Shown: piece after piece, positions 1-64,000 of the stretch
How the letters are laid out: every line of letters begins with the position of its first letter
How positions within the stretch are numbered: the first letter of the stretch is position 1
Virus record (IMG/VR): IMGVR_UViG_3300007513_000001
Span: 62,001-126,000 of that record
DNA: 64,000 nucleotides
Strand: one strand, 5' to 3'
Made by a program: the position numbers and the translations under genes
The notes under the pieces: generated by a model
The model's database searches: none
Seen by the model: the letters and a program-made list of their open reading frames with translations, nothing else
What the model was told of the DNA's origin: nothing

Positions 1-1
1 A

Positions 2-1384
2 ATTCTGCAAGATCAATACATTAAAGACTATTCTGCAGCCAAGGGCTTGATGGAGACAATTAAGTCATCTGCAAATTATTCATGCCGTCACCTCCGCGGG
101 AGTTCGTGTGCAGAAGGTTTGAGAGCACTTAAGGCTGCTGATAAAAAATCTCAGTTTTTTAAAACTTGTGCTTTCCGGTGCACATATAAAAAAGCAAAAG
201 AAAAATTTGTTGGAAGCAGTTATGGAATTACTAATTTTTCTTATTTTTTAGCAGAGACTCAATATGTCGGAAAAATTAAACCGCACCAACTCTTAGTTGT
301 CGATGAAGCTCATAATTCAGAATTAGAATTAAGTAAATTTATTGAAATTGGAATCTCTAAAAGATTTTGTGTTAGAGTGCTTAAGCTTACAATGCCAGAT
401 TTTTCTAGCCAAAAACAAGCTATAAACTGGGTAGAGCAAGTTTATGAACCAAGGTTGTCTTCGCACGTAAAGCATATCGAAAATATGCTAGAGAAATATG
501 TTGGATTAAAAGAAAAGATTAAAGAATTTGCTAATATAGCTAATAAATTTGAGATGTTAGATAAACATGCATGCAAACTTAGAAGATTTCTATCTCACTA
601 CTCTGAAGAAAATTGGGTCTTTAATTACGAAAAAGAGGGAGACAGCGCAAGACTAGAGTTTAAACCTGTGGATATATCTAAGTTTGCTCAAGAATATCTT
701 CTCAAATATGGCAAACAAGTTTTGATGATGTCTGCAACAATATTAAATAAAGATGCATTCTGCGAGCTGATGGGGATAAAAAAAGAAGAAGCTGCTTTTA
801 TTTCTATTCCATCTCCATTCCCAAAAGACAATCGCCCTATTATAGTCAGCCCTATTGGAAAAATGAGTTCGTCTTCTATTGATCAAACTCTGCCAAAGTT
901 GGCCATTGCTATCAAAGAAATTATTGATAACCATGAAGATGAAAAGGGGATTATTCATTGCCACTCTTACAAAATAGCAAATTATTTGAAAAAAAATATT
1001 AAATCTAACAGGTTTTTAATTCACGATTCTTCAAATAGGGATATGATTCTTGAAAAACATATGAAATCAAAAAAACCAACCATACTACTAAGCCCATCTA
1101 TGACGGAAGGAGTAGATTTAAAAGGCGATATGAGTAGATTCCAAATTTTGTGTAAGGTGCCTTATCCGTATCTTGGAGATAAGCTAATCAAAAAGAAAAT
1201 GAATAAATGGAATTGGTGGTATCCAATGCAAACAGCTAAGACTATAGTTCAATCTGTTGGTAGAAGCATAAGAAATAAAGAAGATTATGCCGCAACTTAT
1301 ATCTTAGATTCGGATTGGAATTATTTTTATAAAAGAAATTCTGCATACTTACCTACAGATTTTTCTTCTTGCATTCTTCAATAG
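2..1384 (+). CDS. DinG/Rad3-family SF2 helicase, 5'-truncated by the window edge
   Basis: The frame is open from base 2 (ILQDQY, motif Ia-like), so the track start at 47 is not the true start. Motifs: LLVVDEAH (II), MSAT (III), SMTEGVDLKG (V), QSVGRSIR (VI), plus a Cys cluster that could bind Fe-S. Confidence 0.9.
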   Translation: MLQDQYIKDYSAAKGLMETIKSSANYSCRHLRGSSCAEGLRALKAADKKSQFFKTCAFRCTYKKAKEKFVGSSYGITNFSYFLAETQYVGKIKPHQLLVVDEAHNSELELSKFIEIGISKRFCVRVLKLTMPDFSSQKQAINWVEQVYEPRLSSHVKHIENMLEKYVGLKEKIKEFANIANKFEMLDKHACKLRRFLSHYSEENWVFNYEKEGDSARLEFKPVDISKFAQEYLLKYGKQVLMMSATILNKDAFCELMGIKKEEAAFISIPSPFPKDNRPIIVSPIGKMSSSSIDQTLPKLAIAIKEIIDNHEDEKGIIHCHSYKIANYLKKNIKSNRFLIHDSSNRDMILEKHMKSKKPTILLSPSMTEGVDLKGDMSRFQILCKVPYPYLGDKLIKKKMNKWNWWYPMQTAKTIVQSVGRSIRNKEDYAATYILDSDWNYFYKRNSAYLPTDFSSCILQ

Positions 1385-1393
1385 GACATAACG

Positions 1394-1930
1394 ATGCCAG
1401 GCTTAGTTTACAAAAATATACACGAGCTCAAGAAAGAGTTAGATAACTGGGGATATTCTATCTTTACAATATCTGGTGGTTTTGATCCTATTCACGTGGG
1501 TCATATTAGATATATAACTTCCGCAGCAGAGGCTGCTCAAGTAGGATCTCCCGATACTGGTTTCTGGAACCCGGGGGTGTTGGTGGTTATTGTTAATAGC
1601 GATGGTTTTCTAAAGAGAAAGAAAGGATATTCGTTTATGCCCTTAGAAGAAAGAATGGAAATAATCTCCTCTATTGAAGGCGTCGATTTTGTTACTTGCT
1701 GGGATGATGGCACTCAAACAGTAATAGGCGCATTAGAAATACTGAAACCTCAATTCTTTTTAAAGGGCGGCGACAGATGCGATCCAGAGAGTGTACCAGA
1801 ATTCTCGACATGCGATAAAATTGGTTGCGAAGTGCTTTTTGACATAGGGGGAAAAGAAAAGGTTCAAAGCTCTTCAGAGCTGGTGCGGCAATATGAAAAC
1901 ATTAGACTCAAAAAAGATAAAAAGAAATAA
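1394..1930 (+). CDS. Cytidylyltransferase-like nucleotidyltransferase (TagD/RibL/RfaE-II superfamily)
   Basis: SGGFDPIHVGH (HxGH) motif, KGGDR, and a C-terminal SSSEL(V) motif. Confidence 0.85.
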   Translation: MPGLVYKNIHELKKELDNWGYSIFTISGGFDPIHVGHIRYITSAAEAAQVGSPDTGFWNPGVLVVIVNSDGFLKRKKGYSFMPLEERMEIISSIEGVDFVTCWDDGTQTVIGALEILKPQFFLKGGDRCDPESVPEFSTCDKIGCEVLFDIGGKEKVQSSSELVRQYENIRLKKDKKK

Positions 1931-2507
1931 AAAAACGACTGATATTCTAAGAGAATATATTAGATTCATACAAGAAGATGTAGGAGGAATCGACTCTGTT
2001 AATATTCTTTCACAATACGCGCATAGAGACCAAAAAAGAAGAACTGGAGAACCCTATTTTTTACACCCGCAAGAAGTTTCTAACATAGTAAAAAAATATT
2101 ACCCGGGAAATAAAGTAGCTTATTATTCTGCGCTTCTCCATGATTCAATGGAGGATGGATTAGATTTAGGCAACTTTGAAGATGAAGATGAGCTAATAGC
2201 TTTTATACTAGACGCGATATCGGATGATAAGGTTTCTAGTAGAGTAATAGAAGTGGTAAGCTTACTCACTAAAAGAAAAAATGCCCCCTATGATTTTTAT
2301 ATACGTGGTATAATGAATGATCCAGACGCAGTAATTGTTAAGCTCGCTGATATGCTCCACAACCTTTCTGATAACCCGTCGCCCAGGCAAATAGTCAAAT
2401 ATGGAAAAGCTGTTAGGGATATATCAGATTCTTCTCAGGGCCCACCGACGTTTGTTAATAGGTCGCACTGGAATGCTCTACTAAAATTAACGCAAACAGA
2501 AAAGTAG
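1893..2507 (+). CDS. Stand-alone RelA/SpoT-type HD hydrolase (small alarmone hydrolase, Mesh1-like)
   Basis: AHRDQKRRTGEPYFLHP, LLHDSMED and VKLADMLHN motifs; no synthetase domain; exact start uncertain. Confidence 0.85.
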   Translation: MKTLDSKKIKRNKKTTDILREYIRFIQEDVGGIDSVNILSQYAHRDQKRRTGEPYFLHPQEVSNIVKKYYPGNKVAYYSALLHDSMEDGLDLGNFEDEDELIAFILDAISDDKVSSRVIEVVSLLTKRKNAPYDFYIRGIMNDPDAVIVKLADMLHNLSDNPSPRQIVKYGKAVRDISDSSQGPPTFVNRSHWNALLKLTQTEK

Positions 2508-2555
2508 AATGCTAATTTAGTTTATTTCTAATCTAAAATTAACATAATTAGAAAT

Positions 2556-3737
2556 ATGTCGATATTCAAGCACCATAAATCCTCTGGCGATAGATCAGCT
2601 TCAGATCGCTCTCGTCATAAAGGAAAAATAGAGAAAGCTATAAAAGAAGGCATCCACCACATTGTTGCTGAAGAAAGCATCATTGGCCAGGATGGAAAAA
2701 AGAAATTTAAGATTCCTGTTAGAGGGATAAAAGAATATCGCTTTGTATATGGAAAAAACTCTAGTAAAAAAGTTGGAGCTGCGCCTGGAAAAAATATTAG
2801 AAAAGGTCAAACAATAGGAAAAAAAGATTCCAGCGACCAAGGACCCGGGCAGGGAAATAAGCCAGGAAATGAAAAGGGCGAAGAATACTATGAGGTAGAA
2901 ATAACTCTAGAAGAATTAGCTTCTTACTTGTTTGATAATCTTGAGTTGCCAGAGCTTGAAAAGAAGCAAATGAAGAAAATTCTTTCTGAAAAACCAAAGC
3001 GACATGGATATCGAAACAAGGGGATCCGTCCGCGGCTAGACAAAAAAGAAACAGTAAAAAGAATGCTTCGAAGAAAAAATATGTCTAAAAGGCATAAAGA
3101 AATCGAAGAAGAAGATGATTTTTCTTTTAACCAAAGAGACTTAAGATATAAACACATTAAAAAGAAGTTTAATCAGCATTCAAATGCAGTGATATTCTTT
3201 GTAATGGATATTTCAGGGTCGATGACGGAAAACAAAAAATATTTAGCTAGAAGCTTTTTCTTTCTTTTATATCATTTTGTAAGATCTAAATACGAAAATA
3301 CAGAATTAGTTTTTATTGCCCACGATTCGCAAGCTTATGAAGTGAGCGAAGACCAATTTTTTAAAAGAGGGTCTTCTGGAGGAACTATAGTTTCTTCTTC
3401 TACAGAGATGGTTTTAGACATTGTCAGCAAAAGGTACCACCCAAGCAGCTGGAATATCTACTTGTTCCAGTGTAGCGACGGAGACAACTGGCCGTCAGAC
3501 AATGAGAAATTAGCTGACCATATAATAAAATTAATACCGATGGTTCAGCTTTACGGATATTGCGAAATAGTGCCATCTGACGACAGGCTTAGATGGGCTG
3601 ATGATAGCAAAGGATTGGGGGCTATGGTGTTTAAGCCGTTGAGTGGTTTTAATCTAAAAGTTGCAGATATTAGTTCTCCCGAAGATATTTGGCCTGCTTT
3701 TAAATCATTTTTCGGAGGTAGGAGTTTAGATGTCTGA
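2556..3737 (+). CDS. yeaH: YeaH/YhbH (DUF444) family VWA-domain protein
   Basis: N-terminal DRSASDRSRH, Gly-rich linker, MIDAS-like MDISGSM...GGT...SDGDN. Confidence 0.9.
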   Translation: MSIFKHHKSSGDRSASDRSRHKGKIEKAIKEGIHHIVAEESIIGQDGKKKFKIPVRGIKEYRFVYGKNSSKKVGAAPGKNIRKGQTIGKKDSSDQGPGQGNKPGNEKGEEYYEVEITLEELASYLFDNLELPELEKKQMKKILSEKPKRHGYRNKGIRPRLDKKETVKRMLRRKNMSKRHKEIEEEDDFSFNQRDLRYKHIKKKFNQHSNAVIFFVMDISGSMTENKKYLARSFFFLLYHFVRSKYENTELVFIAHDSQAYEVSEDQFFKRGSSGGTIVSSSTEMVLDIVSKRYHPSSWNIYLFQCSDGDNWPSDNEKLADHIIKLIPMVQLYGYCEIVPSDDRLRWADDSKGLGAMVFKPLSGFNLKVADISSPEDIWPAFKSFFGGRSLDV

Positions 3738-5043
3738 TTGGAGTCTTAAAGATTTAGAATTCTGGGATGAAAAGATATGCAAAATTGCAGAAGAGTGTAA
3801 TTTAGACTGGTATCCTATCACTTATGAAACATGCGACTACTATGAGATGATAGGGCACATGTCATATCACGGCATGCCATCGCATTATAACCATTGGTCT
3901 TTTGGCAAAAGTTTCGAAAGAACTCATCAAATGTATAATCTTGGTATGGAAGGCTTGCCCTATGAATTGATTATTAATTCAAATCCTTCTATATCTTATC
4001 TCATGAGAGAAAACCCTCTATATTTACAAATTCTTATAATGGCACACTGCGTAGGGCATTCAGATTTCTTTAAAAATAATAGAACTTTTGAGCTTACACA
4101 TGCAGACACTATTGTTTCTTCTTTAAGGAACGCCAAAAAGAGAATTCAGTCTTATATTGAAGATCCCAGCATTGGAATAGAAGAAGTAGAAAAAATAATA
4201 GATGCGGCTCACACCCTGCAGTTTCAAACCTACAGATATCCAAAAGAATATATTTCCAATAAAAAGAAAAAAGAAGAGCTAAAACTTTATTTAAAATCTC
4301 AGAGCGAAGCAGGAAAAGATGTAGATTTTTCTGTTTTAGACAACACACCTCTCGAACCCGAATATGATATATTGGGCTTTTTATTAGAATATTCTGACTC
4401 TCTAGAAGAGTGGGAAAGAGATATATTAGAAATAGTTAAAGTAGAATCTAATTACTTTTTACCACAAATTAAAACTAAAATTATGAATGAGGGATGGGCT
4501 TCTTATTGGCATTATACTATTCTTCATAAATTAGATTTACCGCAAAAATATCATTTGCCATTTCTAAAAAGCCACAACCAAGTTATTAAGCCTCATATAG
4601 GTGCTATTAATCCTTATCATTTGGGGTTTGAAATATTTAGAAGAATTGAAGAACGCGATGGAATTGAAGAATGTTTTTTAGCTAGAGAAATTCATCACGA
4701 TGAATCTTTCATTCGCCAATATCTAACTGAGGAAGATTGTCGAGATTTAAATTTATTTTCTTATGCTAATTTTGGGGATAAAATTAAAATAACTGATGTT
4801 TCTGATAAAGAAAGTTGGAAAATAGTGAGAGATGATTTAATTAAAAGAACGGGAACCAACAACATACCAGTAATTTATGTTGATTCAATAGACTTAGGGA
4901 ACATGTTAGTTTTACATCACGAACACGACGGAAGAGATCTAGAAATAGACCATGCAGAAAAAGTAGTGGATCATATAACTACGCTCTGGAAAAATCCAGT
5001 TAAATTATTAACAATCATTGAAGATGAACCATTTGAAATTTAG
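3730..5043 (+). CDS. spoVR: SpoVR/YcgB family protein
   Basis: GMPSHYNHWSFGK, YELIINSNP, MAHCVGHSDFFKNN, KIMNEGWASYWH; 8-nt overlap with yeaH. Confidence 0.92.
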   Translation: MSDWSLKDLEFWDEKICKIAEECNLDWYPITYETCDYYEMIGHMSYHGMPSHYNHWSFGKSFERTHQMYNLGMEGLPYELIINSNPSISYLMRENPLYLQILIMAHCVGHSDFFKNNRTFELTHADTIVSSLRNAKKRIQSYIEDPSIGIEEVEKIIDAAHTLQFQTYRYPKEYISNKKKKEELKLYLKSQSEAGKDVDFSVLDNTPLEPEYDILGFLLEYSDSLEEWERDILEIVKVESNYFLPQIKTKIMNEGWASYWHYTILHKLDLPQKYHLPFLKSHNQVIKPHIGAINPYHLGFEIFRRIEERDGIEECFLAREIHHDESFIRQYLTEEDCRDLNLFSYANFGDKIKITDVSDKESWKIVRDDLIKRTGTNNIPVIYVDSIDLGNMLVLHHEHDGRDLEIDHAEKVVDHITTLWKNPVKLLTIIEDEPFEI

Positions 5044-5051
5044 AGGGGAAC

Positions 5052-6992
5052 ATGCCAAAAAAGAAAACAGAAGACTTTCTTAAAATAATAGAAAATCAGA
5101 GAAATACAAAAAAAGAAGAACGTTTCAATGGAACTTTTTTAGAATATCTAGAAGAAGTTCAGAACAATCCCTCTATAGCGGATCACGCTCATAAAAAACT
5201 TTATGACACTATTGCTAATTTTGGATTCGAGGTTTTATCTGATGAAGATCCTCGAAAACGAAAAATATTTGATGGTGAAAATATAAAGATTTATGATTAT
5301 TTCAAGAGCGAATTTTTTGGTATGGAGCAAGTTCTTTCTAGATTAATGAGATTTTTAAAAGCTGCTTCTCTCAAGGGAGAAGAAAGTAGACAAGTATTGC
5401 TCTTGATGGGTCCAGTTGGAGCTGGTAAATCTGCTCTAGTTGAACATATAAAAAGAGCTATGGAGCATGCTCCAAATTATTACCACTTAGCGGGAGATCC
5501 TCAAAGAGGAGAACCGCTTCAACTAGTGCCAAGAGCGCTTAGGGAACAATTTGAAAGCATGATCGGTGTAAAAATCGAAGGCGACATCAGTCCCGTGGCA
5601 AGATATAAGCTCTTAGAAGAACATGGCGGTAAGTACGAACAGTTCCCCATAGTACAATCATCGTATTCTCAAAGGGGTCGCCGCGGGATTGCTGTCGTTC
5701 CTCCAATGGATGCTAACAGTCAAGACGTTTCGGTCTTAATAGGCTCAGAAGATATATCTAAGCTAGACAAATATTCAGAAGACGACCCCCGGATTTTATC
5801 GCTCAACGGTGCATTCAACGTTGGAAATAGAGGCATTGTTGAACTTGTTGAAGTCTTTAAGAATGAGATCGAATTTCTTCACACTATTATTACAGCGACC
5901 CAGGAAAAAAGAGTTCCGTCTCCAGGGAAGCATGACATGGTGTTTTTTGACGGTGTTATTTTAGCACACTGTAACGAAGCAGAGTGGAATAGATTCAGAT
6001 CAGAGCATACTAACGAAGCTATTCTAGATAGAATTGTTAAAATTAATGTACCGTATGTTTTAGAGCTGAATAAAGAAATAAAGATTTACGAGAAAATATT
6101 GGGAAGATCAGACTTTAAAGCACATATAGCGCCCCACACTATTAAGATAGCTTCTATGTTTTCAATCATGTCGAGATTAAAAAGTTCTCAAAAATGTGAT
6201 CTTCTTACGAAGATGAAAATTTACAATGGCGAAGAAGTAATTGAAAAAGGAAGAGTCAAAAAGATTGATATTAGAGACTTAAGAGAAGAATCTAGAGGGG
6301 AGGGTATGAAAGGAATTTCTACTCGATTCATCATGAAATGCATTGATGCAGCGCTTACCGATTCTGATTCTGGGTACATTACTCCTATTTCCGTTATGGA
6401 ATCAATTAAAAAGCAAGTTAACGAACAGCTAATTGACGAAGATTTTAGAGAAAGATGTCAAGAAATTATTGGCGGAATTGTTAGAGAAGAATACCTTAAA
6501 ATTCTTGAAAACGAAATAGCCAAAGCGTTCGTCACCGCCTATGAAGAACAAGCTCAAGCTTTATTTGATACGTATCTTGATAATGCTGAAGCTCATACAA
6601 CTCATGCTAGGATCAAGGACAAGATCACTAAAGAAGAACGCGAGCCAGATGAGAAGTATATGAGAGCGATCGAAGAGCAAATTGGGATTACTGGATCTTC
6701 AAGAGACGGATTTCGATCTGACGTAACCGCTTATATGTTTGCTAAAATGAGAAGAGGCGAAAAAGTCAACTATACTTCTTATGAGCCACTAAAAGAAGCA
6801 ATTGAAAGTTATTTAGTTGGATCTGTTAAAGATATGGCGCGAATCGTTACTAAGTCAAAAACTCGTGATGACGACCAAAAGAAAAAATATAGTGACATGG
6901 TTCAAACTATGGTCGATGAATATGGATATTCCCCAGATTCTGCCGAAGAAGTTTTAACTTACGCCAGTAATAATCTTTGGCGAGATAGTTAA
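5052..6992 (+). CDS. prkA: PrkA/YeaG family AAA+ ATPase (annotated Ser kinase)
   Basis: FFGME, Walker A GPVGAGKS, RGIVELVEVFK, NEAILDRI, VPYVL, GMKGISTRF; 646 aa is typical of the family. Confidence 0.92.
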   Translation: MPKKKTEDFLKIIENQRNTKKEERFNGTFLEYLEEVQNNPSIADHAHKKLYDTIANFGFEVLSDEDPRKRKIFDGENIKIYDYFKSEFFGMEQVLSRLMRFLKAASLKGEESRQVLLLMGPVGAGKSALVEHIKRAMEHAPNYYHLAGDPQRGEPLQLVPRALREQFESMIGVKIEGDISPVARYKLLEEHGGKYEQFPIVQSSYSQRGRRGIAVVPPMDANSQDVSVLIGSEDISKLDKYSEDDPRILSLNGAFNVGNRGIVELVEVFKNEIEFLHTIITATQEKRVPSPGKHDMVFFDGVILAHCNEAEWNRFRSEHTNEAILDRIVKINVPYVLELNKEIKIYEKILGRSDFKAHIAPHTIKIASMFSIMSRLKSSQKCDLLTKMKIYNGEEVIEKGRVKKIDIRDLREESRGEGMKGISTRFIMKCIDAALTDSDSGYITPISVMESIKKQVNEQLIDEDFRERCQEIIGGIVREEYLKILENEIAKAFVTAYEEQAQALFDTYLDNAEAHTTHARIKDKITKEEREPDEKYMRAIEEQIGITGSSRDGFRSDVTAYMFAKMRRGEKVNYTSYEPLKEAIESYLVGSVKDMARIVTKSKTRDDDQKKKYSDMVQTMVDEYGYSPDSAEEVLTYASNNLWRDS

Positions 6993-7024
6993 TGTACAAT
7001 TAGCTTCTATTTATTATTTTTTTA

Positions 7025-7312
7025 ATGGAGGCTTATATGAATAATAAAGTAGTTTTTGGCATGCCAGAAGTTCTAGTGGCTGGATCTTTTTTGCTTTTAG
7101 TTTCTGGCTTAACTTGGCAGGGGTGGTCTATTTTTGTGCTCGGTATGTTTGGAGCATTTATGAGATTTAGCTTAGAAATACAGAAAGCAAAAGTAGCTGA
7201 AGAAAAACAAAAAGAAGTAGTTGATAAAGTTGAAAACTTTGGAAAAACAGTTGCAGAACTAGCTGCATTTGGTCAGGTGTTTGGAAGCAAGAATGACGGT
7301 AAACTTCACTAA
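7025..7312 (+). CDS. Small membrane protein
   Basis: Two hydrophobic segments followed by a charged C-terminal half. Confidence 0.6.
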   Translation: MEAYMNNKVVFGMPEVLVAGSFLLLVSGLTWQGWSIFVLGMFGAFMRFSLEIQKAKVAEEKQKEVVDKVENFGKTVAELAAFGQVFGSKNDGKLH

Positions 7313-8645
7313 TTTTTATAGAGTTGAAGACACTGAATCTTTTTTAATTAAATCTAAACCTACGATCAAGAATTTTGCTAGAAATTTTAAAAAGTTGTCT
7401 AGTGGAAAAATAGAATTTTTTCTTAAAGATACGGTTGTTAAAGCTTCTTGGATAGACGGACTTAGATTAATATTAGAGTGCTTCGAAGAAGATAACAAGA
7501 TCATTAGAGATATTGTAGCAGAAGGTTTTATCTCAGTAGAAAAAATGCATCCGGGATCGGGATATTTTTATTTAATCGCTTTTCTACAGGGGCTAATGTA
7601 TAATTCTAACGATTGCTATTATGAAGAAATCCACTCTATTTCTAAACTTGCGAAAAGAGCAGATCTTTCTGAGCTTAAAGCTAGCATCAACTTAAATGAA
7701 GACGAATTCATAAAAAGCTTCGTAGATTTTATTATCAATCAAGCTGGTTTTAATTGCTCTTTTTCTTTAAAAGAAACACCGCAGTTTAATTCTAGGTTTA
7801 TTGTTTCTTCTTCGTATGATTTTCCAATAGCAGCACCCGTTGAATTTCTTCACGGAATCAATGTTTCAAATATTTCTATTTTTGATTCTAAAGCTATTGT
7901 TTACGATGGAGTAATAGAAAGTGTGGGAGAAATTCATCATGTTTTAAGCTATTTTTCTGAAAATAAATTAGATTTAATATTAGTTGCAAGAGGGTTTTCA
8001 GATGATGTAATCAATACTTTGGCTGTAAATTATAATAGAAAATCTCTAAGAGTCATTCCTGCGAGACTACTTTTTTCACTAGAGAGCATAAACTCTCTTA
8101 AAGATTTTTCCGTTGCAGCAGACGCAGAATTTGTAGATTCAACAAGCGGAAAATCCATATCTAGTTTAGATTTTAAAGAATTAAGATCTATTCACCACAT
8201 AGAAATCGACCACTTAAAATGTGCCATGCGAAACTCTAGAACTTCTAGTCGCGTTTTATCTTTAGTCTTTCAAATAAACAAAAAAATAGAAGCGACTGAT
8301 ATAGAAGAAAAAAAGGAAATTCTTCGAAAAAGAGTGGCTTCATTAAATGGGAGAAAAACAACAATTTATTTAGGGCAGCATTTAAGAAACGCAAAAGGAA
8401 TAACTAGAGACAGAATACTTTCTACTATCGGTATTTTAAACACAATAAGCCGGCATGGAATACTTAATTTAAAAGAAATAGAAGGAGAGAATTTGATTAA
8501 TCTTCGGAGTATTGTTAACTTTCTGACGGATTCTAATATGGAATTAGTCCCTGCAGCGTGTTTTATTCATGGCACCCTGAATGGTTTTAAGACAGCAAAC
8601 CAAGTAAAAAATGGAAGTTATATGCTTTTGCTGGATAATCAATGA
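7269..8645 (+). CDS. Divergent GroEL/Cpn60-like protein (apical domain recognisable, ATP motif degenerate); likely start at ATG 7293
   Basis: [17 protein letters not shown]...[19 protein letters not shown] resembles GroEL ILLADKKIS...[40 protein letters not shown] resembles ERVAKLAGGVAVIKVG; no GDGTTT. Confidence 0.7.
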   Translation: [458 protein letters not shown]

Positions 8646-9124
8646 TAACCCCTCGAGACTCAAAGTGGTTTTGTGGAGGTGGAAAACCGGCTGCTTTTTG
8701 TCAAATATTAGATGAAATTATAAATTCAGACCCTTCAGCAGAAATATATGTTGGAACGGATTCAGATCCCAGTAGAAAAAAAGTTGCTTTCGTAACTGGT
8801 GTTGTAATAAGATATCCGGGCAATGGTGCAAACTATTATTGGTCTCGAAGATATATAGAGTCAAATAAATTTTTTAATTTAGGGCATCGGCTAGAGCTAG
8901 AAGTAGCGGACTCAATTGTAGTTGCAACTGTGCTAAGAAAAGAAACTGGAAGAGATAAAATAATAATTCATGCGGACTGTAGTAGCGATCCTAGAAATGC
9001 TAGTTTTGAATTCCTAAACAGGATCACTAGTTATTCTAGAGCTATGGGTTTCACTACTGTGGCTAAGCCTGATAGTTGGGCTGCCAGCTCTGTAGCTGAC
9101 AAGCACGCAAAATCAATTAGCTGA
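8642..9124 (+). CDS. Ribonuclease H-like YkuK (DUF458) family protein
   Basis: IYVGTDS, RLELEV, IHAD, KPDSWAASSVADKH acidic motif pattern. Confidence 0.8.
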   Translation: MITPRDSKWFCGGGKPAAFCQILDEIINSDPSAEIYVGTDSDPSRKKVAFVTGVVIRYPGNGANYYWSRRYIESNKFFNLGHRLELEVADSIVVATVLRKETGRDKIIIHADCSSDPRNASFEFLNRITSYSRAMGFTTVAKPDSWAASSVADKHAKSIS

Positions 9125-9171
9125 TTTTACTTAGAGTCAAAATTGATTAGTTTGATCTATGGAGGTTTGTC

Positions 9172-9426
9172 ATGCCTAGAAGTAAGAAAACAACAATAAA
9201 ATCAACACCACAGCCGCCCCAAATAAAAGAAGGCGTTGTTGGAAGAATGACTAGAGACGTCATCGAGCTCCACGGTCAGTATTTAAAAGAAGAGCTAGTA
9301 GGTAATCCGGAAGCGTATAGTTTAAATCGCGACCAATTACAGAAAGTGTGCGAGTTAGTAGATGCTATTACTGTAAGAACTCAAGATAAAGCTTTAAGAC
9401 AAGTAGTCTCTATTTTTAAATCTTAG
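9172..9426 (+). CDS. Hypothetical protein
   Basis: GGAGG Shine-Dalgarno 5 nt before the ATG; tiles with its neighbours. Confidence 0.65.
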   Translation: MPRSKKTTIKSTPQPPQIKEGVVGRMTRDVIELHGQYLKEELVGNPEAYSLNRDQLQKVCELVDAITVRTQDKALRQVVSIFKS

Positions 9427-9435
9427 CGCAAAATT

Positions 9436-9897
9436 ATGCACGGAATAAGGCATCTAATAAATTGTCATTGCATTTTACCGCAATTTAAAAAATCTACAAA
9501 CCCCCTATTTCATAAATTTGTCGTCTTTTCAATAATAGACGACGACGATAATGTTGTACCGTCATATGCACAATGTAATAATTGTTCTATAGTTCATAAA
9601 ATTATAGACTTATGCAATTCTGAAATTGTAAAAGGTAAAGAGCAACTAGCAAGTTTGCCAACCATTACAGATATTAAGCTAGAATTCCCAGATTCCTTGT
9701 CTGAATTGTTAGTTTCTTATAAATCGGATATAACCATATGGCAACATGCTCAGTTTATTCTGAGGCATCAGAGGTGGGGAGAAAAAATAATAATTCAAAG
9801 AGAAGAAGATGAATCAAGTGTTCAGGGTAAAATACTAACTTTTGTTTCGCCTATTCAATTTAGAATGGAAAGTTTTCAAGAGGATAACGATGTCTAA
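9436..9897 (+). CDS. Hypothetical protein with a putative Zn-binding CxC...CxxC...C set
   Basis: HLINCHCILPQF, AQCNNC, DLC. Confidence 0.65.
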   Translation: MHGIRHLINCHCILPQFKKSTNPLFHKFVVFSIIDDDDNVVPSYAQCNNCSIVHKIIDLCNSEIVKGKEQLASLPTITDIKLEFPDSLSELLVSYKSDITIWQHAQFILRHQRWGEKIIIQREEDESSVQGKILTFVSPIQFRMESFQEDNDV

Positions 9898-10129
9898 TAA
9901 AATTTATGGAAAAACTGAAGAAGAAGAAAAGCTTGAGAATGCTATTGAAGCACGCGAAATATCGCAGAAGATAATCCAACATGGGGTATCGCAATTTCAA
10001 ATAGCTAAAATTATATATTTGCTATCTTTAGAGCTAGAAGATAGAAATGTATTATCTGATGTGAGCGAGGCAATAAAGCCTTTACTATCAGAAGAAAATG
10101 ATAAAAATTCAAATATCATTATTTCTTAA
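9890..10129 (+). CDS. Hypothetical protein (start moved from 9842 to ATG 9890)
   Basis: AGGA RBS before ATG 9890; 8-nt overlap with the upstream gene. Confidence 0.6.
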   Translation: MSNKIYGKTEEEEKLENAIEAREISQKIIQHGVSQFQIAKIIYLLSLELEDRNVLSDVSEAIKPLLSEENDKNSNIIIS

Positions 10130-10140
10130 AGGAGAAAGTA

Positions 10141-10344
10141 ATGGCTAACAACGATATTCTTGAAAAGTGGCGAGAGCTTAAAGTAACAGTAGAAAGTTTA
10201 GAGCTTGATGTTCACAAGCACGCAAACGGAAATTCATCCGCTGGCGTAAGAGCTAGAAGAGGATTAAGACTTCTAAAAAGCACTACAGCTGAGCTTGTTA
10301 AATTATCTCTTACCCATGAAAAAGAAAAAAAGTCTAATAAGTAA
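10141..10344 (+). CDS. Histone H1-like Hc1-family small basic protein
   Basis: GNSSAGVRARRGLRLLK matches the Hc1 core pattern (GNKAAGxRARK...); GGAG RBS. Confidence 0.7.
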   Translation: MANNDILEKWRELKVTVESLELDVHKHANGNSSAGVRARRGLRLLKSTTAELVKLSLTHEKEKKSNK

Positions 10345-10353
10345 AAATATAGC

Positions 10354-10761
10354 GGGCCCGAAACGGCTTCGACGGGGTAGTAGAGAAAGAGAGTGCAGGT
10401 GGTCTCACGAAACAGGTGACCTTAAAATCGGTTTCAAAACTTTAATTGCCAATAACAATTATCACTTCGAAGCTGACCGCTTAGCGGCCTAATTCGCGGG
10501 GTTTCTTAAGACCTTGATACCCAACTTAAGATAACAGGTAGATCCCTGCGAAAACAAAAAATCACAATGGTTCCCTGGTACAAACTAGTACCACTTAGAG
10601 ATAAGTGAATACCTTTTGTAACAGGTGGATTTCCAAGGCTACATAGGAAAAGGGAACGTTTGTAGCTACCTTTCTAATTTGGGAATAAATTAGACAAACC
10701 TGTGAATGACTTGACTTTGAAGCTATTGCGGACGCGGGTTCGACTCCCGCCGGGTCCACCA
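10354..10761 (+). ncRNA. ssrA: tmRNA, 408 nt; tag ORF 10448-10492 encodes ANNNYHFEADRLAA*
   Basis: 5' GGGCCCG pairs with 3' CGGGTCC (10751-10757) including the G3-U alanine wobble; encoded ACCA end; T-arm GCGGG-TTCGACT-CCCGC (10734-10750); 5' TTCGACGGGG motif; internal ORF ending LAA-TAA. Confidence 0.96.
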
Positions 10762-10796
10762 TTTTATATGTTACGTAGACATGATATATTAAAAAT

Positions 10797-11513
10797 ATGC
10801 TTAACCTTCCAAGGAATCAAGTTCAGCTTATAAGTTTTCTTTTGTTTCATGCCGGCGCCTTAATTCTTATTATGGGAGGCTGGCACAATGAAATGGGGAG
10901 ATCTGTTGGTATAGCTCTTATGGCGGGATCTATATGGTTTGTCATGATGAGTGAATCTGTGTTCCTAACAAAGGTTCAAAACGAAATGCAACAAGCGCTT
11001 GACGGTTTTTCTCGAAAAAGAGAATGCGAAATTCAAGAACTTCTTTATTTTCTCAAACAATCTCAACTCTCGGCCGGGCCATTCGATAGTTGGGAGGGCG
11101 CAAAAGATTTATGCAATAAATTAAATCAACCCTCATTTGTAATGGGCCCAACATTTAACATTATAAAAGCAAACAAAGGGATGACAGATTTGCTGGGTTG
11201 GTCAGATGGTGGTTTAGATGGAATAGCAGGACATGTTATTAATGATAATTCTATAATGCCAATAGTTGGAGAAATCTGTACCCATCCACCGCATGACGAA
11301 AAAATAGAATTATCTTTAAGATATGTCTATTTGCACAAAAGCAAAAAAAGAGTTTTTGGACTCTTATCTTTAAGGAAAATAGTTGATGGCGGATTCTTTA
11401 TGATTTTTCAGCCTGATGAGCATTGCATAATAAAAGATGCAGATCTCAAGAAAATATTGAGTGAACATAATGGATCTGGAGAATACGAATCTGCTATATC
11501 AGAGAGCGAATAG
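10797..11513 (+). CDS. Membrane-anchored protein with a PAS-like domain and no output domain
   Basis: Two N-terminal TM segments, a helical linker, then PSFVMGPTFNIIKANKGMTDLLGWS, which resembles the PAS core. Confidence 0.55.
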   Translation: MLNLPRNQVQLISFLLFHAGALILIMGGWHNEMGRSVGIALMAGSIWFVMMSESVFLTKVQNEMQQALDGFSRKRECEIQELLYFLKQSQLSAGPFDSWEGAKDLCNKLNQPSFVMGPTFNIIKANKGMTDLLGWSDGGLDGIAGHVINDNSIMPIVGEICTHPPHDEKIELSLRYVYLHKSKKRVFGLLSLRKIVDGGFFMIFQPDEHCIIKDADLKKILSEHNGSGEYESAISESE

Positions 11514-11516
11514 ATT

Positions 11517-11771
11517 ATGGAAGATCCAGCAAAAGAAGATAGAATTCTAATATCAGCTATAGCTAGCTCTATATCTAAAATTGCTTTTTATATAAGCTTA
11601 TGCATCATTGCAGGAATGTTTTTCTCAAACTGTAAAGTAGATGCTGATGCTATCGAAACGTGTGAAAATGCTTGCGGAGTAGCTCAAGGAATAAAAGAAG
11701 TAACTGCATGGAGCTGTACATGTAATGACTTAAGTACTAACCCAGAATCAACGTGGGTTTTGCCCAATTAG
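11517..11771 (+). CDS. Small Cys-rich membrane or lipoprotein-like protein
   Basis: Hydrophobic stretch ending FFSNC, then CENACG...CTC. Confidence 0.55.
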   Translation: MEDPAKEDRILISAIASSISKIAFYISLCIIAGMFFSNCKVDADAIETCENACGVAQGIKEVTAWSCTCNDLSTNPESTWVLPN

Positions 11772-11833
11772 TCAATTGTTTTCTTTTGTTAATATTTACT
11801 ATTGTCCAAAGGTAATAAAATTAGGGGTAAAAT

Positions 11834-13006
11834 GTGGCTTCTAGAACTAATAACCTGTTTGGAAGAGATATAAATAAGAAAAAAAAGAAAAAAAAGGATA
11901 CAATTATGACAACCGATCCCAAAGATCCAAATATTGAAGATTCTAACGATGATTACATCAATACACCAGATGCTGGGGACGATTTCGATTTTGTCATGGC
12001 TTATGATGATGATCCCGCAGAAGCCGATGAGCGACTTCTTCAAGATAACTTAGCGCGCAGCGCTATTTCTTGCGGTTTTATTGGAGTCGGTGGAGGCGGT
12101 GGAAAGCTGGCTAAAGCTTTTTTAGATTTAGGGTTTAATAAAACTCTTTTAGTCAACACCACTAAAAAAGATCAGCCTGGTGGATTAGACGAGAATAATT
12201 TTGTTTTAGTTCCGGGCGCTGACGGCGTGGGGAAAGATATAGATCTTGGTAAAAAGGTTCTTCAAGAAAACAGTGCATTTGTAGAAGACGCAGTACGTAC
12301 GAGATTGGGGCAGTTAGACTGGTTGTTTGTTTGTGCGGGCGGTGGTGGTGGCACGGGGAGTGCTTCTTACGAACTGCATGATTCTTTAACTCGATATCTA
12401 TCTTCGATCGAAGCCTCAGGAAAAGTGGTTTATATTGTTTCGAAACCAACGGCGCAAGAAATGCTTAATCCAACAATTTCAAAAAACTATAAATCTCTAG
12501 CAAGTGATATATCTGATACTCCTCACATTATTATTGATAATGAAAAGCAGCTCCAGCTCTTAAGAGGTAAAGTTGGAATGATGAACATGTTCCCTGCTGC
12601 AAATAAAAACTTTGCTAAATTAATAGCTCAAGTTCTTAAATTAGCAGACGAGCACACCGAAATACAAACGTTTGATTCTAAAGATTTAGAAAAATGTTTA
12701 AGTGCTAATGGAAGAATAGTAGTGGGTAGCACTGTAGTGCGAGACGTTAATAGAAATGATTTAGGATCTTTGGTCTACCAAGGGTGCTTAAGATCTTCTC
12801 CATGTCCCACTCCATCTGGTAACGCAAAAACAGGAACTCTTCTTTTGGTTGTAGATAATAATATGGCTTCGGACCCGGACGTAAGTCGTAGACTTGAATC
12901 TGCTTTTTCTTACGTCGGTGGTAGAGCTTCTACTTTATTCTCCGGTGTATATGTAAAAGAAGGAATTCCTGGACTTATAGCTATCACACTTCTTGGCGGA
13001 TTATAA
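11834..13006 (+). CDS. Tubulin/FtsZ-family GTPase (TubZ/PhuZ/CetZ-like); likely start at ATG 11906
   Basis: GFIGVGGGGGK (T1 loop), AGGGGGTGS signature, NEKQ, FDSKDL (T7-like); acidic N-terminal extension; ends at the core with no C-terminal tail. Confidence 0.9.
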   Translation: MASRTNNLFGRDINKKKKKKKDTIMTTDPKDPNIEDSNDDYINTPDAGDDFDFVMAYDDDPAEADERLLQDNLARSAISCGFIGVGGGGGKLAKAFLDLGFNKTLLVNTTKKDQPGGLDENNFVLVPGADGVGKDIDLGKKVLQENSAFVEDAVRTRLGQLDWLFVCAGGGGGTGSASYELHDSLTRYLSSIEASGKVVYIVSKPTAQEMLNPTISKNYKSLASDISDTPHIIIDNEKQLQLLRGKVGMMNMFPAANKNFAKLIAQVLKLADEHTEIQTFDSKDLEKCLSANGRIVVGSTVVRDVNRNDLGSLVYQGCLRSSPCPTPSGNAKTGTLLLVVDNNMASDPDVSRRLESAFSYVGGRASTLFSGVYVKEGIPGLIAITLLGGL

Positions 13007-13196
13007 AATGAAAATAAAGTTTATAGAAGCCTTAAAAGCTAGAATCAGTACTAACATCGTAGAAGTTGAGCTAGAAGAAGACGAAGAAATAACTGATGAA
13101 ATTATTAAATCTCTGTACGAACTAAAGACAGCTTACGATTTGCCAACAGAAGAAGTAGAATTTGCTGTTAAATCTAGAGCTTTAAGAAATTCTTAA
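12993..13196 (+). CDS. Hypothetical acidic protein
   Basis: Overlaps the tubulin stop and fills the gap before the convergent gene. Confidence 0.55.
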   Translation: MADYKMKIKFIEALKARISTNIVEVELEEDEEITDEIIKSLYELKTAYDLPTEEVEFAVKSRALRNS

Positions 13197-13444
13197 ATTT
13201 GATTAAGCGTAGCTATAGTTTTCAATTTTTGGAAAATAGATTTTTCAATTTGACATATTCTCATTCTTGTTACATTAAAAATATCTCCAATTTCTTGAAG
13301 GGTGTGCGGGCCTTTTTTAGAAGCTATAATAGTGCAATTATAGTTCTTACTAGACGATATCCAATATTTACAAGACACTTTTTCGCAAGTAAAGCATTGC
13401 TTTTCGTATTCTTCAAAGCATATTTTATTTTTTTTCTCTTCCAT
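13193..13444 (-). CDS. Small protein: Cys-rich N-terminus plus sigma-70 region 4 HTH
   Basis: HTLQEIGDIFNVTRMRICQIEKSIFQKL closely follows the sigma region 4.2 pattern (TLEEIG..F.VTRERIRQIE.KAL.KL); five Cys upstream; AAGGA RBS on the minus strand. Confidence 0.85.
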   Translation of the reverse strand: MEEKKNKICFEEYEKQCFTCEKVSCKYWISSSKNYNCTIIASKKGPHTLQEIGDIFNVTRMRICQIEKSIFQKLKTIATLNQI

Positions 13445-13477
13445 GAACTAATCCTTAAGATCATATTTATGTTAACA

Positions 13478-13506
13478 AACATAATATTCGGTTTGAAATA
13501 TGTACA
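13478..13506 (-). promoter_or_regulatory. Sigma70-like promoter candidate for the minus-strand sigma-region-4 gene
   Basis: Minus strand reads TGTACA-N17-TATGTT, ~33 nt before the ATG. Confidence 0.4.
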
Positions 13507-13518
13507 GAGGAATATTGC

Positions 13519-14808
13519 ATGAACAATAGAAAAATGTTAGTAGTAGACACAAGCGTTCTACTTTATGATATGAAGTCTATTCATTCTTTTCCTGGTAATG
13601 ATGTTGTTATACCATTGATTGTGCTGGATGAATTAGATAGATTTAAAGAAAAGCCCGGGCTCTTGGGCGAATCTGCTAGATACATTAATCGATTCTTAGA
13701 TAACCTCAGAGAACACGGAAAGTTAGATCAAGGTATTACCATACCAGAGTTCGACCAGACCATCAGAGTAGCTCTGAAGACCCCCAGTTATGACATTCTG
13801 AACGATTGGGATCAAGACAAGGGAGATAACAGGATAATTTCTGTTGCTCTTGGTCTTAAGAACGAAAATCCAGATTTTCCAGTAAAGGTTATAACCAAAG
13901 ATATTAACCTTAGAGTAAAATGCGATGCGCTAGGAATACAGGCGGAAGATTATTTCGCAGATCATATCGATATTGAATCTGAGGGAGAGTATACTGGATG
14001 GAGAGAGATAGCTCTTATGCCAGAACAAATAGATAGATTTTATTCTTCTAATTTTGAAGCTCCCAAAGATTTAGCTTTAATAGAAAATGAATTTGTTGTT
14101 GCAAAATCTGGAAGTAGTTCTTTTATAGCCCAGCATAGAAATGGAAAGTTTAATAAATTAAATTGCAAAATTGAATCTATTTCTAAAATAGAACCAAAAA
14201 ATAAAGAGCAAAAATTTGCTATAGAGTCTTTATTACACGATGATATTCCACTAGTTACTTTAACTGGCTTAGCGGGTTCTGGAAAAACGTTTTTAACTTT
14301 AATGGCAGCACTAGAAGCTAAGAATCATGGGACTTACTCTAGAATTGTATTTACAAGGTCTATTCAAAGTGTCGGTAAAGATATGGGTTATTTGCCAGGA
14401 GACATTAAAGAAAAAATGGCTCCTTGGTTAGCTCCAATAGTAGATAACTTTAGACATGTATTTAAAGATGTGACTTATTTTGACATGATGATAGAAAGAG
14501 GCGAAATAGAAATAGCTCCGCTTTCTTACATTCGCGGAAGAACTTTTAACGATTGTTTCGTGATTGTCGATGAAGCTCAAAATGCTACTATTCATGAATT
14601 AAAAACTATCATAACTAGAATTGGCACAAATTCTAAAGTCGTTCTTCTTGGAGATACAGATCAAATAGACACTCCTTATATTGGAAAGAATTCTAACGGC
14701 TTAAGCATTGTAATCAGTAAATTTAAGAATAGCCCGCTACACTCGCATGTTCATTTAGCTAGAGGACAGAGGTCAGAACTTGCATCTGCAGCATCAAAAA
14801 TTCTGTGA
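13519..14808 (+). CDS. phoH: PIN-PhoH fusion (PhoH2/YlaK-like)
   Basis: PIN motifs VVDTSVLL, DNRII, TKDINLRVK; PhoH motifs GLAGSGKT, YIRGRTF, IVDEAQN, GDTDQID. Confidence 0.92.
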   Translation: MNNRKMLVVDTSVLLYDMKSIHSFPGNDVVIPLIVLDELDRFKEKPGLLGESARYINRFLDNLREHGKLDQGITIPEFDQTIRVALKTPSYDILNDWDQDKGDNRIISVALGLKNENPDFPVKVITKDINLRVKCDALGIQAEDYFADHIDIESEGEYTGWREIALMPEQIDRFYSSNFEAPKDLALIENEFVVAKSGSSSFIAQHRNGKFNKLNCKIESISKIEPKNKEQKFAIESLLHDDIPLVTLTGLAGSGKTFLTLMAALEAKNHGTYSRIVFTRSIQSVGKDMGYLPGDIKEKMAPWLAPIVDNFRHVFKDVTYFDMMIERGEIEIAPLSYIRGRTFNDCFVIVDEAQNATIHELKTIITRIGTNSKVVLLGDTDQIDTPYIGKNSNGLSIVISKFKNSPLHSHVHLARGQRSELASAASKIL

Positions 14809-14837
14809 GTGAGATAGTTATAACTAGGGAAAATTAA

Positions 14838-15155
14838 ATGGCCAAAATAATAAATAAAAATCAATATCGAAAAATTTATCCCAGAATAAGAAAACGCCCG
14901 GTCTATGCTTCGTTGGGAAGTGGCGACTGTAGTGTAGAAACAGCTATCTTAACTTTTTCAGGAGATAGCGAAGTATCTTATACTTTTAGTGGCGTTTATA
15001 ATGAAGGCTATCCCGTAGTGACAGTGGTAGCAGCAGGAACAGATAACAATGTAAATTTGTTTATATCTTCAATTTCTAAAACCTCAGTTACTATAAGCTC
15101 TAGCGCAGCATTTACTGGTACAGCTCACTTAGTTGCTGTAAAGAGGTCCACTTGA
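14838..15155 (+). CDS. Small beta-rich putative virion protein (paralog 1)
   Basis: PVVTV...NVNLFISSISKTSVTISSS..FTGTAH, similar to the next ORF. Confidence 0.55.
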   Translation: MAKIINKNQYRKIYPRIRKRPVYASLGSGDCSVETAILTFSGDSEVSYTFSGVYNEGYPVVTVVAAGTDNNVNLFISSISKTSVTISSSAAFTGTAHLVAVKRST

Positions 15156-15373
15156 TTGTTATTGAAGGTATTTTAGCAGATTTCAATGGAGAGTCTAGTA
15201 GAACTGTTTTCTTTTCACTAACGCACAAGACCACTCCAGTTATAACAGTTACTCCCGAAGGAGCAATTGCTGATGTTAATTTATATGTAGAGTCAGTTGA
15301 TAGCACCAAAGTAGTCTTAAAGTCTAGCGAAGACTTTTCTGGAAAAGTTCATATACAAGTTTGGTCTAAATAA
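15152..15373 (+). CDS. Small beta-rich putative virion protein (paralog 2), TTG start
   Basis: PVITV...DVNLYVESVDSTKVVLKSS..FSGKVH; TTGA start/stop overlap; AAGAGG RBS. Confidence 0.55.
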   Translation: MIVIEGILADFNGESSRTVFFSLTHKTTPVITVTPEGAIADVNLYVESVDSTKVVLKSSEDFSGKVHIQVWSK

Positions 15374-15423
15374 TTTTTTAATAGCTGTATCATATTTACT
15401 AACAGTTTAAGAAAGGTAATACA

Positions 15424-18400
15424 ATGGCATCAGATTTTAGAGCAGAAAGAGTAAGATTAAATAAAATTATTACTTCAGGAAGTGCACCCAACAGCAGACC
15501 AATGTTTGCGCTTTATCATTCTAGCGCTGCTACTAATTTTACTGGTGGAACAAATGTCGATCTATGGACCGGTGTCGGGAAAGATGTGTACGCATTCTTT
15601 TCTGGATCTAAAGATCACAAGAATGTTATAACTGGACGAGGAGTCACTCTTTTTGGAGGTGATGTTGTAGTCTCAGGTACCTTATATGCTGATAAGCAAG
15701 TTATCGAAATAGAAGAATCAGTTACGGGAAGCCTTACAGTTTCTGGATCTCTCATAGTTTCTCAAAGCATCACAGCTGGACAAAACTTACATGTAAATTC
15801 GGTCGGTGGAGCATTTGGATTCGCAAACTTTGGATCTACGGCAGGGACTGGTGGTTATGGTTTCCGAGATTCTGGTGGCACCATGCAATTTAAAAACAGC
15901 GGTGGTGCTTGGGCTGCGTTTGGAGCGTCTGGTGGCGGCAGCGCAAGTGATGTTGGCTGGATAGGACCACAGGCTGGCAAAATCATTACCACCGGATCTG
16001 TTGGAATATCTGGTTCTTTGGTTGTATCTGGAACAACGTTAGATATTCATGAATCTATCCGAGAGATTGGATTCGAGACTACGAATTATCATAAATTTAA
16101 TAATGACGGGCAGTCATTCTACGCCAAGGGCGGTAAGAGGATGCTTGACTTAACGTCAATAACTAGCCAAGATCAAGTCACCGTGAATATAGCTGGTCTG
16201 GATGTAGATTTTAGAGTAGAATCATTCAACAAGTCGAAAGCCCTTTATGTAGATGCGAGTGAAGATAGAGTATCAATTTTATCTGGTTCTTTAAATACTG
16301 ATGCGAATGGTGATGATGTTGCATTCTTCGTTTCAGGGTCTATAGGAGGCCAAGCCGCGGCCGACAGGGGAGTTTCACTCTTTGGTGGCGATTTAGTAAC
16401 GTCGGGTGTTCTACATGTTCAAGGTACAACAGATCTACCAGGGACCACTATTTCGGCAGGAATAGTTTTAGATTCTGCACCGGAAAGTGCTATTGTTTGG
16501 GATTCATCTCCAGCGCCAATCCCAGATGCTTACATTTACGAAAATGGTGGTAGCCTTTTTATAAGCGCTTCAAATCAAATTGAAATTGAAGCGCAAACAG
16601 CAGCCAAGATTCGAGGATATGGTCTTGAATATGCTGCTTTTGCTTCTTTTACCGGACAAAAAGCAGCTGCTTTCAACCGCTCCAACGAAGATATCGATTT
16701 TAGAGTCGGGAACACTTCATTGGATGCCACACTTTGGGTAAATGCCGCAGAAAAAACTGTAAACATCGATAGAGGCTTATCTGATTCTATACCCGGGCCC
16801 GATATCAACTTCTACGTCTCTGGAAGTATTGGCGGCAAAGATCAAGCCGCAAGAGGGGTATCATTATTTGGTGGAGATTTAGTCGTCAGTGGTGGTATGC
16901 ATGTTGACACTACTACATTCGTGGTTGATCAGAGTAACAACAGAGTTGGCGTTGGAACTAATTTACCAAACGCTAAAATGAATATCACTAGTGACGTTAG
17001 TGGCGAAACTATCCTATCAGTTGAACAGCATAATAATAACAGCGATGCACCCAATCTAGAATTTGTTAAAAGCAGAGGAACGTATGCTGCACCGGGTAAA
17101 GTTGGCTCTGGAGACTTTTTGGGTCATGTTCAATTTAAAGGGTATGACGGTAGCTCTGAAGAACAATTCGCGGCATTTTATGCTGAAACTTTTGGAACGA
17201 TTAATGCCGGTTCACACCCAGCTAAAATCGTGCTCAAGACGTGCCCAGCCGGCTCTACAACTTTGGGCAATTCTGCTATTTTCAATGGTGGACTCGGCGG
17301 AACAATATCTGGGTCTATTCATGAAACGGTTGATGGTGTATCATATCTTGTTGCAGGAACTAACGTAACAATAACCTCAGCTTCTAATGGTCAAGTTACG
17401 ATTAACTCCACAGCAGTAGGAACCGTTGATGGATCAGGTGTCGCTGGTAGGGTTGCTTTCTGGCAAGATTCAGATACCCTGACATCAGATGCTGACTTAA
17501 CATTCGACGGAACCGACTTGGGTGTCGGCAACAAAATAGTCCATGTGGGTGATGCAGATACCTATATCAACTTTACAGATGATGACATAAATATCTCGGT
17601 CGGTGGTGTCAACATGGTTGACTTTACTGAGAATGCTGTATCGCAAGACGAAATAACTTTTAATGAAGCTGGTGCTGATCTTGACTTTAGAGTTGAGTCC
17701 GATGATAATGATCACATGTTCTTTATCAATGCAGACGATAATAGAATCAGCATCGGTACTCAAGGAAACAACCCGCAGTCAGTTGTTCATATTAAAGATA
17801 CCTCTCCTGAAGTACGAATACAGAGAGCACTCAATGCACAAGATTCAGTAATAAGTTTTGCAGGTAGTGGTGGTGTTCGCGGAAGCATGACAGGTTTAGC
17901 GGGTGGAACAAATGATATAGTCTTTAAGACCTTTAATGGTGCCGCTCTAGAAGAAACAGCACGGTTTGGTGGTGATTACTCGGGCGAAGTAAGAAGAGTT
18001 ATATTCTTGTCCGGATCATCGATGCATGCAGGGGCAATGCAGCCAACAGAGACATCGGATATCAATTTCTTCGTATCTGGTTCAGAGGGCTCGATGGGTG
18101 GTGGGTCACGAGGAACAGCAACATTCGGTGGCGATTTAGTTGTTAGTGGCGGAATGGCGGTTGATGAGGACACATTCTTTGTTGATCAAGCAAACAATAG
18201 AATTGGTGTTGGAACTAGATCTCCCAACGCAAAAATAAATGTTACTAGTAATGTATCTGGTGAAACTTTAGTTTCAATTGAACAGCATAATAGTGACAAT
18301 GGCGATGCTCCAAACCTAGAATTTGTTAAAAGTAGAGGTACCTATGATGCACCTTCTGTTATTACTTCTGGAGATTTTCTTGGAGACGTTCAGTTTAAAG

Positions 18401-19815
18401 CTTACGACGGAAACAGCGAAGATCAATGGGCCGGATTTTATGTGCAGTCTTATGGTACTGTAAGCAATTCATCGCATCCTGCAAAATTAGTAGTTAGATC
18501 ATGCGCTGAAGGTTCAACCTTGCTTAGTACTGCGGCTATTTTCAATGGTGGGCTCGGAGGAACAATATCAGGCTCTATCCATGAAACAGTTGGTGGCGTA
18601 TCATACCTTGTTGCAGGAACTAACGTAACAATAACCTCAGCTTCTAATGGTCAAGTTACGATAGCTTCCACCGGAGGTGGAGGAAGCTCCCCATGGACAG
18701 ACGCGGGATCGTGGTTATATCCAACTGCTGATGAGTCTATTGTAGTTGGTGGAACCACCATGGCTAATAGCGATGCTGTAATTGGGGGTACTAATGGTGA
18801 TGCTGAATTTAATAAACAGCAGCAATCTACAGGTGATTTTAGAATTAGATCGCAGAATGCTCCATATGCATTTTTTGTTGATGCATCTACCAATGTAGTA
18901 AACGTCCATGCGGACGCTACCGAAATTCCTGGCACTGACGCAAACTTTTTTGTCTCTGGTAGTACTACTGGTGATTATGGTACAGCTGTATTTGGTGGCA
19001 ACGCAGTTGTCAGTGGTACTCTTTACGTAAAAGGTTCAACTAACGACGGATCTGGAGGCAACCGTGCTTGGTCTAGCCTTGTATTATCATATGGAATCGG
19101 TTTTGATGATGGTGATGCTTGGATATATGAAGATGGCAATGATTTATATGTAGCAGGAAGAACTGATACATTTATAAGCGCTTCTGATGATATCAGCCTC
19201 GAGGCCGGAGATGACTTATTTATTGATGTTGGTGATGACATTAAAATTAAATCAGGAAACGGTGGATTTTTTGCAGCAGGCACTGACACATATCTACATG
19301 TATCCGGAGCAATTGGTGGTCATAACACCACTGGATCTAATGGTATCGCTCAAAGCGTAGTTGCTTTTGGTGGAGATGTAGTAATATCTGGATCGATGAG
19401 ATCTAAACAGATTGAAATATTCAAATCTTCTTATGTTGAAGGTAGCACTGGAAATTCTGTATTTATTCCAATGATGGGTTCAAATGTCGAAGCCGCCGGT
19501 GCTGATTATCGAAGAATGTTTGTAGCTCCATTTAACGGAAGACTTATTAAAGTTCTTTGGCGGCCAGAAAATGCGCAATCAAATGATTTCATTTCTGAAA
19601 TTTGGGTAGGCAGCGATGGAGATTCAGACCCTGGCACTTTGGCCGAGAGAGTCCAAAAGCCGGCAGCTAATGCGGTTTGGACTACTAATCCAGCTGGATT
19701 TACAAGTACAAGTCACTTTATGGCTGGCCAAGTTGTAGGTGTTAAAATTAATCCATCAGATGCTCCAGGCGCATGCAACGTAACGATGATATTCGAATTT
19801 GATATGTTTATCTAG
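15424..19815 (+). CDS. Large repeat-built virion fibre/tail-associated protein (1463 aa)
   Basis: G/S/T/V/D-rich beta-strand composition; six F(F/Y)VSGS...FGGDxVxSG units, four DFR(V/I)xS units, and one ~200-aa duplicated block. Confidence 0.75.
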   Translation: MASDFRAERVRLNKIITSGSAPNSRPMFALYHSSAATNFTGGTNVDLWTGVGKDVYAFFSGSKDHKNVITGRGVTLFGGDVVVSGTLYADKQVIEIEESVTGSLTVSGSLIVSQSITAGQNLHVNSVGGAFGFANFGSTAGTGGYGFRDSGGTMQFKNSGGAWAAFGASGGGSASDVGWIGPQAGKIITTGSVGISGSLVVSGTTLDIHESIREIGFETTNYHKFNNDGQSFYAKGGKRMLDLTSITSQDQVTVNIAGLDVDFRVESFNKSKALYVDASEDRVSILSGSLNTDANGDDVAFFVSGSIGGQAAADRGVSLFGGDLVTSGVLHVQGTTDLPGTTISAGIVLDSAPESAIVWDSSPAPIPDAYIYENGGSLFISASNQIEIEAQTAAKIRGYGLEYAAFASFTGQKAAAFNRSNEDIDFRVGNTSLDATLWVNAAEKTVNIDRGLSDSIPGPDINFYVSGSIGGKDQAARGVSLFGGDLVVSGGMHVDTTTFVVDQSNNRVGVGTNLPNAKMNITSDVSGETILSVEQHNNNSDAPNLEFVKSRGTYAAPGKVGSGDFLGHVQFKGYDGSSEEQFAAFYAETFGTINAGSHPAKIVLKTCPAGSTTLGNSAIFNGGLGGTISGSIHETVDGVSYLVAGTNVTITSASNGQVTINSTAVGTVDGSGVAGRVAFWQDSDTLTSDADLTFDGTDLGVGNKIVHVGDADTYINFTDDDINISVGGVNMVDFTENAVSQDEITFNEAGADLDFRVESDDNDHMFFINADDNRISIGTQGNNPQSVVHIKDTSPEVRIQRALNAQDSVISFAGSGGVRGSMTGLAGGTNDIVFKTFNGAALEETARFGGDYSGEVRRVIFLSGSSMHAGAMQPTETSDINFFVSGSEGSMGGGSRGTATFGGDLVVSGGMAVDEDTFFVDQANNRIGVGTRSPNAKINVTSNVSGETLVSIEQHNSDNGDAPNLEFVKSRGTYDAPSVITSGDFLGDVQFKAYDGNSEDQWAGFYVQSYGTVSNSSHPAKLVVRSCAEGSTLLSTAAIFNGGLGGTISGSIHETVGGVSYLVAGTNVTITSASNGQVTIASTGGGGSSPWTDAGSWLYPTADESIVVGGTTMANSDAVIGGTNGDAEFNKQQQSTGDFRIRSQNAPYAFFVDASTNVVNVHADATEIPGTDANFFVSGSTTGDYGTAVFGGNAVVSGTLYVKGSTNDGSGGNRAWSSLVLSYGIGFDDGDAWIYEDGNDLYVAGRTDTFISASDDISLEAGDDLFIDVGDDIKIKSGNGGFFAAGTDTYLHVSGAIGGHNTTGSNGIAQSVVAFGGDVVISGSMRSKQIEIFKSSYVEGSTGNSVFIPMMGSNVEAAGADYRRMFVAPFNGRLIKVLWRPENAQSNDFISEIWVGSDGDSDPGTLAERVQKPAANAVWTTNPAGFTSTSHFMAGQVVGVKINPSDAPGACNVTMIFEFDMFI
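16801..17402 (+). repeat. Internal ~600-nt duplicated block, copy 1 (copy 2 at 18058-18662)
   Basis: Collinear protein repeat, e.g. DAPNLEFVKSRGTY, SGDFLG.VQFK.YDG, AIFNGGLGGTISGSIHETV.GVSYLVAGTNVTITSASNGQVTI. Confidence 0.9.
18058..18662 (+). repeat. Internal duplicated block, copy 2; the last 56 nt (18607-18662) are identical to 17347-17402
   Basis: Direct nucleotide comparison; the offset is 1257 at the start of the block and 1260 at the end (one-codon indel). Confidence 0.9.
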
Positions 19816-20008
19816 TACTGATCAGTATACTGATTATAGAAGCATCTAATATAGTTTATAGAAATATTAGAATAATAGAAGAACTAGTTCTGCAGTAACT
19901 GTAGTATCAGTATCAGTATATCTGTAGAACAGAATTATAGTAGCACTAGAAAAGAGTATTGTACAATATTTTTTTTCTAAATAGTTTTCTATTATCAGTA
20001 TTTCAGTG
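19816..20008. repeat. Intergenic cluster of palindromes and TCAGTA/TACTGA motifs
   Basis: TACTGATCAGTA (19816-27), ATCAGTATACTGAT (19821-34), AGAACTAGTTCT (19880-91), hairpin CTGCAGT-A-ACTGTAG (19890-904), TCAGTA at 19907, 19913 and 19995, TCAGTG at 20003. Confidence 0.8.
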
Positions 20009-20048
20009 TCACTAGACAAAGAAGCTATATTAGAAAAGAGGTTTTTAT

Positions 20049-21986
20049 ATGCTAAGCAATTCGCCGTTTGAGACACCTCAGTCTCCAAAACTTAAAGTTC
20101 CTGAAGATGCAGAAGTCGTTTTTGTTTCTGATATGTTTGTTGAAGATTATGTCGGTGGAGCCGAACTTACGTCAGAAGCTATTATATCTTCATCTCCACT
20201 AAAAGTATTTAAACTGCACAGCAAAGATGTGACCATCGAAACTCTAGAGCAGGGACACCAAAAGTATTGGATATTTGGTAATTTTTCTGCTCTTAATATG
20301 GATCTAATACCTTCAATCGTTTCAAACATGAATTATTCTATCTTAGAATATGATTATAAATTTTGTAGATATCGCTCTCCAGAAAAACATGAAACTGAAA
20401 CCGGAGCTCCATGCGATTGTATTGAAGATATTCATGGCAAAATGATATCTGCATTTTATTATGGATCTAAGTCTCTTTGGTGGATGTCTGAAAAACAGAT
20501 GGATTTGTATCTTGAAGCGTATCCATTTTTGGCTGAAAGAGAAAACACCGTTTTGAGTAGTGTTTTTGATGATGCTTTCTTTTATTCAGTTAAGATTTTG
20601 AGAGAAAAATATAAGGATCAAGAGAAAACAGGTTGGCTAGTTTTAGGATCTAATAGCTGGATCAAAGGCGCTGATCAAGCAGAGCAATGGTGTAAAGATA
20701 ACGAAAGAGAATATGAAGTTGTTTGGAATCTAAAGTATGAAGAGCTCTTAGAAAAGCTAGCACAATCTGAAGGTTTCGTTTATCTTCCTAAGGGAAACGA
20801 CACATGCCCAAGAATGGTAATTGAAGCCAAGCTACTTGGCTGTGATTTACACTTAAATGATTATGTTCAGCACAAAGATGAGATTTGGTTTGATACCGAA
20901 GATATGTTCGATACAGAAGCATATCTCTATGCAGCTAGAGAAAGATTTTGGAACGCTATTTTAGCGACAATGAATTATGTGCCGACTATTTCTGGTTATA
21001 CCACTACTTTAAACTGTATAAAGCACAAATATCCATTTGAGGCTTCTATTAAGAGTATGTTGGGTTTTTGCGAAGAAGTTATTGTAGTTGACGGTGGTAG
21101 CGATGATGGAACTTATGAAAGGCTTAGAGAGTTAGAAAAAGAAGATAAAAGAATAAAAGTAAGTTTAGTGCTTAGAGATTGGGAAGATACTAGATTCGCC
21201 GTTTATGATGGTGCTCAAAAAGCAGTATCCCGAGATCAGTGCACAATGGACTACTGCTGGCAGCAAGATGCAGATGAGGTTGTTCACGAAGAAGATTATC
21301 AAAAAATTATTCATACAACAAGAAACTTTCCAAGGCAGTACGATCTTCTTTCTTTACCGGTTATCGAATATTGGGGAAGTTCTTCTAAAGTTAGAGCAGA
21401 TATCAATCCGTGGAAGTGGAGATTATCAAAAAATAAACCATACATTTCTCATGGCATACCAAAAGCTTTAAGAAGAACAGACAGTGACGGAAAACTATAT
21501 GCTGCTCCAGGGACCGATGGGTGTGATTACATCCACAAAGAGTCTTACGAGCCAATTCCGCACATTGGCTTTTATACTGAAGAAATTCACAAAGTAAAAA
21601 TGATGGCGTTTTCTGGAAACTCTGAAGCTTTCGAAGCTTATGAAGCTTGGTTCAACAGAGTGGTAGAACTACTACCTTCAGTACACCACTACTCGTGGAT
21701 AGACATCGGAAGAAAGATTAGAACATACAGGGATTATTGGTCTCAACATTGGCAAAGTTTATATGATATACCTCAAGAAGACACCCCAGAAAATAACATG
21801 TTTTTAGATACTTCTTGGGCAGATTCAACTGAAGAAGATATAGAAAATACTGCGAAAAAGCTTTCTGAAGAAATGGGTGGATGGGTATTCCACTCCAAGG
21901 TAGATTATAGTAATCCTACTCCCCACTTCAAGATTGATCAGACTCAACCAGCTTTAGCTATTGAGCATTATGGTGAGGAAAAATAA
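20049..21986 (+). CDS. Two-domain glycosyltransferase (GT-B/GT4-like N-terminus, GT-A/GT2 C-terminus)
   Basis: CPRMVIEAKLLGC (GT4-type C-terminal motif); VIVVDGGSDDGT and QQDADE (GT2). Confidence 0.8.
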   Translation: MLSNSPFETPQSPKLKVPEDAEVVFVSDMFVEDYVGGAELTSEAIISSSPLKVFKLHSKDVTIETLEQGHQKYWIFGNFSALNMDLIPSIVSNMNYSILEYDYKFCRYRSPEKHETETGAPCDCIEDIHGKMISAFYYGSKSLWWMSEKQMDLYLEAYPFLAERENTVLSSVFDDAFFYSVKILREKYKDQEKTGWLVLGSNSWIKGADQAEQWCKDNEREYEVVWNLKYEELLEKLAQSEGFVYLPKGNDTCPRMVIEAKLLGCDLHLNDYVQHKDEIWFDTEDMFDTEAYLYAARERFWNAILATMNYVPTISGYTTTLNCIKHKYPFEASIKSMLGFCEEVIVVDGGSDDGTYERLRELEKEDKRIKVSLVLRDWEDTRFAVYDGAQKAVSRDQCTMDYCWQQDADEVVHEEDYQKIIHTTRNFPRQYDLLSLPVIEYWGSSSKVRADINPWKWRLSKNKPYISHGIPKALRRTDSDGKLYAAPGTDGCDYIHKESYEPIPHIGFYTEEIHKVKMMAFSGNSEAFEAYEAWFNRVVELLPSVHHYSWIDIGRKIRTYRDYWSQHWQSLYDIPQEDTPENNMFLDTSWADSTEEDIENTAKKLSEEMGGWVFHSKVDYSNPTPHFKIDQTQPALAIEHYGEEK

Positions 21987-22725
21987 GTTGGATAATAAGC
22001 TCACGACAAATAAGTTTGTTTTTATAATGCCTGCCTACAATGCAATTCAAACAATATCTAGAAGTATTTTATCTGTATGGTTTCAAACTCATCCTAATTG
22101 GAAAATTATAATTCGTGATGATCTATCTACAGACGGAACTTTTGAGGCTGTAGAAAATCTCAAAAAACAATTAGGAATTTCAGATGAAAAGATTAGCATT
22201 AAAAGGAACATAGAGAAAAAATGGGAAGTCGCCAACATTTTGGATATGCTCAAAGAGTGTGACTCTGACGATATTATATGTAGACTCGATGCTGATGATT
22301 GGCTTTGCGATTGCGATATCATTACTATCTTAAATCACAGATACAATGTTTTGGATGTCGGCGCTATTTGGACAAATCACCGATGGGATTTCAGCGGCAA
22401 TAATATATCAGCAGCACTTCCAACAAATGCAGACCCATACAAGCATCCATGGGTTTCTTCTCACTTAAAGACTTTTAGAAAAAAACTAATAGAAAATGTA
22501 GATGATAAAAATTTCCGAGGTGAAGACGGAGAATACTTTAAGAGAATTGGAGACCAAGCTATTTATCTTCCGGTTCTTAAAAACGCTGAAGGGAAATGGC
22601 ACCACGAGCCTATTTGTGCTTATCATTATACTATAGACATGAAACCAGAAACATTCCAGTCTGACGACGCAAAATTCCAAAGAGACGAAGGGATTTATCT
22701 CAGAACCAGAGGATTTATTTTGTGA
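21961..22725 (+). CDS. GT2 family glycosyltransferase (likely start at ATG 21970)
   Basis: IMPAYNA, DDLSTDGT, RLDADDWL. Confidence 0.9.
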   Translation: MSIMVRKNKLDNKLTTNKFVFIMPAYNAIQTISRSILSVWFQTHPNWKIIIRDDLSTDGTFEAVENLKKQLGISDEKISIKRNIEKKWEVANILDMLKECDSDDIICRLDADDWLCDCDIITILNHRYNVLDVGAIWTNHRWDFSGNNISAALPTNADPYKHPWVSSHLKTFRKKLIENVDDKNFRGEDGEYFKRIGDQAIYLPVLKNAEGKWHHEPICAYHYTIDMKPETFQSDDAKFQRDEGIYLRTRGFIL

Positions 22726-23651
22726 TTATGGCTGACAAAAAACAGATGAAACTATTAGTAAATAGAAAACCGGTTCAGGGCCCATGGGGAGGTGGAAATC
22801 ATTTCATTAAATCTCTTCATGATAATGCTAGAAATTATGACATAGAGTTAAAACATAAGCTTGAGCCAGGACTTGATGGAATTTTTCTTATTGATCCGAG
22901 ATACGATGAGCTTGGTATTTCTATAAACGAAGTAGTAGCTTATAAGCAGGCATTTCCTAAAACTAAGATATTCTATAGGGCTAATGAGTGTGATAAAAGA
23001 AAGGGGGAAGTGAATCAAATGGATCCGTGCATTGCTGCAATGGGTCAAATCTCAGACATCTGCTTTTTCATTTCTAATTGGATAAAAAATTATCATTTAG
23101 ATTTTAATTGGAAATGCCCTACAAATATTGTGATTCCGAATGGAACTAATACTGCAATATTTAAAGATCACAATCAGAAAAAAAATAATAAAAAAACCAA
23201 TATAGTTACGCATCATTGGTCCAATAATGCTATGAAGGGCCATGATATATACGCAGCTATAGATGAGTGGATTAAAAACAAAGAAGGGTATTCTTTTACC
23301 TATGTTGGTAGGAGCCATGCCCCTCTGCCAAACTCAGAAATAGTCTCTCCTATGGCTGGTTCCGAGTTGGGTAAACTATTATCTTCCTTTGACGTATATA
23401 TCTCAGCCTCAAGATGGGACCCAGGACCCAATCATATAATAGAAAGCTTGGCTTGCGGATTACCAACTTATGCCCACGTCGACGGTGGAGGCGCTAGTGA
23501 ATTCGTTGGAAGCTCTCATGTTTATTCTAATGAAAAGGAATTAATAGAATTACTAGAAAGTAACTCTTTTATAAAAAACGCTAGTTTTACTCCAAATAGC
23601 TGGGATGAAACTATAAAAGTTTATCTTGAAAATATTGCTAGAATAATTTAA
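22722..23651 (+). CDS. GT4 family glycosyltransferase
   Basis: GPWGGGN, DVYISASRWDPGPNHIIESLACGLP. Confidence 0.85.
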   Translation: MIMADKKQMKLLVNRKPVQGPWGGGNHFIKSLHDNARNYDIELKHKLEPGLDGIFLIDPRYDELGISINEVVAYKQAFPKTKIFYRANECDKRKGEVNQMDPCIAAMGQISDICFFISNWIKNYHLDFNWKCPTNIVIPNGTNTAIFKDHNQKKNNKKTNIVTHHWSNNAMKGHDIYAAIDEWIKNKEGYSFTYVGRSHAPLPNSEIVSPMAGSELGKLLSSFDVYISASRWDPGPNHIIESLACGLPTYAHVDGGGASEFVGSSHVYSNEKELIELLESNSFIKNASFTPNSWDETIKVYLENIARII

Positions 23652-23659
23652 ATTTTATA

Positions 23660-24448
23660 ATGTATGCTATTTGTGGAGTGGGAAATTGGGGAACTAAGCT
23701 TTTAAGAGAGTTTTCTCAAACTCAAGAATTTAAATATTTTTGCTGCAAATCTTCTGAAAAAGCTGATCTGATTAATCAAGAATTTGAAAATTTAGCTAGG
23801 GCATCTTTAGAGCAAATTTGTGCAGATGATCAAATAACCGATGTTTTAGTTTCCGTTCCAATAAAAAATCTTGCAGAATTTTCACGAAAGCTTTTGCTTA
23901 GTAATAAGAATATATTTCTCGAGAAACCAGGCTCGCAATCTTTAAATGAAATAAAAAAGCTTCAAGATATAAAATCTAGCTCTTTCGTTCATGTGAATTA
24001 TAAGTTTTTATTCCACGAAAAAATTTTAGAATTAAAAAGAAATGTCGCTGCTGGAGAAAAAATTGTAAGATTTAATTTCGAATGGCTTAAATATGGAAGT
24101 TTTGGCAACGACATTAAGCTAAACCTGTTAACGCACATACTTTCTATTTTAGAGTTTGTGTTTCCAGAAGAAAAATTTTATATGGAATATCTGACTCTCC
24201 AAAAAGATTCTCTTTTGGTAAGCTGCTTTTCAGACAATATAAGAGGCAGAATTTTAATTTGTAGAAAATCTCAAAATAGAAAGTTTCATTTAAGCGTTGA
24301 GAACTCTAATAAAACAATTAAAAAGCTTGATTTGAATTCTCAAAACGTCTTGAAAAAGTCAGCAGACTGTTTTATAAATAAAACAAATCAGAGTTTTAGA
24401 TTAGAATTTGCTAGCAAAGTTTTAAATAATTTGGAGAACATAAGATGA
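23660..24448 (+). CDS. Gfo/Idh/MocA-like NAD(P)-dependent oxidoreductase
   Basis: ICGVGNWG Rossmann motif, IFLEKP. Confidence 0.75.
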   Translation: MYAICGVGNWGTKLLREFSQTQEFKYFCCKSSEKADLINQEFENLARASLEQICADDQITDVLVSVPIKNLAEFSRKLLLSNKNIFLEKPGSQSLNEIKKLQDIKSSSFVHVNYKFLFHEKILELKRNVAAGEKIVRFNFEWLKYGSFGNDIKLNLLTHILSILEFVFPEEKFYMEYLTLQKDSLLVSCFSDNIRGRILICRKSQNRKFHLSVENSNKTIKKLDLNSQNVLKKSADCFINKTNQSFRLEFASKVLNNLENIR

Positions 24449-25488
24449 AAATTGCGGTGGTTGGTGCGGGTTTTTTTGGGATTACCGCCGCACTCAAATT
24501 AAGCGAGCTCTATGAAGTCGATTTGTTTGATTTTAGTGGAGATATTTTAACTTCTGCTTCTCGTACTAACCAGCTGAGACTTCATCGAGGATACCATTAC
24601 CCACGAAGTGAAGAAACAGTCGATTCTTTATTAAGTTCTCTTCCGAAGTTTCTTGATTTTTATGGCGAAGCAGCTATTGAAGATTATGATCATCATTATG
24701 CTATAGCTAAAGAAGGTTCATTTTTAAGCGCATCTCAATATATTGATTTTCTAGAAAGGTGTAATTTAGAATACGAAGAAATTTCTGTTGGTGGATTTGT
24801 GAATCCAGGAAAAATAGAACTACTTGTAAAAGTAAAAGAAACTCTATTAGATTATCATAAAATTTATGATATGTGTAAAGAAAGATTAATCAACTCTAAA
24901 GCTAATTTAAGATTGAATGAAATGTTTAAGCCAGTTGCGTTAAAAGACTATGACTATGTTATTAATTGCACATATTCGACGCTGAATGAGTTAACCCCCT
25001 GGGAAAAAAGAAGAGAGTATCAATTTGAAGTTTGTGAAAAAATATGCGTACAACCTCCAAAAAGTTTAGCTGGAGTAAGTTTAGTAGTTATGGATGGGCC
25101 ATTCATGTGCATTGATCCATACGCCAAGACGGGAAAGTCTTTGCTTGGAAATGTTGTCCACGCAATTCACACTTCTAACATTGGTCAAATGCCAATCGTT
25201 CCAGAAAATATAGTTCCGTATTTAAACAAGGGCATAGTAAACGTAAGAAATTTATCTAATTTTGATAAGTTCGTAGATGCAGGAAAACTCTATATTAATG
25301 ATTTCGAAAATTGCGAATATTTCGGATCGATGTTTACTGTAAGGACTGTTCTTCCCTATGTAGAAGACAGTGATGAGCGTCCGACCATAGTAACATCGAT
25401 GGATGAAAAAGTAATTAACGTATTTTCTGGAAAAATAGATACATGCGTTCAGGCTGCTGACGAAATATTAAAGGAAATAATATTATGA
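24445..25488 (+). CDS. FAD-dependent oxidoreductase (DAO-like)
   Basis: KIAVVGAGFFG, NQLRLHRGYHYPRS, VMDGPF, FSGKI. Confidence 0.85.
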   Translation: MKIAVVGAGFFGITAALKLSELYEVDLFDFSGDILTSASRTNQLRLHRGYHYPRSEETVDSLLSSLPKFLDFYGEAAIEDYDHHYAIAKEGSFLSASQYIDFLERCNLEYEEISVGGFVNPGKIELLVKVKETLLDYHKIYDMCKERLINSKANLRLNEMFKPVALKDYDYVINCTYSTLNELTPWEKRREYQFEVCEKICVQPPKSLAGVSLVVMDGPFMCIDPYAKTGKSLLGNVVHAIHTSNIGQMPIVPENIVPYLNKGIVNVRNLSNFDKFVDAGKLYINDFENCEYFGSMFTVRTVLPYVEDSDERPTIVTSMDEKVINVFSGKIDTCVQAADEILKEIIL

Positions 25489-26399
25489 AAATACATTTTT
25501 CTAATGTAGATTTTTCTTCTAGATCAGGCCCAAATACTTTTGGAACAAGGCTAGCAAGACAATTTGTGAAGCTTGGTCACGATATAGTCGGGCCGAATGA
25601 TCCATATGAAGTATTTTTAGCATTTATTGAACCTGCATCCCAGCCTCGTGCAGGGAGCAAATTTATTCATAGATTAGATGGAATCTGGTTTAAGCCAGAA
25701 CAATTTCATACGCACAACCAGCTTATAAAATGGGCTTATGACCGTGCTGATAAAGTAATTTGCATTTCTGAATTTAATAAAAAAATGGCTGCATATCATT
25801 GGGGAAATGTAGATGCTTCTGTAATAAACAATGGAATAGAGTTAATACAGCATAAAGTCGAAGATCCACAAATTAAAAAACTAAGAAATCAATATTCAAA
25901 AATATTTGTATCTTCAGCCAATTGGCATAGACAAAAAAGACTAAAAGAAAATGTCGAATGCTTTAAGCTAATTCAAGAAACTTACCCTGATTCGTGTCTT
26001 ATAGTATTGGGAAGCACGCCGGATCACGTAGTAAAAGATCCCAATATATTTTATGTTGGAAATATGCCTCATGAAATATGTTTGCAAGTTTTTTCTGCAG
26101 CGGATTGGATGATACATTTAGCTTGGTTAGACCATTGCCCCAATTCAGTAGTAGAAGGAATGTCTCAAGGGTGCGGTATTATTTGTGCTAGCTCTGGAGG
26201 AACTTACGAAGCTGTCGGAAAAAATGGAATAGTGGTTCAAGAAAAAGAAGAGTATCAATATCAATTGGCTGATTACGACTCTCCTCCTGAAATAGATTTT
26301 TCCAATATTGTTGTGCCGGATAAGATAGAAGTAGATAATTCTATTTTGGATATTGAAATTATTGCTAAAAAATACCTTAATGTTATAGAGAGTGTATGA
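25485..26399 (+). CDS. GT4 family glycosyltransferase
   Basis: SGPNTFG, RLDG, DHCPNSVVEGMSQG, GGTYE. Confidence 0.85.
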   Translation: MKIHFSNVDFSSRSGPNTFGTRLARQFVKLGHDIVGPNDPYEVFLAFIEPASQPRAGSKFIHRLDGIWFKPEQFHTHNQLIKWAYDRADKVICISEFNKKMAAYHWGNVDASVINNGIELIQHKVEDPQIKKLRNQYSKIFVSSANWHRQKRLKENVECFKLIQETYPDSCLIVLGSTPDHVVKDPNIFYVGNMPHEICLQVFSAADWMIHLAWLDHCPNSVVEGMSQGCGIICASSGGTYEAVGKNGIVVQEKEEYQYQLADYDSPPEIDFSNIVVPDKIEVDNSILDIEIIAKKYLNVIESV

Positions 26400-27253
26400 T
26401 GGGACTTGGTGGATATTTATTTTGGACTGCTGTAGCTCGGGAAATAAGTGAAAAACACATTGGTCATGACCAAATTAAGTTTCTTCCGATAGAAATGCAC
26501 GACAACGGAATAATAAAACTAATAAAAAGCGAAATATTCAGAAGCAATCCTAGATTTGTGCAAGAGTTCGAAGCTGATCAATTTTCATTTCCGCTAGTAT
26601 TGAATAACCAAGAGCTTAATTATTGTAAAAGAGATACTCCAAAGCGCGCGTACCACAGATATGATAAGCATGTTGTCGCACAAATCTGTGAATATTACGG
26701 AATTCAAAATCCAAGATTAAATTGTGAAATATATTTCTCTTCAAGTGAAGTTAATTCAATAAACAGTTTGATAAGCAGAAATAATTTAGATGAATTTGTA
26801 GTAATAGAACCTCAATCTAACGATGAATATTCTTGTAACAAAGTTTATCCTTTTGAGAAATGGCAAAATATAACTAATGATTTGATTGCTTCGGGAATAA
26901 CAGTGGTGCAAGTGGGAAGAGAAACAAGTTCTAAAAATCTAGAAGGTGCAGTTAACTTGACTGGAAAAACTTCTTTTAAAGAAGCAGCAGGAATAATATC
27001 AAAATCTAAGATGTTTATTTCTTCTGAGGGCGGATTAATGCACGCTGCAAATGGTTTAGGTGTGTTTTCTATAATAATCTACACAGGATATATCCACCCC
27101 AGAATGACCGGATATCCAGACAACATCAATATTTGGCTAAACCATGGTGACGAACCCTGTGGCATGAAAACAAAATGCCAAAATTGTGAAACTGTAGTTT
27201 CTTCACACGATCCGAGAGAAATAACAAGAATAATTTTGGAGAACTTGTCATGA
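26396..27253 (+). CDS. GT9 family (ADP-heptose heptosyltransferase-like)
   Basis: GLGGYL, KVYPFEKWQ, NLTGKTSFKEAAGII, SEGGLMHAA. Confidence 0.8.
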   Translation: MMGLGGYLFWTAVAREISEKHIGHDQIKFLPIEMHDNGIIKLIKSEIFRSNPRFVQEFEADQFSFPLVLNNQELNYCKRDTPKRAYHRYDKHVVAQICEYYGIQNPRLNCEIYFSSSEVNSINSLISRNNLDEFVVIEPQSNDEYSCNKVYPFEKWQNITNDLIASGITVVQVGRETSSKNLEGAVNLTGKTSFKEAAGIISKSKMFISSEGGLMHAANGLGVFSIIIYTGYIHPRMTGYPDNINIWLNHGDEPCGMKTKCQNCETVVSSHDPREITRIILENLS

Positions 27254-28209
27254 TTATTATTACTGGTGCGTGCGGCTTCATAGGCTCGAGAATTCTCTCA
27301 GGCCTTTTTGAGGCTGGGTGCAACGAAAGAGTAATTTTAGTAGATCATTTATCTGATGAAAATGTCAAAAAAATATCTAAATTCCCAATATATGATTTTT
27401 TGACACCGGCTCAATTTTTGAAAAAAAGTAAAGTTATAACTGCAGATGCTTCGTGTGTATTTCACCAAGGCGCAATAACAAACACTACGCATCCAGACAT
27501 TTCTGAAATAATGGAATTAAATTATCGTTACACTAAAATGTTAGTATCTAGTTGCATTTTAAATAAAACAAAAATTGTGTGTGCTTCTTCGGCTGCTGTT
27601 TACGGTAATGGCGATGCAGGTTTTAAAGAGCACGCTGATTGTGAATCTCCTTTAAATGTTTATGGATTTACTAAGCTTTTAGCAGATAATTGGATTAGAC
27701 AAAATGATTTTTTCTCGAATTATGAAGTATTTAGCCTTAGATATTTTAATGTTTATGGAATGGGCGAAGAACACAAGGGAGATATGAGCTCTCCTATTTT
27801 AAAATTTTTTAAAAATGCAAATCACCATGAAAGACAAATCAATATATTTGAAGGTTCAGATAATTTTTTTAGAGATTTTGTTGCTGTGGAAGATGTCGTG
27901 AAAGTAAATCTACAGTGTGCTTTTGATGATATAACACCAGGCGTTTACAACGTGGGATCAGGTAAAAAGATTTCTTTTAGTGATGTAGCTAAAATCACCC
28001 AAGGCTATTTTTCAGATAAAGAATTAGCAATATGCGAAATTAAATTTCCGGAAAAATTAAAAGGAAGATACCAAAGATCGACTCACGCAAACTTGATTAA
28101 TCTTAGAGCTGCAGGATATAAAGAAAAAATGATAGAGCCAGAAGTTGGAATCAAAAAATATCTTTTAGATTTGGATCAAGCAAAAGAAAATGAAAAAAGT
28201 ATTTACTAA
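27250..28209 (+). CDS. hldD: ADP-L-glycero-D-manno-heptose 6-epimerase
   Basis: IIITGACGFIGS, FHQGA, ASSAAVYG, PLNVYGFTK, RYFNVYG.GE.HKG.M.S, RDFV, KGRYQ..T.A. Confidence 0.88.
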   Translation: MIIITGACGFIGSRILSGLFEAGCNERVILVDHLSDENVKKISKFPIYDFLTPAQFLKKSKVITADASCVFHQGAITNTTHPDISEIMELNYRYTKMLVSSCILNKTKIVCASSAAVYGNGDAGFKEHADCESPLNVYGFTKLLADNWIRQNDFFSNYEVFSLRYFNVYGMGEEHKGDMSSPILKFFKNANHHERQINIFEGSDNFFRDFVAVEDVVKVNLQCAFDDITPGVYNVGSGKKISFSDVAKITQGYFSDKELAICEIKFPEKLKGRYQRSTHANLINLRAAGYKEKMIEPEVGIKKYLLDLDQAKENEKSIY

Positions 28210-28582
28210 TGGTTGTTTTGATATACTCCACCGAGGGCATTTAGAGCTTTTGTGGTTTTGCAAATCAGCAGGAGATACCGTCACAGTCGGCCTTAATTCT
28301 GATAAAAGCGTTAAAAAACTGAAGGGCACATCACGGCCAATAAATAGCCAAGAAGATAGAAAATTTCTTTTAGAATCTTTGGCTTGTGTTGATAAAGTAG
28401 TTATTTTTGATGAAGAAACGCCTATCGATCTTATAAAACAATTAAAACCTGATATAATAGTGAAGGGAGGAGACTATTCTCCCGAAGAAGTAGTCGGCTA
28501 TAATCTTGCCGAAGTTATAATTTTTGATACAATAGATGGATATTCAACAACTAACATCGCTAACAATACTGGTGCTGGGTGA
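28190..28582 (+). CDS. rfaE2: Heptose-1-phosphate adenylyltransferase (RfaE/HldE domain II)
   Basis: VFTNGCFDILHRGH, GLNSDKSV..LKG..RPIN, VKGGDY, GYSTT. Confidence 0.9.
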   Translation: MKKVFTNGCFDILHRGHLELLWFCKSAGDTVTVGLNSDKSVKKLKGTSRPINSQEDRKFLLESLACVDKVVIFDEETPIDLIKQLKPDIIVKGGDYSPEEVVGYNLAEVIIFDTIDGYSTTNIANNTGAG

Positions 28583-29321
28583 ATCTTGCATAGATCGATA
28601 CCACGTCGGTTCTTGCGATAGACTAAGTCCGGAATTCCCCGTCCCCGTGTTTAAGAAAAAAGAAACCTTCGACAAACCCGGGATGGCTTCTAACGTCTTA
28701 AGCGGATTTACTAACGTTGGAGTAAACGCAGAGTTAGTTTCTCCGTCTAAAGCTTGTTTAAAAGAAAGGTTTATAGAAGAAAAAACTGGATATCACTTGT
28801 TAAGAGTAGACAGTTTTGATGAAGTAGAAGAGCTTACTGATTCTGAAATTAAAAGCATAAACTTACAAAAATATTCCTGTATAGTAATTTCTGATTATGG
28901 CAAAGGATTTTTAAGCGATGAAATGGCTGTTTATATAAGGAAAAATTTTCCAGGCCCAATTTTTGTTGATACCAAAAAGACAGATCTTTCTTGTTTTTCG
29001 GGATGTATCGTAAAAATAAATGAATTAGAAAGAAATTCTCTTAAAAAACAAAATCCAAAAGCAAAACTTGTTACCACTTTGGGCGCGAGGGGTGCTGAAT
29101 ACGAAGGTGAGGTTTATAGTCCGAATTTTGAAAGAAGCGTGTTCGATGTATGCGGCGCTGGAGATACTTTCTTAACTGCTCTTGTGATAGGGTATATGAT
29201 GTATGGAGATATTAGAGCGGCAATTCCGTTAGCAAATTATTGCGCTGGAATTGCTGTAGAGCAGCGCGGAACATATAAATTAACTTTAAAAAATCTCCAG
29301 GAGTATAAAAATGCCATTTGA
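28536..29321 (+). CDS. rfaE1: Heptose-7-phosphate kinase (RfaE/HldE domain I, PfkB family)
   Basis: LGESCIDRY, RLSPE.PVPV, ISDYGKG, DVCGAGDTF. Confidence 0.85.
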   Translation: MDIQQLTSLTILVLGESCIDRYHVGSCDRLSPEFPVPVFKKKETFDKPGMASNVLSGFTNVGVNAELVSPSKACLKERFIEEKTGYHLLRVDSFDEVEELTDSEIKSINLQKYSCIVISDYGKGFLSDEMAVYIRKNFPGPIFVDTKKTDLSCFSGCIVKINELERNSLKKQNPKAKLVTTLGARGAEYEGEVYSPNFERSVFDVCGAGDTFLTALVIGYMMYGDIRAAIPLANYCAGIAVEQRGTYKLTLKNLQEYKNAI

Positions 29322-30198
29322 GAACGACGCGATAGACACCGTAATAAGTGTTCTTACATTTTGTAATTCAGAAAAAATGACTGAAAGATACGAAATGATG
29401 CAGAAAGCACTTCCAACTCTAGAATCGCTATCAAATGACCCATCTGTGTTTTTAATGCTTTGGGACAATGGATCGAGTAATGATGTAAAAGATTATTTGA
29501 AAACTTTAGATTTCTTTAATTTTCAGTATTTCTCTGAAGAAAATTTATACGATGTTCCAGTCTTGAGAGCTATAGCAGAAGCAGCAAATATCTTGGACGC
29601 AAAATACGTTTGCCACGTGGAAGATGACTTAGAGTTAATAGAGCCAAATAGTTTGTCATCTTTGAAAAAGTTTTTAGAAGAAAATGACGATGTGGGTGGT
29701 GTAAGATTATTAAAATTTGACTTTTATAATAAGAGAAAATATGATAAAAGAAATCCATCTTCAGATGTAGACCGTTCAAATTTTATGACATTAGCAAATA
29801 CTGTTTCTGGCGCTAAACTAAAATGGAGTGAGCCAATCGAGGTAGATCAATACACTTTTTTCAAAGTGAATTGGCATTGGTATAACTTTCCAATATTTAC
29901 CAAATTAGAAACATTTGAAAGGGTAGTTGTGAAGGGAGATATTGAGCCGTTACAAGCCCAAGAGGGAGCGATGGCTAAAAATTTTAATAATCTAGATTTA
30001 AATTTAGCTATTTTAAATGGCGGAGTGTTTAACCATTTAGGATCTTTTAACACCAAGGGGTCTGCTCGATTGTTTGCTAGAGATAATTTAGTAAACAAAA
30101 AAGAGGTTTCCGGTCAATTTCCGGTTTTTGAAGATGGAGAAATCCAATCCGCAGTACAAAAATTTAAACATTCTCTTAACGAGTTTTTGAAAAAATAA
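29311..30198 (+). CDS. GT-A-fold glycosyltransferase-like protein
   Basis: WDNGS and HVEDD (DxD-like); island context. Confidence 0.6.
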   Translation: MPFENDAIDTVISVLTFCNSEKMTERYEMMQKALPTLESLSNDPSVFLMLWDNGSSNDVKDYLKTLDFFNFQYFSEENLYDVPVLRAIAEAANILDAKYVCHVEDDLELIEPNSLSSLKKFLEENDDVGGVRLLKFDFYNKRKYDKRNPSSDVDRSNFMTLANTVSGAKLKWSEPIEVDQYTFFKVNWHWYNFPIFTKLETFERVVVKGDIEPLQAQEGAMAKNFNNLDLNLAILNGGVFNHLGSFNTKGSARLFARDNLVNKKEVSGQFPVFEDGEIQSAVQKFKHSLNEFLKK

Positions 30199-30620
30199 TG
30201 ATTCCAAAACTTCAAAAATTGCAAACATTTAGTACTTCCGAAGGAGAAATGGTACCCATCTATAAAGACTGGGAAGAGTGGCACGAGGGATATGTTCCAA
30301 AAATGGCTTATTTGACGTCAATAGCGCCCAACACCGCCAAAGGCCCAATTCTTCATGAAAAGCGCCGCGGATTTATGATGGCATTCCGCGGAGAGGTCGA
30401 AGTAGAATGTTTGGTAGGAAACAAGATACAAAAATACAATTTGAGAAATAACAAAAACGAGAAATCAGTACTCATCATTCCAGCTGGCGTGCCAAATAGA
30501 ATCTGTAATCTATCTCACGAAGAAGCTATAATTCTAAATTTACCAGATCGTGCTTGGCGGCCCGATGATGAAGATACTCAAAAATTTAATGGATGGGAAG
30601 ATTATTATGGGAAGACTTGA
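30198..30620 (+). CDS. Cupin, RmlC/WxcM-like sugar epimerase or isomerase
   Basis: AKGPILHEKR and IIPAGV cupin motifs; lies next to the dTDP-glucose dehydratase. Confidence 0.7.
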   Translation: MIPKLQKLQTFSTSEGEMVPIYKDWEEWHEGYVPKMAYLTSIAPNTAKGPILHEKRRGFMMAFRGEVEVECLVGNKIQKYNLRNNKNEKSVLIIPAGVPNRICNLSHEEAIILNLPDRAWRPDDEDTQKFNGWEDYYGKT

Positions 30621-31572
30621 TAAAAAACTTACTATTGTAGTTACAGGCGGCCTTGGATTTATTGGTAGCCACTTTGTTGACCGCGCTTTAGATCTCGGTC
30701 ATCGAGTAATAAATTATGATAAAGAAACATACGCTGCACACACTAATTTAAAATTTAAAGGTAACTATGAATATGTCAAAACAGACATAGCAGAACTTAA
30801 ATCAATACCGTACTGTGACGTTATTGTTAATTTTGCTGCTGAATCTCACGTGGATAATTCTATAGAAGAAAGCTTTGCTTTTATGAAATCTAATATTCTT
30901 GGCGTGTATAACATTTTAGAAATCCTTAAGAACACCAAGATAAACAGTTTGGTTTCAGCGTGGGAATATAATTTTCCCTTGTTTGTGCAAATTAGTACAG
31001 ATGAAGTTTTTGGAGATATTGAAGAAGGATTTTTCAAAGAAGAAGCTGTTCACACACCAAGTAATCCATATTCAGCTACTAAATCAGCGGCTGAGCAATT
31101 AGTAGTTGCGTGGGCCAGAACTTTTGACATACCGTTCTTACTAACTAGAACAACCAACAATTACGGTCCGCGGCAAAATTCTGAAAAATTAATTCCACGA
31201 GCCATAACGGACATCATTAAAGGTGAGAAAGTCCCTATTCATGGCGGTGGCTCTTACGTAAGAAACTGGATTCACGTAGAAGATAATGTTGGTGCTATAT
31301 TAAAAATAATAGATGCAGGAGAGGTTAATGAATCATATCATATAGCATCTGACGAAGAATATTCAGTGAAAGAAATAGTTGAAATGATTTGTGAAGAAAT
31401 GAAAGTAAAGTATGAGAATGTTACGGATACTTCTTTGGATAGATCTGGTGCCGATGTAAGATATGCTTTAAATTGCGACAAGCTTAAAGCGCTGGGTTGG
31501 AAGCAAGATAAAAAATTGAAACAAAGTTTGCCAGAAATTATAGAATATTATAGGAAAGCTTTAAATGTCTGA
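30607..31572 (+). CDS. rmlB: dTDP-glucose 4,6-dehydratase (start moved from 30550 to ATG 30607)
   Basis: TGGLGFIGSHF, NFAAESHVDNSI, ISTDEVFG, PSNPYSATK, NNYGPRQ..EKLIP. Confidence 0.9.
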   Translation: MGRLDKKLTIVVTGGLGFIGSHFVDRALDLGHRVINYDKETYAAHTNLKFKGNYEYVKTDIAELKSIPYCDVIVNFAAESHVDNSIEESFAFMKSNILGVYNILEILKNTKINSLVSAWEYNFPLFVQISTDEVFGDIEEGFFKEEAVHTPSNPYSATKSAAEQLVVAWARTFDIPFLLTRTTNNYGPRQNSEKLIPRAITDIIKGEKVPIHGGGSYVRNWIHVEDNVGAILKIIDAGEVNESYHIASDEEYSVKEIVEMICEEMKVKYENVTDTSLDRSGADVRYALNCDKLKALGWKQDKKLKQSLPEIIEYYRKALNV

Positions 31573-32602
31573 TGAAAATAAAATAACCGGGTCAAGGATT
31601 TTAATTTTCGGTGGAACTGGCTCACTCGGAAAAACTTTGATTAAAAGGTTTTTAAAAGACAATAAAGTCTGCGCTTATTCTAGAGACGAATCTAAGCACT
31701 GGACACTCAAGAACGAGATAGATGATAGTAACCTAACGTTTTTTATTGGAGATATCAGAGATAAGCAGAGATGCTTAGAAGCCTTGCTTTCTTTTAGGCC
31801 AACGCATATTATAATAGCTTCAGCCCTTAAGCATGTAGATGTTTGTGAGAGATCTCCATATGAAAGTGTTTTAACCAACATAGAAGGAGTGGCAAACATA
31901 GTCAAGTGTGTAAATGAAAATATTCAGTCTCTTGACTATCTTGAAACAGTTCTTATGGTTAGTACAGACAAAGCGTGTTCGCCAATAAATGTTTATGGAA
32001 TGTGCAAAGCTATAGCAGAGCGAATGGTCACTTCTTGTGCAGCGCTAGAATCTAAAATTAAGTTTGTTGCAGTTAGATATGGAAATGTTTTAGAGTCTAG
32101 AGGAAGCATCATTCCGCTGTTCAAGTATCAAGCCGAAAATAAAGACAGCATAACAATAACTCATAATGAAATGACAAGATATGTTATGACTCTAGACGAA
32201 AGTGTTGATTTAATAGAGACAGCTATGCTGGAAGGCAACTCTGGAGAAACGTGGATACCAGCACTTCCAGCTATGAAAATATTAGATCTCGCAGAAATAT
32301 ATTCAGAGATGTATGGAAAACCAATTAAAGTGATTGGCATGCGACCAGGAGAAAAACTTCATGAGTCGTTAATAAACGATTCTGAGTCTTTAAGAACAAA
32401 TAAGGGTAAAAAATATTCTGTAGTGCTACCCTCATATACAAAACCATTTAACGGTAAAGAGTTCAGCATGAGAAGTGATGATTCTTTAATGACAAAAGAA
32501 GAACTTAGAAATCACTTAGAAGACTTAGATATATTACAAAAACCGCTTTCACAATTTATCGGAAAAAATATAGAAGACATAAATGTAGGGAAAAAGACAT
32601 GA
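31565..32602 (+). CDS. UDP-GlcNAc 4,6-dehydratase (PseB/FnlA/CapE family)
   Basis: FGGTGSLG, ALKHV, STDKAC.P.NVYG..K, RYGNVL.SRGSIIP, MTRY, RPGEKLHE. Confidence 0.9.
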   Translation: MSDENKITGSRILIFGGTGSLGKTLIKRFLKDNKVCAYSRDESKHWTLKNEIDDSNLTFFIGDIRDKQRCLEALLSFRPTHIIIASALKHVDVCERSPYESVLTNIEGVANIVKCVNENIQSLDYLETVLMVSTDKACSPINVYGMCKAIAERMVTSCAALESKIKFVAVRYGNVLESRGSIIPLFKYQAENKDSITITHNEMTRYVMTLDESVDLIETAMLEGNSGETWIPALPAMKILDLAEIYSEMYGKPIKVIGMRPGEKLHESLINDSESLRTNKGKKYSVVLPSYTKPFNGKEFSMRSDDSLMTKEELRNHLEDLDILQKPLSQFIGKNIEDINVGKKT

Positions 32603-33726
32603 AGTATCCATTATTTAAAGTGCATATTGACATTGAAGATGCTTTAAGCAGAATTAGAGAAGTGTTTGAATCTGGTTTTTTAAACGAAGGAAGAGAAGTA
32701 CTTCAAATTAGGCAAATGCTACGAGAGATATGGGGCTTAGAAAATATAACAATGACTAGTTCTTGTACTGGTTCTTTGATAATGGCTCTTAAAATAGCTG
32801 GAGTTAAATCGGGAGACGAAGTAATAGCACCCTCCATGACTTGCGTAGCAACCAATGTTTCGACAGAATGGTTAGGTGCAAAAACTGTTTGGGCTGATAT
32901 AGATCCAAAAACTGGAAACGTAGACCCGAATGATGTAGCTAAAAAAATAACAGAAAAAACTAAAGCTATTATATGCGTCGACTGGGCTGGTATTCCTTGT
33001 AAGCTAGAAGAGCTTCAAAAAATATGTACAGAAAATGGAATAAAATTAATTCAAGATGCTGCGCATGGATTTGGAAGTGAGTACAAAGGAAAAGAAATCT
33101 GCCATTGGGCAGATATAACTTGCTATAGCTTCCAAGCGATCAAACATATAACAACTGGAGACGGCGGAGCCATTGTATGCTTAAGCGACGAAGATCATGA
33201 AAAAGCCGGTCGTTTAAAATGGTATGGATTTGATAGAGATCGGCTTAAGGACGAAGACGGAAACTGGAAAGGGAAAAGGTGGGATTCGAACATCGAAGAA
33301 GTTGGCTGGAAGCTTAATATGAACAATATGTCAGCTGTTTTGGGCATGTCTAATCTAGAAAGGCGAGAGAAGATTATAGGTTCCCACAAGAAAAATGCTT
33401 CAATATACAAAGAAATGTTTTTGCAAACTTCTAATATAACATCTTTAGAAGTTGAAGAATATATGGATCCATCTTACTGGATTTACACTGTTATTTTGGA
33501 TGAATCTATAGATAGAGATTCTATAATTGAGAAACTTTCTGAAAAGGAAATCCATTCAGGAATGGTTCATATACCTAACCACCCTTACGATTGCTTTGAA
33601 GAAAGCCCGAAATTAGAACATACTGAAAAATTTGCTATGCATCAAATTTGTATACCTTGCGGTTGGTGGCTTTCAGAAGAAGATGTTCGCTACATTGGAA
33701 ATAGCTTAATAGAACTTTGCGGGTAG
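32599..33726 (+). CDS. DegT/DnrJ/EryC1/StrS PLP-dependent sugar aminotransferase
   Basis: IQDAAH, YSFQAIKHITTGDGG (PLP lysine). Confidence 0.92.
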   Translation: MKYPLFKVHIDIEDALSRIREVFESGFLNEGREVLQIRQMLREIWGLENITMTSSCTGSLIMALKIAGVKSGDEVIAPSMTCVATNVSTEWLGAKTVWADIDPKTGNVDPNDVAKKITEKTKAIICVDWAGIPCKLEELQKICTENGIKLIQDAAHGFGSEYKGKEICHWADITCYSFQAIKHITTGDGGAIVCLSDEDHEKAGRLKWYGFDRDRLKDEDGNWKGKRWDSNIEEVGWKLNMNNMSAVLGMSNLERREKIIGSHKKNASIYKEMFLQTSNITSLEVEEYMDPSYWIYTVILDESIDRDSIIEKLSEKEIHSGMVHIPNHPYDCFEESPKLEHTEKFAMHQICIPCGWWLSEEDVRYIGNSLIELCG

Positions 33727-34484
33727 CTGTGGATCAATTAAAAAAAATTAATTGCGGAATTCTTTTTAACGCTAAAGAAAATAATTTTTCTGAATATTTG
33801 TCTTGGCTCAATGATTATGCTTTAGAAAATAAAGACGTAGACTTAAAAATATTCACCAACGATATTTCTTTTGTGGAGAAACATTTTCTGATAGAAAAAT
33901 CTCAAATATTAGATTCCTTTAATGAAATTTTAGATTTTTCTGATTTGCTAATTTCTTTGGGTTTTTGGAAGATAATAAAGAAAGAAAACATAGAAAAAGT
34001 TCCTTTGGGAATAGTAAATTTTCATCATTCTTATAGACTAAAATATAGGGGAAGGCATTGTTCTACTTGGGTTTTAAAAAATAATGAAACGCACCATGGA
34101 AGTACGATGCATTACTTAGATGAAAATTTAGATCAAGGCAAAATTATAGATTCAAAAAAATTTAAAATTAGTTGCGATGATGTAGCAGAAGATCTTTTTG
34201 AAAAAGCAAATGATGCTGGATTGCAAATCCTAAAAGAAAATTTTGGTTTATTAATACGGGGAAAAGTTGACAATAAAATAAACTTAAGTGAAAAACAACA
34301 TCTTTATAAGAAAAATGATTTAAGGCACGAAATATCTAATAGTTTCATAAATCATGAAAATGACCTTTTAAGAGAGATAAGGTCACTTACGTTTAGCAAT
34401 AAGCCCTCTCCATACATAATGCTTAACAACAAAAAAGTGTATCTAAAGTTAGAAGATTATGACTCAGGAATTTTAGGAAAATAA
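33717..34484 (+). CDS. Sugar N-formyltransferase (Fmt-like fold)
   Basis: NFHHS...RG, GSTMHYLDENLDQGKI. Confidence 0.8.
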   Translation: MRVAVDQLKKINCGILFNAKENNFSEYLSWLNDYALENKDVDLKIFTNDISFVEKHFLIEKSQILDSFNEILDFSDLLISLGFWKIIKKENIEKVPLGIVNFHHSYRLKYRGRHCSTWVLKNNETHHGSTMHYLDENLDQGKIIDSKKFKISCDDVAEDLFEKANDAGLQILKENFGLLIRGKVDNKINLSEKQHLYKKNDLRHEISNSFINHENDLLREIRSLTFSNKPSPYIMLNNKKVYLKLEDYDSGILGK

Positions 34485-34487
34485 ATA

Positions 34488-35177
34488 ATGAATTTTAAAA
34501 AGAGCAATCCATTTAGTCTAAAATACTATAAAGAGATTATTGGTGGAGCTAAAAAAGCCGGGTATGAGTTTTGCACAGTTTCTGAATTTTATCAAAAGGG
34601 GTGTCCTAGCAAAAAACATTTTATTCTTAGACATGATATAGACATTGTGCCAAACTCAGTTCAACAAATGATAGATATCGAGAATGATGAAAAAGTTAAG
34701 GCTACTTATTACGTAAGAGTTTTTGGTTCTCCGTATAACCCGTTTGATTACAATATATTCAACTGCTTAAAAGTTGCGGAATCTCAAGGCCATGAAATCG
34801 GTCTCCACACAAATCCAGTAGAGTTTGCCGAAATAAATGGAATAAATCCTATTGATGTAGTAATAACAGAGTACAACGTTTTAAAAAGCCAATTTAACGT
34901 AAAGAGCATATCAACACATAGAGATTTAAACTACATGTATAATTCTTTACCGTGGCTAGAAGAAAATTGGGAAAAAATTAAAACCGCAACAAAGCTAGAG
35001 TGCCAAGCTTACGACGCTGCAATTTTTGAGAATTCTGTGTACGTTAATGAAGGATTAAATCCTCATATTTGCTGGAGAAACCATCGGCCAGAAGATGTTA
35101 TAAAGACTGACGAATCAATTTATATGCTAACGCATAATCACTGGTGGTACAACAAGCATCCGTTTGAGATAAGGTAG
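34488..35177 (+). CDS. Polysaccharide deacetylase-like (NodB fold) protein
   Basis: ILRHDID, KATYY, GHEIGLH, LTHNHWW. Confidence 0.7.
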   Translation: MNFKKSNPFSLKYYKEIIGGAKKAGYEFCTVSEFYQKGCPSKKHFILRHDIDIVPNSVQQMIDIENDEKVKATYYVRVFGSPYNPFDYNIFNCLKVAESQGHEIGLHTNPVEFAEINGINPIDVVITEYNVLKSQFNVKSISTHRDLNYMYNSLPWLEENWEKIKTATKLECQAYDAAIFENSVYVNEGLNPHICWRNHRPEDVIKTDESIYMLTHNHWWYNKHPFEIR

Positions 35178-35179
35178 TT

Positions 35180-35860
35180 ATGGCATTAGAAAAAGAAAAA
35201 AAAGATGTGATCATATTTTGTGGATATCGCTCTTGGGCAGAAAGTATTTTCACAGAGCTAAAAGAAAAATACAGTAGCTTTAATTGGTATTCTGCAAATA
35301 AGCCAGATCAACTAGAAAATTTATTGCAAATAAAAGAAGTAAAGCTCGTAATACTTGCGGGGTGGAGTTGGATTATTTCAAAAGATGTGGTTGAAAAAAA
35401 CTTTATAGTAGGATTGCACCCTTCAGATTTGCCCAATTATGCGGGTGGATCTCCAATACAAAATCAAGTTTTAGATGGAATAGAAAATACCAAAATGTCT
35501 TTATTTAAAGTAAGCCCTAAAATAGATAAAGGAGAAATTTTATATAAGTCTAACCTTAGTTTGTCTGGCGGCATGGAAGACATTTTTAAAAATTTAGCTT
35601 CTTCTAGTTTGCAAGTCTTAGATCTCATGTTTGCAGATTACCCGAACATAAAGCTTCACTCGCAAGTTGGAGAGGGTAAAAGCTGCAGAAGACTTAAGCC
35701 AAAAGATAGTAAGATTGATTTTAAATTTAGCGAAATGACAGCAAAAGAAATGTATGACTTTATAAGATGTAGAGAAGATCCATACCCCAATGTTTATCTA
35801 GAAGATGAAACAGGAATATTATATTTTAAAAAAGTAGACTTTGTAGAAAAAAGGAATTAA
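35180..35860 (+). CDS. Second formyltransferase-like protein
   Basis: LAGWSWII, GLHPSDLPNYAGGSPIQNQ, DKGEI, DPYPN. Confidence 0.82.
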   Translation: MALEKEKKDVIIFCGYRSWAESIFTELKEKYSSFNWYSANKPDQLENLLQIKEVKLVILAGWSWIISKDVVEKNFIVGLHPSDLPNYAGGSPIQNQVLDGIENTKMSLFKVSPKIDKGEILYKSNLSLSGGMEDIFKNLASSSLQVLDLMFADYPNIKLHSQVGEGKSCRRLKPKDSKIDFKFSEMTAKEMYDFIRCREDPYPNVYLEDETGILYFKKVDFVEKRN

Positions 35861-35862
35861 AA

Positions 35863-36606
35863 ATGAAAACATGCTTAGTAGTTCCGTTTTATTTCGGCGC
35901 AAGAAGAATACGTTCTGGGCACCAAACATTTAAATGCGCTAAAGACGTAATTGATCTTGCTAGAGTGTGTTTTGAAAAATACACCGCTTGGGATTCTGGC
36001 TGCGATACAGATATAATCTTTGTTAATAATTCTCCGGAAGTAGAAGAATCTGCAGAATTTTTAAAAAAAATAAATGGTTCTAAAGTAAAAAACGGAAAAT
36101 TAATTGTAATAGAAGGCAATAATATTGGCATGGGCTTCGGCGCTCATAGTTTAGCTTATGACACTTTCAGAGATGATTACGATTATTGGATGTTTACAGA
36201 AGACGATACTATTATCACTAAGAAAAATTTAATGAAGATCGCGATAGACCAACTTAGGTCTAGTTCTAAAATAGGGTTTATCGCTTGTTATGGCTTAGCG
36301 GGAAATCATGCCCACGGAGGAATAGGTTGTACCTCTAGAGAAAACTTAGAAAAAGTATGGAAAGTTCACGGAAAGTTACCTCACCACGAATCTATACCAG
36401 ATCTTACTGATAATGTAAAATTTAAAAATACTCATATAATCCATGGAGAAATAGCTTTTACTAAATGTTATGTTGACTTGGGCATGAAGATAGAAAAAGT
36501 AGCTAGTGATGGTGTTCCCTTTTGCAGGTGGGATAAAGATGAGTCGCCTTATAACGATAAAAGAGACAAAAAAAATTGGGGAGAGATAGCGCAGTGTTTG
36601 AAGTAA
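35863..36606 (+). CDS. Putative GT-A glycosyltransferase-like protein
   Basis: IIFVNN, FTEDD (DxD-like); island context. Confidence 0.5.
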   Translation: MKTCLVVPFYFGARRIRSGHQTFKCAKDVIDLARVCFEKYTAWDSGCDTDIIFVNNSPEVEESAEFLKKINGSKVKNGKLIVIEGNNIGMGFGAHSLAYDTFRDDYDYWMFTEDDTIITKKNLMKIAIDQLRSSSKIGFIACYGLAGNHAHGGIGCTSRENLEKVWKVHGKLPHHESIPDLTDNVKFKNTHIIHGEIAFTKCYVDLGMKIEKVASDGVPFCRWDKDESPYNDKRDKKNWGEIAQCLK

Positions 36607-37337
36607 ATAACAAAAAATTGCTAAGCGAGGGCTACATTGTTTTAGACAAATTTTTAACTGTAGAAGAATGTAGAAAGATTGAAGAAGAATTTTTAAATTT
36701 ATTAGAGACAATTGATATTTCTAAAACTGCTAATCATCCTAAGCTTAAAGTGGCTAACCATACAAAAACTAGAGAAGTTTCGGGAAATTTAGGAAATCTT
36801 TCTATGCCAGTCTTGCTCATTAGAGGCCATAACGGCTTTGATGATAATATGATAGAGCTTTTTAAAGCAGAAAAGTTGATTAATTTACCCGTAGAAAAAA
36901 TAAAGGCAGCAATTTCTTCTGCTGGCTTTTATGATTGCCGTTTAAGTTTTTCTTTATATTACAACGATAGTATTTCTAACACTCGAGGTTACCACCGCGA
37001 CGCCTCTCCATTGCCGCATCCCTTATATCCACGCGAAACTAAAAAGCTATATAAGTTTTTTATGTATGTAACCGACGTTTTTTCTATAGACCAGGGACCA
37101 TATTCTTATATTTCTAATACGCACTCGTGGGAAGGAAGTTTAAAAATTGCAGATCAGTTTAATGGGTCATATCTTAAACCTGGTGAAAAAGAAGAGCACG
37201 ATATAGATTTAGATCCTAAAATATTTTTAGGAAAAGCTGGCCTTGCTTTAATATCTGATCAAGCTGGATTCCATCGGGGGCTCCCACAAAGCAAGGGGTC
37301 TAAAAGAATTATGCTGGTATGTAAAATAAGGAGTTAA
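36576..37337 (+). CDS. 2OG-Fe(II) oxygenase (PhyH-like)
   Basis: EGYIVL, YHRDA (HxD), GPYSY, GFHRG (distal His), R-x-x-L strand. Confidence 0.78.
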   Translation: MGRDSAVFEVNNKKLLSEGYIVLDKFLTVEECRKIEEEFLNLLETIDISKTANHPKLKVANHTKTREVSGNLGNLSMPVLLIRGHNGFDDNMIELFKAEKLINLPVEKIKAAISSAGFYDCRLSFSLYYNDSISNTRGYHRDASPLPHPLYPRETKKLYKFFMYVTDVFSIDQGPYSYISNTHSWEGSLKIADQFNGSYLKPGEKEEHDIDLDPKIFLGKAGLALISDQAGFHRGLPQSKGSKRIMLVCKIRS

Positions 37338-37346
37338 GGAAAGACA

Positions 37347-38330
37347 ATGGGCGAGAAAATAAAATTTGAGCAAGTTCCAATCGATAAAATAGCTCTCGAC
37401 ATAAGAGACGATATTAATTTAAGAACTTATGTATTGCTAAATCGCGCTGGACATATTTGGAAGCATTTTCTAAGGGGCGCTAATGAGTACAACATTCGTC
37501 CAAGGACTTACGAAAAGTTTCTAGAGCTTTATCAAGACATTAGAGTAAACGGAATAAAAGATCCAATAAAAGCTCAGAAGATTAATGGGAGATTTTATTT
37601 AGAAGACGGCGCTCATCGGCTTGCTGCCGCTCGAGCGCTGGGAATGAAATTTATTGATGTAGAAATAGTAACTAATTGCGGAATACCTTCTGTGTTTGTG
37701 GCAAAACCAAAAACTGTAGAAATACCATTTCCGATAGATCAAAATAATCCAAGAATCTTAAAAATATTCAAGTATATTGATAGCGATATTATAGAAAAAT
37801 TTGCTGACTTAGAGCTTTCTACTGATACTGAAAAAGAGCCAATGAAAGGAGCTTCAGTTTTTTGGCCCATGTGCTACGATCACTGGCCAGCCATGCTAGA
37901 AGAATTAAAAAAATTCCATAATGTAACTAAAAAAATAGAAATTACATGTGGCTCAAGAGATGTACTGCATGAGATGATAGTCGACTTTTACAAATCAGAC
38001 GATGTAGCTCCTTGGAAGGTGGAAGCTAAATTTCCATATTGTGATAATGCTCCTATGAAATTTTTAGTTTTAGAATTTGATATTGAAGATGCTAGGCACA
38101 GAATTAAAAGAAAAACTGGAAATGAAATTTCTATGGCAATAGAAGATTTAAAAAGTTATATAAGAAAAACTTTTCGTCCAATTGTTGCGAATTATCCTGC
38201 TAATGGTCAACCAGACCTTATCATTCACGCTGGAGACAACGAATATCAAACTTCAGAAATATTGAAAACTGTAATAAGGTTTAAAGATAATCAATCTGTA
38301 GAAATAAAAGATTTAACTGCGAGTGAATAA
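37347..38330 (+). CDS. ParB/Srx-like N-terminal domain fused to an uncharacterised C-terminal domain
   Basis: IRVNGIKDPI...YLEDGAHRLAAARALG; C-terminal IIHAGDN is weakly NDK-like. Confidence 0.7.
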   Translation: MGEKIKFEQVPIDKIALDIRDDINLRTYVLLNRAGHIWKHFLRGANEYNIRPRTYEKFLELYQDIRVNGIKDPIKAQKINGRFYLEDGAHRLAAARALGMKFIDVEIVTNCGIPSVFVAKPKTVEIPFPIDQNNPRILKIFKYIDSDIIEKFADLELSTDTEKEPMKGASVFWPMCYDHWPAMLEELKKFHNVTKKIEITCGSRDVLHEMIVDFYKSDDVAPWKVEAKFPYCDNAPMKFLVLEFDIEDARHRIKRKTGNEISMAIEDLKSYIRKTFRPIVANYPANGQPDLIIHAGDNEYQTSEILKTVIRFKDNQSVEIKDLTASE

Positions 38331-38955
38331 AACCATGTTTTTAGATTTAGTCGGCTTTTTTAATTCGATAAAAAACCTTAGATATTTTGCCACAAAAATT
38401 GAAACACCGTTTTTTAATGATCATTTTCCAGAAGATTATCCAGTTGGAAGAGATGTAGATCTTATTTGCCATCCCGAAGACTTTAGTCGTATATGTTGTT
38501 TATGTGAAGAGTTCATTCAACCAAAAGAGCCATTTTTACGAAGAATAGCCAAAGACACGCCAAAGCATTTTAGATATCGTATTGAATCTGCGAATTACTT
38601 TGTGAGACCAAACCCCAGCTCATACGACAAACTTATCCACGGTTTACCCATGACCAAACTACATTTTCAAGTTGATATATCGGCAATATCTGAAAAAGAA
38701 TACAGCTGTTTTTCAGATAATTTTATTAGTTCTATATTTGATGACTTGGATACTAAAAACGGAATCAATATTTTAGACAAAGATAGGGAGTCTACATTTC
38801 GGTTAATGTTTTGGAAAAAATCTCCAGCCGCAGTTCACCATTCAGATTATATTAGCAAAAATTTTGATAGAGAAATTTTGATGAATTTTAGAGATGGAGA
38901 AATAAAAGAATTTGCTAAAAACATTTTAGAGAGACTGGAAAAAGAAAGTGCGTAA
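38323..38955 (+). CDS. Hypothetical protein, possibly nucleotidyltransferase-fold
   Basis: GRDVDLIC (G-x-D-x-D) and a third acidic strand in QVDI. Confidence 0.45.
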   Translation: MNKTMFLDLVGFFNSIKNLRYFATKIETPFFNDHFPEDYPVGRDVDLICHPEDFSRICCLCEEFIQPKEPFLRRIAKDTPKHFRYRIESANYFVRPNPSSYDKLIHGLPMTKLHFQVDISAISEKEYSCFSDNFISSIFDDLDTKNGINILDKDRESTFRLMFWKKSPAAVHHSDYISKNFDREILMNFRDGEIKEFAKNILERLEKESA

Positions 38956-39574
38956 AGTAGTTTTAGTTGGCAACTCTGGAGAAGCCCTTAATTCTAGGGC
39001 TGGAACTAGTATCGATTCGTCAGATGTAGTAATTAGAATGAACGATTTTGCAGTTTATGGATATGAAGCTTTTGTTGGTTCTAAGACTGATGTAGTTGTC
39101 TGCGCTTTTAGTGGAGATAATAAAATATGCGATATCAAAAACTACCCAAGCTACCCAACTAGAGACTTAGCTAAAAATAGTACAGTGTGGAGCGCTAGAT
39201 TTTTCGAACATCAGCATGATCCTCGAGGCCCGCAAAGAAGAAAGCTTTGCGAAGATCTTCTCGGTCATTCTAACGTAAGACAGCCAACTTTAGACCAGTG
39301 GAATAGAGCGCTAAATAATGCGTATTCTAATTTTTGGAGAAAGCAACCCTCTACTGGGTTAATGGCTATAGAAATGTCACTAGAAAAATATGAGGGTGAA
39401 GAGATATATCTTTATGGTTTTGATTTTAATGTTGAAAAAACTCATTATTTTGATAAAGATTATCTAGATAAAGATTATCCTGGCGATCGATGCGGTCATA
39501 ATTGGGAAGGAGAGTCGTTGTATATTCAACGTTTAATAAACCAAGGAAAAATAAAACTCCTAAAAGGTGTTTAA
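38948..39574 (+). CDS. GT29 (eukaryote-type) sialyltransferase family
   Basis: Sialylmotif L (VVLVGNSG...IDSSDVVIRMN...VGSKTD), motif S (PSTGL...LYGFDF), motif III (HYFD), motif VS (HNW.GE). Confidence 0.82.
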   Translation: MRKVVLVGNSGEALNSRAGTSIDSSDVVIRMNDFAVYGYEAFVGSKTDVVVCAFSGDNKICDIKNYPSYPTRDLAKNSTVWSARFFEHQHDPRGPQRRKLCEDLLGHSNVRQPTLDQWNRALNNAYSNFWRKQPSTGLMAIEMSLEKYEGEEIYLYGFDFNVEKTHYFDKDYLDKDYPGDRCGHNWEGESLYIQRLINQGKIKLLKGV

Positions 39575-40222
39575 ATGTATTGGATAGTCATTCCTGCTCG
39601 CCGCGGATCTAAAGGTCTTCCCTTTAAAAATAGAAAATTATTCAGGTTCACATCAGGCATAGTACCTTCTGATCGTTTGTCAAACACTATAGTGACATCA
39701 GATGATGAAATAATTTTAGAAGGTGCTGTTAATGCAGGTTTCTTAAGCCACAAAAGAGACAAGTCGCTTGCAAAAGACGAGACTTCGGTTCGCGAAGTTT
39801 TAAAAGACGTCATATCTAAATTTAATATTCCAGCCAATGATACTATAATCATGCTGTATTTAACATACCCGCAGAGAACTTGGTTTGATGTTTCTAGAGC
39901 CATATCGTTTTATGAAATTTCTAATGGTAAATCCCTTCTTTGTCGAAAAGAATTAGAAAGTTCTCCATATCTTTGTTTTTATGAAGAACATGAATGGAAG
40001 GGGACGAAAATAATAGAACATGATTTCTGCCGTCGCCAAGATTATAGAGTTTGTTTTGAAGCATCTCATTTTATAGCGATGATGGAAGTCTCTAAAATTA
40101 ATGAACTAGATACAAATCTATATTGTAAAGATACAATATTCTTACCAATAGATTCTTGTATAGACGTTGACGAAGAAAAAGATTTAAGGAAATATTTTAA
40201 TGAAAACCAAGATAATAGCTGA
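39575..40222 (+). CDS. neuA: CMP-nonulosonic acid synthetase (acylneuraminate cytidylyltransferase)
   Basis: IPARRGSKGLPFKN, TSDD, LTYPQR, RRQD, IDVDEEKD. Confidence 0.88.
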   Translation: MYWIVIPARRGSKGLPFKNRKLFRFTSGIVPSDRLSNTIVTSDDEIILEGAVNAGFLSHKRDKSLAKDETSVREVLKDVISKFNIPANDTIIMLYLTYPQRTWFDVSRAISFYEISNGKSLLCRKELESSPYLCFYEEHEWKGTKIIEHDFCRRQDYRVCFEASHFIAMMEVSKINELDTNLYCKDTIFLPIDSCIDVDEEKDLRKYFNENQDNS

Positions 40223-41021
40223 AATTGGGATTAATCATAATGGTGATATTGATATTGCAAAAAGGTTAATAGACATAGCGGTGGTAGCAGGGTGCGACTA
40301 TGCAAAGTTTCAAAAAAGAACTCCAGATATATGCGTACCAGAAGCTCAAAAAAATAAAATGAGAAACACCCCATGGGGTGAAATGAAATATATTGACTAT
40401 AAGAAGAAGATTGAATTTGAAAAAGAAGAATATGAAGAACTTTATGATTATGTTAAAGACAAGCCCATTGAGTTATTTTCTTCTGTTTGGGACAAGCCTT
40501 CTGTAGACTTTATGTCAAACTACACAAATGTTACAAAAATCGGATCAGCTCTAATTACCGACCTAGAATTATGCAGATATGCCAGAGATAATTCAAAGAC
40601 GCTTATTGTATCTACCGGGATGAGTACAGAAGAAGAAATTGATGCTTGCATTGCTGCATGCAGCCCCGATGTTATAATGCACACAAATTCGACTTATCCA
40701 TCTCCTGTTGACGAATTAAACTTAAATTATATCAATTGGCTATCTAATAAATGGCCTGGTGTAGATATCGGTTATAGCGGTCATGAATTTGGTTTGGTTA
40801 CCACCTTTGCCGCAGTCGCAATGGGAGCTACTTGGATAGAGCGCCACATAACACTCGACCGAGTTATGTGGGGAAGCGACCAACTTTCTTCTGTAGAACC
40901 AGGAGGATTAATTAAGCTTGTAAAAGGAATTAGAGATATTGAAAAATCTTTTGGCAAGAGTGGTCCAAGAAAACCTCTCGGTTCCGAGCTAGAAAAGAGA
41001 AAAAGCTTGAGGGGTATATAG
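40200..41021 (+). CDS. neuB: Nonulosonic acid synthase, short form without a C-terminal SAF/AFP domain
   Basis: IAEIGINHNGD, KFQKR, STGMS, MHTNSTYP, GYSGHE, ERHITLDR. Confidence 0.92.
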   Translation: MKTKIIAEIGINHNGDIDIAKRLIDIAVVAGCDYAKFQKRTPDICVPEAQKNKMRNTPWGEMKYIDYKKKIEFEKEEYEELYDYVKDKPIELFSSVWDKPSVDFMSNYTNVTKIGSALITDLELCRYARDNSKTLIVSTGMSTEEEIDACIAACSPDVIMHTNSTYPSPVDELNLNYINWLSNKWPGVDIGYSGHEFGLVTTFAAVAMGATWIERHITLDRVMWGSDQLSSVEPGGLIKLVKGIRDIEKSFGKSGPRKPLGSELEKRKSLRGI

Positions 41022-41735
41022 ATGAATTATGTTTTCGATATAGACGGCACTATATGCAGAGTCTCTGGAACCGATTATAGTACTGCTTCTCCTTTAGAAG
41101 AAAGAATAGAATACATAAATGATTTGTATGATTCTGGAAACAATATAACATATATGACCGCAAGAGGAATGGGTAGGCATAATGGAAATAGAGAAAAAGC
41201 ATGCAGTCAATTTTACGAATTTACTAAAAATCAATTAGCGTCTTGGGGAGCAAAACACCACCGACTTTTGTTGGGAAAACCAGCGGCCGATATTTACGTT
41301 GATGACAAAGGAATGTTAGATAAAGATTTTTTTAGCGGAATAAAGAAAAATAAAAATTCTGCTAGATTTTTGCCAAGAAAAACTAACTTAGAGATGAACC
41401 ATGTAGAAAAAGGATGGGGCTGGGAACGCTGGATATGTAATGGCCCAGAATATTGCGGCAAACTTCTTTTTTTTAATAAGGGAAAAATGTGTTCTTGGCA
41501 TCGTCATGCTCTCAAAGACGAAGTGTTTTATCTACAGTCTGGAAAGATGCTAGTAAAATATTCAGAGCAAGATGATATTTCTAAAGCCGAAGAGCTTATA
41601 CTAAACCCAGGTGACAATTTTCACGTTTATAGAGGTCTTCGGCATAGGATGATAGCCCTAGAAGATTCAGAGTTGTTCGAATTTTCAACTCAGCACTTTG
41701 ACACAGACAGCTATAGAATTATAAAGGGCGATTAA
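41022..41735 (+). CDS. HAD phosphatase fused to a cupin (sugar-phosphate isomerase-like)
   Basis: FDIDGTI and GKPAADIYVDDK (HAD); VEKGWG.E.WI, SWHRH..KDE.F, HRM (cupin). Confidence 0.82.
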   Translation: MNYVFDIDGTICRVSGTDYSTASPLEERIEYINDLYDSGNNITYMTARGMGRHNGNREKACSQFYEFTKNQLASWGAKHHRLLLGKPAADIYVDDKGMLDKDFFSGIKKNKNSARFLPRKTNLEMNHVEKGWGWERWICNGPEYCGKLLFFNKGKMCSWHRHALKDEVFYLQSGKMLVKYSEQDDISKAEELILNPGDNFHVYRGLRHRMIALEDSELFEFSTQHFDTDSYRIIKGD

Positions 41736-42770
41736 ATGAGAGTACTAGTTACAGGTTCTGGGGGCTTAATAGGTAGCGAAGCTGCTGAATATTTTTTAAA
41801 AAAGCAGAATGTTACAGTGAAGGGCGTTGACAACAATATGCGGATGGTTTTCTTTGGTCCGGGCGGAGATGTAAGCTCTACAATTTTAAGACTTTCAGCT
41901 TATAAAAATTATAGCCACACAAATATTGACATAACAAATAAGCTGGCTGTCGATGAAGCTATTTCATCATTTCAGCCCGATCTTTTGATTCATTGTGCAG
42001 CACAACCCAGCCATGACAAGGCTGCAGATATTCCGCATTTAGATTTTGAAGTTAACGCAAATGGAACATTAAATCTTTTAGAATCTTTTCGAAACCACTG
42101 TAGCGAATCTTCAGTTTTTATACACGTGAGCACTAATAAAGTGTATGGAGACGGGCCTAACTATCTTGATTTAACAGAGGGGCAAACTCGATATGATTTT
42201 GCTGATGAAAAATATAAAAACGGCATCGCTGAAGATTTTTCTATAGATAGTTGTCTGCATTCTCTTTTCGGGGCCTCTAAGGTCGCTGGAGATATCTTGG
42301 CGCAAGAGTATGGTAGATACTTTGGCTTGAACGTTGGAGTCTTCAGAGGCGGCTGTCTAACCGGACCGCAACATGCTGGGGTAGAGCTGCATGGTTTTCT
42401 TTCTTACATCATAAAGTGCGCAAAATCTGGTAATCCATATACTATTTTTGGCTATAAAGGAAAACAGGTTAGAGACCAAATTCACTGTTACGATGTGGTA
42501 AGAGTTTTTGAAGAGTTTGCCGCAGATCCTAAAAAGGGAGAAGTATACAATCTCGGTGGAGGCGTGCACAATAGCGCGTCTGTATTAGAAGTGATAAGTT
42601 TAATACAAGAAATTTCTGGATACGAATTGAATTATTCGCACTCTAGTGAAGCAAGAATTGGTGATCACATATGTTACTACACCGATATGTCTAAATTTAA
42701 ATCTCACTATCCTTCTTGGAGCATGAAATATAGCTTGAATGCGATAATAGAGGAAATGATAAATGGATAA
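41736..42770 (+). CDS. NAD-dependent epimerase/dehydratase (CDP-paratose 2-epimerase-like SDR)
   Basis: TGSGGLIG, AAQPSHD, STNKVYG, SLFGASK, QVRDQIH, GDHICY. Confidence 0.85.
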   Translation: MRVLVTGSGGLIGSEAAEYFLKKQNVTVKGVDNNMRMVFFGPGGDVSSTILRLSAYKNYSHTNIDITNKLAVDEAISSFQPDLLIHCAAQPSHDKAADIPHLDFEVNANGTLNLLESFRNHCSESSVFIHVSTNKVYGDGPNYLDLTEGQTRYDFADEKYKNGIAEDFSIDSCLHSLFGASKVAGDILAQEYGRYFGLNVGVFRGGCLTGPQHAGVELHGFLSYIIKCAKSGNPYTIFGYKGKQVRDQIHCYDVVRVFEEFAADPKKGEVYNLGGGVHNSASVLEVISLIQEISGYELNYSHSSEARIGDHICYYTDMSKFKSHYPSWSMKYSLNAIIEEMING

Positions 42771-43521
42771 AAACGTTCTATCTCCTGCGCATATTTCTTC
42801 TATCAAGAGAATGTTAGGTGTGGATGAATCTTTTCGAGACCACGATAAGAAGAAAAAGCCGATTAAAAGAAAAACTACCAAGCCATTAGTATGCGGTCCA
42901 GACTATCTAGAGTATCTTACAAAAAATCTAGTGTCTCCAGCAGGGGTTCGCTCTCCATATGAAGTTCCACATGTGGTAAAAAATTTAATCAAAGATAAAG
43001 TGGTGGTAGATCTCGGATGCGGATCAGGAGATCTATCTTTTGGATTTTCGAAATATGCAAAAATGGTGTATGGTATTGAAATATCGTCGAAAGTCAGGAG
43101 TAATCCAAGATGCGATAAAATAAAAAACATAAAATTGTATAAAAAACAAAATTTTTGGGAAGCGATAGAAGAAAAGGAGCTTTATGCAGACGGCGACGTA
43201 TATTATGTTTGGGGTTTCGCGCACTGTCCTCTTGGGGGCCGTAAAATAAACTTTCAAGAAAAAAAATTCCTGACAGCTAAGCATATTAAAGAAAATTTTC
43301 CCAAAGTTGTAGATAATGAAAATAGAATAATTTTAAGTTTTGCAAATATGTCAGATGTTTCTACCTGGCCATTCGATCAAATAATACCTTTTAAAACACG
43401 CGAACGTCCGATAAAGAAAATCAGACTGTTTGGAGAAGACTGGCAAAATCTATGCATAACAGTTTTAAGGTTTGATAATCCCGCAATAGAAAGTTTAGCC
43501 ACTCTTCGAACAAGAAGATAA
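42763..43521 (+). CDS. Class I SAM-dependent methyltransferase-like protein
   Basis: VVVDLGCGSG, VYGIE. Confidence 0.7.
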   Translation: MDKNVLSPAHISSIKRMLGVDESFRDHDKKKKPIKRKTTKPLVCGPDYLEYLTKNLVSPAGVRSPYEVPHVVKNLIKDKVVVDLGCGSGDLSFGFSKYAKMVYGIEISSKVRSNPRCDKIKNIKLYKKQNFWEAIEEKELYADGDVYYVWGFAHCPLGGRKINFQEKKFLTAKHIKENFPKVVDNENRIILSFANMSDVSTWPFDQIIPFKTRERPIKKIRLFGEDWQNLCITVLRFDNPAIESLATLRTRR

Positions 43522-43538
43522 AAAGTTTTAACTCGAGC

Positions 43539-43567
43539 TTGTTCATGAATATGTTTTTTAATAAAAT
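43539..43567 (+). promoter_or_regulatory. Sigma70-like promoter candidate
   Basis: TTGTTC-N17-TAAAAT in the intergenic gap before the GT2 gene at 43586. Confidence 0.45.
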
Positions 43568-43585
43568 TATACAACTGAGAGAAAC

Positions 43586-44608
43586 ATGACCGATTTACCG
43601 AAAGTGTCCGTTGGATTCGTTAATTGCAACAGGCTTCACTATCTTAAAAGCTGCGTAGAATCTTTTCTTTATTGTACTCAAGATTACCCAAATAAAGAAT
43701 TGATAATTGTAGATAATAATTCTGTTGAAGAAGGCACAGAAGAATATTTGAAAGAAAAAGAAGGCCAAGGGTTCATTGTTTTTAGGAGCGAACATAGAGA
43801 TCCTTCTAACGAGTTTGCTAGAGGTCTAAACAAGATAGTAGAAAACTCTACGGGAGATTACGTAATCTTACTCCAGGGCGATATGCAGTTTATATTAAAG
43901 GGCGGCTGGCTAAAAGATTACGTCGAGCTAGCTATTCAATACGGCCCGCAAGTTGGATGCATATCTCTTGACGCGCAAAGAAGAGTTACACACGATTCTC
44001 ATAAATTAACAGAACCAGTCTCTGTAAACGATTATTCTTTCGTTGCCGATTTAGATAGGCCTCCTGTCGCTGGCGCGGCAGATGCTTTCTTTTCTAGAGA
44101 AGTGTTAAGAGAAATGTATCCTTGGGAAATAAGAAATAGTAGTCACGAAGGTTCTGATGACTCTGAAACAAAAATGCTACAAAAAGCTGCCGCGCTAGTT
44201 TACCGCAGAAAGCTAAAGTGGAAAACTATTATGCCTATATTTCCGCCGGCTGCTGCCATATACACAGATTCTCGAGGAACCAACGCTAGAGTAAGGGGTA
44301 ATCGTAGATACGGCGATTATTGGCCGGCAAAATCAGATTTTAGATACTATGAAATATTAGATTATGAAAAATTGATTCAAGATAAAACCGCAACAGGAGG
44401 CCGCCCTTGGAGTATAGAAGAAGTAGTAAAAACTATAGGATTTAATGCGCCTATAGACGAACATGGTTCTTGGTTAAAAAATCCAATACGTCCTGACACA
44501 GCCTTGCCTGGAGAATGGGTAGAGCTAAATTATTTTGACTATTCAAACACAGAACCACTCACTACTAGTGAAGAAGATAAATTTTTAGAAGACTGGCTAA
44601 ACAGTTAA
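43586..44608 (+). CDS. GT2 family glycosyltransferase
   Basis: LIIVDNNSVEEGT, GLNKIV, LQGD. Confidence 0.8.
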   Translation: MTDLPKVSVGFVNCNRLHYLKSCVESFLYCTQDYPNKELIIVDNNSVEEGTEEYLKEKEGQGFIVFRSEHRDPSNEFARGLNKIVENSTGDYVILLQGDMQFILKGGWLKDYVELAIQYGPQVGCISLDAQRRVTHDSHKLTEPVSVNDYSFVADLDRPPVAGAADAFFSREVLREMYPWEIRNSSHEGSDDSETKMLQKAAALVYRRKLKWKTIMPIFPPAAAIYTDSRGTNARVRGNRRYGDYWPAKSDFRYYEILDYEKLIQDKTATGGRPWSIEEVVKTIGFNAPIDEHGSWLKNPIRPDTALPGEWVELNYFDYSNTEPLTTSEEDKFLEDWLNS

Positions 44609-44620
44609 ATTGGAGTTATA

Positions 44621-46258
44621 ATGAAAATAGCGGGACTTTGGTCGGGTCACGACTGTTCTTTTTGCGTTTTAGAAGATGGGAAACCTTTAATTCACGCTGA
44701 ATATGAACGCTACAATAGAGAAAAATCCCCGCCGGGAGATTCTTCTAACTTTATGTTTGACAGGTATCCAGAGTGGCCTGCTATAACTCATTTTGCTTCT
44801 GTATATCCAAAGAAAAAACTAACGGAAAGAGAAGAATCTTATAGTTTATTAAAAAACCACATAGACGCCAATGGTGGAAAGCTATATTTTTGCTCACATC
44901 ATAAAGCTCACGCAGCAAACGCTTTTTATTCTAGTAATTTTGAGAAATCTATAATCGTCACTTTAGATGGTGGTGGTGTAGAAGACGACCGCGGTGGAGA
45001 GTCTGCATGTACGATCTGGAGGGGTGATGGAACAGAATTGAAGCATCTAAAGACCTTTCGGCCTAACGAGATTAATATCGGAGGTGTGTGGACACGAGTA
45101 ACAAGGTATGTATTTAAGCTTCAGAACGGGTGGCCAAGAGGAGGCCAAGAGGGTTCTGTAATGGCCATGGCTGCTTTTGGTGATGCATCTATCTGGGCTC
45201 AAGACTGCTGGAATTGGTTAACCAAAGACAAGATGTCTGCTGGGTTTAAGCCTCCAAACCAACCAGTTGGAGCAACTTCAGACCGTGATCCACCCCACCC
45301 TTATTTAGAACCGTGGGCCGCTCATGCTAGAGAGTCAGAGCAAAATAGATTTGATATAGCTGCTGGTTTGCAAGAAGCGACCGAAGCTCTTATAAGACAA
45401 ATAATAGAATATGCGCTAAGCTTTGATAGCGATATAGATTCAATTTGTTTAGCTGGTGGTGTCACTTTAAATTCTGTTGCCATGGGAAAATTATTGAAGT
45501 GGTTCCCGCAATTAAAGAGAGTCTATATACCCCCTGTACCTTATGACGGTGGATTGTGTATAGGAGCGGCACAGGCTCTGTGGCACGAAGAGCTTGGAAA
45601 TCCGAGAATTAAATGGGAGCATAATTTTACTCCATATTTAGGAGAAACTTGGACTGAAGAACATTTTAATGAAGTTTTAGAAAATAGAAAAAATGACATA
45701 GAAGTTTTAGAATCAAGCGTAGAAGATATAGTTTCAAAGCTTCAAGAGGGAAATATAGTGTCGGTATTCAACGGCTCGTCTGAATCTGGCCGGCGAGCTC
45801 TTGGAAATAGAAGCATATTAGTAGATCCAAGATCAACGACAATGAAAGATACTATCAATGAAAAGGTCAAGCATCGGCAATGGTATCGCCCTTTTGCTCC
45901 CTCTATATTAGAGTCTGAAGCCTCAGATTGGTTCGAAGAATATCAAGAGAGTCCGTACATGCAGTTTGTTTTAAAATTTAAAAAAGAAAAAGTTGATTTA
46001 GTACCAGCTGTGGTTCATTTAGATGGAACAGCAAGACTACAAACGGTTAGAGAGACTGATAATAAGTGGTACTATGATTTTTTGCAAGCTTGGCATAAGG
46101 CATCTGGAGTACCAATCATACTTAACACAAGCTTCAATGATAGAGAGCCCATTTGCGAAAATGTTGAGCATGCTCTAAACTGCTTTTTAGGAACCAACAT
46201 TGACTATCTTTATTTTCCAGAATATAAGAAGCTCATAAAACGAAAAGGTGCAGAGTAA
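44621..46258 (+). CDS. Carbamoyltransferase (NodU/CmcH family)
   Basis: GHD, HHKAHAANAF, TLDGGG, LAGGVTLNS, GRRALGNRSIL, KHRQWYRPFAP, LNTSFN. Confidence 0.93.
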   Translation: MKIAGLWSGHDCSFCVLEDGKPLIHAEYERYNREKSPPGDSSNFMFDRYPEWPAITHFASVYPKKKLTEREESYSLLKNHIDANGGKLYFCSHHKAHAANAFYSSNFEKSIIVTLDGGGVEDDRGGESACTIWRGDGTELKHLKTFRPNEINIGGVWTRVTRYVFKLQNGWPRGGQEGSVMAMAAFGDASIWAQDCWNWLTKDKMSAGFKPPNQPVGATSDRDPPHPYLEPWAAHARESEQNRFDIAAGLQEATEALIRQIIEYALSFDSDIDSICLAGGVTLNSVAMGKLLKWFPQLKRVYIPPVPYDGGLCIGAAQALWHEELGNPRIKWEHNFTPYLGETWTEEHFNEVLENRKNDIEVLESSVEDIVSKLQEGNIVSVFNGSSESGRRALGNRSILVDPRSTTMKDTINEKVKHRQWYRPFAPSILESEASDWFEEYQESPYMQFVLKFKKEKVDLVPAVVHLDGTARLQTVRETDNKWYYDFLQAWHKASGVPIILNTSFNDREPICENVEHALNCFLGTNIDYLYFPEYKKLIKRKGAE

Positions 46259-47109
46259 TGCAGACAACTATTGGAATTCTGGGCCAAGGGTTTGTCGGGT
46301 CTTCTGTGAAGCTAGGATTAGAAAAAGCTTATAAAATAGAAACTTACGATCTAATACCTGAAAAAGCCACGGTTGAATCTATCGGTGAGCTAGTTTGGAA
46401 ATCAGATGTTTTGTTTGTTTGTTTGCCTACCCCAATGAGAAAAGACGGAAGTTGCGACACTAGAATTATTGAATCCGCGCTGAAAGAAATAAACAATTGC
46501 TTATTAGAAATAAATAAAAGCAAGTTGGTAATCACGAAATCTACGGTCCCGCCTCAGACTCACTCAGGCTGGAGCAGCGAATATAGAAATTTAAACCTTG
46601 TTTTCAATCCAGAGTTTCTTACTGAAGCCAATGCCGCAGAAGATTTTAAGAATCAAAATAGAATAGTACTTGGTGGCCATCCATCCGATTGTGAAAAAGC
46701 TCAAAAAGTATTTCAAAAAGTATTTCCAAATATAAGTTATTTTACCACAACATACGTAACTGCAGAACTTGTGAAATATTTCATAAACTGCTTCTTAGCT
46801 GCAAAAGTCTCATTTGCTAATGAATTCTATCAACTATGTGAATCTTTAAATGCAGATTATTCTAGAGTGGTGTCTGGAGCTCTTTTGGATAAAAGAATAG
46901 GAACATCACATCTTCAGGTCCCTGGCCCAGATGGTGATTTTGGTTTCGGCGGCCACTGTTTTCCAAAAGACCTTAATGCTATGATTTATATGGCTAAAAA
47001 ACTAGACATTGATCCCAAAGTTCTTAAAGCGGCTAAACTAAAAAATTCAGAAGTTAGAAATAATAAAGACTGGGAATCTATGAAAGGGCGAGCCGTTAGT
47101 GAAGATTAA
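46258..47109 (+). CDS. UDP-glucose/GDP-mannose 6-dehydrogenase family (short form)
   Basis: GQGFVG, VCLPTP, KSTVPP, FNPEFL, GFGGHCFPKD. Confidence 0.9.
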   Translation: MQTTIGILGQGFVGSSVKLGLEKAYKIETYDLIPEKATVESIGELVWKSDVLFVCLPTPMRKDGSCDTRIIESALKEINNCLLEINKSKLVITKSTVPPQTHSGWSSEYRNLNLVFNPEFLTEANAAEDFKNQNRIVLGGHPSDCEKAQKVFQKVFPNISYFTTTYVTAELVKYFINCFLAAKVSFANEFYQLCESLNADYSRVVSGALLDKRIGTSHLQVPGPDGDFGFGGHCFPKDLNAMIYMAKKLDIDPKVLKAAKLKNSEVRNNKDWESMKGRAVSED

Positions 47110-47983
47110 TACAGATAAAAATATTTTAGTTACAGGCGGTCTAGGTTTTGTCGGCTCTAATTTAGTAGACGAATTAATATCTTCTGGTTATAAAAACATA
47201 ACTGTTATAGACGATCTATCTTCAGAGTCTGCATCTTCCGAATATATGAGAAGTGAAGTAAAGTATCTTATTAAAGATATAGTGGATCTTCCAAAGATAG
47301 AAAAAGAATTAGATCATTATGATATAGTGTTTCATCTAGCCGCTTTAGCAAGACTTCAACCATCTTTTTCAGATCCAGTTAGATATTTTGAAGTAAATTC
47401 TTTAGGAACTTTTTATCTTTTAGATTTTATGAGAAGAAAGAATAAAGATGCAAAAATAGTTTATGCAGGTTCAAGCACCGCGTTCGGAGGACCACTTTTA
47501 AATCCATATGCATTTGCCAAGCATACTGGAGAAGACATATGCCGGCTCTTTTCAGAAAATTATAAAATGAATACTGCGGTGGCTAGATTTTTTAATGTAT
47601 ACGGCCCCAGACAGCCAATCACTGGAGAGTGGGCTACAGTTATAGGAAAATTTGAGCAGCAATACATAAGCGGTGAATCGCTTACTGTGGTAGGAGACGG
47701 AACGCAGAGAAGAGACTTCACACATATTTCAGATATTGTTCTTGGGTTGATATGCCTAACAGACGGAAATCATAATGGAGAAGTCTTTTCTTTGGGCACC
47801 GGCCAAAATCACTCTCTGTTTGACGTAGCATTTGAGTTTAGTGATAATATTATATTCATTCCTGCAAGGCCAGGAGAAGCAAGAGAGACCCTTGCAGATA
47901 TATCAGCTATGACTTCAGCTACGCTCTGGAGACCGAAAACAAATTTACTAGAATATATAGCTGATTTTAAGAAAGAAATGTGA
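47099..47983 (+). CDS. NAD-dependent epimerase (UDP-glucose 4-epimerase-like SDR)
   Basis: TGGLGFVGS, HLAALAR, PYAFAK, RFFNVYGPRQ, RDFTH. Confidence 0.88.
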   Translation: MKINTDKNILVTGGLGFVGSNLVDELISSGYKNITVIDDLSSESASSEYMRSEVKYLIKDIVDLPKIEKELDHYDIVFHLAALARLQPSFSDPVRYFEVNSLGTFYLLDFMRRKNKDAKIVYAGSSTAFGGPLLNPYAFAKHTGEDICRLFSENYKMNTAVARFFNVYGPRQPITGEWATVIGKFEQQYISGESLTVVGDGTQRRDFTHISDIVLGLICLTDGNHNGEVFSLGTGQNHSLFDVAFEFSDNIIFIPARPGEARETLADISAMTSATLWRPKTNLLEYIADFKKEM

Positions 47984-48009
47984 ACAATTGCCATGTTTTT
48001 GTTTATGAT
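47981..48009 (+). promoter_or_regulatory. Sigma70-like promoter candidate
   Basis: TGAACA-N17-TATGAT directly upstream of the nuclease gene. Confidence 0.4.
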
Positions 48010-48017
48010 TTTATATA

Positions 48018-48839
48018 ATGAATTTTCCTACTGAAAAACCACACATCTCTTATTCTGAAGTAAAAAACTGGAAAGAGTGTCCGTATAGACACAAACTGGC
48101 GTATATTGATAAAATTGACCTTGGAACTCCTTCTCCCTATTTGGATTTCGGGACTAACGTCCATGAAGGGTGCGAAAGTTTTTTAAACACTGGCGAAATA
48201 CCAAAAGAAAGATTACTTCAAAATATTCGAGATGCCTGGAACAAGCACGGTTTTGATAAGCCAGAATGGTATGAAAAGATGCCGAAATGGTACAAGCATG
48301 TTCCGGTAGAAGAGTGGTGTGAGTGGGCTTCGAACATGTGGGATGATGTTCCTGATTTTTTAGATGAAAATTTTCCAGAGTGGGAAAGAGTCAGCGCAGA
48401 AGAAATGCTATACGAAGAGATAGATAGCGCAGACATTAAATTTAAAGGTTATATCGACGCAATCATCAAAGTTCCTAGAAAAAATGGAACATATAAATAT
48501 TGGATTTTGGATTGGAAAACAGCAAAATCTTATGGTTGGGACAAGAGAAAAAGAAGAGATTTCATGATGCAGGCACAGCTTGTTCTCTACAAATATTACT
48601 GGGCTTCGAAAAACAATATTCCGTTTAAAGATGTTGGGTGTGCGTTTGTTCTTCTAAAGAGGGGCGGAAAGCCGGGCAATATGTGCGGATTATTAAAAGT
48701 TTCCGCTGGTCCCAAAGCTTTAGAACAAGCTAATAAAATGGTTTCTAGCATGATCAAAAATGTCTACAGGGGATTTTTTGTTAAAAATAGAATGAGTTGC
48801 ACTTTTTGCGACTACAAAGATACAGAATACTGCACATAG
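48018..48839 (+). CDS. PD-(D/E)XK nuclease (RecB/Cas4-like exonuclease superfamily)
   Basis: HISYSE..W..CP, FGT.VH, GYID, ILDWKT, Q...Y, C-terminal C..C......C. Confidence 0.88.
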   Translation: MNFPTEKPHISYSEVKNWKECPYRHKLAYIDKIDLGTPSPYLDFGTNVHEGCESFLNTGEIPKERLLQNIRDAWNKHGFDKPEWYEKMPKWYKHVPVEEWCEWASNMWDDVPDFLDENFPEWERVSAEEMLYEEIDSADIKFKGYIDAIIKVPRKNGTYKYWILDWKTAKSYGWDKRKRRDFMMQAQLVLYKYYWASKNNIPFKDVGCAFVLLKRGGKPGNMCGLLKVSAGPKALEQANKMVSSMIKNVYRGFFVKNRMSCTFCDYKDTEYCT

Positions 48840-48862
48840 CAGTTTAAAAAATTAAAGTTTCT

Positions 48863-48897
48863 AAGGGCCATTTTTTACCGTTTGGCCCTTTTTTATT
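48863..48897 (+). terminator. Rho-independent terminator
   Basis: Stem AAGGGCCA (48863-70) / TGGCCCTT (48883-90), 12-nt loop, followed by TTTTATT. Confidence 0.7.
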
Positions 48898-48902
48898 AAA
48901 AT
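48874..48902 (+). promoter_or_regulatory. Sigma70-like promoter candidate overlapping the terminator
   Basis: TTTACC-N17-TAAAAT, 32 nt before ATG 48935. Confidence 0.45.
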
Positions 48903-48934
48903 GAATTAGTTCGAAGGGAGAGGTTAATTTCGAA

Positions 48935-50185
48935 ATGAAAAAAAAGAAAAAAATTCTAATTTTATCAGATCATGCCTTGAGTACCTCGGGAGTCGGTACT
49001 CAAACTCGCCATTTAGTGAATGGCTTATTAGCTAAGGGCGAATGGTCTTTTAGACAATTTGGTGCGGCAATAAAGCATGAAAATTACGATGTAGTTCAAG
49101 TGAGCGAAGATTTCATAATCAAGCCCATTGATGGTTTTGGAAATCCCGATATGCTTAGGTTAGCTTTAATTACTGAAAAACCAGACATATTGTTTATTTT
49201 TACTGATCCGAGATTTTTCATCTGGCTATTTGAAATGGAGGATGAAATTCATCAAATTTGCCCTATAGTTTGGTGGCATGTTTGGGACAATTATCCATAT
49301 CCCCAGTTTAATAACGAGTTTTATCAATCAACTGATTTAATCAACTGCCACTCTCACTTAACTTATAAGATGGTCGGAGAAAAGTTTCCAGAAAAAACTA
49401 ATTTTGTTCCTCACGCTTTACCACCAAATGTATTTTTCCCTATGCAAAAATCTCAAATTTTAAGCTTGAAAGAGCAGGCTCTTGGAAAAGAAAAGAAAGA
49501 TAACTTTGTCGTATTTTGGATGAACAGAAACGCGCGTAGAAAAAGAACAAACGATGTCTTGGTATCTTGGAGCTTGTTTGTGAAACAACTTGAAGAAAAA
49601 CATGGGAAAAGGGACGTTACTTTATTGATGCACACAGACCCCCAAGACCCGGAAGGACCCAATCTTTTTGCCACGGGAGAGATGCTCGGAATACAAGATA
49701 CAGTAGTTTTCTCTAATCAAAGAGTTGGTTTCGAGCAAATAAACATAATGCACAATATCAGTGATGCTTGTTTGAATATATCTTATGCTGAAGGTTTCGG
49801 TTTAGCTACTTTAGAATCGATGCAAGCTGGTACTCCTATAATAGCTGCAAAAACCGGGGGATTAACTCGCCAAGTTGTTGATCATCGAGATGGCTCCGAA
49901 AATGGTGTTGCCCTTGATATAGATTTAAAAACTTTGGTTGGGTCACAGAGTGTTCCATACATTTATGAAGATTACTGCTCAAACGAGAGTGTGGCAAACG
50001 CCATTATGAAAATGTATGAAAAAACACCAGAAGAAAAAGAGCAGCTATCGCAAAAGGTTATAGATTACGTAGATTCTGAATTTTCTTATCAAAAAACAAT
50101 TGATCTCTGGAACGATACTCTCAATGACACCTTAGAAAACTGGAAATCAAAATATCAGAGAAAATTCTTAGGAGAAGTAAAATGA
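48935..50185 (+). CDS. GT4 family glycosyltransferase
   Basis: SGVGTQ, NRNARRK, AEGFGLATLESMQAGTPII. Confidence 0.9.
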   Translation: MKKKKKILILSDHALSTSGVGTQTRHLVNGLLAKGEWSFRQFGAAIKHENYDVVQVSEDFIIKPIDGFGNPDMLRLALITEKPDILFIFTDPRFFIWLFEMEDEIHQICPIVWWHVWDNYPYPQFNNEFYQSTDLINCHSHLTYKMVGEKFPEKTNFVPHALPPNVFFPMQKSQILSLKEQALGKEKKDNFVVFWMNRNARRKRTNDVLVSWSLFVKQLEEKHGKRDVTLLMHTDPQDPEGPNLFATGEMLGIQDTVVFSNQRVGFEQINIMHNISDACLNISYAEGFGLATLESMQAGTPIIAAKTGGLTRQVVDHRDGSENGVALDIDLKTLVGSQSVPYIYEDYCSNESVANAIMKMYEKTPEEKEQLSQKVIDYVDSEFSYQKTIDLWNDTLNDTLENWKSKYQRKFLGEVK

Positions 50186-51345
50186 AAAAAGCTATTATTA
50201 GAGGACCGCTTCTTACTCTTTCTGGATATGGAGTCCACACTCGCCAGATATTCAAGTGGCTCCATGAAAGAGACGATATAGAAATAAAAGTTCAAACATT
50301 GCCATGGGGCATTACTCCTTGGTTACTTGATGAAAATCGACAAGATGGATTAATCAAAGAGATTTTTAAGAGAACAGATTACAACCCTCAAGCAGAAAGA
50401 TTTGATTATTCGTTTCAGGTTCAGCTTCCAAATGAGTGGGATTCGTCTTTAGCTTCTTACAACGTGGGTGTAACTGCCGCTGTAGAAACTGATCGGTGTT
50501 CACCCAAGTGGATCGAAGCATGCAATAAAATGAACCACATAATAGTTCCTTCAGAACACACTAAAAAAGTACTGCAGAACTCAGGAAACTTGTCAGTTCC
50601 AATTTCAGTAATACCAGAAAGTTATCCAGACGCTTTAGTTAACTGCGAAGAAAATCAGCCGTTATCTCTTGATACCAGCTTTAACTTTCTTCTATTCGGT
50701 CAGATAACTGGAAACAATCCTTTTAACGACAGAAAAAATACTTTCTTCGCCATAAAGTGGCTTTGCGAAACTTTTAAAGACGATCCAGATGTGGGCATTG
50801 TTGTTAAAACTAATCACGGAAAGAATACTAAAGTAGATAGAAGAATAACGATGAGTCTATTAAAAAATCTTATAGACGAAGTCCGCACTGGTGAATATCC
50901 TAAAATATATTTGCTTCATGGAGATTTAACAGAACAAGAATTATCAGATGTTTATCGAGAAAAATCGATAAAAGCTCTTGTAGCTCCATCAAGAGGCGAA
51001 GGTTTTGGATTGCCTCTTTTAGAAGCTGCCGCTTCTGAACTTCCAATAATAGCCACTAACTGGTCAGGCCATTTAGATTTTCTAAACAAGGGAAAATTTA
51101 TAAAACTTAATTATAGTTTGGTGCCAATCCATAAGTCTAGAGTAGATAATAGTATTTTTGTAGAGGGTTCTTGTTGGGCAGATGTAATAGAGTCTGATTT
51201 TAAAAAGAAAGTTTCTAAATTTAGAAAAGCTTCCGATATACCAAAGAGTTGGGCTAAAGATTTAGCAAAAATAATAAAAGAAGAGTTTTCTCATAAAGCG
51301 ATCAGTAAAAAATATGATGAATTTTTGGACGAAATAGAAAAGTGA
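50182..51345 (+). CDS. GT4 family glycosyltransferase
   Basis: SGYGVH, DRKN, SRGEGFGLPLLEAAAS.LPIIATNWSG. Confidence 0.9.
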   Translation: MKKAIIRGPLLTLSGYGVHTRQIFKWLHERDDIEIKVQTLPWGITPWLLDENRQDGLIKEIFKRTDYNPQAERFDYSFQVQLPNEWDSSLASYNVGVTAAVETDRCSPKWIEACNKMNHIIVPSEHTKKVLQNSGNLSVPISVIPESYPDALVNCEENQPLSLDTSFNFLLFGQITGNNPFNDRKNTFFAIKWLCETFKDDPDVGIVVKTNHGKNTKVDRRITMSLLKNLIDEVRTGEYPKIYLLHGDLTEQELSDVYREKSIKALVAPSRGEGFGLPLLEAAASELPIIATNWSGHLDFLNKGKFIKLNYSLVPIHKSRVDNSIFVEGSCWADVIESDFKKKVSKFRKASDIPKSWAKDLAKIIKEEFSHKAISKKYDEFLDEIEK

Positions 51346-51653
51346 ACACCTTAACCATAATTTTAGCGGGCTGTCTTTGTGTGTCTACAGTATTACTATC
51401 TTTCTCAGTTTATTATAATATTAAGTTTGGAAAACTTATTTTAAAATACATCGACCAAATTGAGGAAACTCTTGACGTTTTTGATACAAAATACGCTAGT
51501 ATATCGACAATAGTCGAAATGCCGCTATTTTATGATAGCCAAGAAATTAGATCTGTAATAACAGATATAAAAGACTGCAGAGATCAAATTTTAAAAACAG
51601 CTAATATTTTGGGAGACGTAGAAGAAGTAGAAGAAGCAGAACCAGAAAAATAA
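51342..51653 (+). CDS. Small protein with an N-terminal TM helix
   Basis: Hydrophobic N-terminus; overlaps the upstream stop. Confidence 0.55.
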   Translation: MNTLTIILAGCLCVSTVLLSFSVYYNIKFGKLILKYIDQIEETLDVFDTKYASISTIVEMPLFYDSQEIRSVITDIKDCRDQILKTANILGDVEEVEEAEPEK

Positions 51654-51666
51654 TTGGAGTTTTTAA

Positions 51667-52410
51667 GTGGAAAAAAAGAAAAAAGTCAGAAAGAAAAGAG
51701 TAATAAGAAGAAGAAAAAAGGGTTCTACTACGAAACTTTATTTTGATGAAAATACCCAGAAAGCTATTTGCGAATTTCAGCAAACAGAATCTGCTGATGA
51801 CCGCGGCGTAATCTATAAAGACAGAATCTCTCCCGCATTTAATAAATTGGCCGAAAATTTAATTCTTATCTACGGATTTGCCAAAAAGGGTGAGAATTTT
51901 GGAGTTCTAAAAAATGATTGTGTGACTTTTATGTATGAAACTCTTTATAAGTTTGATAACTCTAGAGGCACAAAAGCTTTTTCATATTTTAATGTAGTTG
52001 CAAAAAACTGGTTGATATTAAATTCTAGAAGAAGAAAGAAGATTACTGGATCCCATGTCAGCATCGAAGACGTTACTAGCTTAAGCGCAAATGATAAAAT
52101 AGCTATAGCGAGTTCTCAAGTAGCGCCATCTCCAGATGACTTAATGATAGACCAGGAATTTAAAGCTGAGATAATGATAATACTTTATCAAATTCAAGAT
52201 AAGGTAGATGGAAAAAATGAAATTGCGTGTATAAGTGCAATTATTAAAATTTTCGAAATGGTAGATCAGCTAGACTTCTTAAACAAAAGAGCTATCTTTG
52301 TATACGTAAGAGATATATCTGGGTTAAATTCCAAACAGCTTTCTGCTTCAATGTCTTCAATTCGAAAGTTGTATAGAGAGATTAAACAAGAAGATCCATT
52401 TTTTATGTAG
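51667..52410 (+). CDS. Phage sigma factor-like protein (T4 gp55-like late sigma)
   Basis: YFDE motif; KFDNSRGTKAFSYFNVVAKN resembles sigma region 2 (FD....AFAYF); GTG start with GGAG RBS. Confidence 0.7.
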   Translation: MEKKKKVRKKRVIRRRKKGSTTKLYFDENTQKAICEFQQTESADDRGVIYKDRISPAFNKLAENLILIYGFAKKGENFGVLKNDCVTFMYETLYKFDNSRGTKAFSYFNVVAKNWLILNSRRRKKITGSHVSIEDVTSLSANDKIAIASSQVAPSPDDLMIDQEFKAEIMIILYQIQDKVDGKNEIACISAIIKIFEMVDQLDFLNKRAIFVYVRDISGLNSKQLSASMSSIRKLYREIKQEDPFFM

Positions 52411-52418
52411 GTAAGCAA

Positions 52419-52784
52419 ATGTCAGAAGAGCAAAAAGACATTCTTAAGAGAATTCAAGAAAAAGAGAAAAAAATAAAAGAATTTGGAGATTTATTAGATT
52501 CTCTTACGAGCACAGAAGACAAGAAAAAGCTTTTGTGGAAAGAGATCTATGAAAACGCAGTTACAGATAGAGAAAATGCTTATATACTTTTTCATGAAGT
52601 ATATTCAATAATGACCCAAACTGCCGCAGAGCATATTGCTGTGGGTCCTATAATGAACAAATATCTAGAGAGGATGAATAAAGCTAACGACCAATTACTT
52701 AAATTAGCAGAGTTAATATCTAAAGCTGAAGAACAAAATTCTAAAATAGATCCAGATGATATTTTTAACAAAATAAGTGGATAA
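52419..52784 (+). CDS. Hypothetical helical phage protein
   Basis: Coiled-coil-like ORF between the sigma factor and the baseplate genes. Confidence 0.65.
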   Translation: MSEEQKDILKRIQEKEKKIKEFGDLLDSLTSTEDKKKLLWKEIYENAVTDRENAYILFHEVYSIMTQTAAEHIAVGPIMNKYLERMNKANDQLLKLAELISKAEEQNSKIDPDDIFNKISG

Positions 52785-52795
52785 GAGAAAAAAAT

Positions 52796-54502
52796 ATGGG
52801 TAGTCAAGATTCCAGAACAAGAATGATGGGTCGACAAACAGTCGAATCAGCAACACCACCGCCTCCGGCGCCGGCAAGAATTTTATTTAAAGCAGTTGTA
52901 AAAGACTGTATTCAAGATTTAGCTCTTTGGGAATACCAGGCAGATAGAAGAGAAAATGCAAAATATTTCGTTTCAAATGCTCAATATGTAGACTCGGCTC
53001 CAAGAAACGCCTTGATTGTCCAGCCTATATCTGATGGAAAAAAAGGCAGCCCTCAATTGATAGCTTATCCATTTTTTCCACCGCACATCTGTATGCCAGT
53101 TAAGCCCGGCGAAACTGTTTGGTTAATGGGCGAAAAAGCTGGAGACTTAGGTACTTTGCCGTATTGGATATCAAGATGCCCAGAGAAAGCTGAAGTAGAC
53201 GATCTCAATTTTACTCATGGAGATCGCAAGCTCTATACGACGACCACGCTTAGCACTAGCGCACAATTAGAATCAGCTCAAGCAACTAGACCAATAATTT
53301 TACCAAAATTTCAAAATGGAGACGGTACGAGATCTGGAGTTTCAATAAGTTCATTTGGTTTAGAAAATAGTAATGAAGCTTATTCTTTAATTAAAGAAAT
53401 TTCTTTTTGGTATCCTTATGTAAAAATGGAGCCAGTTCCAAGATTAAGTAAGAGGCCTCAAGATCTTGTGGTGCAGGGTTCTAATAACACTGCTATTATT
53501 TTAGGAGAAGACAGAGGATGGACTTGGCAAGATCGTCCAGATTCAAATATGCCAAGAGATGTTAGAAACACTTTGGGTACTATAACGCCATCTGAAGATG
53601 CTGGGGGAACAAGAAGCTTTAATGGAACTATTGACATTGTTGCTGGTCGTGGCAGATTTTTACCGACAAACCCAACTTTAACTGGATCTCTTGGTGATGC
53701 ACCAGAAGCTACTGCGCCTAGAACTATAGAAAATTACCACGACACCACACGCCCAGACTTAGTCCCAGCGACAATAGAGACTGATAAAAATCCGCAAATA
53801 AACAACGAAACCGTTCCCCCGTATGAGGGAGACCCTGATTTTAAATATGATTCAGCCCGAGTGTATGTTTCAATGGCTACAGATGGAGATAAAAATTTTG
53901 GAATAGATACTGGAAACGAAAATCTAGCAACACCATTCGGGGAAGAGTTCACTGATAGAGAGGGAGAACCATTCGTTATAATGTGCTCTGATAACGTTAG
54001 ATTGGTTGCTAGAAAAGACGAAGAAAAAGAAATCAATGGTTCTATTAGAATAGTGAAGCAGGGTGATTTAGCTGGCGATCATGCTTCTATTTGCTTACAG
54101 CCAGATGGGACTATTCAAATTTCGGGCAGTAGAATTTATTTGGGCCGAGTTCCTGATAATGAGCATCGAGCAGGAGCTGGAGAAACTAATGTGCTGCAAG
54201 TCGCCCAAGATGGCGGCCGCGGCGGCGGTCCAGATGGAACTAAATCTGGCTCTGGAAGATTGGATTATATGACCGAAAAAGGCTCTAATCCAGTAGTTCG
54301 ATATCAACAACTAGAAAATCTTTTAAATGCAATATGTGATACAATGCAGAATGCTGGCTCGTCGCTAATGGGTAACAAAACACCGGGCTTCGGCCGCGAA
54401 TGTACTCAGGTGAGCAATGGGGGCGACTGTCTTGTTACTGGAGCTGCATCTGTAAGAGCGATGATCACCGGTCTTGCATCAGAAAGAGTTTTCACTGAAT
54501 AA
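52796..54502 (+). CDS. Baseplate hub/spike-like protein (gp5/Vgr-like)
   Basis: N-terminal PFFPP...PVKPGETVWL (OB-fold-like); C-terminal short beta repeats (QPDGTIQISGSRIYLG); lies upstream of gp25-like and J-like genes. Confidence 0.6.
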   Translation: MGSQDSRTRMMGRQTVESATPPPPAPARILFKAVVKDCIQDLALWEYQADRRENAKYFVSNAQYVDSAPRNALIVQPISDGKKGSPQLIAYPFFPPHICMPVKPGETVWLMGEKAGDLGTLPYWISRCPEKAEVDDLNFTHGDRKLYTTTTLSTSAQLESAQATRPIILPKFQNGDGTRSGVSISSFGLENSNEAYSLIKEISFWYPYVKMEPVPRLSKRPQDLVVQGSNNTAIILGEDRGWTWQDRPDSNMPRDVRNTLGTITPSEDAGGTRSFNGTIDIVAGRGRFLPTNPTLTGSLGDAPEATAPRTIENYHDTTRPDLVPATIETDKNPQINNETVPPYEGDPDFKYDSARVYVSMATDGDKNFGIDTGNENLATPFGEEFTDREGEPFVIMCSDNVRLVARKDEEKEINGSIRIVKQGDLAGDHASICLQPDGTIQISGSRIYLGRVPDNEHRAGAGETNVLQVAQDGGRGGGPDGTKSGSGRLDYMTEKGSNPVVRYQQLENLLNAICDTMQNAGSSLMGNKTPGFGRECTQVSNGGDCLVTGAASVRAMITGLASERVFTE

Positions 54503-54534
54503 CAAACTAACACAACACCAACAAGGATAACAAA

Positions 54535-55035
54535 ATGTCAGACGATTTATTAGGCGTAGTAAAAGAAACGGCGCAAGAAGTAACTCAACTCCCTGGAGAA
54601 GTTGGAAATCTCGTAGGTGAAGGGATCGGCGATTTTACGGGCTGGAACGATAGATACGAATCGGGAGTACCACCAGGGGTTCAGAATAGATGGAGAATAT
54701 CTGAAAGGAGAGCAATCAACGCCGGAATGGCGGCCAAAGTCCGGCCGGGTGGCACAAATGCTGGGCTACAAGCAATGGTTTTGGGTTTTTCAATTCAATT
54801 AACTAATGCTTTCAAAGCAGCAGCAGATACTTCAGACGGCGCAGATTACGCAGCCAATTGTAAAGATTTAGGTGAGGCTATTGCGGAGGCTACTATGAAT
54901 TTTGTTCTCAACGCCCAATTAAATGGCCCCGTTAAGTCAGCGGGCACTGGTTTTTCTTTTGGCTCTCCATTTTTTCACATGGTTGTTCTACCGTTTGGAG
55001 ACGCAGAACTTACACCGTTGTGTCACTTATCTTAA
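54535..55035 (+). CDS. Hypothetical protein in the baseplate module
   Basis: AAGGA RBS; positional context. Confidence 0.55.
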   Translation: MSDDLLGVVKETAQEVTQLPGEVGNLVGEGIGDFTGWNDRYESGVPPGVQNRWRISERRAINAGMAAKVRPGGTNAGLQAMVLGFSIQLTNAFKAAADTSDGADYAANCKDLGEAIAEATMNFVLNAQLNGPVKSAGTGFSFGSPFFHMVVLPFGDAELTPLCHLS

Positions 55036-55099
55036 ATTAATATCAGATAAAATTATGTTGAGGAATATTTAATACAGCGGCAAAAAGTAGGGTCTGAAA

Positions 55100-55591
55100 A
55101 TGTCTAACTCAAGAACATATAAATTTAAGTCTGTTGGTGAGACTATCGAGGAATACGGACAGACTCGTCGTACGGACATCAAAAGACGTCCACCGATTGG
55201 AATTAAGACTCCTGTAGCGCTTGATTATGATTTCGGAAATCTTTTCGAGATGCACCATGACAAGGCGTCTTTAATAAAAGATAATTTTAAAAATTTAATT
55301 CTTACTAATCACGGTGAAAGAATTGGAATGTATGATTTTGGTGCTAATTTGCAAGAGCTTGTAATGGAGCTAGGTTCGGAAAGCACAGACACCGAAGCAA
55401 TGTTGAGAATCACTAAAGCAACAAAAAAATATATGCCGTTTATAACTTTACATAATTTTGAAACTTTTTCTACTCCAAGAGATGGCACCACGGGTGGCAC
55501 TGCACCGAATGGAATAAGAATAACTTACTCGGCTCCAGTTGCTGGAATTAACCAGCAAGCAATGGAAGTCATTTTATATATGGGAGGATAA
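55100..55591 (+). CDS. Baseplate wedge subunit, gp25/GPW family
   Basis: GIKTP, IKDNFKNLILTNHGER...DFGANL. Confidence 0.85.
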   Translation: MSNSRTYKFKSVGETIEEYGQTRRTDIKRRPPIGIKTPVALDYDFGNLFEMHHDKASLIKDNFKNLILTNHGERIGMYDFGANLQELVMELGSESTDTEAMLRITKATKKYMPFITLHNFETFSTPRDGTTGGTAPNGIRITYSAPVAGINQQAMEVILYMGG

Positions 55592-55593
55592 TT

Positions 55594-57441
55594 TTGTCAG
55601 TCGACTCTTCAAAAATAGTAGCCAAAACATCACAAAAATCTTATCTTGCAAAAGATTTCGTTGCTTTCAGACGAGATTTGATAAAGTATGCCAAAACTTT
55701 CTTTCCTGATAAGATTCAAGATTTTTCAGAAGCAAGCCTCGGAGGCCTTTTAGTCGAAATGGCTGCTTACGTTGGCGATACAATGTCGTTTTATTTAGAT
55801 TATCAGTTTAACGAGCTAAATCCGATTACTGCTATTGAGCCTTCTAATATCATAATGCATGCAAAAAATGCGGGGGTTCCAATCGCAGGCGCAGCACCCT
55901 CAGTTTGCACGCTAACGTTTTACATATCTGCCCCAGCTGAAATTTCTGATTCTGGCGATTATACGCCTGTAATATCCGCTCTTCCCATGATTAAAAAAGA
56001 AACTCAATTAAAATCTAATTCTGGAATCGTTTTTACTTTAGTAGAAGATTGTGATTTTGCAGAAACTGATGATTATGGAAATTTAATAGCGACGTATACT
56101 ACTTCAGAAGTAGACGACTCTAATAATCCGACAAGTTTTATCCTTACTAAAGAAGCAACAATTATATCTGGGAAAATTATAACTCAATCTTTTAAAATAC
56201 CCAACGTTCTTAAACCATTTAGAAAAATTACTTTATCTAATCAAGATGTAAGTCAAATTATTAGAGTAAAAGATTCAGAAAGAAACTTATATTATAAAGT
56301 AGAATCCTTAGCAGAAGATACCGTTTTTAAAGCAGTCCAAAATTTAGATGATGAAAAAAATCTTGTAACTTCTAATTTAGAAGTCATACCAGCACCGTAT
56401 CGATACGTAACTAACACCGATTTCAGAACTAGGATTACAACTATTCAGTTTGGCTCTGGAGACGCGAGCGCGCCAGATGACGACATTATTCCAGACCTTA
56501 GTGTTTTAGCTCTCCCACTTTACGGCACAACAACAATGCCTCGATTTTCTATAGATCCGAATGCTTTATTAAGAACCTCCACACTTGGAATAGCGCCAGT
56601 TAACACTTCAATTGAGGTCATGTATCGATATGGTGGAGGGTCCACTCACAACGTATCTGCAGAGTCTATTAGAACTATCAAATCTTTAGAGATTATGTTT
56701 CCAGAAAATCCGAGCTCTTCAGTTCAGGATTCTGTAATTCAATCTTTGGATGTTAAAAACTTAGTTCCCGCTTCCGGTGGAGCGCCTCCATTATCTATTG
56801 AAGGGCTCAAAGCTTTAATTCAATCAGCTAGAAACCAACAAGCTAGAATTGTTACGCAGCAAGATTTATTAGCTAGACTCTACACTCTTCCAAATACTTT
56901 TGGGAGAATTTTTAGAGCAGGAATTCACCATAACCCCGATAATCCACTGTCGTCTAATCTTTACATTATAGCTAGAGACGCTAATTTAAATTTAGTAATT
57001 GCTCCCGACGCTCTAAAAATAAATATTTCAAAATATCTCAACGAGTTCCGATTAGTTTCTGATGCGGTAGATATTTTAGATGCCACTGTTATAAATTATG
57101 GAGTTAATTTTTCTGTTGTTTGCTCACCAGATGCAAATAAAAGTACGGTTATCCAAAATGTGATAAATGCTATAAAAGAAGTTTCTGATATAAAATATTT
57201 TCAGATAGACCAGCCAATTGTAGAGAGCGATGTAATTAATGCGATTATTAATACAGACGGAGTTTTATCTTTAGTAGATTTAGAATTCATCAACTATTCA
57301 GGTACAGTGGGGGCTAATTCATACAGCGACTACGAGCATGATTTAGAAGAAAACAAGCATAAAGGCCTTTTCATCGGGCCAGAAGGCTGCATATTCGAAA
57401 TGAAGTATCCTGATTCTGTAATAATAGGAACGGCGCAATAG
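55594..57441 (+). CDS. Baseplate wedge protein, gp6/baseplate-J-like (TTG start)
   Basis: YLAKDF...LIKYAKTFFP...DFSEASLGGLLVEMAAYVGD.MSFYLD; IQFGSG; R.VT.QD. Confidence 0.85.
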   Translation: MSVDSSKIVAKTSQKSYLAKDFVAFRRDLIKYAKTFFPDKIQDFSEASLGGLLVEMAAYVGDTMSFYLDYQFNELNPITAIEPSNIIMHAKNAGVPIAGAAPSVCTLTFYISAPAEISDSGDYTPVISALPMIKKETQLKSNSGIVFTLVEDCDFAETDDYGNLIATYTTSEVDDSNNPTSFILTKEATIISGKIITQSFKIPNVLKPFRKITLSNQDVSQIIRVKDSERNLYYKVESLAEDTVFKAVQNLDDEKNLVTSNLEVIPAPYRYVTNTDFRTRITTIQFGSGDASAPDDDIIPDLSVLALPLYGTTTMPRFSIDPNALLRTSTLGIAPVNTSIEVMYRYGGGSTHNVSAESIRTIKSLEIMFPENPSSSVQDSVIQSLDVKNLVPASGGAPPLSIEGLKALIQSARNQQARIVTQQDLLARLYTLPNTFGRIFRAGIHHNPDNPLSSNLYIIARDANLNLVIAPDALKINISKYLNEFRLVSDAVDILDATVINYGVNFSVVCSPDANKSTVIQNVINAIKEVSDIKYFQIDQPIVESDVINAIINTDGVLSLVDLEFINYSGTVGANSYSDYEHDLEENKHKGLFIGPEGCIFEMKYPDSVIIGTAQ

Positions 57442-57448
57442 GAATAAA

Positions 57449-58984
57449 ATGTATTTAATTTTGACAGCTAGCAAAAGCACTTATATTACTAATAAAATAA
57501 TAGACAATAAGTTTAGAGCTACTGATGCGAATGTTGGAAGAGCCGGAACCTTAGACCTTTTTAAGCTATACAACGAGTCTTCTCTTTCTGGATCAAATTA
57601 CCCTATTGAGCTTTCTAGAATTCTTTTAAAGTTTAATTTCGACACCATTCAAAGCTTGACAGCTTCTAAATTAGACGTAAATTCTAATACATTTAGGGCT
57701 AGACTTAGACTGTTCGACGTTTACGCTGGACAAGGGGTGCCAAAAAACTTTAAAGCGATAGTGTATCCACTTTCAAAATCTTTCGACGAGGGTGTCGGAA
57801 GAGATGTAGCAGCATTTCAAGACATAGATGTTGCTAATTGGATAACCGCCTCTTATTCTAATAGCTCAGCCAATGTTTGGGAAGTTACGGGCGCTAACCA
57901 CGGTGGCCTACTTGGATCTACTGATATAGACTATATTTCTTCTGGGTCTTTGGGCTCTGGAGTAGTAGACCTTGGAAAAGTTCAGCTTTTCAAAAAAGGC
58001 AGCGAAGATTTAGATATTGATATTACTACTATAGTTTCTGGTGTATTGAGCGATCAAATACCGAATATGGGGCTCAGGATTTCTTTTAGTGGCTCTCAAG
58101 AAACGGATACGAAAACTAGATTTGTTAAGAGGTTTGGATCAAGACACGTGTCAGATCCATTTAAAGCTCCACAGCTTCATATTAGCTATGATGACAGTAT
58201 TATCGACCACCACGAAGACTTTATTTTTGACGTGAGTGGATCTATATTTTTAAATAATTTTCACCGGGGAACTCCTGCTAATATCTTATCTGGAACTGCT
58301 GCTTCCGAGCTTTCTGGCAATAACTGCATAATGCTTAGGTTAGAAAAACAAGATCTAGCTCTTTATTTTACCGGATCTCAACATACAGATGGCACTTCTA
58401 GCACTGGAGCTAAGGGTTTATATTCTGCTTCTTTCGCTGTTTCTTTAAACGAAGCTACAAAAGTTAACACTACTCAAAGATTATTAGACCTCGCGTACAA
58501 GAGCGGCTCTGTTGAATTTGACGAATATTGGACATCGATAGACGGAACAGTTGGGTATTATACAGGCAGCTTAGAAGTAAAGCTACCCTATAGAACATCT
58601 TACAATTATGCTCCAGCTGATTTATTTTTCCACTTTACCAATATGGAAAAATCTTATAACTCTTTAGATGTAGCTAAGCTCAATATTTTTATAAGAAATT
58701 TTGAAATAAAAGATAAAGCTAGTAAACTTCCGTATTCTAGAAAGAGTATAATTTTATCGCAAGTTTATTATAGGATAAGAAATCAGAGTACTGGTAAAAC
58801 AGTTATTCCTTTTGATTCATCTACCGGAGGCACTAAACTTTCTTCTAATAGCGGAGGATTAAGTTTTGAGCTCCGTTGTGAATCGCTCCCACGCGGCCAT
58901 GTATACGTAATAGATTTGTTAGTAAAAGACTTTGATCAAAATAGAATATATGAAGCAGCGAGCCCAAGCTTTAAGGTGAACTAA
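57449..58984 (+). CDS. Virion structural protein (SGS-rich)
   Basis: Position after baseplate J; beta-rich; 11 [S/T][G/A]S motifs. Confidence 0.6.
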   Translation: MYLILTASKSTYITNKIIDNKFRATDANVGRAGTLDLFKLYNESSLSGSNYPIELSRILLKFNFDTIQSLTASKLDVNSNTFRARLRLFDVYAGQGVPKNFKAIVYPLSKSFDEGVGRDVAAFQDIDVANWITASYSNSSANVWEVTGANHGGLLGSTDIDYISSGSLGSGVVDLGKVQLFKKGSEDLDIDITTIVSGVLSDQIPNMGLRISFSGSQETDTKTRFVKRFGSRHVSDPFKAPQLHISYDDSIIDHHEDFIFDVSGSIFLNNFHRGTPANILSGTAASELSGNNCIMLRLEKQDLALYFTGSQHTDGTSSTGAKGLYSASFAVSLNEATKVNTTQRLLDLAYKSGSVEFDEYWTSIDGTVGYYTGSLEVKLPYRTSYNYAPADLFFHFTNMEKSYNSLDVAKLNIFIRNFEIKDKASKLPYSRKSIILSQVYYRIRNQSTGKTVIPFDSSTGGTKLSSNSGGLSFELRCESLPRGHVYVIDLLVKDFDQNRIYEAASPSFKVN

Positions 58985-61900
58985 TGGCAAAACGCCCCAC
59001 AAGCTTTTTCACTAGGGGAGGTCTTTTTTCTCCTCGGCTTGTAACAAAAATAACAGAAGAAGATCCAACAGTTCTAAAGAAAGACACTGGGGATTTATCT
59101 GGGTCTTTAATTGGCGGAGATTCATTTGAGTTTGATGCTCCTGGCGCACCTTTAAAAAGCACGCAACAAATACCTTTAGATTGGTCTGATTTTGTTAATC
59201 ACACATTTTTTAATTCAGCCGAGTCAAAAGTAAACGTTACTTTTGATACAGTTATTAACTACTTTCCATTCGATGGAAAACAGGGCGACATTGATCTTTT
59301 TATGGAAAATCTCACGGGATTTGAAAAATGGGTATTTGATAAATGGCCAAAGCATCTGGGGTGGCTTTTCTTTTCGGGGTCTGATGACGGACCCCCAACA
59401 GAGGGAAGCTACATCAGAATAAAAGATACCGCGGGTATTCTTTATCCTTCGCTTTCTACGAGAAGAGACGCCGCAACTGTTTTAGACCCCGGAACAAAAA
59501 GCTTTTCAATAGAGTTTTATATTCATGTTCCGAATGAAGCCAATGGCAGGCAAGTTGTATTTCAAAAAATAAATGATCCCAATGGGGTGGCCTCGGTCGG
59601 TGGATACACTATCGGCTTATCGCCTAGCGCCCATTTAAAGAATACACAGCTGAAGTTCGGAATATCAAGCGGATCAACATCTCAAACAGTTACTGCACGC
59701 ATCCCTCGGGGTGGGTGGAGACACATCGCGTGTGTTTATGATAGAAATACGACTGACATACCACAGATGAGAATATATCTTTCTGGTAATTTAGTAGCTT
59801 CATCTTCAAACTCCGCAGCGATGGGATCTTTTGCGGGCGGCGCTAGCGATCTATTGATTGGTTCTGGGTCTAAGCATCTCTCGATCGGCTTTTGGCCAAA
59901 CCAAACTTTTTCTGGTTCCTTAGACGAAGTAAAAATATTCCAAGGGCTAAGAACTCAAAAACAGATTAAGACCGAAATGAGCGCTAGCGTACAGCCATCG
60001 CCGCAGCTAAAGGCTTATTTTAAGTTTAATGAAGCTACTGGTTCTTATCCAAACAACAATATAGTCCTCGATGCGTCAGGAAATTCTCTTCATTCTAGAA
60101 TAGAAAATTTTGATTATACGCTTCGGGACTTACGTGATCTAACTCGGCCTGTATTATACGAATACGAGTCAAAAAACCCAGTTTTATTCCCGGCACAACC
60201 CGATGTCGTAGCTCTTAATGTTGACTTATTATATTCTGCAAGTTTATATGATGCTAATAACCCAAACTTAATCACTAAGTTAATACCAGCACATTATTTA
60301 TTAGAAGCTTCAACAACAGAAGGCTACGATGACGAATATGCTGGTAGAGGCGACGCATATTCTTATACGAAAGATTTTCCAGGTGGCGGCAAGATGGGAT
60401 CACCGCAAATTATTGCATCTTTACTTTTTACTTGGGCAAAATTTTTCGATGAAATAAAAGTTTATATAGATCAATTTGGTGACTTGCTTAAAATGGATTA
60501 CGATAGCGAAGGCACAATTTCAGATCAAATGTTGCTGTTTTTTGCTAACCATTATGGGTTCGATCTTCCTACTAATTTTGCCAATGCTAATATAGCTCAG
60601 TTTCACTTTGGTAAAAATCTTAATTATGAGCCATCTCTTTCTCAAAAAACACTGAGAAGAATTCAGGATGAAATATGGCGTAGGATGCTCACAAACCTCA
60701 ATCACGTTATTAGATCCAAGGGGACAATGCATGGTATAAAAGCCTTGATGCGTGCTTCTGGCATAAATCCAGAAAGTAATTTTAGATTTAGGGAGTTCGG
60801 AGGATCTAAGACTGTAACTACCGCTGACTCTAGAAGAAAATTAACGCAAGTCTCAAAGATGCTCAGTTTAACTGGATCTTTTTCTTCTATTAAATCTCCA
60901 TTTTTGAGCGGTTCGAGAAATACTGTTGGCTGGCCAACTCCGCAAGGGACGTTCATGAAAACAGCCGCAGATATTAAAACTTATGGAATCCACGGAGTTT
61001 CTAACGCTAGAAGTGATGGATTGTTTACTACTGCGTCTTGGACTTATGAAGGAATATATTCATTTTCTAACTTAAATAGATCTACAACACCGCCCACTCA
61101 AAGCTTGATGAGAATGTATACAACCGGAGCTCATGTCTCTACTGCAAACGAGGGCTGTATCATGAATTTAGTGGCTTGTGGTACTGGATCTGGTCTTTAT
61201 GAATCAGGGTCAATAAATTTATTTGTTCGCTCAGGAAGAAATGCAGATTCTCCATTACTTCACTTATACGTTCACGGAGTTAATTTATTTGATGGAAACA
61301 AGTGGCATGTTTCAGCAGGAAGAGATATAGGAACTTCTACTGGTTCATATACTTCCGCTTCTTATTTTGTTAGGGCTGGTAGACAGAGTGGCGGAACGAT
61401 AGAAGAATATCATTACACATCTTCATATTGGAAAGCTGATGCGCCAATCCATGATGTTTTTAGCACATACTCAGAAGATTATAATTCTTCTGGATGTTTT
61501 TTCGTAGTTGGCTCTTCTTCTTTTAGCAATACTTCTGGCGATAGATTTCTAAATTCAACTTCAAAAGTTGGTAACAATCTAGCAAGAACTTCAGTTACTG
61601 CTGGTGAAACGGCAAGAATAAGGTTTTGGACTAAAGCTTTGACGCACAACGAAACAAAAGAGCACTTAAGAAACTTTAAGTCTTTGGGCGTCGAAAATCC
61701 ATTAGTAAATTTCAACTTTGATACAGTGGTTTCGGGTGCATTTGAAAGGTTAAGAATAGATGCGGGCATCGATCAAATAGTTACGAGATCAGGACCGACT
61801 GGAGAAATTGCTATTTTTGATTTTAGCCAAAACAAGATGCACCTCTCAGGAACACAGTTTGAGCCTTCTGTTAGAGTGATTCATCCGAGATATTTTCAAT

Positions 61901-62475
61901 TTTCAACTTTAGACCCTAAGTGGGACGAAAGATCTGCAGAAAACAAGATAAGAGTCCAAGGCTTTAAGAAAGACATAAACATAGAGCAGTTTAACGCCAT
62001 GAAAGCTCCTGTGAGTAAAGTCAGAGCTGAGAACGCGGCATTCGACGATACCAGGTTTAGTATTGAAGTTTCCGCTGTTCGAGCTTTAAATGAAGACATT
62101 GTTCTCATTATGTCTTCATTAGACTTTTTTAATAATGCTATCGGAAGTCCAGAGCTTCAGTTTGCTGTATCTTATCCCGAGTTAGAAAAAATGCGAAGGA
62201 TATATTTTAATAGGCTAGATAAAAAAATGAGTTTCAAACAACTGTTTGAATTCTTTAAATGGTTTGATGATTCTCTTTCAATCATGATTGAAAGGCTAGT
62301 ACCACGCCACACTAATTTCCTCGGCATTAACTTTGTAATAGAGTCTCATATGCTAGAAAGAAATAAGATGTGCTATGCATCTCAAGCTGCCGTATATCTC
62401 GGAGAAGAAGATAGAAGACAGCTACAGACTGATTTGCTGCTTAGACAAATTGTGATAAACTTGAGGAAGATGTAA
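58984..62475 (+). CDS. Large baseplate/tail protein with LamG-like jellyroll domains
   Basis: FSIEFYIH, WRHIACVYD, FSGSLDEVKIF (LamG); KGTMHGIKALMR (baseplate wedge-like); C-terminal GINFVIESH.LER. Confidence 0.7.
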   Translation: MAKRPTSFFTRGGLFSPRLVTKITEEDPTVLKKDTGDLSGSLIGGDSFEFDAPGAPLKSTQQIPLDWSDFVNHTFFNSAESKVNVTFDTVINYFPFDGKQGDIDLFMENLTGFEKWVFDKWPKHLGWLFFSGSDDGPPTEGSYIRIKDTAGILYPSLSTRRDAATVLDPGTKSFSIEFYIHVPNEANGRQVVFQKINDPNGVASVGGYTIGLSPSAHLKNTQLKFGISSGSTSQTVTARIPRGGWRHIACVYDRNTTDIPQMRIYLSGNLVASSSNSAAMGSFAGGASDLLIGSGSKHLSIGFWPNQTFSGSLDEVKIFQGLRTQKQIKTEMSASVQPSPQLKAYFKFNEATGSYPNNNIVLDASGNSLHSRIENFDYTLRDLRDLTRPVLYEYESKNPVLFPAQPDVVALNVDLLYSASLYDANNPNLITKLIPAHYLLEASTTEGYDDEYAGRGDAYSYTKDFPGGGKMGSPQIIASLLFTWAKFFDEIKVYIDQFGDLLKMDYDSEGTISDQMLLFFANHYGFDLPTNFANANIAQFHFGKNLNYEPSLSQKTLRRIQDEIWRRMLTNLNHVIRSKGTMHGIKALMRASGINPESNFRFREFGGSKTVTTADSRRKLTQVSKMLSLTGSFSSIKSPFLSGSRNTVGWPTPQGTFMKTAADIKTYGIHGVSNARSDGLFTTASWTYEGIYSFSNLNRSTTPPTQSLMRMYTTGAHVSTANEGCIMNLVACGTGSGLYESGSINLFVRSGRNADSPLLHLYVHGVNLFDGNKWHVSAGRDIGTSTGSYTSASYFVRAGRQSGGTIEEYHYTSSYWKADAPIHDVFSTYSEDYNSSGCFFVVGSSSFSNTSGDRFLNSTSKVGNNLARTSVTAGETARIRFWTKALTHNETKEHLRNFKSLGVENPLVNFNFDTVVSGAFERLRIDAGIDQIVTRSGPTGEIAIFDFSQNKMHLSGTQFEPSVRVIHPRYFQFSTLDPKWDERSAENKIRVQGFKKDINIEQFNAMKAPVSKVRAENAAFDDTRFSIEVSAVRALNEDIVLIMSSLDFFNNAIGSPELQFAVSYPELEKMRRIYFNRLDKKMSFKQLFEFFKWFDDSLSIMIERLVPRHTNFLGINFVIESHMLERNKMCYASQAAVYLGEEDRRQLQTDLLLRQIVINLRKM

Positions 62476-64000
62476 TGGCTAGTACTGTATATCCGCCACT
62501 AACAGCGTCTTACCCATTCGTCCAAGGATTAAATGTAAAGACTTTTAACATTTTCTCTCAACGACTCATCGGGACCGTGGGTAGAAACTCTAGATCTAAA
62601 ATAGTGTCTCTCAAGACAGTGGTTTCAAGTTCTACTAGAGGCCATAATTTACCCGCTGGAGGCTCTGGTTACAAGATAATAAACCAATCTATGCCTGGGT
62701 ATTTCGATGATTCTCTCTATTCGCAACAGGGAGTTACTGTAGAAAAAGGCTCGGGCCCAGCAACTAATTCTTATGTCACGATCGAAGTATTAACCGCTTC
62801 ATGGACGCAGACCGGCTCTCCATTTATTGAAATTCAGGTTTGGGATAATTCAAATCTTTCTTCTGGTGGAGCAGAAGAAATGACTCACGGAACTGGATCT
62901 GGTGGAACAGAAATCGATGGAGTACAAAGATGGACTAATGACTCTAGTGCATATACAGTTAATGACGGCATGTTTGGGGTGTATGGAAGCGAAACTGGGA
63001 CGGACGCGGGGTTCGGTGATGCACATAGGTACACCATAGGAACACCGGTATTTTGCATAACTGGAAGTGATGGAACAACAGTTACAGGCTCACAACATGT
63101 GGCGCAAGATTTATGGACTGTGCTGTCGGGAGCCGTGTATTATGGCAGGGATGGCTATGGTATACCAGGCTATTCTAGTGGATGGAATAATGGTCCGGTT
63201 TTCGAAATGGCCAGTCGCTGGTCTGGATTACCTTTAAATGTTGAATATGCACCAAACGGCTTAAGAAATGTAGTAAGAGTATCCGCAGCATCAGGCAGCA
63301 TTACAATTGGCATTACTTCTTCTTTTCCAGAAGATGCAATAAGAGTAACTTCTGTACCTGCTGGCACGGCCGAAGCATCATTTGCCTCCGAAGTAGGGAT
63401 CGCTTCCTTTTCAGAAACTGAAGGCTCTCTAACCTTTTTGCCACAGTATAATTTAGAAATTGCAAATTTTGGGTACGATCAACCAGAAACTTATGAACCA
63501 TTCGTAGAAAAAGTTTCTCTCCTCGGCCGTGGTTTGTCGGACGGAGGAGGCTTATTTACGAGTGTGGGATCTGGATCTGAAAAGGGCGCTGTTTCTGTAA
63601 GAGCTTCTCAAATGTTCGCTAAAAAATCGGACAATTATTCTGCTGGGGTAGCTAGCTCTAAACATCCCTTTGCCGAGAAGGAAGCTTTCCTGAGGACGAA
63701 ATTTAATAAAGCAGTAAATGTAGAGCATCCTGGAAAACTTTATCTTGTCAGTCAATTTATTTCTGGCGCAGAGTTAAACTATGGCACCGAAGGTTCACCA
63801 TCTTATTTTTATACAGAGGGATTAAAATTCTTTCATTACGATTATGATATAGCTCAAATACCGGGCAGTCGATATGATATAAAAAATAAATTCTATTGGA
63901 ATGGAATAATAGAGCCTTTGGACATAAGAAAAGAAATAACGGGCCTGCATACTTTTGTTGGCGATTTCTATGATCCAATTTCAAACACTCTTAAAGGGTC
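62475..64000 (+). CDS. Virion structural protein, 3'-truncated and absent from the supplied ORF track
   Basis: TAATG stop/start overlap at 62473-62477; hand translation (MASTVYPPLTASYPF...NGIIEPLDIR...) finds no stop in ~508 codons to the window end. Confidence 0.8.
   Translation, partial: MASTVYPPLTASYPFVQGLNVKTFNIFSQRLIGTVGRNSRSKIVSLKTVVSSSTRGHNLPAGGSGYKIINQSMPGYFDDSLYSQQGVTVEKGSGPATNSYVTIEVLTASWTQTGSPFIEIQVWDNSNLSSGGAEEMTHGTGSGGTEIDGVQRWTNDSSAYTVNDGMFGVYGSETGTDAGFGDAHRYTIGTPVFCITGSDGTTVTGSQHVAQDLWTVLSGAVYYGRDGYGIPGYSSGWNNGPVFEMASRWSGLPLNVEYAPNGLRNVVRVSAASGSITIGITSSFPEDAIRVTSVPAGTAEASFASEVGIASFSETEGSLTFLPQYNLEIANFGYDQPETYEPFVEKVSLLGRGLSDGGGLFTSVGSGSEKGAVSVRASQMFAKKSDNYSAGVASSKHPFAEKEAFLRTKFNKAVNVEHPGKLYLVSQFISGAELNYGTEGSPSYFYTEGLKFFHYDYDIAQIPGSRYDIKNKFYWNGIIEPLDIRKEITGLHTFVGDFYDPISNTLKG

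What the first reader, a model, noticed from the sequence alone, without database searches (positions are those of the whole stretch)
15424..64000. [S/T]-[G/A]-S motif enriched in specific virion proteins flanking the glycan island: candidate O-glycosylation sequon
Seen (hand counts): about 21 motifs in the 1463-aa fibre, 11 in the 511-aa protein (57449), about 14 in the 1163-aa LamG protein and about 8 in the truncated last ORF. There are none in the 615-aa baseplate-J protein and one in the 646-aa PrkA. A rough composition estimate gives only 1-2 expected in the 511-aa protein. The motif is often flanked by hydrophobic residues (VSGSI, FTGSQ, YSASF, LTASY). These genes bracket a 31-kb glycosylation island. 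Inference: the phage GTs decorate a self-encoded sequon on exposed virion proteins, giving a phage-autonomous protein glycosylation system (a glycan shield or receptor mimicry). A purely structural beta-turn role is the main alternative.
Basis: partly seen in the sequence, partly recalled or inferred. Interest (0 to 1): 0.72.

Follow-up and report, generated by a model that had tools for sequence, protein, structure and literature searches.

The report
Serine-glycine-serine motif in phage tail proteins
The outer tail, baseplate and fibre proteins of this 293-kb marine phage and its distant cultured relatives carry many times more copies of a short hydrophobic-Ser/Thr-Gly/Ala-Ser-hydrophobic motif than chance allows, and unrelated phages do not; this fits a phage-encoded protein-glycosylation site but does not prove one.

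Summary
[ST][GA]S occurs 21, 11, 15 and 8 times in the four named proteins. Shuffles give 6.7, 1.6, 2.8 and 2.1, and shuffling within 10-40-residue blocks does not remove the excess. TGS and SGS are the most over-represented well-populated tripeptides; the permutations GSS and SSG are not enriched. Only G or A is favoured at the centre, and the third residue is Ser, not Thr. The full form is hydrophobic-[ST]-[GA]-S-hydrophobic (57 seen, 4.9 expected).

The excess covers at least 11 virion proteins from several unrelated families, reaching about 65 kb past the window. It recurs in an uncultured relative, Flavobacterium phage immuto, Microcystis phage Mel-JY01 and, less specifically, Rhodothermus phage RM378. 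It is absent from T4, cyanophage S-TIM5 and phiKZ.

All enriched genomes share a conserved GT4 glycosyltransferase. In this clade it is a tandem pair just upstream of the baseplate genes, predicted to form a heterodimer. The 31-kb island is a mosaic, variable add-on with no membrane proteins.

Glycosylation is the best-fitting explanation (about 0.4), but all evidence is correlative and from related phages. A lineage-specific structural strand motif is nearly as likely.

The parts
15424..19815 (+). 1463-aa fibre-like virion protein with 21 [ST][GA]S motifs. Several sit in a recurring D-x-x-F-[FY]-V-S-G-S unit.
   Evidence: Counts and shuffles. Part of it is homologous to the S-TIM5 tail fibre protein and to phrog_5906. 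It is only 51% identical in the close relative G001, whose neighbouring genes are 82-90% identical.
20049..47983 (+). Variable glycan-synthesis island. It encodes GT2, GT4, GT9-like and GT29-like transferases. It also encodes NeuB, cytidylyltransferases, a PseB-like dehydratase, a DegT aminotransferase and two formyltransferases. Further genes are an HldE-like kinase and adenylyltransferase, a carbamoyltransferase, a UDP-glucose dehydrogenase and epimerases.
   Evidence: Pfam hits. No transmembrane proteins. Gene content is mosaic among relatives.
48018..48839 (+). PD-(D/E)XK nuclease, conserved immediately upstream of the GT4 pair.
   Evidence: PF12705, E=5e-23. The same position is kept in G003, immuto, Mel-JY01 and LR756508. 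It is detected in 28 of the 34 clade loci with enough upstream flank; in most of the other six the flank ends near the GT4 genes.
48935..50185 (+). GT4a, a conserved core glycosyltransferase with an intact EX7E motif.
   Evidence: PF00534. It is 61-68% identical across most of the clade (58-100% over all 34 loci), more conserved than the structural proteins. Homologues occur in immuto, Mel-JY01, RM378 and LR756508 but not in T4 or S-TIM5. EX7E motif.
50182..51345 (+). GT4b, the second GT4. It overlaps GT4a by 4 bases, keeps the EX7E motif and is predicted to form a heterodimer with GT4a.
   Evidence: Pfam and EX7E. Orthologues in G003, immuto and Mel-JY01. Complex prediction scored 0.85 against a best control of 0.01.
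55100..57441 (+). gp25-like and gp6/J-like inner baseplate wedge proteins, which are motif-free.
   Evidence: phrog_43 and phrog_219. The gp6-like protein has 0 motifs here and in immuto and Mel-JY01.
57449..58984 (+). 511-aa baseplate-associated multi-beta-sandwich protein with 11 motifs.
   Evidence: More than 1698 homologues. Nine of the 11 sites are kept in most of 46 homologues. AF2 model has pLDDT 78. The fold resembles carbohydrate-binding-module and Ig/FN3 sandwiches.
58984..62475 (+). 1163-aa LamG-domain virion protein with 15 motifs.
   Evidence: PF13385 at residues 169-329. Counts.
62475..64000 (+). 5' part of an 868-aa distal virion protein whose ORF ends at window-equivalent position 65081. 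It has 8 motifs in the window and 10 in full.
   Evidence: It is only 37% identical in G001, so it is hypervariable.

Best explanation
The motif hydrophobic-[ST]-[G>A]-S-hydrophobic is kept at high density on the outer virion proteins: fibres, peripheral baseplate proteins, the insert domains of the sheath and the N-terminal extension of the capsid protein. I propose it is the acceptor site of a phage-encoded cytoplasmic O-glycosylation system.

In this model (inferred) the conserved soluble GT4a/GT4b complex, encoded just upstream of the baseplate operon, adds the first sugar to one or both serine/threonine hydroxyls. The variable island then supplies nucleotide sugars (nonulosonic acid, heptose, formylated amino sugars) and further transferases that build a strain-specific glycan.

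Shown here: the statistical signature, its sequence specificity, its conservation and turnover, its distribution among phages, the soluble nature of the island proteins and the predicted GT4a-GT4b heterodimer. Inferred only: that any serine is modified, which enzyme does it, and what the glycan is for (shielding or adhesion).
For: 1. Specificity. [ST][GA]S is 166 against 55.7 (z=15) in the 11 enriched proteins. The flanked form is 57 against 4.9 (z=24). [ST][GA]T and centres S, N or D are not enriched. Only G (3.5-7.4x) and A (2.2-3.3x) are favoured at the centre in this phage, immuto and Mel-JY01.

2. Same scaffold, different occupancy. Hydrophobic-x-[GA]-x-hydrophobic is about equally common in all ten genomes (9-18 per 1000 aa). 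Joint occupancy by [ST] and S relative to expectation is 6.4x here, 3.8x in G003, 10.8x in immuto, 5.1x in Mel-JY01 and 4.9x in RM378. It is 0.4x in T4, 0.7x in S-TIM5 and 0.7x in phiKZ.

3. Not one duplicated domain. blastp and jackhmmer sort the enriched proteins into separate families.

4. Conservation together with turnover. Nine of 11 sites in the 511-aa protein are kept down to 47% identity. The immuto and Mel-JY01 homologues carry their excess at other positions. Sites unique to this genome, compared with G003, number 43 against 15 expected. The 42 non-enriched orthologue pairs show 28 against 26.

5. Co-occurrence with the enzyme. Every enriched genome encodes GT4a, and T4 and S-TIM5 do not. 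All 34 clade loci with enough upstream flank have GT4a and GT4b directly before the baseplate genes.

6. Enzyme features. Both GT4s keep the EX7E motif and the island has no membrane proteins, so there is no flippase, polymerase or oligosaccharyltransferase. The GT4a-GT4b complex scored 0.85 against a best control of 0.01; that mark was reached by 51 of 78 solved complexes and 2 of 108 mismatched pairs.

7. Location. The sheath motifs lie mostly in the insert region. All 4 capsid-protein motifs lie in the N-terminal extension, outside the region matched by the major-head-protein profile. The inner gp6-like wedge protein has none in three genomes.

8. The signal acts on protein, not DNA: 88 distinct 9-mers encode 166 sites.
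Against: There is no direct evidence of modification.

The sites have hydrophobic flanks and lie largely inside beta-strands. That is atypical for O-glycosylation and fits a packing or strand-kink role equally well.

All positive genomes are related, so the co-occurrence of enzyme and motif may be shared ancestry.

GT4a always sits next to a nuclease. In RM378 and Mel-JY01 it lies among DNA-metabolism genes, which suggests it could act on DNA or nucleotides.

GT4a's nearest solved relatives act on small molecules, and no similarity to known protein O-glycosyltransferases was found.

RM378 has the motif excess but no recognisable GT4b, and its S-x-S excess is less specific. LR756508 has GT4a but only a weak signal of 1.6-2x.

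Surface exposure of the serines could not be computed.
Confidence: 0.4

Rival explanations
1. The motif is a lineage-specific structural micro-motif with no modification. An [ST]-G-S element, such as an ST-turn or beta-bulge within or at the end of a strand, would be favoured in the beta-sandwich and fibre domains this phage group uses. The glycosyltransferases would then serve another target: host surface glycans, DNA or small molecules.
For: The motif has hydrophobic flanks and a small central residue. In the model 6 of 11 sites are in strands and 2 at strand ends. Positions are strongly conserved within the clade, with Gly invariant at some sites. One LamG site matches the generic F-x-G-x-[LI]-D-E strand of that fold. 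The co-occurrence with GT4a is phylogenetically confounded. GT4a lies next to nucleases.
Against: The same hydrophobic-x-[GA]-x-hydrophobic scaffold is equally frequent in T4, S-TIM5 and phiKZ, but there the [ST]/S occupancy is at or below chance.

The excess occurs in several families with no detectable homology.

Distant orthologues fold without the motif at the same positions and carry it elsewhere.

Ser is required at the third position, although Thr has the higher strand propensity by general protein-structure knowledge; [ST][GA]T is not enriched.

S-TIM5 shares a fibre domain with this phage yet shows no excess.
Confidence: 0.35
2. The motif is recognised by some other lineage-specific trans-acting factor. 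This could be a different modification (phosphorylation, acylation) or an assembly chaperone that binds exposed strands of tail and fibre subunits.
For: The signature looks like a trans-acting one: many unrelated proteins, turnover with density maintained, and restriction to one lineage.
Against: No candidate factor tracks the motif. The PrkA-SpoVR-DUF444 trio is absent from immuto and Mel-JY01, which have the motif. The only conserved enzyme found here with a matching distribution is GT4a.
Confidence: 0.1
3. The excess is a statistical artefact of serine/glycine-rich composition or of internal repeats in giant fibre proteins.
For: The fibre and the 2349-aa protein contain internal repeats that reuse motif-bearing units. 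These proteins are rich in S, T and G.
Against: Block shuffles preserve the significance. The permutations GSS and SSG are not enriched. The repeat-free 511-aa protein has 11 motifs against 1.6 expected. In the fibre 19 of 21 motif contexts are distinct. S/G/T-rich giant proteins of S-TIM5 show no excess.
Confidence: 0.03

Closest known systems
Mycobacteriophage virion O-glycosylation (Freeman et al. 2023, Cell Host Microbe, PMC10527164, as cited and summarised in PMC12619734)
   Same: Phage-encoded glycosyltransferases lie beside structural genes. Cytoplasmic glycosylation of the phage's own virion proteins is the proposed logic.
   Different: In mycobacteriophages the glycans sit on the C-termini of capsid and tail-tube subunits. 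Here the candidate sites are internal, strand-embedded and spread over fibres, baseplate and sheath inserts. The phage lineage is also different, and nothing has been shown experimentally here.
Autotransporter heptosyltransferases (BAHT: TibC, Aah), which modify serines in beta-helix repeats (from my own knowledge of that literature)
   Same: A soluble cytoplasmic enzyme modifies serines presented by a short strand-loop-strand structural motif in a beta-rich protein, not a disordered sequon. The island also encodes a GT9-like protein and HldE-like heptose-activation enzymes.
   Different: The GT9-like ORF shows no sequence similarity to TibC among solved structures. It is missing from G003, immuto and Mel-JY01, which still have the motif.
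GtfA/GtfB O-GlcNAc transferase of serine-rich-repeat adhesins (from my own knowledge)
   Same: Two adjacent GT4-fold proteins are predicted to form a heterocomplex. The acceptor is rich in S-A-S/S-G-S-like triplets.
   Different: Both phage proteins keep the catalytic EX7E motif, whereas GtfB is non-catalytic. No sequence match to GtfA was found in the PDB search. The substrates here are folded beta domains, not disordered repeats.
Flagellin O-glycosylation with pseudaminic or legionaminic acid (Maf-type; from my own knowledge)
   Same: A nonulosonic-acid pathway is present in the island: NeuB, a PseB-like dehydratase, an aminotransferase and a cytidylyltransferase. The acceptor Ser/Thr residues lie in a locally hydrophobic context on an exposed domain.
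   Different: Pfam detected no Maf-family transferase in the island. The nonulosonic-acid cassette is not conserved in G003, immuto or Mel-JY01.
Virus-encoded glycosylation in chloroviruses and mimiviruses (from my own knowledge)
   Same: Virus-encoded soluble transferases and sugar pathways decorate the virus's own structural proteins or fibrils. GT4a has a weak match to chlorovirus glycosyltransferase B736L (3oy2, E=4e-6).
   Different: Those are eukaryotic viruses with different sequons and different enzymes.

Membership tests
Phage-autonomous virion O-glycosylation (mycobacteriophage type) | Phage-encoded glycosyltransferases adjacent to virion structural genes | tested here: met
   GT4a and GT4b lie directly upstream of the baseplate operon in all 34 clade loci with enough flank. 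The island lies between the fibre and the baseplate genes.
Phage-autonomous virion O-glycosylation (mycobacteriophage type) | Glycans attached at the C-termini of capsid and tail-tube subunits | tested here: not met
   The candidate sites are internal and spread along fibre, baseplate and sheath proteins. They are not clustered at C-termini.
Phage-autonomous virion O-glycosylation (mycobacteriophage type) | Glycan demonstrated on virion proteins | not testable with these tools
   This needs glycoproteomics or glycan staining of virions.
BAHT autotransporter heptosyltransferase system | TibC/Aah-family enzyme | tested here: not met
   The GT9-like ORF at 26396-27253 matches only part of PF01075. 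It has no TibC-like hit among solved structures and is not conserved in motif-bearing relatives.
BAHT autotransporter heptosyltransferase system | Acceptor serine in a strand-short loop-strand structural motif | tested here: inconclusive
   In the AF2 model of the 511-aa protein the motifs lie in strands or at strand ends. No coordinates were available to define the local geometry.
GtfA/GtfB-type two-protein O-glycosyltransferase | Two adjacent GT4-fold proteins forming a complex | tested here: met
   The genes overlap by 4 bases. The complex score was 0.85 against a best control of 0.01; the mark was reached by 51 of 78 solved complexes and 2 of 108 mismatches. This is a prediction, not a measurement.
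GtfA/GtfB-type two-protein O-glycosyltransferase | One catalytic and one non-catalytic subunit; sequence kinship to GtfA/GtfB | tested here: not met
   Both proteins keep EX7E. Neither matched GtfA or GtfB in the PDB searches at E<=0.01.
Maf-type nonulosonic-acid protein glycosylation | Nonulosonic-acid biosynthesis genes | tested here: met
   NeuB, a PseB-like Polysacc_synt_2 protein, a DegT aminotransferase and cytidylyltransferases are present. They are not conserved in distant relatives.
Maf-type nonulosonic-acid protein glycosylation | Maf-family transferase | tested here: not met
   Pfam detected no such family in any island ORF. Several ORFs remain unannotated.
Bacteroidota general O-glycosylation | Sequon D-[ST]-[AILVMT] enriched on target proteins | tested here: not met
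   45 observed against 57.4 expected in the enriched proteins.
N-linked glycosylation | N-x-[ST] enriched | tested here: not met
   159 observed against 153.8 expected.

The most novel reading that the evidence does not exclude
A conserved heterodimeric GT4 enzyme recognises a strand-embedded hydrophobic-[ST]-G-S-hydrophobic sequon. It O-glycosylates dozens of sites per subunit on fibres, the baseplate periphery, sheath inserts and the capsid extension. This would operate across a cosmopolitan phage group spanning marine jumbo phages and phages of Flavobacterium, Microcystis and Rhodothermus. Hypervariable glycan islands would then build strain-specific glycans on that conserved primer, making a protein-glycosylation system with its own sequon that is native to phages.
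Probability: 0.3. Interest if true: 0.85.

Novelty: new variant of a known kind. Interest (0 to 1): 0.62.

Why it matters
If the motif is a glycosylation site, it would be the first sequence-defined sequon for phage self-glycosylation. It would also extend virion glycosylation from mycobacteriophages to an abundant aquatic phage group with more than 1,600 homologues of the 511-aa protein in metagenomes.

It would explain why these phages carry large, mosaic glycan islands that lack any export machinery. It would also provide a simple sequence statistic for predicting glycosylated virion proteins.

The idea can be tested now, because three relatives with the same signature are in culture: immuto, Mel-JY01 and RM378.

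If the motif proves purely structural, it is still an unusual lineage-specific strand motif that separates this group from T4-like, S-TIM5-like and phiKZ-like phages.

Tried and rejected
- **Closest records.** Megablast of the baseplate region and tblastn of the 511-aa protein against the phage collection found nothing. The gp6-like and GT4a proteins were needed to find cultured relatives.
- **Local composition.** Rejected by block shuffles.
- **Any order of small residues.** Rejected, because GSS and SSG are about 0.9x.
- **Serine on alternate exposed strand positions in general.** Rejected for this phage, immuto and Mel-JY01: only G or A at the centre is enriched and hydrophobic centres are about 1x. 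It is not rejected for RM378, where L, F, Y, T and H centres are also about 2x or more (H 3.55x).
- **A DNA-level motif.** Rejected, because 88 distinct 9-mers encode the sites and codon use is ordinary.
- **One duplicated domain.** Rejected at blastp and jackhmmer sensitivity. Similarity at the level of fold cannot be excluded.
- **The LamG F-x-G-x-L-D-E strand.** It explains only one of the 15 sites in the LamG protein.
- **Known sequons.** D-[ST]-[AILVMT] and N-x-[ST] are not enriched.
- **PrkA kinase as the cause.** Rejected, because the trio is absent from immuto and Mel-JY01.
- **GT9-like/HldE-like genes as a BAHT system.** No TibC similarity was found and the genes are not conserved.
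- **hmC/hmU-type DNA glycosylation as the GT4 role.** ThyA-family genes are not consistently present in the five enriched genomes. This is weak evidence only.
- **Global hmmalign of the distant homologues.** It failed and was replaced by the local hmmsearch alignments.
- **LR756508.** It has GT4a but no adjacent GT4b, and shows 15 against 7.5 in its baseplate/fibre region and 1.6x in the scaffold test. That is too weak to count either way, and only 260 of its 484 kb were fetched.
- **P-SSM2.** Its single enriched ORF is a collagen/His-Ser-Gly low-complexity fibre, a different context.
- **Literature.** Searches found no report of glycosylated virions for immuto, Mel-JY01 or RM378.
- **Solvent exposure.** It could not be computed, because the structure tool returns secondary structure but no coordinates.


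Full report
**Setting**

The window is positions 62001-126000 of a 293,409-bp virus record with direct terminal repeats, so it is a complete jumbo phage. GC content is about 0.36 and almost every gene in the window lies on the + strand.

Gene order across the window is as follows.
- Helicase, cytidylyltransferase and HD-domain genes, then a DUF444-SpoVR-PrkA trio.
- A weak tubulin/FtsZ-like ORF and a PIN-PhoH fusion.
- The 1463-aa fibre-like protein (15424-19815).
- A glycan-synthesis island (20049-47983).
- A PD-(D/E)XK nuclease (48018-48839) and two GT4 glycosyltransferases (48935-50185 and 50182-51345).
- A baseplate module: gp25-like (55100-55591), gp6/J-like (55594-57441), the 511-aa protein, a 1163-aa LamG protein and an 868-aa protein that runs off the window.

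Yes. Counts of [ST][GA]S are 21, 11, 15 and 8 in the four named proteins, against 6.7, 1.6, 2.8 and 2.1 in 1000 shuffles. The gp6-like protein has 0 and PrkA has 1.

Shuffling only within 10-, 20- or 40-residue blocks keeps local composition. It leaves p<=0.0005 for the first three proteins and p=0.001-0.0065 for the fourth.

Across the whole genome, with 316 ORFs called, the total is 278 against 165 expected. The surplus lies almost entirely in about 11 large + strand proteins between genome positions 77 and 190 kb. These include two tail sheath paralogs. The capsid protein carries 4 motifs, all in its N-terminal extension, though its own count is not significant. The rest of the proteome is at expectation.

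**What exactly is enriched?**

- In the 11 proteins TGS (53 against 13.9) and SGS (62 against 18.5) are the most over-represented tripeptides with meaningful counts. GSS and SSG are at 0.9-1.0x.
- Pooled, [ST][GA]S is 166 against 55.7 (z=15).
- [ST][GA]T is not enriched (54 against 42). Centres S, N and D are not enriched either.
- Over all 20 possible central residues, only G (3.5x) and A (2.2x) stand out. The same holds in two cultured relatives.
- Flanks are hydrophobic: 65% at -1, 50% at -2 and 51% at +3, against a 31% background. Charged residues are depleted upstream.
- The flanked form, hydrophobic-[ST]-[GA]-S-hydrophobic, is 57 against 4.9 (z=24).
- Codons are diverse: 88 distinct 9-mers encode 166 sites. 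The signal therefore acts on protein, not DNA.

**Is it one repeated domain?**

Only partly. The fibre, the 2349-aa protein and the 699-aa protein share a repeat module, and the two sheath proteins are paralogs. The 511-aa, LamG, 868-aa, 1866-aa, 461-aa and 844-aa proteins show no mutual blastp similarity, apart from a C-terminal match between the last two. Iterated profile searches keep the families separate. The generic LamG strand F-x-G-x-L-D-E accounts for just one site.

**Conservation and turnover**

The 511-aa protein has more than 1698 homologues, all uncultured and many from marine samples. In an alignment of 46 of them, down to 47% identity, 9 of the 11 sites are kept in most sequences. 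Position 0 is S or T, position 1 is G, A or S, and position 2 is almost always S. Every homologue has 6-14 motifs against 1.1-2.2 expected.

At greater distance the positions are not kept. The immuto and Mel-JY01 homologues (22-26% identity) align S-D-E or other residues at these sites, yet carry 5 and 4 motifs of their own against 0.8 and 0.6 expected.

Between this genome and relative G003, the enriched orthologues hold 70 and 50 motifs, of which 27 share a position. The 43 sites unique to this genome alone exceed the total chance expectation of 15. The 42 other orthologue pairs show 28 against 26. Motif density is therefore maintained while individual sites turn over.

**Structure**

An AlphaFold2 model of the 511-aa protein (pLDDT 78) is a chain of beta-sandwich domains. 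Its best structural matches are carbohydrate-binding modules and Ig/FN3-like arrays. Six motifs lie inside strands, two at strand ends and three in loops. The motif is therefore not a beta-turn signature.

The tool gives no coordinates, so solvent exposure could not be computed. The strand pattern of hydrophobic -1, small +1 and hydrophobic +3 suggests by inference that the two hydroxyls face away from that hydrophobic side.

**Comparison across phages**

The gp6-like and GT4a proteins identified distant cultured relatives at about 30% identity. These are Flavobacterium phage immuto, Microcystis phage Mel-JY01, Rhodothermus phage RM378 and the uncultured 484-kb record LR756508. Whole genomes were fetched and analysed with one ORF caller. 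The last column is the joint [ST]/S occupancy of the hydrophobic-x-[GA]-x-hydrophobic scaffold relative to expectation. That scaffold itself is about equally frequent everywhere, at 9-18 per 1000 aa.

| Genome | Motifs observed / expected | ORFs at p<0.01 | Scaffold occupancy |
|---|---|---|---|
| This phage | 278 / 165 | 11 | 6.4x |
| G003 (uncultured relative) | 227 / 152 | 9 | 3.8x |
| Immuto | 176 / 86 | 10 | 10.8x |
| Mel-JY01 | 174 / 85 | 12 | 5.1x |
| RM378 | 80 / 36 | 7 | 4.9x |
| P-SSM2 | 177 / 143 | 1 | 1.9x |
| LR756508 (first 200 kb) | 76 / 59 | 1 | 1.6x |
| S-TIM5 | 110 / 102 | 0 | 0.7x |
| phiKZ | 65 / 76 | 0 | 0.7x |
| T4 | 44 / 56 | 0 | 0.4x |

- S-TIM5 shows no excess although it has twelve proteins over 900 aa and a fibre domain homologous to the window's fibre.
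- The single enriched P-SSM2 ORF is a low-complexity collagen/His-Ser-Gly fibre, which is a different context.
- The baseplate/fibre modules of immuto and Mel-JY01 alone give 97 against 25 and 56 against 11.
- The gp6-like protein is motif-free in this phage, immuto and Mel-JY01.
- RM378 is less specific, because several other central residues are also about 2x or more there.

**The glycosyltransferases**

The island encodes the following.
- Three GT2 enzymes, two GT4-type enzymes, and GT9-like and GT29-like transferases.
- NeuB, a PseB-like dehydratase, a DegT aminotransferase and two formyltransferases.
- Cytidylyltransferases and an HldE-like kinase and adenylyltransferase.
- A carbamoyltransferase, a UDP-glucose dehydrogenase and several epimerases.

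No island protein has transmembrane segments, so no flippase, polymerase, ligase or oligosaccharyltransferase is present.

The island is mosaic. G001, whose 511-aa protein is 84% identical, keeps the synteny but has cassettes replaced; its NeuB is only 42% identical. G002 and G003 share only parts of the island, and immuto and Mel-JY01 share almost none.

The nuclease-GT4a-GT4b block behaves differently. It is conserved in G003, immuto and Mel-JY01. GT4a and GT4b lie directly upstream of the baseplate genes in all 34 clade loci with enough flank, and the nuclease is detected in 28 of them. GT4a is 61-68% identical in most of these loci, against about 48% for the structural proteins.

Both GT4s keep the EX7E motif. 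Their genes overlap by 4 bases. The pair is predicted to form a heterodimer: score 0.85 against a best control of 0.01, a mark reached by 51 of 78 solved complexes and 2 of 108 mismatched pairs.

T4 and S-TIM5 have no GT4a homologue. RM378 has GT4a beside a 5'-3' exonuclease but no recognisable GT4b. LR756508 has the nuclease and GT4a only.

**Interpretation**

A short, order-specific, Ser-specific motif is maintained in density, with site turnover, across unrelated outer virion proteins of one phage group. The same structural scaffold in other phages is not occupied this way. That pattern is what a trans-acting recognition system would produce. The only conserved enzyme found with a matching distribution is GT4a, paired with GT4b in this clade.

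With an all-soluble glycan island beside the structural genes, the most economical model is cytoplasmic O-glycosylation of virion proteins at this motif. I give it about 0.4.

Four points count against it.
- The sites are hydrophobic and strand-embedded.
- There is no similarity to known protein O-glycosyltransferases.
- GT4a is constantly adjacent to a nuclease and, in RM378 and Mel-JY01, lies in a DNA-metabolism neighbourhood. It may therefore act on DNA or nucleotides. ThyA-family genes are not consistently present, which argues only weakly against hmC/hmU-type DNA glycosylation.
- All positive genomes are related to one another.

A lineage-specific structural micro-motif is nearly as likely, at about 0.35.

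**Relation to what is known**

Phage virion glycosylation has been shown for mycobacteriophages, at the C-termini of capsid and tail-tube subunits (Freeman et al. 2023, as summarised in PMC12619734). That paper on large aquatic "moraphages", which it relates to a Rhodothermus phage, reports four putative glycosyltransferase families among orthologous groups shared by at least 80% of the genomes, with their function left open. I did not test whether this phage belongs to that group.

The strand-embedded acceptor idea resembles the BAHT heptosyltransferases. The tandem GT4 complex resembles GtfA/GtfB. The nonulosonic-acid genes and hydrophobic site context resemble flagellin glycosylation. In each case at least one defining feature of membership was tested here and not met, as set out in the membership table. 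If real, this is a new variant of phage self-glycosylation with its own sequon.

**Verdict**

The decisive experiments are feasible on three cultured relatives.

Noticed in passing
window 2556-6992: A complete DUF444 (YeaH-like)-SpoVR-PrkA trio is encoded by the phage. It is conserved at 55-71% identity in relative G003 and absent from immuto and Mel-JY01.
   Followed up: partly
window 11834-13006: A 390-aa ORF has a weak Tubulin/FtsZ GTPase-domain hit (PF00091, E=3e-5, below the curated cut-off). A 75% identical homologue exists in G003. It may be a phage tubulin.
   Followed up: no
window 13519-14808: A PIN-domain/PhoH fusion protein. The PhoH part is shared with immuto and Mel-JY01.
   Followed up: no
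window 20049-47983 compared with G001 (L192-L194) and G002 (L195-L197): The glycan island is a mosaic between conserved flanks. In G001 the NeuB homologue is only 42% identical and the PseB-like and formyltransferase cassette is missing, while the flanking genes are 80-90% identical. G002 shares the heptose/GT9 and PseB/DegT/formyltransferase cassettes but not NeuB or GT29.
   Followed up: partly
window 15424-19815 and 62475-64000 (ORF ends at 65081): The fibre is 51% identical and the last ORF 37% identical in G001, while their neighbours are 71-95% identical. They are probably the receptor-binding, host-range-determining proteins.
   Followed up: no
genome 183880-187044 and 187086-190235 (L148:7880-14235); genome 176269-178167 and 178261-180150: There are two tail sheath paralogs of about 1050 aa (35% identical) with large inserts, and two adjacent capsid-protein-like paralogs of about 630 aa.
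   Followed up: partly
genome 146000-149332 (L147:2000-5332): A 1110-aa ORF has a HINT/intein-like domain near its N-terminus (PF07591, E=2e-5, below the curated cut-off).
   Followed up: no
window 48018-50185; immuto 47964-50570; Mel-JY01 81375-84932; LR756508 303690-306748; RM378 8212-10619: GT4a lies next to or within about 1.2 kb of a nuclease in all these distant phages (in Mel-JY01 a GuaB gene intervenes). It is a PD-(D/E)XK nuclease in four lineages and a 5'-3' exonuclease in RM378. This linkage is unexplained and could mean the GT4 acts on DNA or nucleotides.
   Followed up: partly
Mel-JY01 (PP395634.1) 83441-84932: The GT4a homologue is annotated as two ORFs of 190 and 302 aa. This may be a frameshift or a split gene.
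   Followed up: no
immuto (MW353176.1) 97614-100775: The annotated tail spike protein (1053 aa) holds 53 motifs against 12 expected. Many belong to a recurring [ST]-A-S-[YF]-A unit, an A-centred variant of the motif.
   Followed up: no

What the first reader, a model, noticed from the sequence alone, without database searches (positions are those of the whole stretch)
20049..51345. ~31-kb glycan biosynthesis island with about 11 glycosyltransferases in a phage
Seen: about 36 co-oriented genes covering GT2, GT4, GT9 and GT29 types, nucleotide-sugar pathways and tailoring enzymes (formyl, carbamoyl, methyl, deacetylase, oxygenase). I recognise no Wzx/Wzy/Wzz/Wza, ABC exporter or initiating phosphoglycosyl transferase. 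Established: bacterial O-antigen and capsule loci normally include such export or polymerisation genes. Inference: the glycan is built in the cytoplasm on a cytoplasmic acceptor, such as virion proteins or DNA, rather than exported to the host surface.
Basis: partly seen in the sequence, partly recalled or inferred. Interest (0 to 1): 0.7.

Follow-up and report, generated by a model that had tools for sequence, protein, structure and literature searches.

The report
Variable glycan-building island in a jumbo phage
A complete 293-kb aquatic phage devotes about 31 kb to making unusual sugars and joining them into a glycan, carries no genes to export it, and so most likely decorates its own particles, though this is not proven.

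Summary
Window 20049-51345 carries 35 co-oriented ORFs. They hold 11 glycosyltransferase (GT) domains in 10 proteins, of GT2, GT4, GT9 and GT29 types, plus one candidate. They also encode pathways for ADP-heptose, a dTDP-3-amino/formamido-6-deoxyhexose and a sialic-acid-like nonulosonic acid, with formyl, carbamoyl and methyl tailoring enzymes.

The record is a complete phage genome with terminal repeats. The island is syntenic in a relative and occurs in several independent samples, so it is not a misassembly.

No Wzx, Wzy, ABC exporter, initiating phosphoglycosyl transferase or other many-pass exporter was found in the genome.

New here: the island is a hotspot. About 30 related IMG/VR contigs keep the same bracket: a virus-only bifunctional GT, a GT2, sugar-nucleotide genes, a nuclease and a GT4 pair. 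The distance between the bracket's ends ranges from about 8 to 36 kb, and the middle cassettes are swapped.

The genome also encodes a dCMP-hydroxymethylase-like ThyA homologue. Relatives that keep the GT core lack it, and a cultured distant relative with the GT4 pair has unglycosylated dC, dT and dA. DNA is therefore an unlikely main acceptor.

Best reading (about 0.4): a cytoplasmic, strain-variable glycan on virion proteins. Remodelling of the host envelope through host export machinery remains a serious rival.

The parts
15424..19815 (+). Context: 1463-aa Gly/Ser/Thr-rich repetitive fibre-like ORF directly upstream of the island
   Evidence: Composition and internal repeats. Only the N-terminal 495 aa are conserved in G001, at 51%. 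Present between PhoH and the first GT in only some relatives.
20049..21986 (+). Bifunctional GT: GT-B domain (residues ~20-310) fused to a GT2 domain (~314-645). This is the 5' bracket of the island.
   Evidence: Pfam GT2. AF2 model pLDDT 89.8. N-terminal domain Z 18.7 to HepE/BshA/MshA; best match of the GT2 domain is the SunS peptide S-glycosyltransferase, E 1.4e-9. 29 IMG/VR relatives at 52-82% identity and none in GenBank phages.
21961..22725 (+). GT2 glycosyltransferase (conserved bracket gene)
   Evidence: PF00535 E 2.9e-17. Follows the first GT in nearly all relatives.
22722..23651 (+). GT1/GT4-like glycosyltransferase (weak)
   Evidence: PF00534 E 1.9e-5, just below the cut-off. 70% identity in G001.
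23660..24448 (+). GFO/IDH/MocA-type sugar oxidoreductase
   Evidence: PF01408 E 1.6e-9.
24445..25488 (+). FAD/NAD(P)-binding oxidoreductase of unassigned role
   Evidence: PF01266 and PF13450, both weak.
25485..26399 (+). GT4 glycosyltransferase
   Evidence: PF13692, PF00534 and PF13439, all above cut-off.
26396..27253 (+). GT9 heptosyltransferase-like
   Evidence: PF01075 E 6.9e-13. Weak matches to LPS heptosyltransferase I and II models.
27250..28209 (+). ADP-glycero-manno-heptose 6-epimerase (HldD)
   Evidence: TIGR02197, 281 bits against a cut-off of 274.6.
28190..28582 (+). Heptose 1-phosphate adenylyltransferase (HldE domain II type)
   Evidence: TIGR02199 E 2.5e-47.
28536..29321 (+). 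Heptose 7-phosphate kinase-like (HldE domain I, PfkB family)
   Evidence: TIGR02198 E 1.6e-36; PF00294.
29311..30198 (+). Candidate divergent, virus-restricted GT-A-like protein
   Evidence: No Pfam or NCBIfam hit. Atlas feature score 0.98 to viral clusters that partly carry PF00535. Lead only.
30198..30620 (+). FdtA-type 3,4-ketoisomerase
   Evidence: PF05523 E 8e-10.
30550..31572 (+). dTDP-glucose 4,6-dehydratase-like
   Evidence: TIGR01181 E 3.6e-92. Best bacterial relative is 57% identical and sits in an aminotransferase-FdtA-RmlB cluster.
31565..32602 (+). UDP-GlcNAc 4,6-dehydratase (PseB/FnlA-like); part of the variable cassette
   Evidence: PF02719 E 4.7e-78; TIGR03589 E 1.6e-78. No homologue in G001.
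32599..33726 (+). DegT/PseC-type sugar aminotransferase
   Evidence: PF01041 E 1.9e-85.
33717..34484 (+). Sugar N-formyltransferase 1 (cassette gene)
   Evidence: PF00551 E 5e-18; ArnA-type and dTDP-4-amino-sugar formyltransferase models. Absent from G001.
34488..35177 (+). Unknown; weak polysaccharide-deacetylase likeness (cassette gene)
   Evidence: PF01522 E 0.079; TIGR02764 E 2e-4. Absent from G001.
35180..35860 (+). Formyltransferase 2 (cassette gene)
   Evidence: PF00551 E 3e-12. Absent from G001.
35863..36606 (+). GT-A-like glycosyltransferase (weak)
   Evidence: PF13712 E 0.0015. 37% identity in G001.
36576..37337 (+). PhyH-like 2-oxoglutarate oxygenase (weak)
   Evidence: PF05721 E 3.5e-4, 21.4 bits against a cut-off of 22.
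37347..38955 (+). Two ORFs of unknown function (327 and 210 aa) at the head of the nonulosonic-acid module
   Evidence: Only a weak ParB_N likeness for the first. Both conserved in G001 at 67% and 52%.
38948..39574 (+). GT29 sialyltransferase-like minimal catalytic domain (208 aa, no membrane anchor)
   Evidence: PF00777, 78 bits against a cut-off of 23. Sialylmotifs L, S, III and VS align to ST3Gal-I 2wnb. Only ten homologues found by the word-based search.
39575..40222 (+). CMP-nonulosonic acid synthetase
   Evidence: PF02348; TIGR03584 E 1.2e-9. 45% identity in LR756508.
40200..41021 (+). NeuB-family nonulosonic acid synthase (no SAF domain)
   Evidence: PF03102 E 7.6e-64. The NeuB_NnaB model scores higher than PseI.
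41022..41735 (+). HAD-type sugar phosphatase fused to a cupin
   Evidence: TIGR01689 E 2.6e-7 over residues 3-105; PF07883 over 151-217.
41736..42770 (+). NDP-sugar epimerase/dehydratase (SDR)
   Evidence: PF01370 E 3e-35. 88% identity in G001.
42763..43521 (+). SAM methyltransferase (cassette gene)
   Evidence: Weak methyltransferase Pfam hits. Absent from G001, which carries another methyltransferase and a B12-radical SAM enzyme instead.
43586..44608 (+). GT2 glycosyltransferase
   Evidence: PF00535 E 1.7e-15.
44621..46258 (+). NodU/CmcH-type O-carbamoyltransferase
   Evidence: PF16861 E 2.9e-61; PF02543.
46258..47109 (+). Short nucleotide-sugar 6-dehydrogenase (UDP-glucose dehydrogenase type); bracket gene
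   Evidence: TIGR03026, 195 bits against a cut-off of 189.8. Present in the minimal islands.
47099..47983 (+). NDP-sugar epimerase or decarboxylase (SDR); bracket gene
   Evidence: PF01370 E 1e-44.
48018..48839 (+). PD-(D/E)XK (Cas4/RecB-like) nuclease, always next to the GT4 pair
   Evidence: PF12705 E 5e-23. Same adjacency in Mel-JY01, immuto and LR756508.
48863..48896 (+). Terminator-like GC hairpin followed by a U run
   Evidence: -12.9 kcal/mol, z = -2.2; sequence read.
48935..50185 (+). GT4 glycosyltransferase, first of the conserved pair
   Evidence: PF00534 and PF20706. 60-67% identity in clade relatives and about 30-35% in Mel-JY01, immuto and LR756508. One identical 169-nt contig in an RNA library.
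50182..51345 (+). GT4 glycosyltransferase, second of the pair; 3' bracket of the island
   Evidence: PF00534 and PF20706. Tandem with the first in Mel-JY01 and immuto.
51342..51653 (+). 103-aa protein with one N-terminal membrane helix. Its start overlaps the GT4 stop.
   Evidence: Hydropathy 2.22. No family hit. Syntenic in relatives.
55100..57441 (+). Context: gp25-like and gp6-like baseplate wedge genes
   Evidence: phrog_43 and phrog_219.

Best explanation
The island is a genuine, phage-owned glycan factory that works without any export apparatus of its own.

A conserved bracket forms the ancestral core. It consists of the bifunctional GT-B+GT2 enzyme, a GT2, a UDP-glucose-dehydrogenase-type enzyme with an SDR, a nuclease and a tandem GT4 pair. 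In this phage about 23 kb of exchangeable cassettes have been inserted into that bracket. They supply activated sugars:
- ADP-L,D-heptose, with a GT9.
- A dTDP-3-amino/formamido-3,6-dideoxyhexose.
- A 2,4-diamino-type UDP sugar.
- A CMP-activated sialic-acid-like nonulosonic acid, with a GT29-type transferase.
Carbamoyl, methyl and oxidative tailoring enzymes are also present.

All enzymes are predicted to be soluble, so the heteroglycan is assembled in the cytoplasm of the infected cell. The most likely acceptor is a phage-made one, namely virion proteins such as fibres or capsid decoration. That would give particles a strain-variable sugar coat, as in giant-virus fibrils and mycobacteriophage capsids.

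Shown: gene content, absence of export genes, conservation and cassette swapping. Inferred: the sugar identities, the timing and above all the acceptor.
For: - Gene content.
- No membrane or export proteins in a complete genome.
- Phage-typical codon use in the island (r = 0.93).
- Same bracket in about 30 contigs, with island length from about 8 kb (L115, L120, L121) through 15 kb (G003) and 28 kb (G004, G005, G008) to 36 kb (G001).
- Cassette replacement between G000 and G001. G000 has a PseB-like enzyme, two formyltransferases and a methyltransferase. G001 has RmlA-like and extra DegT/SDR genes, a ferredoxin and a B12-radical SAM enzyme.
- The nuclease-GT4-GT4 triad, with further sugar genes, in phages of Microcystis and Flavobacterium, hosts of different phyla. 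This points to an acceptor that travels with the phage.
- The GT core is uncoupled from pyrimidine hydroxymethylation, and immuto DNA has canonical dC, dT and dA.
- The best solved-structure match of the clade-specific GT2 domain is a peptide glycosyltransferase, SunS. This is weak support.
- Precedents: Megavirinae clusters of 6-33 genes for fibril glycans, clade-specific (PMC10117803), and mycobacteriophage capsid and tail-tube glycans (cited in PMC12619734).
- From my own knowledge, not tested here: both heptose (autotransporter heptosyltransferases) and nonulosonic acids (flagellin glycosylation) are known to be added to proteins inside bacterial cells.
Against: - No direct evidence for any acceptor.
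- Fold matches of the GT-B and GT-A domains also include lipid-, teichoic-acid-, small-molecule- and DNA-directed enzymes, so they do not discriminate.
- The upstream fibre ORF is missing from many relatives that have large islands, so it is not an obligate partner.
- The gp23-like capsid proteins show no C-terminal tail of the mycobacteriophage kind.
- The enzyme families are those of LPS, capsule and O-antigen loci. The published reading of similar cyanophage clusters is change of the host surface (PMC7824862; PMC12801897).
- A small membrane-anchored protein is translationally coupled to the GT4 pair.
Confidence: 0.4

Rival explanations
1. Remodelling of the host envelope. The soluble phage enzymes make unusual nucleotide sugars and extend host undecaprenyl-linked or lipid A-core intermediates at the inner face of the membrane. 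The host's own initiating transferase, flippase or ABC transporter, and ligase then put the altered glycan on the cell surface. This would block superinfection, re-adsorption of progeny or grazing.
For: - The enzyme families (HldD/HldE/GT9, RmlB/FdtA/DegT, NeuB with a CMP synthetase, UDP-glucose dehydrogenase, GT2/GT4) are typical of LPS, O-antigen and capsule loci.
- Cassette-type variation resembles serotype loci.
- This is the standard reading of cyanophage clusters (PMC7824862; PMC12801897).
- The prophage GT TarP, which modifies teichoic acid before host export, is a precedent for a soluble phage GT acting on a host polymer (as described in the Pyle preprint).
- A membrane-anchored 103-aa protein is coupled to the GT4 pair.
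Against: - There is no initiating transferase, flippase, polymerase or ligase anywhere in a complete genome. Every membrane step would therefore have to accept a foreign glycan.
- The GT core is a conserved clade trait and is shared with phages of hosts in different phyla with different envelopes.
- The genes have no close bacterial relatives: at most 57% identity for the RmlB-like enzyme, and about 38% or less otherwise. There is thus no sign of tuning to a particular host locus.
Confidence: 0.25
2. DNA hypermodification. The phage replaces cytosine with 5-hydroxymethylcytosine, and some or all island GTs build an oligosaccharide on it to evade restriction and CRISPR.
For: - The genome has ThyX plus a second ThyA homologue. 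Its best solved relatives are MilA CMP hydroxymethylase (E 2e-22) and T4 dCMP hydroxymethylase (E 3e-18), not thymidylate synthases.
- Aligned without gaps to E. coli numbering, it keeps Cys146 and Asp169 and has Asn177 replaced by Asp. By the criteria in PMC13326640, this is the cytosine-specific, hydroxymethyl signature rather than the 5-hydroxy one.
- Precedents: mono- to tri-saccharides including heptose on 5hmC, added by LPS-like phage GTs; tri-arabinosyl cytosine; and a roughly 1-kDa substitution of thymidine in phage YerA41, described in the abstract of PMC9023294.
- T4 alpha-glucosyltransferase is among the fold matches of the first GT (Z 16.2).
Against: - The hydroxymethylase is 112 kb from the island, whereas known pathways are usually clustered.
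- It is present only in G000 and G001. It is absent from G003 (93% complete), G004, Mel-JY01, immuto and LR756508, all of which keep the GT core. No Tet/JBP enzyme was found either.
- Immuto virion DNA gives canonical dC, dT and dA.
- All island GTs are acidic to neutral, pI 4.9-7.6. This is a weak argument.
- Eleven GT domains and at least four sugar pathways far exceed any known DNA glycan.
Confidence: 0.13
3. A soluble glycoconjugate or aminoglycoside-like secondary metabolite. The island makes a small, diffusible, heavily tailored oligosaccharide that acts on the host or on competitors during infection.
For: - Carbamoyltransferase, aminotransferases, formyltransferases, a GFO/IDH/MocA oxidoreductase, a PfkB kinase and, in G001, a B12-radical SAM enzyme recur in antibiotic sugar pathways.
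- Iyer et al. raised this idea for cyanophage clusters.
- The first GT-B domain resembles the small-molecule GTs BshA, MshA and OtsA.
Against: - No aglycone or cyclitol synthase, no resistance gene and no exporter were recognised.
- Eleven GT domains suggest a long glycan rather than a small molecule.
- The resemblance to BshA and MshA is generic for GT4 enzymes.
Confidence: 0.07

Closest known systems
'LPS / cell-wall' gene clusters of large T4-like cyanophages (P-SSM2 15-gene cluster; S-SCSM2R with 22 genes and 13 GTs)
   Same: Many GT families together with epimerase/dehydratases, a PfkB kinase, HIGH-type nucleotidyltransferases, cupins, carbamoyltransferase, 2OG oxygenase, HAD phosphatase and methyltransferases. 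Content differs between related phages. The function is unproven (PMC7824862; PMC12801897).
   Different: A different phage lineage: the nearest cultured relatives share only about 30% identity in baseplate and GT4 proteins. One contiguous block of 35 genes. A defined conserved bracket with an 8-36 kb variable interior. Complete heptose and nonulosonic-acid modules with GT9 and GT29.
Fibril glycosylation clusters of Megavirinae giant viruses (6-33 genes)
   Same: Virus-encoded nucleotide-sugar pathways for rare bacterial-type amino sugars plus GTs, clustered, clade-specific and independent of host glycosylation and export machinery (PMC10117803).
   Different: Those are eukaryotic viruses, and the glycans have been demonstrated chemically on virion fibrils. 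Here the acceptor is unknown and the virus is a tailed phage.
Mycobacteriophage virion glycosylation
   Same: Phage-encoded soluble GTs that glycosylate capsid and tail-tube proteins in the cytoplasm (cited in PMC12619734).
   Different: To my knowledge, and not checked here, those phages carry only a few GTs and make no nucleotide sugars of their own. The sites there are C-terminal tails, which the gp23-like proteins here lack.
Phage DNA glycosylation pathways (T4 glucosyl-hmC; RB69/DLP3 arabinosyl-5hoC; metavirome GT clusters on 5hmC)
   Same: A ThyA-family cytosine hydroxymethylase is present in the genome. GT4-type GT-B and GT-A enzymes related to LPS enzymes are used, and heptose is a known DNA sugar.
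   Different: GTs and hydroxymethylase are not clustered and do not co-occur across relatives. The scale is far larger than tri-saccharide systems.
'Moraphages', large aquatic phages (Perez-Hernandez et al. 2025)
   Same: Aquatic, 200-307 kb, four core GT orthogroups, DnaK and other chaperones, and Rhodothermus phage RM378 as a distant relative. Here: 293 kb, four conserved bracket GT genes, DnaK, and an RM378 hit of the GT4.
   Different: Membership was not tested by phylogeny. That paper does not describe the island architecture or its variability. The runs holding this phage are labelled marine or seawater, whereas most moraphages are from freshwater.

Membership tests
Bacterial Wzx/Wzy- or ABC-transporter-dependent O-antigen/capsule locus | Initiating phosphoglycosyl transferase (WbaP/Bac_transf or WecA/Glycos_transf_4) | tested here: not met
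   No match at E <= 1 in the complete genome, while the control genomes were positive.
Bacterial Wzx/Wzy- or ABC-transporter-dependent O-antigen/capsule locus | Flippase or exporter (Wzx, or an ABC transporter with a membrane subunit) and a polymerase or ligase (Wzy/WaaL) | tested here: not met
   No Polysacc_synt or Wzy_C match. ABC_tran gave only sub-threshold P-loop hits. No exporter-like many-pass membrane protein was found by hydropathy. The small membrane ORFs have no exporter family.
Bacterial Wzx/Wzy- or ABC-transporter-dependent O-antigen/capsule locus | Clustered nucleotide-sugar genes and glycosyltransferases | tested here: met
Phage DNA glycosylation (hypermodification) pathway | Enzyme that creates a hydroxyl handle on a pyrimidine (ThyA homologue or Tet/JBP) | tested here: met
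   The ThyA homologue at genome 225301-226146 is closest to MilA and T4 dCMP hydroxymethylase. It keeps D169 and has N177 replaced by D. No Tet/JBP was found.
Phage DNA glycosylation (hypermodification) pathway | GTs clustered with that enzyme and co-inherited with it | tested here: not met
   The two are 112 kb apart. The enzyme is absent from G003 (93% complete), G004, Mel-JY01, immuto and LR756508, which keep the GT core.
Phage DNA glycosylation (hypermodification) pathway | Glycosylated nucleosides in virion DNA | not testable with these tools
   Only indirect evidence: the distant relative immuto has canonical dC, dT and dA.
Autonomous viral virion-glycosylation machinery (Megavirinae, chlorovirus or mycobacteriophage type) | Virus-encoded sugar-nucleotide pathways and soluble GTs, clustered and variable between clades | tested here: met
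Autonomous viral virion-glycosylation machinery (Megavirinae, chlorovirus or mycobacteriophage type) | Glycan demonstrated on virion proteins | not testable with these tools
   Requires virions.
CAZy GT29 sialyltransferases | Sialylmotifs L, S, III and VS, and a Pfam PF00777 match above the gathering score | tested here: met
   78 bits against a cut-off of 23. The alignment to ST3Gal-I 2wnb shows the VGNSG...ID..D.V.R.N, PSTG, HY(F/W) and H....E motifs.
CAZy GT29 sialyltransferases | Type II membrane anchor and stem (eukaryotic Golgi enzymes) | tested here: not met
   The 208-aa protein starts at motif L and has no hydrophobic segment.
ADP-L-glycero-beta-D-manno-heptose pathway | GmhA isomerase, HldE kinase, GmhB phosphatase, HldE adenylyltransferase and HldD epimerase | tested here: inconclusive
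   HldD scores above the equivalog cut-off. The kinase and adenylyltransferase domains are present. No GmhA or GmhB was recognised in the island. The HAD domain at 41022 is a possible phosphatase, or the host may supply these steps.
Moraphage lineage | Aquatic phage of 200-307 kb with four core GT orthogroups and heat-shock chaperones | tested here: met
   293 kb. Four conserved bracket GT genes. DnaK at 832 bits. A GroEL-like ORF.
Moraphage lineage | Placement inside the clade in MCP, TerL and PolB trees | not tested

The most novel reading that the evidence does not exclude
A tailed phage clade coats its own virions with a complex, strain-variable heteroglycan containing heptose, formamido sugars and a sialic-acid-like sugar added by a GT29-type enzyme. 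The glycan is made entirely in the cytoplasm by a phage-encoded pathway. The gene island behaves like a serotype locus, with a conserved GT bracket and swappable cassettes of 8-36 kb. This would be the bacteriophage counterpart of giant-virus fibril glycosylation.
Probability: 0.35. Interest if true: 0.8.

Novelty: new variant of a known kind. Interest (0 to 1): 0.55.

Why it matters
Large glycan gene clusters in big aquatic phages have been known for twenty years, yet nobody has shown what they glycosylate. This clade gives a clean handle on that question.

- The core is small: the minimal island is about 8 kb, with four GT genes and two sugar-nucleotide genes.
- It expands in natural variants to more than 30 kb.
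- It sits in a complete genome that demonstrably lacks export functions.
- Cultured distant relatives (Flavobacterium phage immuto and Microcystis phage Mel-JY01) keep the GT4 pair, so the acceptor can be tested directly.

If the acceptor is the virion, phage particles in the sea would carry serotype-like sugar coats. That would bear on adsorption, grazing, aggregation and recognition by other organisms. It would also give a prokaryotic-virus source of minimal soluble GT29 sialyltransferases and other rare-sugar enzymes.

Tried and rejected
- Nucleotide search against 50,697 phage records: no match for the flank or the island. The first GT has no tblastn match there either.
- Misassembled bacterial locus: rejected. 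The evidence is synteny in G001, matching codon use, terminal repeats and CheckV 100%, and presence in several runs and studies.
- Host inference: failed. The RmlB-like enzyme has one 57% bacterial hit (a Gemmatimonadota MAG at 55% GC) and about 38% or less otherwise. DnaK is 53-60% identical to five phylogenetically scattered bacteria. The early-promoter-like repeat has a TATAAT-type extended -10 element, which by my own knowledge is not the Bacteroidota type. That conflicts with the Bacteroidota hosts proposed for moraphages, so the host is left open.
- Timing of expression: sigma-70 and terminator scans are at the shuffle level inside the island. A late-like ATATTTAT motif precedes structural genes and, with one mismatch, the fibre ORF, but there is none within 80 nt of the first GT. 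This is too weak to assign a temporal class.
- Fold searches of the first GT confirm the GT-B and GT-A domains, but the matches span protein, lipid, teichoic-acid, small-molecule and DNA acceptors.
- The PF20706 'GT4-conflict' hits of the GT4 pair cover only the generic C-terminal nucleotide-sugar domain, so they were not used as evidence.
- 7-deazaguanine modification: rejected, as there is no TGT/DpdA. The two formyltransferases follow a sugar aminotransferase and are read as sugar enzymes, not DpdN.
- RNA evidence: one 169-nt identical contig in a metatranscriptome. DNA carry-over cannot be excluded.
- The fibre ORF as obligate acceptor: rejected as a general rule, because it is absent from relatives with large islands.

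Full report
WHAT IS THERE

The window is bases 62001-126000 of a 293,409-bp IMG/VR virus record with direct terminal repeats, rated 100% complete by CheckV. All large ORFs in the window are on the + strand. GC content is even at about 33-43%.

The flanks are clearly phage. Upstream are a DNA helicase, a PrkA/YeaH/SpoVR-like trio, a GroEL-like protein, a tmRNA, PhoH and a 1463-aa fibre-like ORF. Downstream are gp25- and gp6-like baseplate genes. The genome also has two tandem gp23-type capsid genes and a DnaK.

Between 20049 and 51345 lie 35 tightly packed ORFs. Profile searches assign the following glycosyltransferases (GTs):
- GT2 domains: 20049 (C-terminal half), 21961, 43586, and weakly 35863.
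- GT4/GT1 domains: 25485, 48935, 50182, and weakly 22722.
- A GT9: 26396.
- A GT29: 38948.

An AlphaFold model of the 645-aa first protein (pLDDT 89.8) shows a further GT-B domain at residues 20-310, with Z 18.7 to HepE and BshA. That protein is therefore bifunctional.

The GT29 assignment is solid. It scores 78 bits against a cut-off of 23, and all four sialylmotifs align to mammalian ST3Gal-I. The protein is a bare 208-aa catalytic domain.

SUGAR PATHWAYS (family assignments shown; products inferred)

(a) ADP-heptose. HldD scores above its equivalog cut-off. Adenylyltransferase and PfkB kinase domains of the HldE type follow, next to the GT9.

(b) A dTDP-3-amino/formamido-3,6-dideoxyhexose. 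The components are an RmlB-like dehydratase, the FdtA isomerase, a DegT aminotransferase and two formyltransferases. A PseB/FnlA-like UDP-GlcNAc dehydratase is also present.

(c) A CMP-activated nonulosonic acid. The module comprises a NeuB-family synthase (which scores higher on the NeuB model than on PseI), a cytidylyltransferase, a HAD phosphatase fused to a cupin, and the GT29. It persists in relative G001, which lacks the PseB-like gene, and in the huge phage LR756508. I therefore infer a Neu/KDN-type route through a phosphorylated intermediate rather than a pseudaminic-acid route.

(d) A short UDP-glucose-dehydrogenase-type enzyme plus an SDR.

Tailoring enzymes include a NodU-type carbamoyltransferase and a methyltransferase. 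A PhyH-like oxygenase and a deacetylase-like ORF are only weakly supported.

EXPORT GENES

A hydropathy scan of 394 non-overlapping ORFs finds no membrane segments in the island apart from a Rossmann-motif false positive. Only one protein in the genome has more than three hydrophobic segments, a 1585-aa ORF that matches no exporter family.

Family searches of the whole genome, each with positive controls, find no Bac_transf, WecA-type transferase, Wzx or Wzy/ligase. ABC_tran gives only sub-threshold P-loop matches. The small membrane ORFs have no GtrA-, Wzx- or SMR-type family.

IS IT REALLY PART OF THE PHAGE?

Yes, on four grounds:
- A 242-kb relative from another metagenome (G001) has the same island in the same place, with 55-91% protein identity.
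- Codon use in the island correlates with the rest of the genome at r = 0.93, and GC3 is within one standard deviation.
- Several other contigs cover the junction between the island and the baseplate genes.
- The 3' part of the island is held by at least six sequencing runs from three studies labelled marine or seawater.

COMPARATIVE ANATOMY, THE MAIN NEW RESULT

The first, bifunctional GT has 29 relatives in IMG/VR at 52-82% identity and none in GenBank phages. Mapping the window's proteins onto their neighbourhoods shows a minimal island of about 8 kb in contigs L115, L120 and L121. It consists of the bifunctional GT, a GT2, an SDR, a PD-(D/E)XK nuclease, a UDP-glucose-dehydrogenase-type enzyme and two GT4 genes. 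The same small genes that follow the island here come next.

Other clade members hold the same bracket but differ in length:
- About 15 kb in G003 (322 kb, 93% complete).
- About 28 kb in G004, G005 and G008.
- 31.3 kb here.
- About 35 kb in G009.
- 36.1 kb in G001.

Between this phage and G001 the middle is exchanged. Five genes here have no counterpart there: the PseB-like dehydratase, both formyltransferases, the deacetylase-like ORF and the methyltransferase. G001 instead carries an RmlA-like nucleotidyltransferase, further SDRs and a second aminotransferase, a ferredoxin, a B12-binding radical SAM enzyme and another methyltransferase.

The island is thus a serotype-locus-like hotspot with a conserved GT bracket.

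At greater distance, the nuclease-GT4-GT4 triad recurs at about 30-35% identity, the same level as the baseplate protein. It is found in Microcystis phage Mel-JY01 and Flavobacterium phage immuto, while the huge phage LR756508 keeps the nuclease and one GT4. Each carries its own further GT and sugar genes. LR756508 also has the NeuB, CMP-synthetase, GT29 and HAD module.

The size, habitat, DnaK and four conserved GT genes fit the recently named moraphages, whose core genome includes four GT orthogroups. Membership was not tested by phylogeny.

THE DNA QUESTION

The genome has ThyX and also a ThyA homologue. The closest solved relatives of the homologue are the CMP hydroxymethylase MilA (E 2e-22) and T4 dCMP hydroxymethylase (E 3e-18). 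True thymidylate synthases score only 5e-11 or worse. Aligned without gaps to E. coli ThyA, it keeps Cys146, Arg166, Ser167 and Asp169 and has Asp in place of Asn177. By the criteria of Lee et al. (PMC13326640), this marks a cytosine-specific hydroxymethylase rather than a 5-hydroxycytosine synthase. The DNA of this phage therefore probably contains 5-hydroxymethylcytosine.

Phage GTs related to LPS enzymes can put up to three sugars, including heptose, on that base. This made DNA a serious candidate acceptor. Four observations speak against it as the main one:
- The hydroxymethylase is 112 kb away, whereas known pathways are usually clustered.
- It is present in G001 but absent from G003 (93% complete), G004, Mel-JY01, immuto and LR756508, all of which keep the GT core. 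A family-level ThyA search and a Tet/JBP search are also negative there.
- Published LC-UV-MS of immuto virion DNA shows canonical dA, dC and dT, with only G replaced, by a formylated deazaguanine.
- All island GTs are acidic to neutral.

One or two of the GTs specific to this phage and G001 could still serve hmC.

MECHANISM AND WEIGHING

Shown: a soluble, phage-owned, export-less glycan assembly line with a conserved core and exchangeable sugar cassettes.

Inferred: assembly takes place in the cytoplasm, and the acceptor is the open point.

I rank virion proteins first, at about 0.4, for these reasons:
- The core is a conserved clade trait.
- It is shared by phages whose hosts have unrelated envelopes.
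- It is independent of DNA hydroxymethylation.
- It has strong viral precedents: Megavirinae clusters of 6-33 genes that are clade-specific, and mycobacteriophage capsid and tail-tube glycans.

Host-envelope remodelling through host lipid-carrier and export machinery is second, at about 0.25. It is the traditional reading of cyanophage clusters, it fits the enzyme families, and a soluble prophage GT acting on teichoic acid before export is a precedent. However, it requires every membrane step of the host to accept a foreign glycan.

DNA as the principal acceptor is about 0.13, and a soluble glycoside about 0.07.

The fold data do not discriminate. The GT2 domain's best match is the peptide S-glycosyltransferase SunS, but teichoic-acid GTs follow closely. 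The GT-B domain matches BshA, MshA, WaaG, serine-rich-repeat protein GTs and T4 alpha-glucosyltransferase about equally.

Expression timing could not be settled. One identical 169-nt contig in a metatranscriptome is only a hint of transcription.

VERDICT

The kind of feature is known. New here are the bracket-and-cassette architecture, the 8-36 kb range across a clade, the complete absence of export genes in a closed genome, the soluble GT29 module and the unlinked hydroxymethylase. This is a new variant of a known kind, of moderate to good interest, with a clear experimental path.

Noticed in passing
window 10354-10761 (+): A phage-encoded tmRNA gene: Rfam RF00023 at 107 bits over the full model, and an ARAGORN tag peptide ANNNYHFEADRLAA. 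Eight tRNA genes lie elsewhere in the genome, at 7.6-9.9 kb and 274-280 kb.
   Followed up: partly
genome 225301-226146 (L004:1342-2187) and genome 215802-216416: A ThyA homologue with the cytosine-hydroxymethylase signature (closest to MilA and T4 gp42; D169 kept, N177 replaced by D) sits beside a dUTPase/dCTP-deaminase-like gene. A separate ThyX is also present. The phage DNA probably contains 5-hydroxymethylcytosine. The homologue is present in G001 but absent from more distant relatives.
   Followed up: yes
window 2556-6992 (+): A PrkA/YeaG-like serine kinase with YeaH- and SpoVR-like partners, a bacterial stress operon, carried by the phage. About 32% identity to genes annotated 'serine kinase' in Thermus phages and to YeaG of Enterobacter phage LAU1.
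   Followed up: partly
genome 13-45 kb and 245-281 kb (outside the window); one in-ORF copy at window 2306: Thirteen intergenic copies of an early-promoter-like repeat, TTCTGTAAAAAA-N14-TATGGTATAATA followed by ACTATAAGG. None lies in or beside the island. The TATAAT-type extended -10 element is not what I would expect for a Bacteroidota host.
   Followed up: partly
genome 176269-180150: Two tandem gp23-type major-capsid-like genes of about 630 aa each. Both match the Gp23 profile in two pieces, with an insertion between them.
   Followed up: no
window 1394-1930 (+): A second, more divergent heptose-1-phosphate adenylyltransferase-like gene (TIGR02199 E 1.5e-16) lies 18 kb upstream of the island, next to the helicase.
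   Followed up: no
window 51342-51653 (+): A 103-aa protein with a single N-terminal membrane helix and an acidic tail. Its start codon overlaps the stop of the second GT4. It is syntenic in relatives and has no family match. It could be a membrane tether for the GT pair or an unrelated morphogenesis or lysis protein.
   Followed up: partly
L016:9164-12898 (G001 64164-67898): In place of this phage's cassette, the relative carries two SDRs, a ferredoxin and a B12-binding radical SAM enzyme, a set typical of sugar C-methylation in antibiotic pathways.
   Followed up: partly
window 20049-21986, residues ~106-124: The GT-B domain of the first GT has residues invariant or nearly so across 24 relatives: C106, H114, C122 and C124 (consensus CKYRSPEKH...PCDCH). 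This looks like a metal-binding site, which is unusual for GT-B enzymes.
   Followed up: no
genome 34067-34498 (-) and 281042-282820 (+): A 143-aa membrane fatty-acid-hydroxylase-family protein with His boxes (PF04116 E 1.3e-9), and a full-length DnaK (832 bits).
   Followed up: no
window 48863-48896: The only clear intrinsic-terminator-like hairpin in the island lies between the nuclease and the GT4 pair. The simple scan missed it because its loop is 12 nt. The GT4 pair may therefore be a separate transcription unit.
   Followed up: partly

What the first reader, a model, noticed from the sequence alone, without database searches (positions are those of the whole stretch)
38948..41735. Self-contained sialylation cassette: GT29, NeuA, short NeuB and HAD phosphatase
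Seen: four consecutive genes, with GT29 showing L, S, III and VS sialylmotifs. Established: GT29 is the mainly eukaryotic sialyltransferase family, while most bacteria use other families. A synthase plus HAD phosphatase fits the 9-phosphate route (KDN-9-P or Neu5Ac-9-P) used by animals and Bacteroides. Inference: the phage makes and transfers KDN or another nonulosonic acid onto its particle or host, which would be unusual for a bacteriophage.
Basis: partly seen in the sequence, partly recalled or inferred. Interest (0 to 1): 0.66.

Follow-up and report, generated by a model that had tools for sequence, protein, structure and literature searches.

The report
Phage sialic-acid-type sugar cassette
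A complete 293-kb marine jumbo phage carries a tightly packed set of genes to make, activate and transfer a sialic-acid-like nine-carbon sugar with an animal-type (GT29) transferase; related cassettes occur in many uncultured marine viruses, and I found no paper describing them.

Summary
Window 38948-41735 has four abutting or overlapping + strand genes:
- a minimal soluble GT29 (Pfam 78 bits; four sialylmotifs; AF2 model matches only sialyltransferases);
- a divergent CMP-nonulosonate synthetase;
- a NeuB synthase without the SAF domain;

The cassette is not self-contained. It lies in a ~30-kb island (20049-51345) of about 35 proteins, none with a predicted membrane segment.

The 9-phosphate idea gains comparative support. 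In 36 dereplicated IMG/VR clusters with this short NeuB, the same small HAD family abuts or overlaps NeuB in 15 and lies within 10 kb in 14 more. It was found in none of 16 cellular NeuB loci.

There is a complication. The window's HAD-cupin belongs to the subtype that elsewhere sits with an HldE-like kinase/nucleotidyltransferase (NDP-heptose type). That module is also in this island, without an isomerase or phosphatase of its own, and the genome has only one such HAD. It probably serves both routes.

The sugar (KDN is the simplest reading) and the acceptor are untested. GT29 plus NeuB also occurs unannotated in a published huge phage (LR756508.1) and in 8 of the 36 viral clusters.

Verdict: a new variant of a known pathway.

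The parts
38948..39574 (+). Minimal soluble GT29 sialyltransferase-like glycosyltransferase (208 aa). It has no N-terminal membrane anchor or stem and lacks the conserved Cys pair of the L and S motifs.
   Evidence: PF00777 78 bits; motifs read in the translation; ST3Gal-I at E 1.5e-8; AF2 pLDDT 94.4, with all significant PDB hits being sialyltransferases; no TM-like segment.
39575..40222 (+). Divergent CMP-nonulosonate synthetase (NeuA/PseF-like cytidylyltransferase, 215 aa).
   Evidence: PF02348 21.6 bits (cut-off 22.6) and TIGR03584 38 bits over residues 5-204; PDB CMP-Neu5Ac synthetases 6ifd at 3.4e-6 and 1eyr at 1.3e-4; IPARRGSKGLPFKN and IDVD motifs; a NeuA homologue lies next to NeuB in 25 of 36 viral clusters.
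40200..41021 (+). NeuB-family nonulosonate synthase without the C-terminal SAF/antifreeze-like domain (273 aa).
   Evidence: PF03102 216 bits; TIGR03569 matched only to position 274 of 329; best PDB match is the 290-aa 6ncs; more than 120 metagenomic clusters of 271-287 aa at 70-89% identity; it is the only NeuB in the genome.
41022..41345 (+). Small cap-less HAD phosphatase domain (residues 1-~108 of the 237-aa fusion), TIGR01689/phrog_1238 type, with motifs I-IV intact.
   Evidence: TIGR01689 33 bits; PDB 9iqw at 5.5e-12 and 1xpj; invariant D8, K86, D90, D95; phrog_1238 at 1.7e-28; it is the only HAD of this family in the 293-kb genome.
41394..41735 (+). Metal-binding cupin domain (residues ~125-237 of the fusion), probably a sugar-phosphate aldose-ketose isomerase.
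   Evidence: Cupin_2 33.9 bits and weak D-lyxose isomerase; invariant H160, H162, E167, H208; Foldseek finds D-lyxose/mannose isomerases, KdgF and T. kodakarensis phosphomannose isomerase (TM 0.81 by target); phrog_7851 at 2e-55.
26396..29321 (+). NDP-heptose-type module: GT9 heptosyltransferase (26396-27253), HldD-like SDR (27250-28209), HldE-C-like nucleotidyltransferase (28190-28582) and PfkB kinase (28536-29321). It has no isomerase or phosphatase of its own and is the likely second client of the HAD-cupin.
   Evidence: Pfam hits; no SIS/GmhA and no other HAD in the genome; in L006, L007 and L009 the HAD-cupin directly follows this module.
20049..51345 (+). About 30-kb co-directional glycan-biosynthesis island of ~35 proteins with no predicted membrane segment. 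It holds GT2, GT4, GT9 and GT29 transferases, sugar dehydratases/epimerases, an aminotransferase, two formyltransferases, a methyltransferase, a carbamoyltransferase and a UDP-glucose-dehydrogenase-like protein. No flippase, polymerase or initiating phosphoglycosyltransferase was found.
   Evidence: Pfam/NCBIfam scans; hydropathy scan without TM-like segments apart from a Rossmann N-terminus.
37347..38955 (+). Two unknown ORFs (327 aa with a ParB/Srx-like N-domain; 210 aa). They are coupled to the GT29 start and conserved in the related phage contig L002. Function unknown.
   Evidence: No homologue in the other NeuB loci.
41736..46258 (+). Downstream genes kept in synteny with the cassette in L002: an SDR dehydratase/epimerase (41736-42770), a methyltransferase (42763-43521), a GT2 (43586-44608) and a NodU-like carbamoyltransferase (44621-46258). 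They are candidate modifiers of the glycan.

Best explanation
The block is a working module for nonulosonic (sialic-acid-type) sugar synthesis, activation and transfer in a marine jumbo phage.

Proposed route:
1. An aldose-6-phosphate is the substrate. Mannose-6-phosphate is the simplest candidate, taken from the host or made from fructose-6-phosphate by the cupin domain.
2. The SAF-less NeuB condenses it with PEP to a nonulosonate-9-phosphate (KDN-9-P).
3. The HAD domain removes the phosphate.
4. The NeuA-like enzyme makes the CMP-sugar.
5. The minimal cytosolic GT29 transfers it to an acceptor built by the other soluble transferases of the 30-kb island.

The acceptor is most likely a virion protein or another cytoplasm-facing acceptor, because the island encodes no export or polymerisation machinery.

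The HAD-cupin gene is of the subtype that in other viruses completes an HldE-like kinase/nucleotidyltransferase (NDP-heptose) route as its isomerase and phosphatase. This genome has that route too, but only one such HAD. The fusion is therefore probably shared between the two pathways.

Shown: gene identities, folds, synteny and co-occurrence statistics. Inferred: substrate, sugar identity, dual use and acceptor.
For: Gene identities.

Operon-like packing. The same order appears in independent contigs L002/L003 and in L141.

NeuB-HAD pairing:
- 42 of 50 IMG/VR NeuB loci have the HAD within 10 kb.
- After dereplication, 15 of 36 clusters have it abutting or overlapping NeuB and 14 more have it within 10 kb.
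- It is also present in LR756508.1, a Kyanoviridae single-cell virus, L013, L014 and L008.
- It is absent from 16 of 16 cellular loci, whose NeuB is at most 49% identical.
- In the nearest NeuB relatives (L101, L107, L109) the order is NeuA-NeuB-HAD, which is the slot the fusion occupies here.

No nucleotide-sugar hydrolase that could release a free hexose was found in the complete genome: no NeuC/LegG and no PseG.

Fusion proteins elsewhere join this HAD type to GT29 domains (P0138) and this cupin to GT29 (P0234).

Six cupin loci carry NeuB/NeuA without HldE nearby; five of them also have the HAD.

The HAD motifs and cupin metal ligands are intact. The cupin fold resembles mannose/lyxose and phosphomannose isomerases.

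Dual use: the genome has GT9, HldD-like, HldE-C-like and PfkB genes but no SIS isomerase and no second HAD.

Soluble-only island.
Against: - The window's HAD domain nests in the HldE/cupin-associated clade (49 members, support 0.71). It has a median 54% identity to those HADs against 44% to NeuB-adjacent HADs.
- 61 of 80 cupin loci carry HldE-like genes and only 9 carry NeuB. Cyanophages with the cupin, the HAD and the kinase have no NeuB at all. The fusion could therefore belong to the heptose route alone.
- The cupin is rarely near NeuB (4 of 36 clusters), so it is not a general part of the route.
- The island also encodes a PseB/CapD-like dehydratase, a DegT aminotransferase and two formyltransferases. 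These could supply a diamino sugar.
- The HAD is not of the families known to act on KDN-9-P or Neu5Ac-9-P.
- No phosphate-binding feature of NeuB could be tested.
- NeuA is just below the Pfam cut-off.
- There are no expression or biochemical data (one search found no RNA holder).
Confidence: 0.55

Rival explanations
1. The HAD-cupin belongs only to the NDP-heptose route, as the analogue of GmhB phosphatase plus GmhA isomerase for the HldE-like, HldD-like and GT9 genes at 26396-29321. It merely lies next to NeuB. NeuB then uses an unphosphorylated hexose: a 2,4-diamino-2,4,6-trideoxyhexose made by the island's PseB-like, DegT and formyltransferase genes, or a host intermediate. The product would be a legionaminic/pseudaminic-type, possibly N-formylated, nonulosonate that NeuA and GT29 then use.
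For: - HAD-cupin directly follows PfkB and HldE-C in L006, L007 and L009.
- 61 of 80 cupin loci have HldE-like genes.
- The window HAD sits in that clade.
- Cyanophages have this set without NeuB.
- The genome lacks GmhA and other HADs.
- A PseB-like gene, DegT and two formyltransferases lie at 31565-35860.
- DegT lies beside NeuB in L012 and L008.
Against: - The NeuB-HAD pairing across viral lineages shows that this NeuB clade normally works with a phosphatase of this family.
- No NDP-sugar hydrolase (NeuC/LegG/PseG) is in the complete genome.
- The related phage L002 keeps the cassette but has no PseB-like gene or formyltransferases.
- DegT and PseB-like homologues accompany NeuB in only 11 of 50 loci.
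Confidence: 0.27
2. The cassette makes a different ulosonic acid by the same logic, and the GT29-like enzyme transfers that instead. One case is an 8-carbon Kdo-like acid from arabinose-5-phosphate (cupin as ribulose-5-P isomerase, HAD as KdsC analogue, NeuA as KdsB analogue). Another is a 10-carbon acid from heptose-7-phosphate.
For: - The order isomerase, synthase, phosphatase, cytidylyltransferase, transferase maps one-to-one onto the CMP-Kdo pathway (own knowledge).
- NeuA and KdsB share Pfam PF02348.
- The missing SAF domain removes the part that closes over the hexose in N. meningitidis NeuB (PMC8208679).
- The same cupin and HAD handle a heptose-type route elsewhere.
Against: - To my knowledge no NeuB-family enzyme is known to make Kdo-8-P or 10-carbon acids.
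- NeuB scores best against the Neu5Ac-synthase model (213 bits).
- All structural matches of the transferase are sialyltransferases.
Confidence: 0.08
3. The genes act on the host envelope rather than the virion. During infection the phage sialylates host LPS core or capsule intermediates at the inner face of the membrane, for example to block superinfection. The biosynthetic route is the same; only the acceptor differs.
For: - GT9 heptosyltransferases normally act on the LPS inner core (own knowledge).
- Bacterial GT29s occur in marine Gram-negative bacteria whose LPS carries ulosonic acids (PMC5811610).
Against: - No flippase, ligase, polymerase or lipid-carrier transferase, and no membrane segment, in ~35 island proteins.
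- The island abuts baseplate and large structural-type genes.
Confidence: 0.3

Closest known systems
Animal sialylation pathway (Neu5Ac-9-P/KDN-9-P synthase NANS, phosphatase NANP, CMP-sialate synthetase, Golgi GT29 sialyltransferases)
   Same: The order of steps is the same: synthase on a 6-phosphorylated hexose, HAD phosphatase, cytidylyltransferase, GT29 transferase. The GT29 sialylmotifs and fold match.
   Different: The phage GT29 is a 208-aa soluble core without membrane anchor, stem or the L/S-motif cysteine pair. NeuB lacks the SAF domain that NANS keeps. The HAD is a cap-less TIGR01689-type domain, not NANP. All of this is cytoplasmic and in a bacteriophage.
Bacteroides thetaiotaomicron KDN route (KDN-9-P synthase plus KDN-9-P phosphatase of the KdsC/YrbI HAD type; own knowledge)
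   Same: It is a prokaryotic NeuB-family synthase paired with a small HAD phosphatase, implying a phosphorylated substrate.
   Different: The HAD gave no hit to the KdsC/YrbI or GmhB models. Here it is fused to a cupin, the NeuB has no SAF domain, and the transferase is GT29.
Bacterial GT29 sialyltransferase-like proteins of marine alpha-, gamma- and epsilon-proteobacteria (Petit et al. 2018, PMC5811610)
   Same: These are prokaryote-context GT29s with sialylmotifs from a marine habitat.
   Different: They are cellular and were not described with NeuB-HAD cassettes. The window's close GT29 clade is tiny (8 clusters at 53-85% identity). I could not place it against labelled bacterial or eukaryotic sequences.
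Uncultured huge phage LR756508.1 (484 kb, GenBank, unannotated)
   Same: It carries GT29, a SAF-less NeuB (51% identical) and the small HAD in one cluster.
   Different: It has four GT29 paralogues, a GIY-YIG endonuclease inserted after NeuB, and neighbouring GDP-mannose dehydratase/GDP-fucose-synthase-like genes. I saw no NeuA in the stretch scanned. The GT29s are only ~28% identical to the window's.
ADP-heptose pathway (GmhA, HldE, GmhB, HldD, GT9 heptosyltransferase; own knowledge)
   Same: The island has GT9, HldD-like, HldE-C-like and PfkB genes. In other viruses the HAD-cupin sits directly after them and supplies the two missing activities, isomerase and phosphatase.
   Different: The isomerase would be a cupin instead of a SIS protein. 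The phosphatase is TIGR01689-type instead of GmhB. Here the gene sits 12 kb away, beside NeuB.
SAF-less NeuB of environmental bacteria (PMC8208679) and the 290-aa PDB entry 6ncs
   Same: It is a TIM-barrel NeuB domain only, with the catalytic motifs kept.
   Different: The substrate of the SAF-less forms is unknown. The window's clade has no cellular genome representative above 49% identity, and it is paired with the small HAD only in viruses.

Membership tests
CAZy GT29 / Pfam PF00777 | Match to the family profile above the curated cut-off | tested here: met
   78 bits against a cut-off of 23, E 1e-21, profile positions 56-271 of 272; 81.3 bits in the genome scan.
CAZy GT29 / Pfam PF00777 | Sialylmotifs L, S, III and VS with the catalytic His of VS | tested here: met
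   Read in the translation. H184 and E189 (VS), H166/Y167 (III), and G8, N9, R30 (L) are invariant or nearly invariant in alignments A1 and A4.
CAZy GT29 / Pfam PF00777 | Sialyltransferase (GT-A variant) fold | tested here: met
   AF2 pLDDT 94.4, pTM 0.92. The top PDB matches are ST8SiaIII, ST3Gal-I, ST6GalNAc2 and ST6Gal1, followed by GT42 Cst-I/II. There are no other folds among the 46 significant hits.
CAZy GT29 / Pfam PF00777 | Type II membrane topology and the L/S-motif disulfide typical of eukaryotic members | tested here: not met
   The protein starts 2 residues before motif L. It has no TM-like segment. The Cys positions are V and E/I. This is a feature of eukaryotic members, not of the catalytic family.
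CAZy GT29 / Pfam PF00777 | Transfer from a CMP-activated ulosonic acid | not testable with these tools
   Needs an enzyme assay.
NeuB nonulosonate synthases (PF03102) | Profile match and catalytic motifs of the TIM barrel | tested here: met
   216 bits. AEIGINHNG, KFQ, KIGS, STGMS, NSTYP, GYSGHE and IERHITLD are present.
NeuB nonulosonate synthases (PF03102) | C-terminal SAF domain with the Arg that reaches into the partner's active site | tested here: not met
   The protein ends at TIGR03569 position 274 of 329. No separate SAF ORF was seen beside it.
N-acetylneuraminate synthase equivalog TIGR03569 | Score above the equivalog cut-off | tested here: not met
   213 bits against a cut-off of 399.65. 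PseI scores 163 against 340. The product cannot be named from these models.
CMP-nonulosonate synthetases (PF02348) | Profile match above the cut-off | tested here: inconclusive
   21.6 bits against a cut-off of 22.6. Supported by TIGR03584 over the full length (38 bits), PDB CMP-Neu5Ac synthetases and the P-loop motif.
Known nonulosonate-9-P phosphatases (KdsC/YrbI-type KDN9PP; NANP) and GmhB | Match to those HAD subfamilies | tested here: not met
   Only TIGR01689 (33 bits, cut-off 162) and a faint HAD-IIIA hit were found. There was no GmhB or KdsC/YrbI model hit at E<=1.
HAD phosphatase superfamily | Catalytic motifs I-IV | tested here: met
   DIDGT (D6, D8), TARG (T46), GKP (K86) and DD (D94, D95) are conserved in the fusion family. 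The model shows a Rossmann-like domain at high confidence.
Cupin-type phosphomannose / aldose-ketose isomerases | Cupin metal site plus similarity to PMI or lyxose isomerases | tested here: inconclusive
   The metal ligands are conserved. Cupin_2 scores 33.9 bits and D-lyxose isomerase only E 0.006. Foldseek finds lyxose/mannose isomerases and T. kodakarensis PMI, but also KdgF, oxalate decarboxylase and dioxygenases.

The most novel reading that the evidence does not exclude
Marine phages carry a virus-specific pathway for a sialic-acid-type sugar that is widespread but undescribed in the papers I searched. It is built from a SAF-less NeuB and a TIGR01689-type mini-HAD phosphatase, often with a minimal cytosolic GT29. 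It is used to decorate virions in the bacterial cytoplasm. In this jumbo phage a single HAD-cupin fusion acts as isomerase and phosphatase for two different sugar routes, NDP-heptose and CMP-nonulosonate.
Probability: 0.3. Interest if true: 0.8.

Novelty: new variant of a known kind. Interest (0 to 1): 0.68.

Why it matters
Sialic-acid-type sugars are best known as animal cell-surface caps and as mimicry tools of a few pathogens, and GT29 is the animal/eukaryotic transferase family.

If true, this finding has four consequences:
- It would extend virus-encoded glycosylation, known from giant viruses and some mycobacteriophages, to nonulosonic acids in phages.
- It would give a new, very small soluble GT29 and a SAF-less synthase for enzymology and chemoenzymatic synthesis.
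- It would assign a function to a HAD family and a cupin family that phage databases label misleadingly ('phosphoheptose isomerase', 'cysteine dioxygenase').
- It bears on the debated bacterial or eukaryotic origin of GT29, since phages could move it between lineages.

It also suggests that acidic sugar coats may influence phage-host recognition or virion stability in the ocean.

Tried and rejected
- Pattern-based searches for GT29 relatives gave nothing usable. As a result I could not place the phage GT29 against taxonomically labelled bacterial or eukaryotic sequences.
Metagenome contigs L002, L006 and L008 could not be searched whole.
- From precomputed Pfam labels I first concluded that the NeuA-NeuB loci L013 and L014 lack a HAD. 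A custom HMM reversed this: the small 'unknown' ORFs there are the HAD.
- The unknown 327-aa and 210-aa ORFs upstream of GT29 stayed unassigned. They show no similarity to the similarly sized neighbours of NeuB in L008, L012, L013 or L014. The Atlas look-ups returned only hypothetical clusters. Only a ParB/Srx-like N-domain is seen. A possible small-molecule kinase role is speculation.
- The 227-aa gene of L008 and the 241-aa gene of L013 beside NeuA/NeuB are not demonstrably GT29.
- Literature searches for PDB 9iqw and for phage-encoded GT29 or NeuB found no description of such a cassette. This covers open-access papers only.
- The contigs of the HAD-GT29 and cupin-GT29 fusion proteins were too short to give context.
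- I considered a canonical Neu5Ac route through NeuC and rejected it as phage-encoded, because there is no Epimerase_2 in the genome. A host-supplied precursor cannot be excluded.
- No complex prediction was run, because no binding claim is made.

Full report
WHAT IS THERE

The window is bases 62001-126000 of a 293,409-bp IMG/VR virus record with direct terminal repeats, rated complete. Three things mark it as a jumbo phage: its helicase is related to those of Bacillus phage G, XacN1 and uncultured huge phages, it has a baseplate wedge gene, and it encodes a tmRNA. The stretch occurs without differences in marine and seawater metagenomes of at least two studies.

At 38948-41735 there are four + strand ORFs that abut or overlap each other and their neighbours.
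- ORF1 (208 aa) is a GT29. PF00777 scores 78 bits against a cut-off of 23. Sialylmotifs L, S, III and VS are readable in the translation. ST3Gal-I matches at E 1.5e-8. The AF2 model (pLDDT 94.4, pTM 0.92) has 46 significant PDB matches, all sialyltransferases. It is a bare catalytic core with no anchor, no stem and no L/S cysteine pair.
- ORF2 (215 aa) is a divergent CMP-nonulosonate synthetase.
- ORF3 (273 aa) is a NeuB TIM barrel with its catalytic motifs but no SAF domain.
An N-terminal cap-less HAD has intact motifs I-IV and resembles TIGR01689, PDB 9iqw and 1xpj. A C-terminal cupin has a conserved His/His/Glu/His site.

CONTEXT

The four genes are not a self-contained unit. They lie in a co-directional ~30-kb island (20049-51345). 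It encodes GT2, GT4, GT9 and GT29 transferases and an HldE-like kinase and nucleotidyltransferase with an HldD-like epimerase. It also encodes FdtA, RmlB-like and PseB/CapD-like enzymes, a DegT aminotransferase, two formyltransferases, a PhyH-like dioxygenase, a methyltransferase, a NodU-like carbamoyltransferase and short UGDH- and UXS-like proteins.

None of about 35 island proteins has a membrane-like segment, and there is no flippase, polymerase, ABC exporter or initiating phosphoglycosyltransferase.

A related phage contig (GT29 76% identical) keeps the block from the PhyH-like gene through GT29, NeuA, NeuB, HAD-cupin, SDR, methyltransferase, GT2, carbamoyltransferase, UGDH-like, UXS-like, nuclease and GT4. 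Its upstream amino-sugar genes are different, with no PseB-like gene and no formyltransferases.

IS THE HAD PART OF THE NONULOSONATE ROUTE?

This was the crux, and the evidence points two ways.

(a) Starting from the cupin, 80 IMG/VR loci were fetched out of at least 587 relatives. With custom HMMs, 61 have PfkB and/or HldE-C-like genes within 10 kb and only 9 have NeuB.
- In L006, L007 and L009 the HAD-cupin fusion directly follows GT9, (HldD), HldE-C and PfkB.
- Cyanophages Bellamy and P-TIM68 have the cupin, the small HAD, a kinase, a nucleotidyltransferase and epimerases, but no NeuB.
- This set needs exactly an isomerase and a phosphatase to make an NDP-heptose-type sugar. The window's genome has the kinase, nucleotidyltransferase, epimerase and GT9 but no SIS isomerase and no other HAD.

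(b) Starting from NeuB, 50 IMG/VR loci were fetched.
- 42 have the small HAD within 10 kb.
- Dereplicated at 95% NeuB identity (36 clusters), the HAD abuts or overlaps NeuB in 15, lies within 10 kb in 14 more, and is absent in 7, several of which are truncated loci.
- In the same 36 clusters, NeuA is present in 25, GT29 in 8, the cupin in 4, PfkB in 1 and HldE-C in 2.
- The same HAD is present in the huge phage LR756508.1, a Kyanoviridae single-cell virus, and in L008, L013 and L014.
- It is present in none of 16 loci from cellular genomes, whose NeuB is at most 49% identical.

So the SAF-less viral NeuB and this mini-HAD are a conserved pair. That is the genomic signature expected of a synthase that works on a phosphorylated sugar.

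(c) A tree of 99 HAD domains separates a mostly NeuB-adjacent group (45 sequences) from a mostly HldE/cupin-adjacent clade (49 sequences, support 0.71). The window's HAD nests in the latter. Its median identity is 54% to those HADs and 44% to the NeuB-adjacent ones.

(d) The fusion nevertheless occupies the slot right after NeuB that the NeuB-type HAD occupies in the nearest NeuB relatives (NeuA-NeuB-HAD in L101 and L109; NeuB-HAD in L107, whose locus starts at NeuB). The genome has only this one HAD. Six cupin loci have NeuB/NeuA but no HldE nearby, five of them with the HAD as well. Fusion proteins elsewhere join this HAD or this cupin to GT29 domains.

The simplest reading is one phosphatase-isomerase gene serving both the heptose-type and the nonulosonate routes in this phage.

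WHICH SUGAR?

This is not determined.
- The complete genome has no NeuC/LegG-type or PseG-type enzyme to release a free hexose from a nucleotide sugar.
- The cassette persists in L002 without the PseB-like and formyltransferase genes.
- These two points favour a sugar-phosphate substrate taken from central metabolism. Mannose-6-phosphate, which the cupin could make from fructose-6-phosphate, would give KDN.
- The cupin's structural neighbours include mannose/lyxose isomerases and a phosphomannose isomerase, but the fold is generic.
- A diamino, possibly N-formylated, nonulosonate remains a serious rival. An 8- or 10-carbon acid is a remote one.

ACCEPTOR

This is inference only. An all-soluble machinery next to structural genes suggests cytoplasmic glycosylation of virion proteins. 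The inner face of host LPS synthesis is the alternative, because of the GT9.

COMPARISON AND NOVELTY

The logic is that of the animal and Bacteroides 9-phosphate routes, and GT29 membership is solid. The differences are these:
- It is in a phage, with a cytosolic setting and a minimal GT29.
- The synthase has no SAF domain.
- The phosphatase comes from a different HAD family and is fused to a cupin.

Bacterial GT29s are already published (PMC5811610), and so are SAF-less NeuBs (PMC8208679).

PHROGs v4 has no family for the GT29, NeuA-like or NeuB proteins. It labels the HAD 'phosphoheptose isomerase' and the cupin 'cysteine dioxygenase'.

An exhaustive profile search finds 8,652 GT29-like representative clusters (1,992 at E<=1e-10), and 86 of the top 150 are short forms of 260 aa or less. 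The window's own clade, however, has only 8 close clusters.

My searches of open papers found no description of phage GT29 or of the NeuB-HAD viral module. The published huge phage LR756508.1 carries four GT29 genes, NeuB and the HAD, all unannotated.

VERDICT

This is a real feature and a new variant of a known pathway.

Noticed in passing
window 10354-10761 (+): A phage-encoded tmRNA gene with tag peptide ANNNYHFEADRLAA (ARAGORN).
   Followed up: no
L011 = LR756508.1 312000-334000, locus 8030-15193: The published 484-kb uncultured huge phage has, in order: a GDP-fucose-synthase-like gene, a GDP-mannose 4,6-dehydratase, a GT29, a SAF-less NeuB, a GIY-YIG/HTH homing-endonuclease-like gene, three more GT29 paralogues, and the small HAD. 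The record has no annotation.
   Followed up: partly
proteins P0138 (L015:1440-4244) and P0234 (L016:1662-2543): These are natural fusion proteins. P0138 is a 934-aa protein with the same mini-HAD at its N-terminus followed by two to three GT29 domains. P0234 is a 293-aa protein with the same cupin fused to a GT29 domain. Their contigs are too short to show neighbours.
   Followed up: partly
window 46258-47109 (+); also L002 and L006: A short (283-294 aa) UDP-glucose/GDP-mannose dehydrogenase-like protein has only part of the NAD domain plus the central domain and no C-terminal UDP-binding domain. It is conserved in length across related phage contigs.
   Followed up: no
window 37347-38330 (+): A 327-aa protein with a ParB/sulfiredoxin-like N-terminal domain (weak hits to ParB_N, to SbnI and to ParB-like PHROGs) sits inside a sugar operon. 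Its end overlaps the start of the 210-aa ORF that runs into the GT29 start. Some ParB/Srx-fold proteins are small-molecule kinases, so a sugar-modifying role is conceivable.
   Followed up: partly
L013:6657-7382 (+): The 241-aa unknown protein just upstream of NeuA-NeuB in a 108-kb Tara phage contig contains 'ISIIGWDY...LDHYYDES'. This resembles the end of sialylmotif S plus motif III. hhalign against the GT29 alignment is not significant.
   Followed up: partly
window 7269-8645 (+): A GroEL-like chaperonin homologue (phrog_5725, E 5e-16) in the phage.
   Followed up: no
G000:C1:234408-234866 (outside the window): A second, standalone copy of the same cupin family (about 40% identical over residues 131-223) lies elsewhere in the phage genome.
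   Followed up: no
L063, L074, L087, L089, L110 (IMG/VR GVMAG contigs); L010: The HAD-cupin fusion (40-44% identical) and a short NeuB (67% identical) also occur on contigs binned as giant-virus MAGs. L010, an ENA metagenome contig of uncertain origin, carries the fusion about 2.4 kb from a 797-aa PfkB+nucleotidyltransferase fusion, together with a protein kinase. Either the modules are shared between phages and giant viruses or some bins are mixed.
   Followed up: no
L105/L106, L108, L112-L115, L120, L125, L133, L142, L049, L060: Many viral loci carry two NeuB paralogues a few kb apart, sometimes one on each side of NeuA. This suggests two different nonulosonates or a two-step elaboration.
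   Followed up: no
window 33717-34484 and 35180-35860 (+): Two formyltransferase-domain genes flank an unknown 229-aa ORF with a faint polysaccharide-deacetylase hit, downstream of a PseB-like dehydratase and a DegT aminotransferase. This looks like a route to an N-formylated amino sugar.
   Followed up: no
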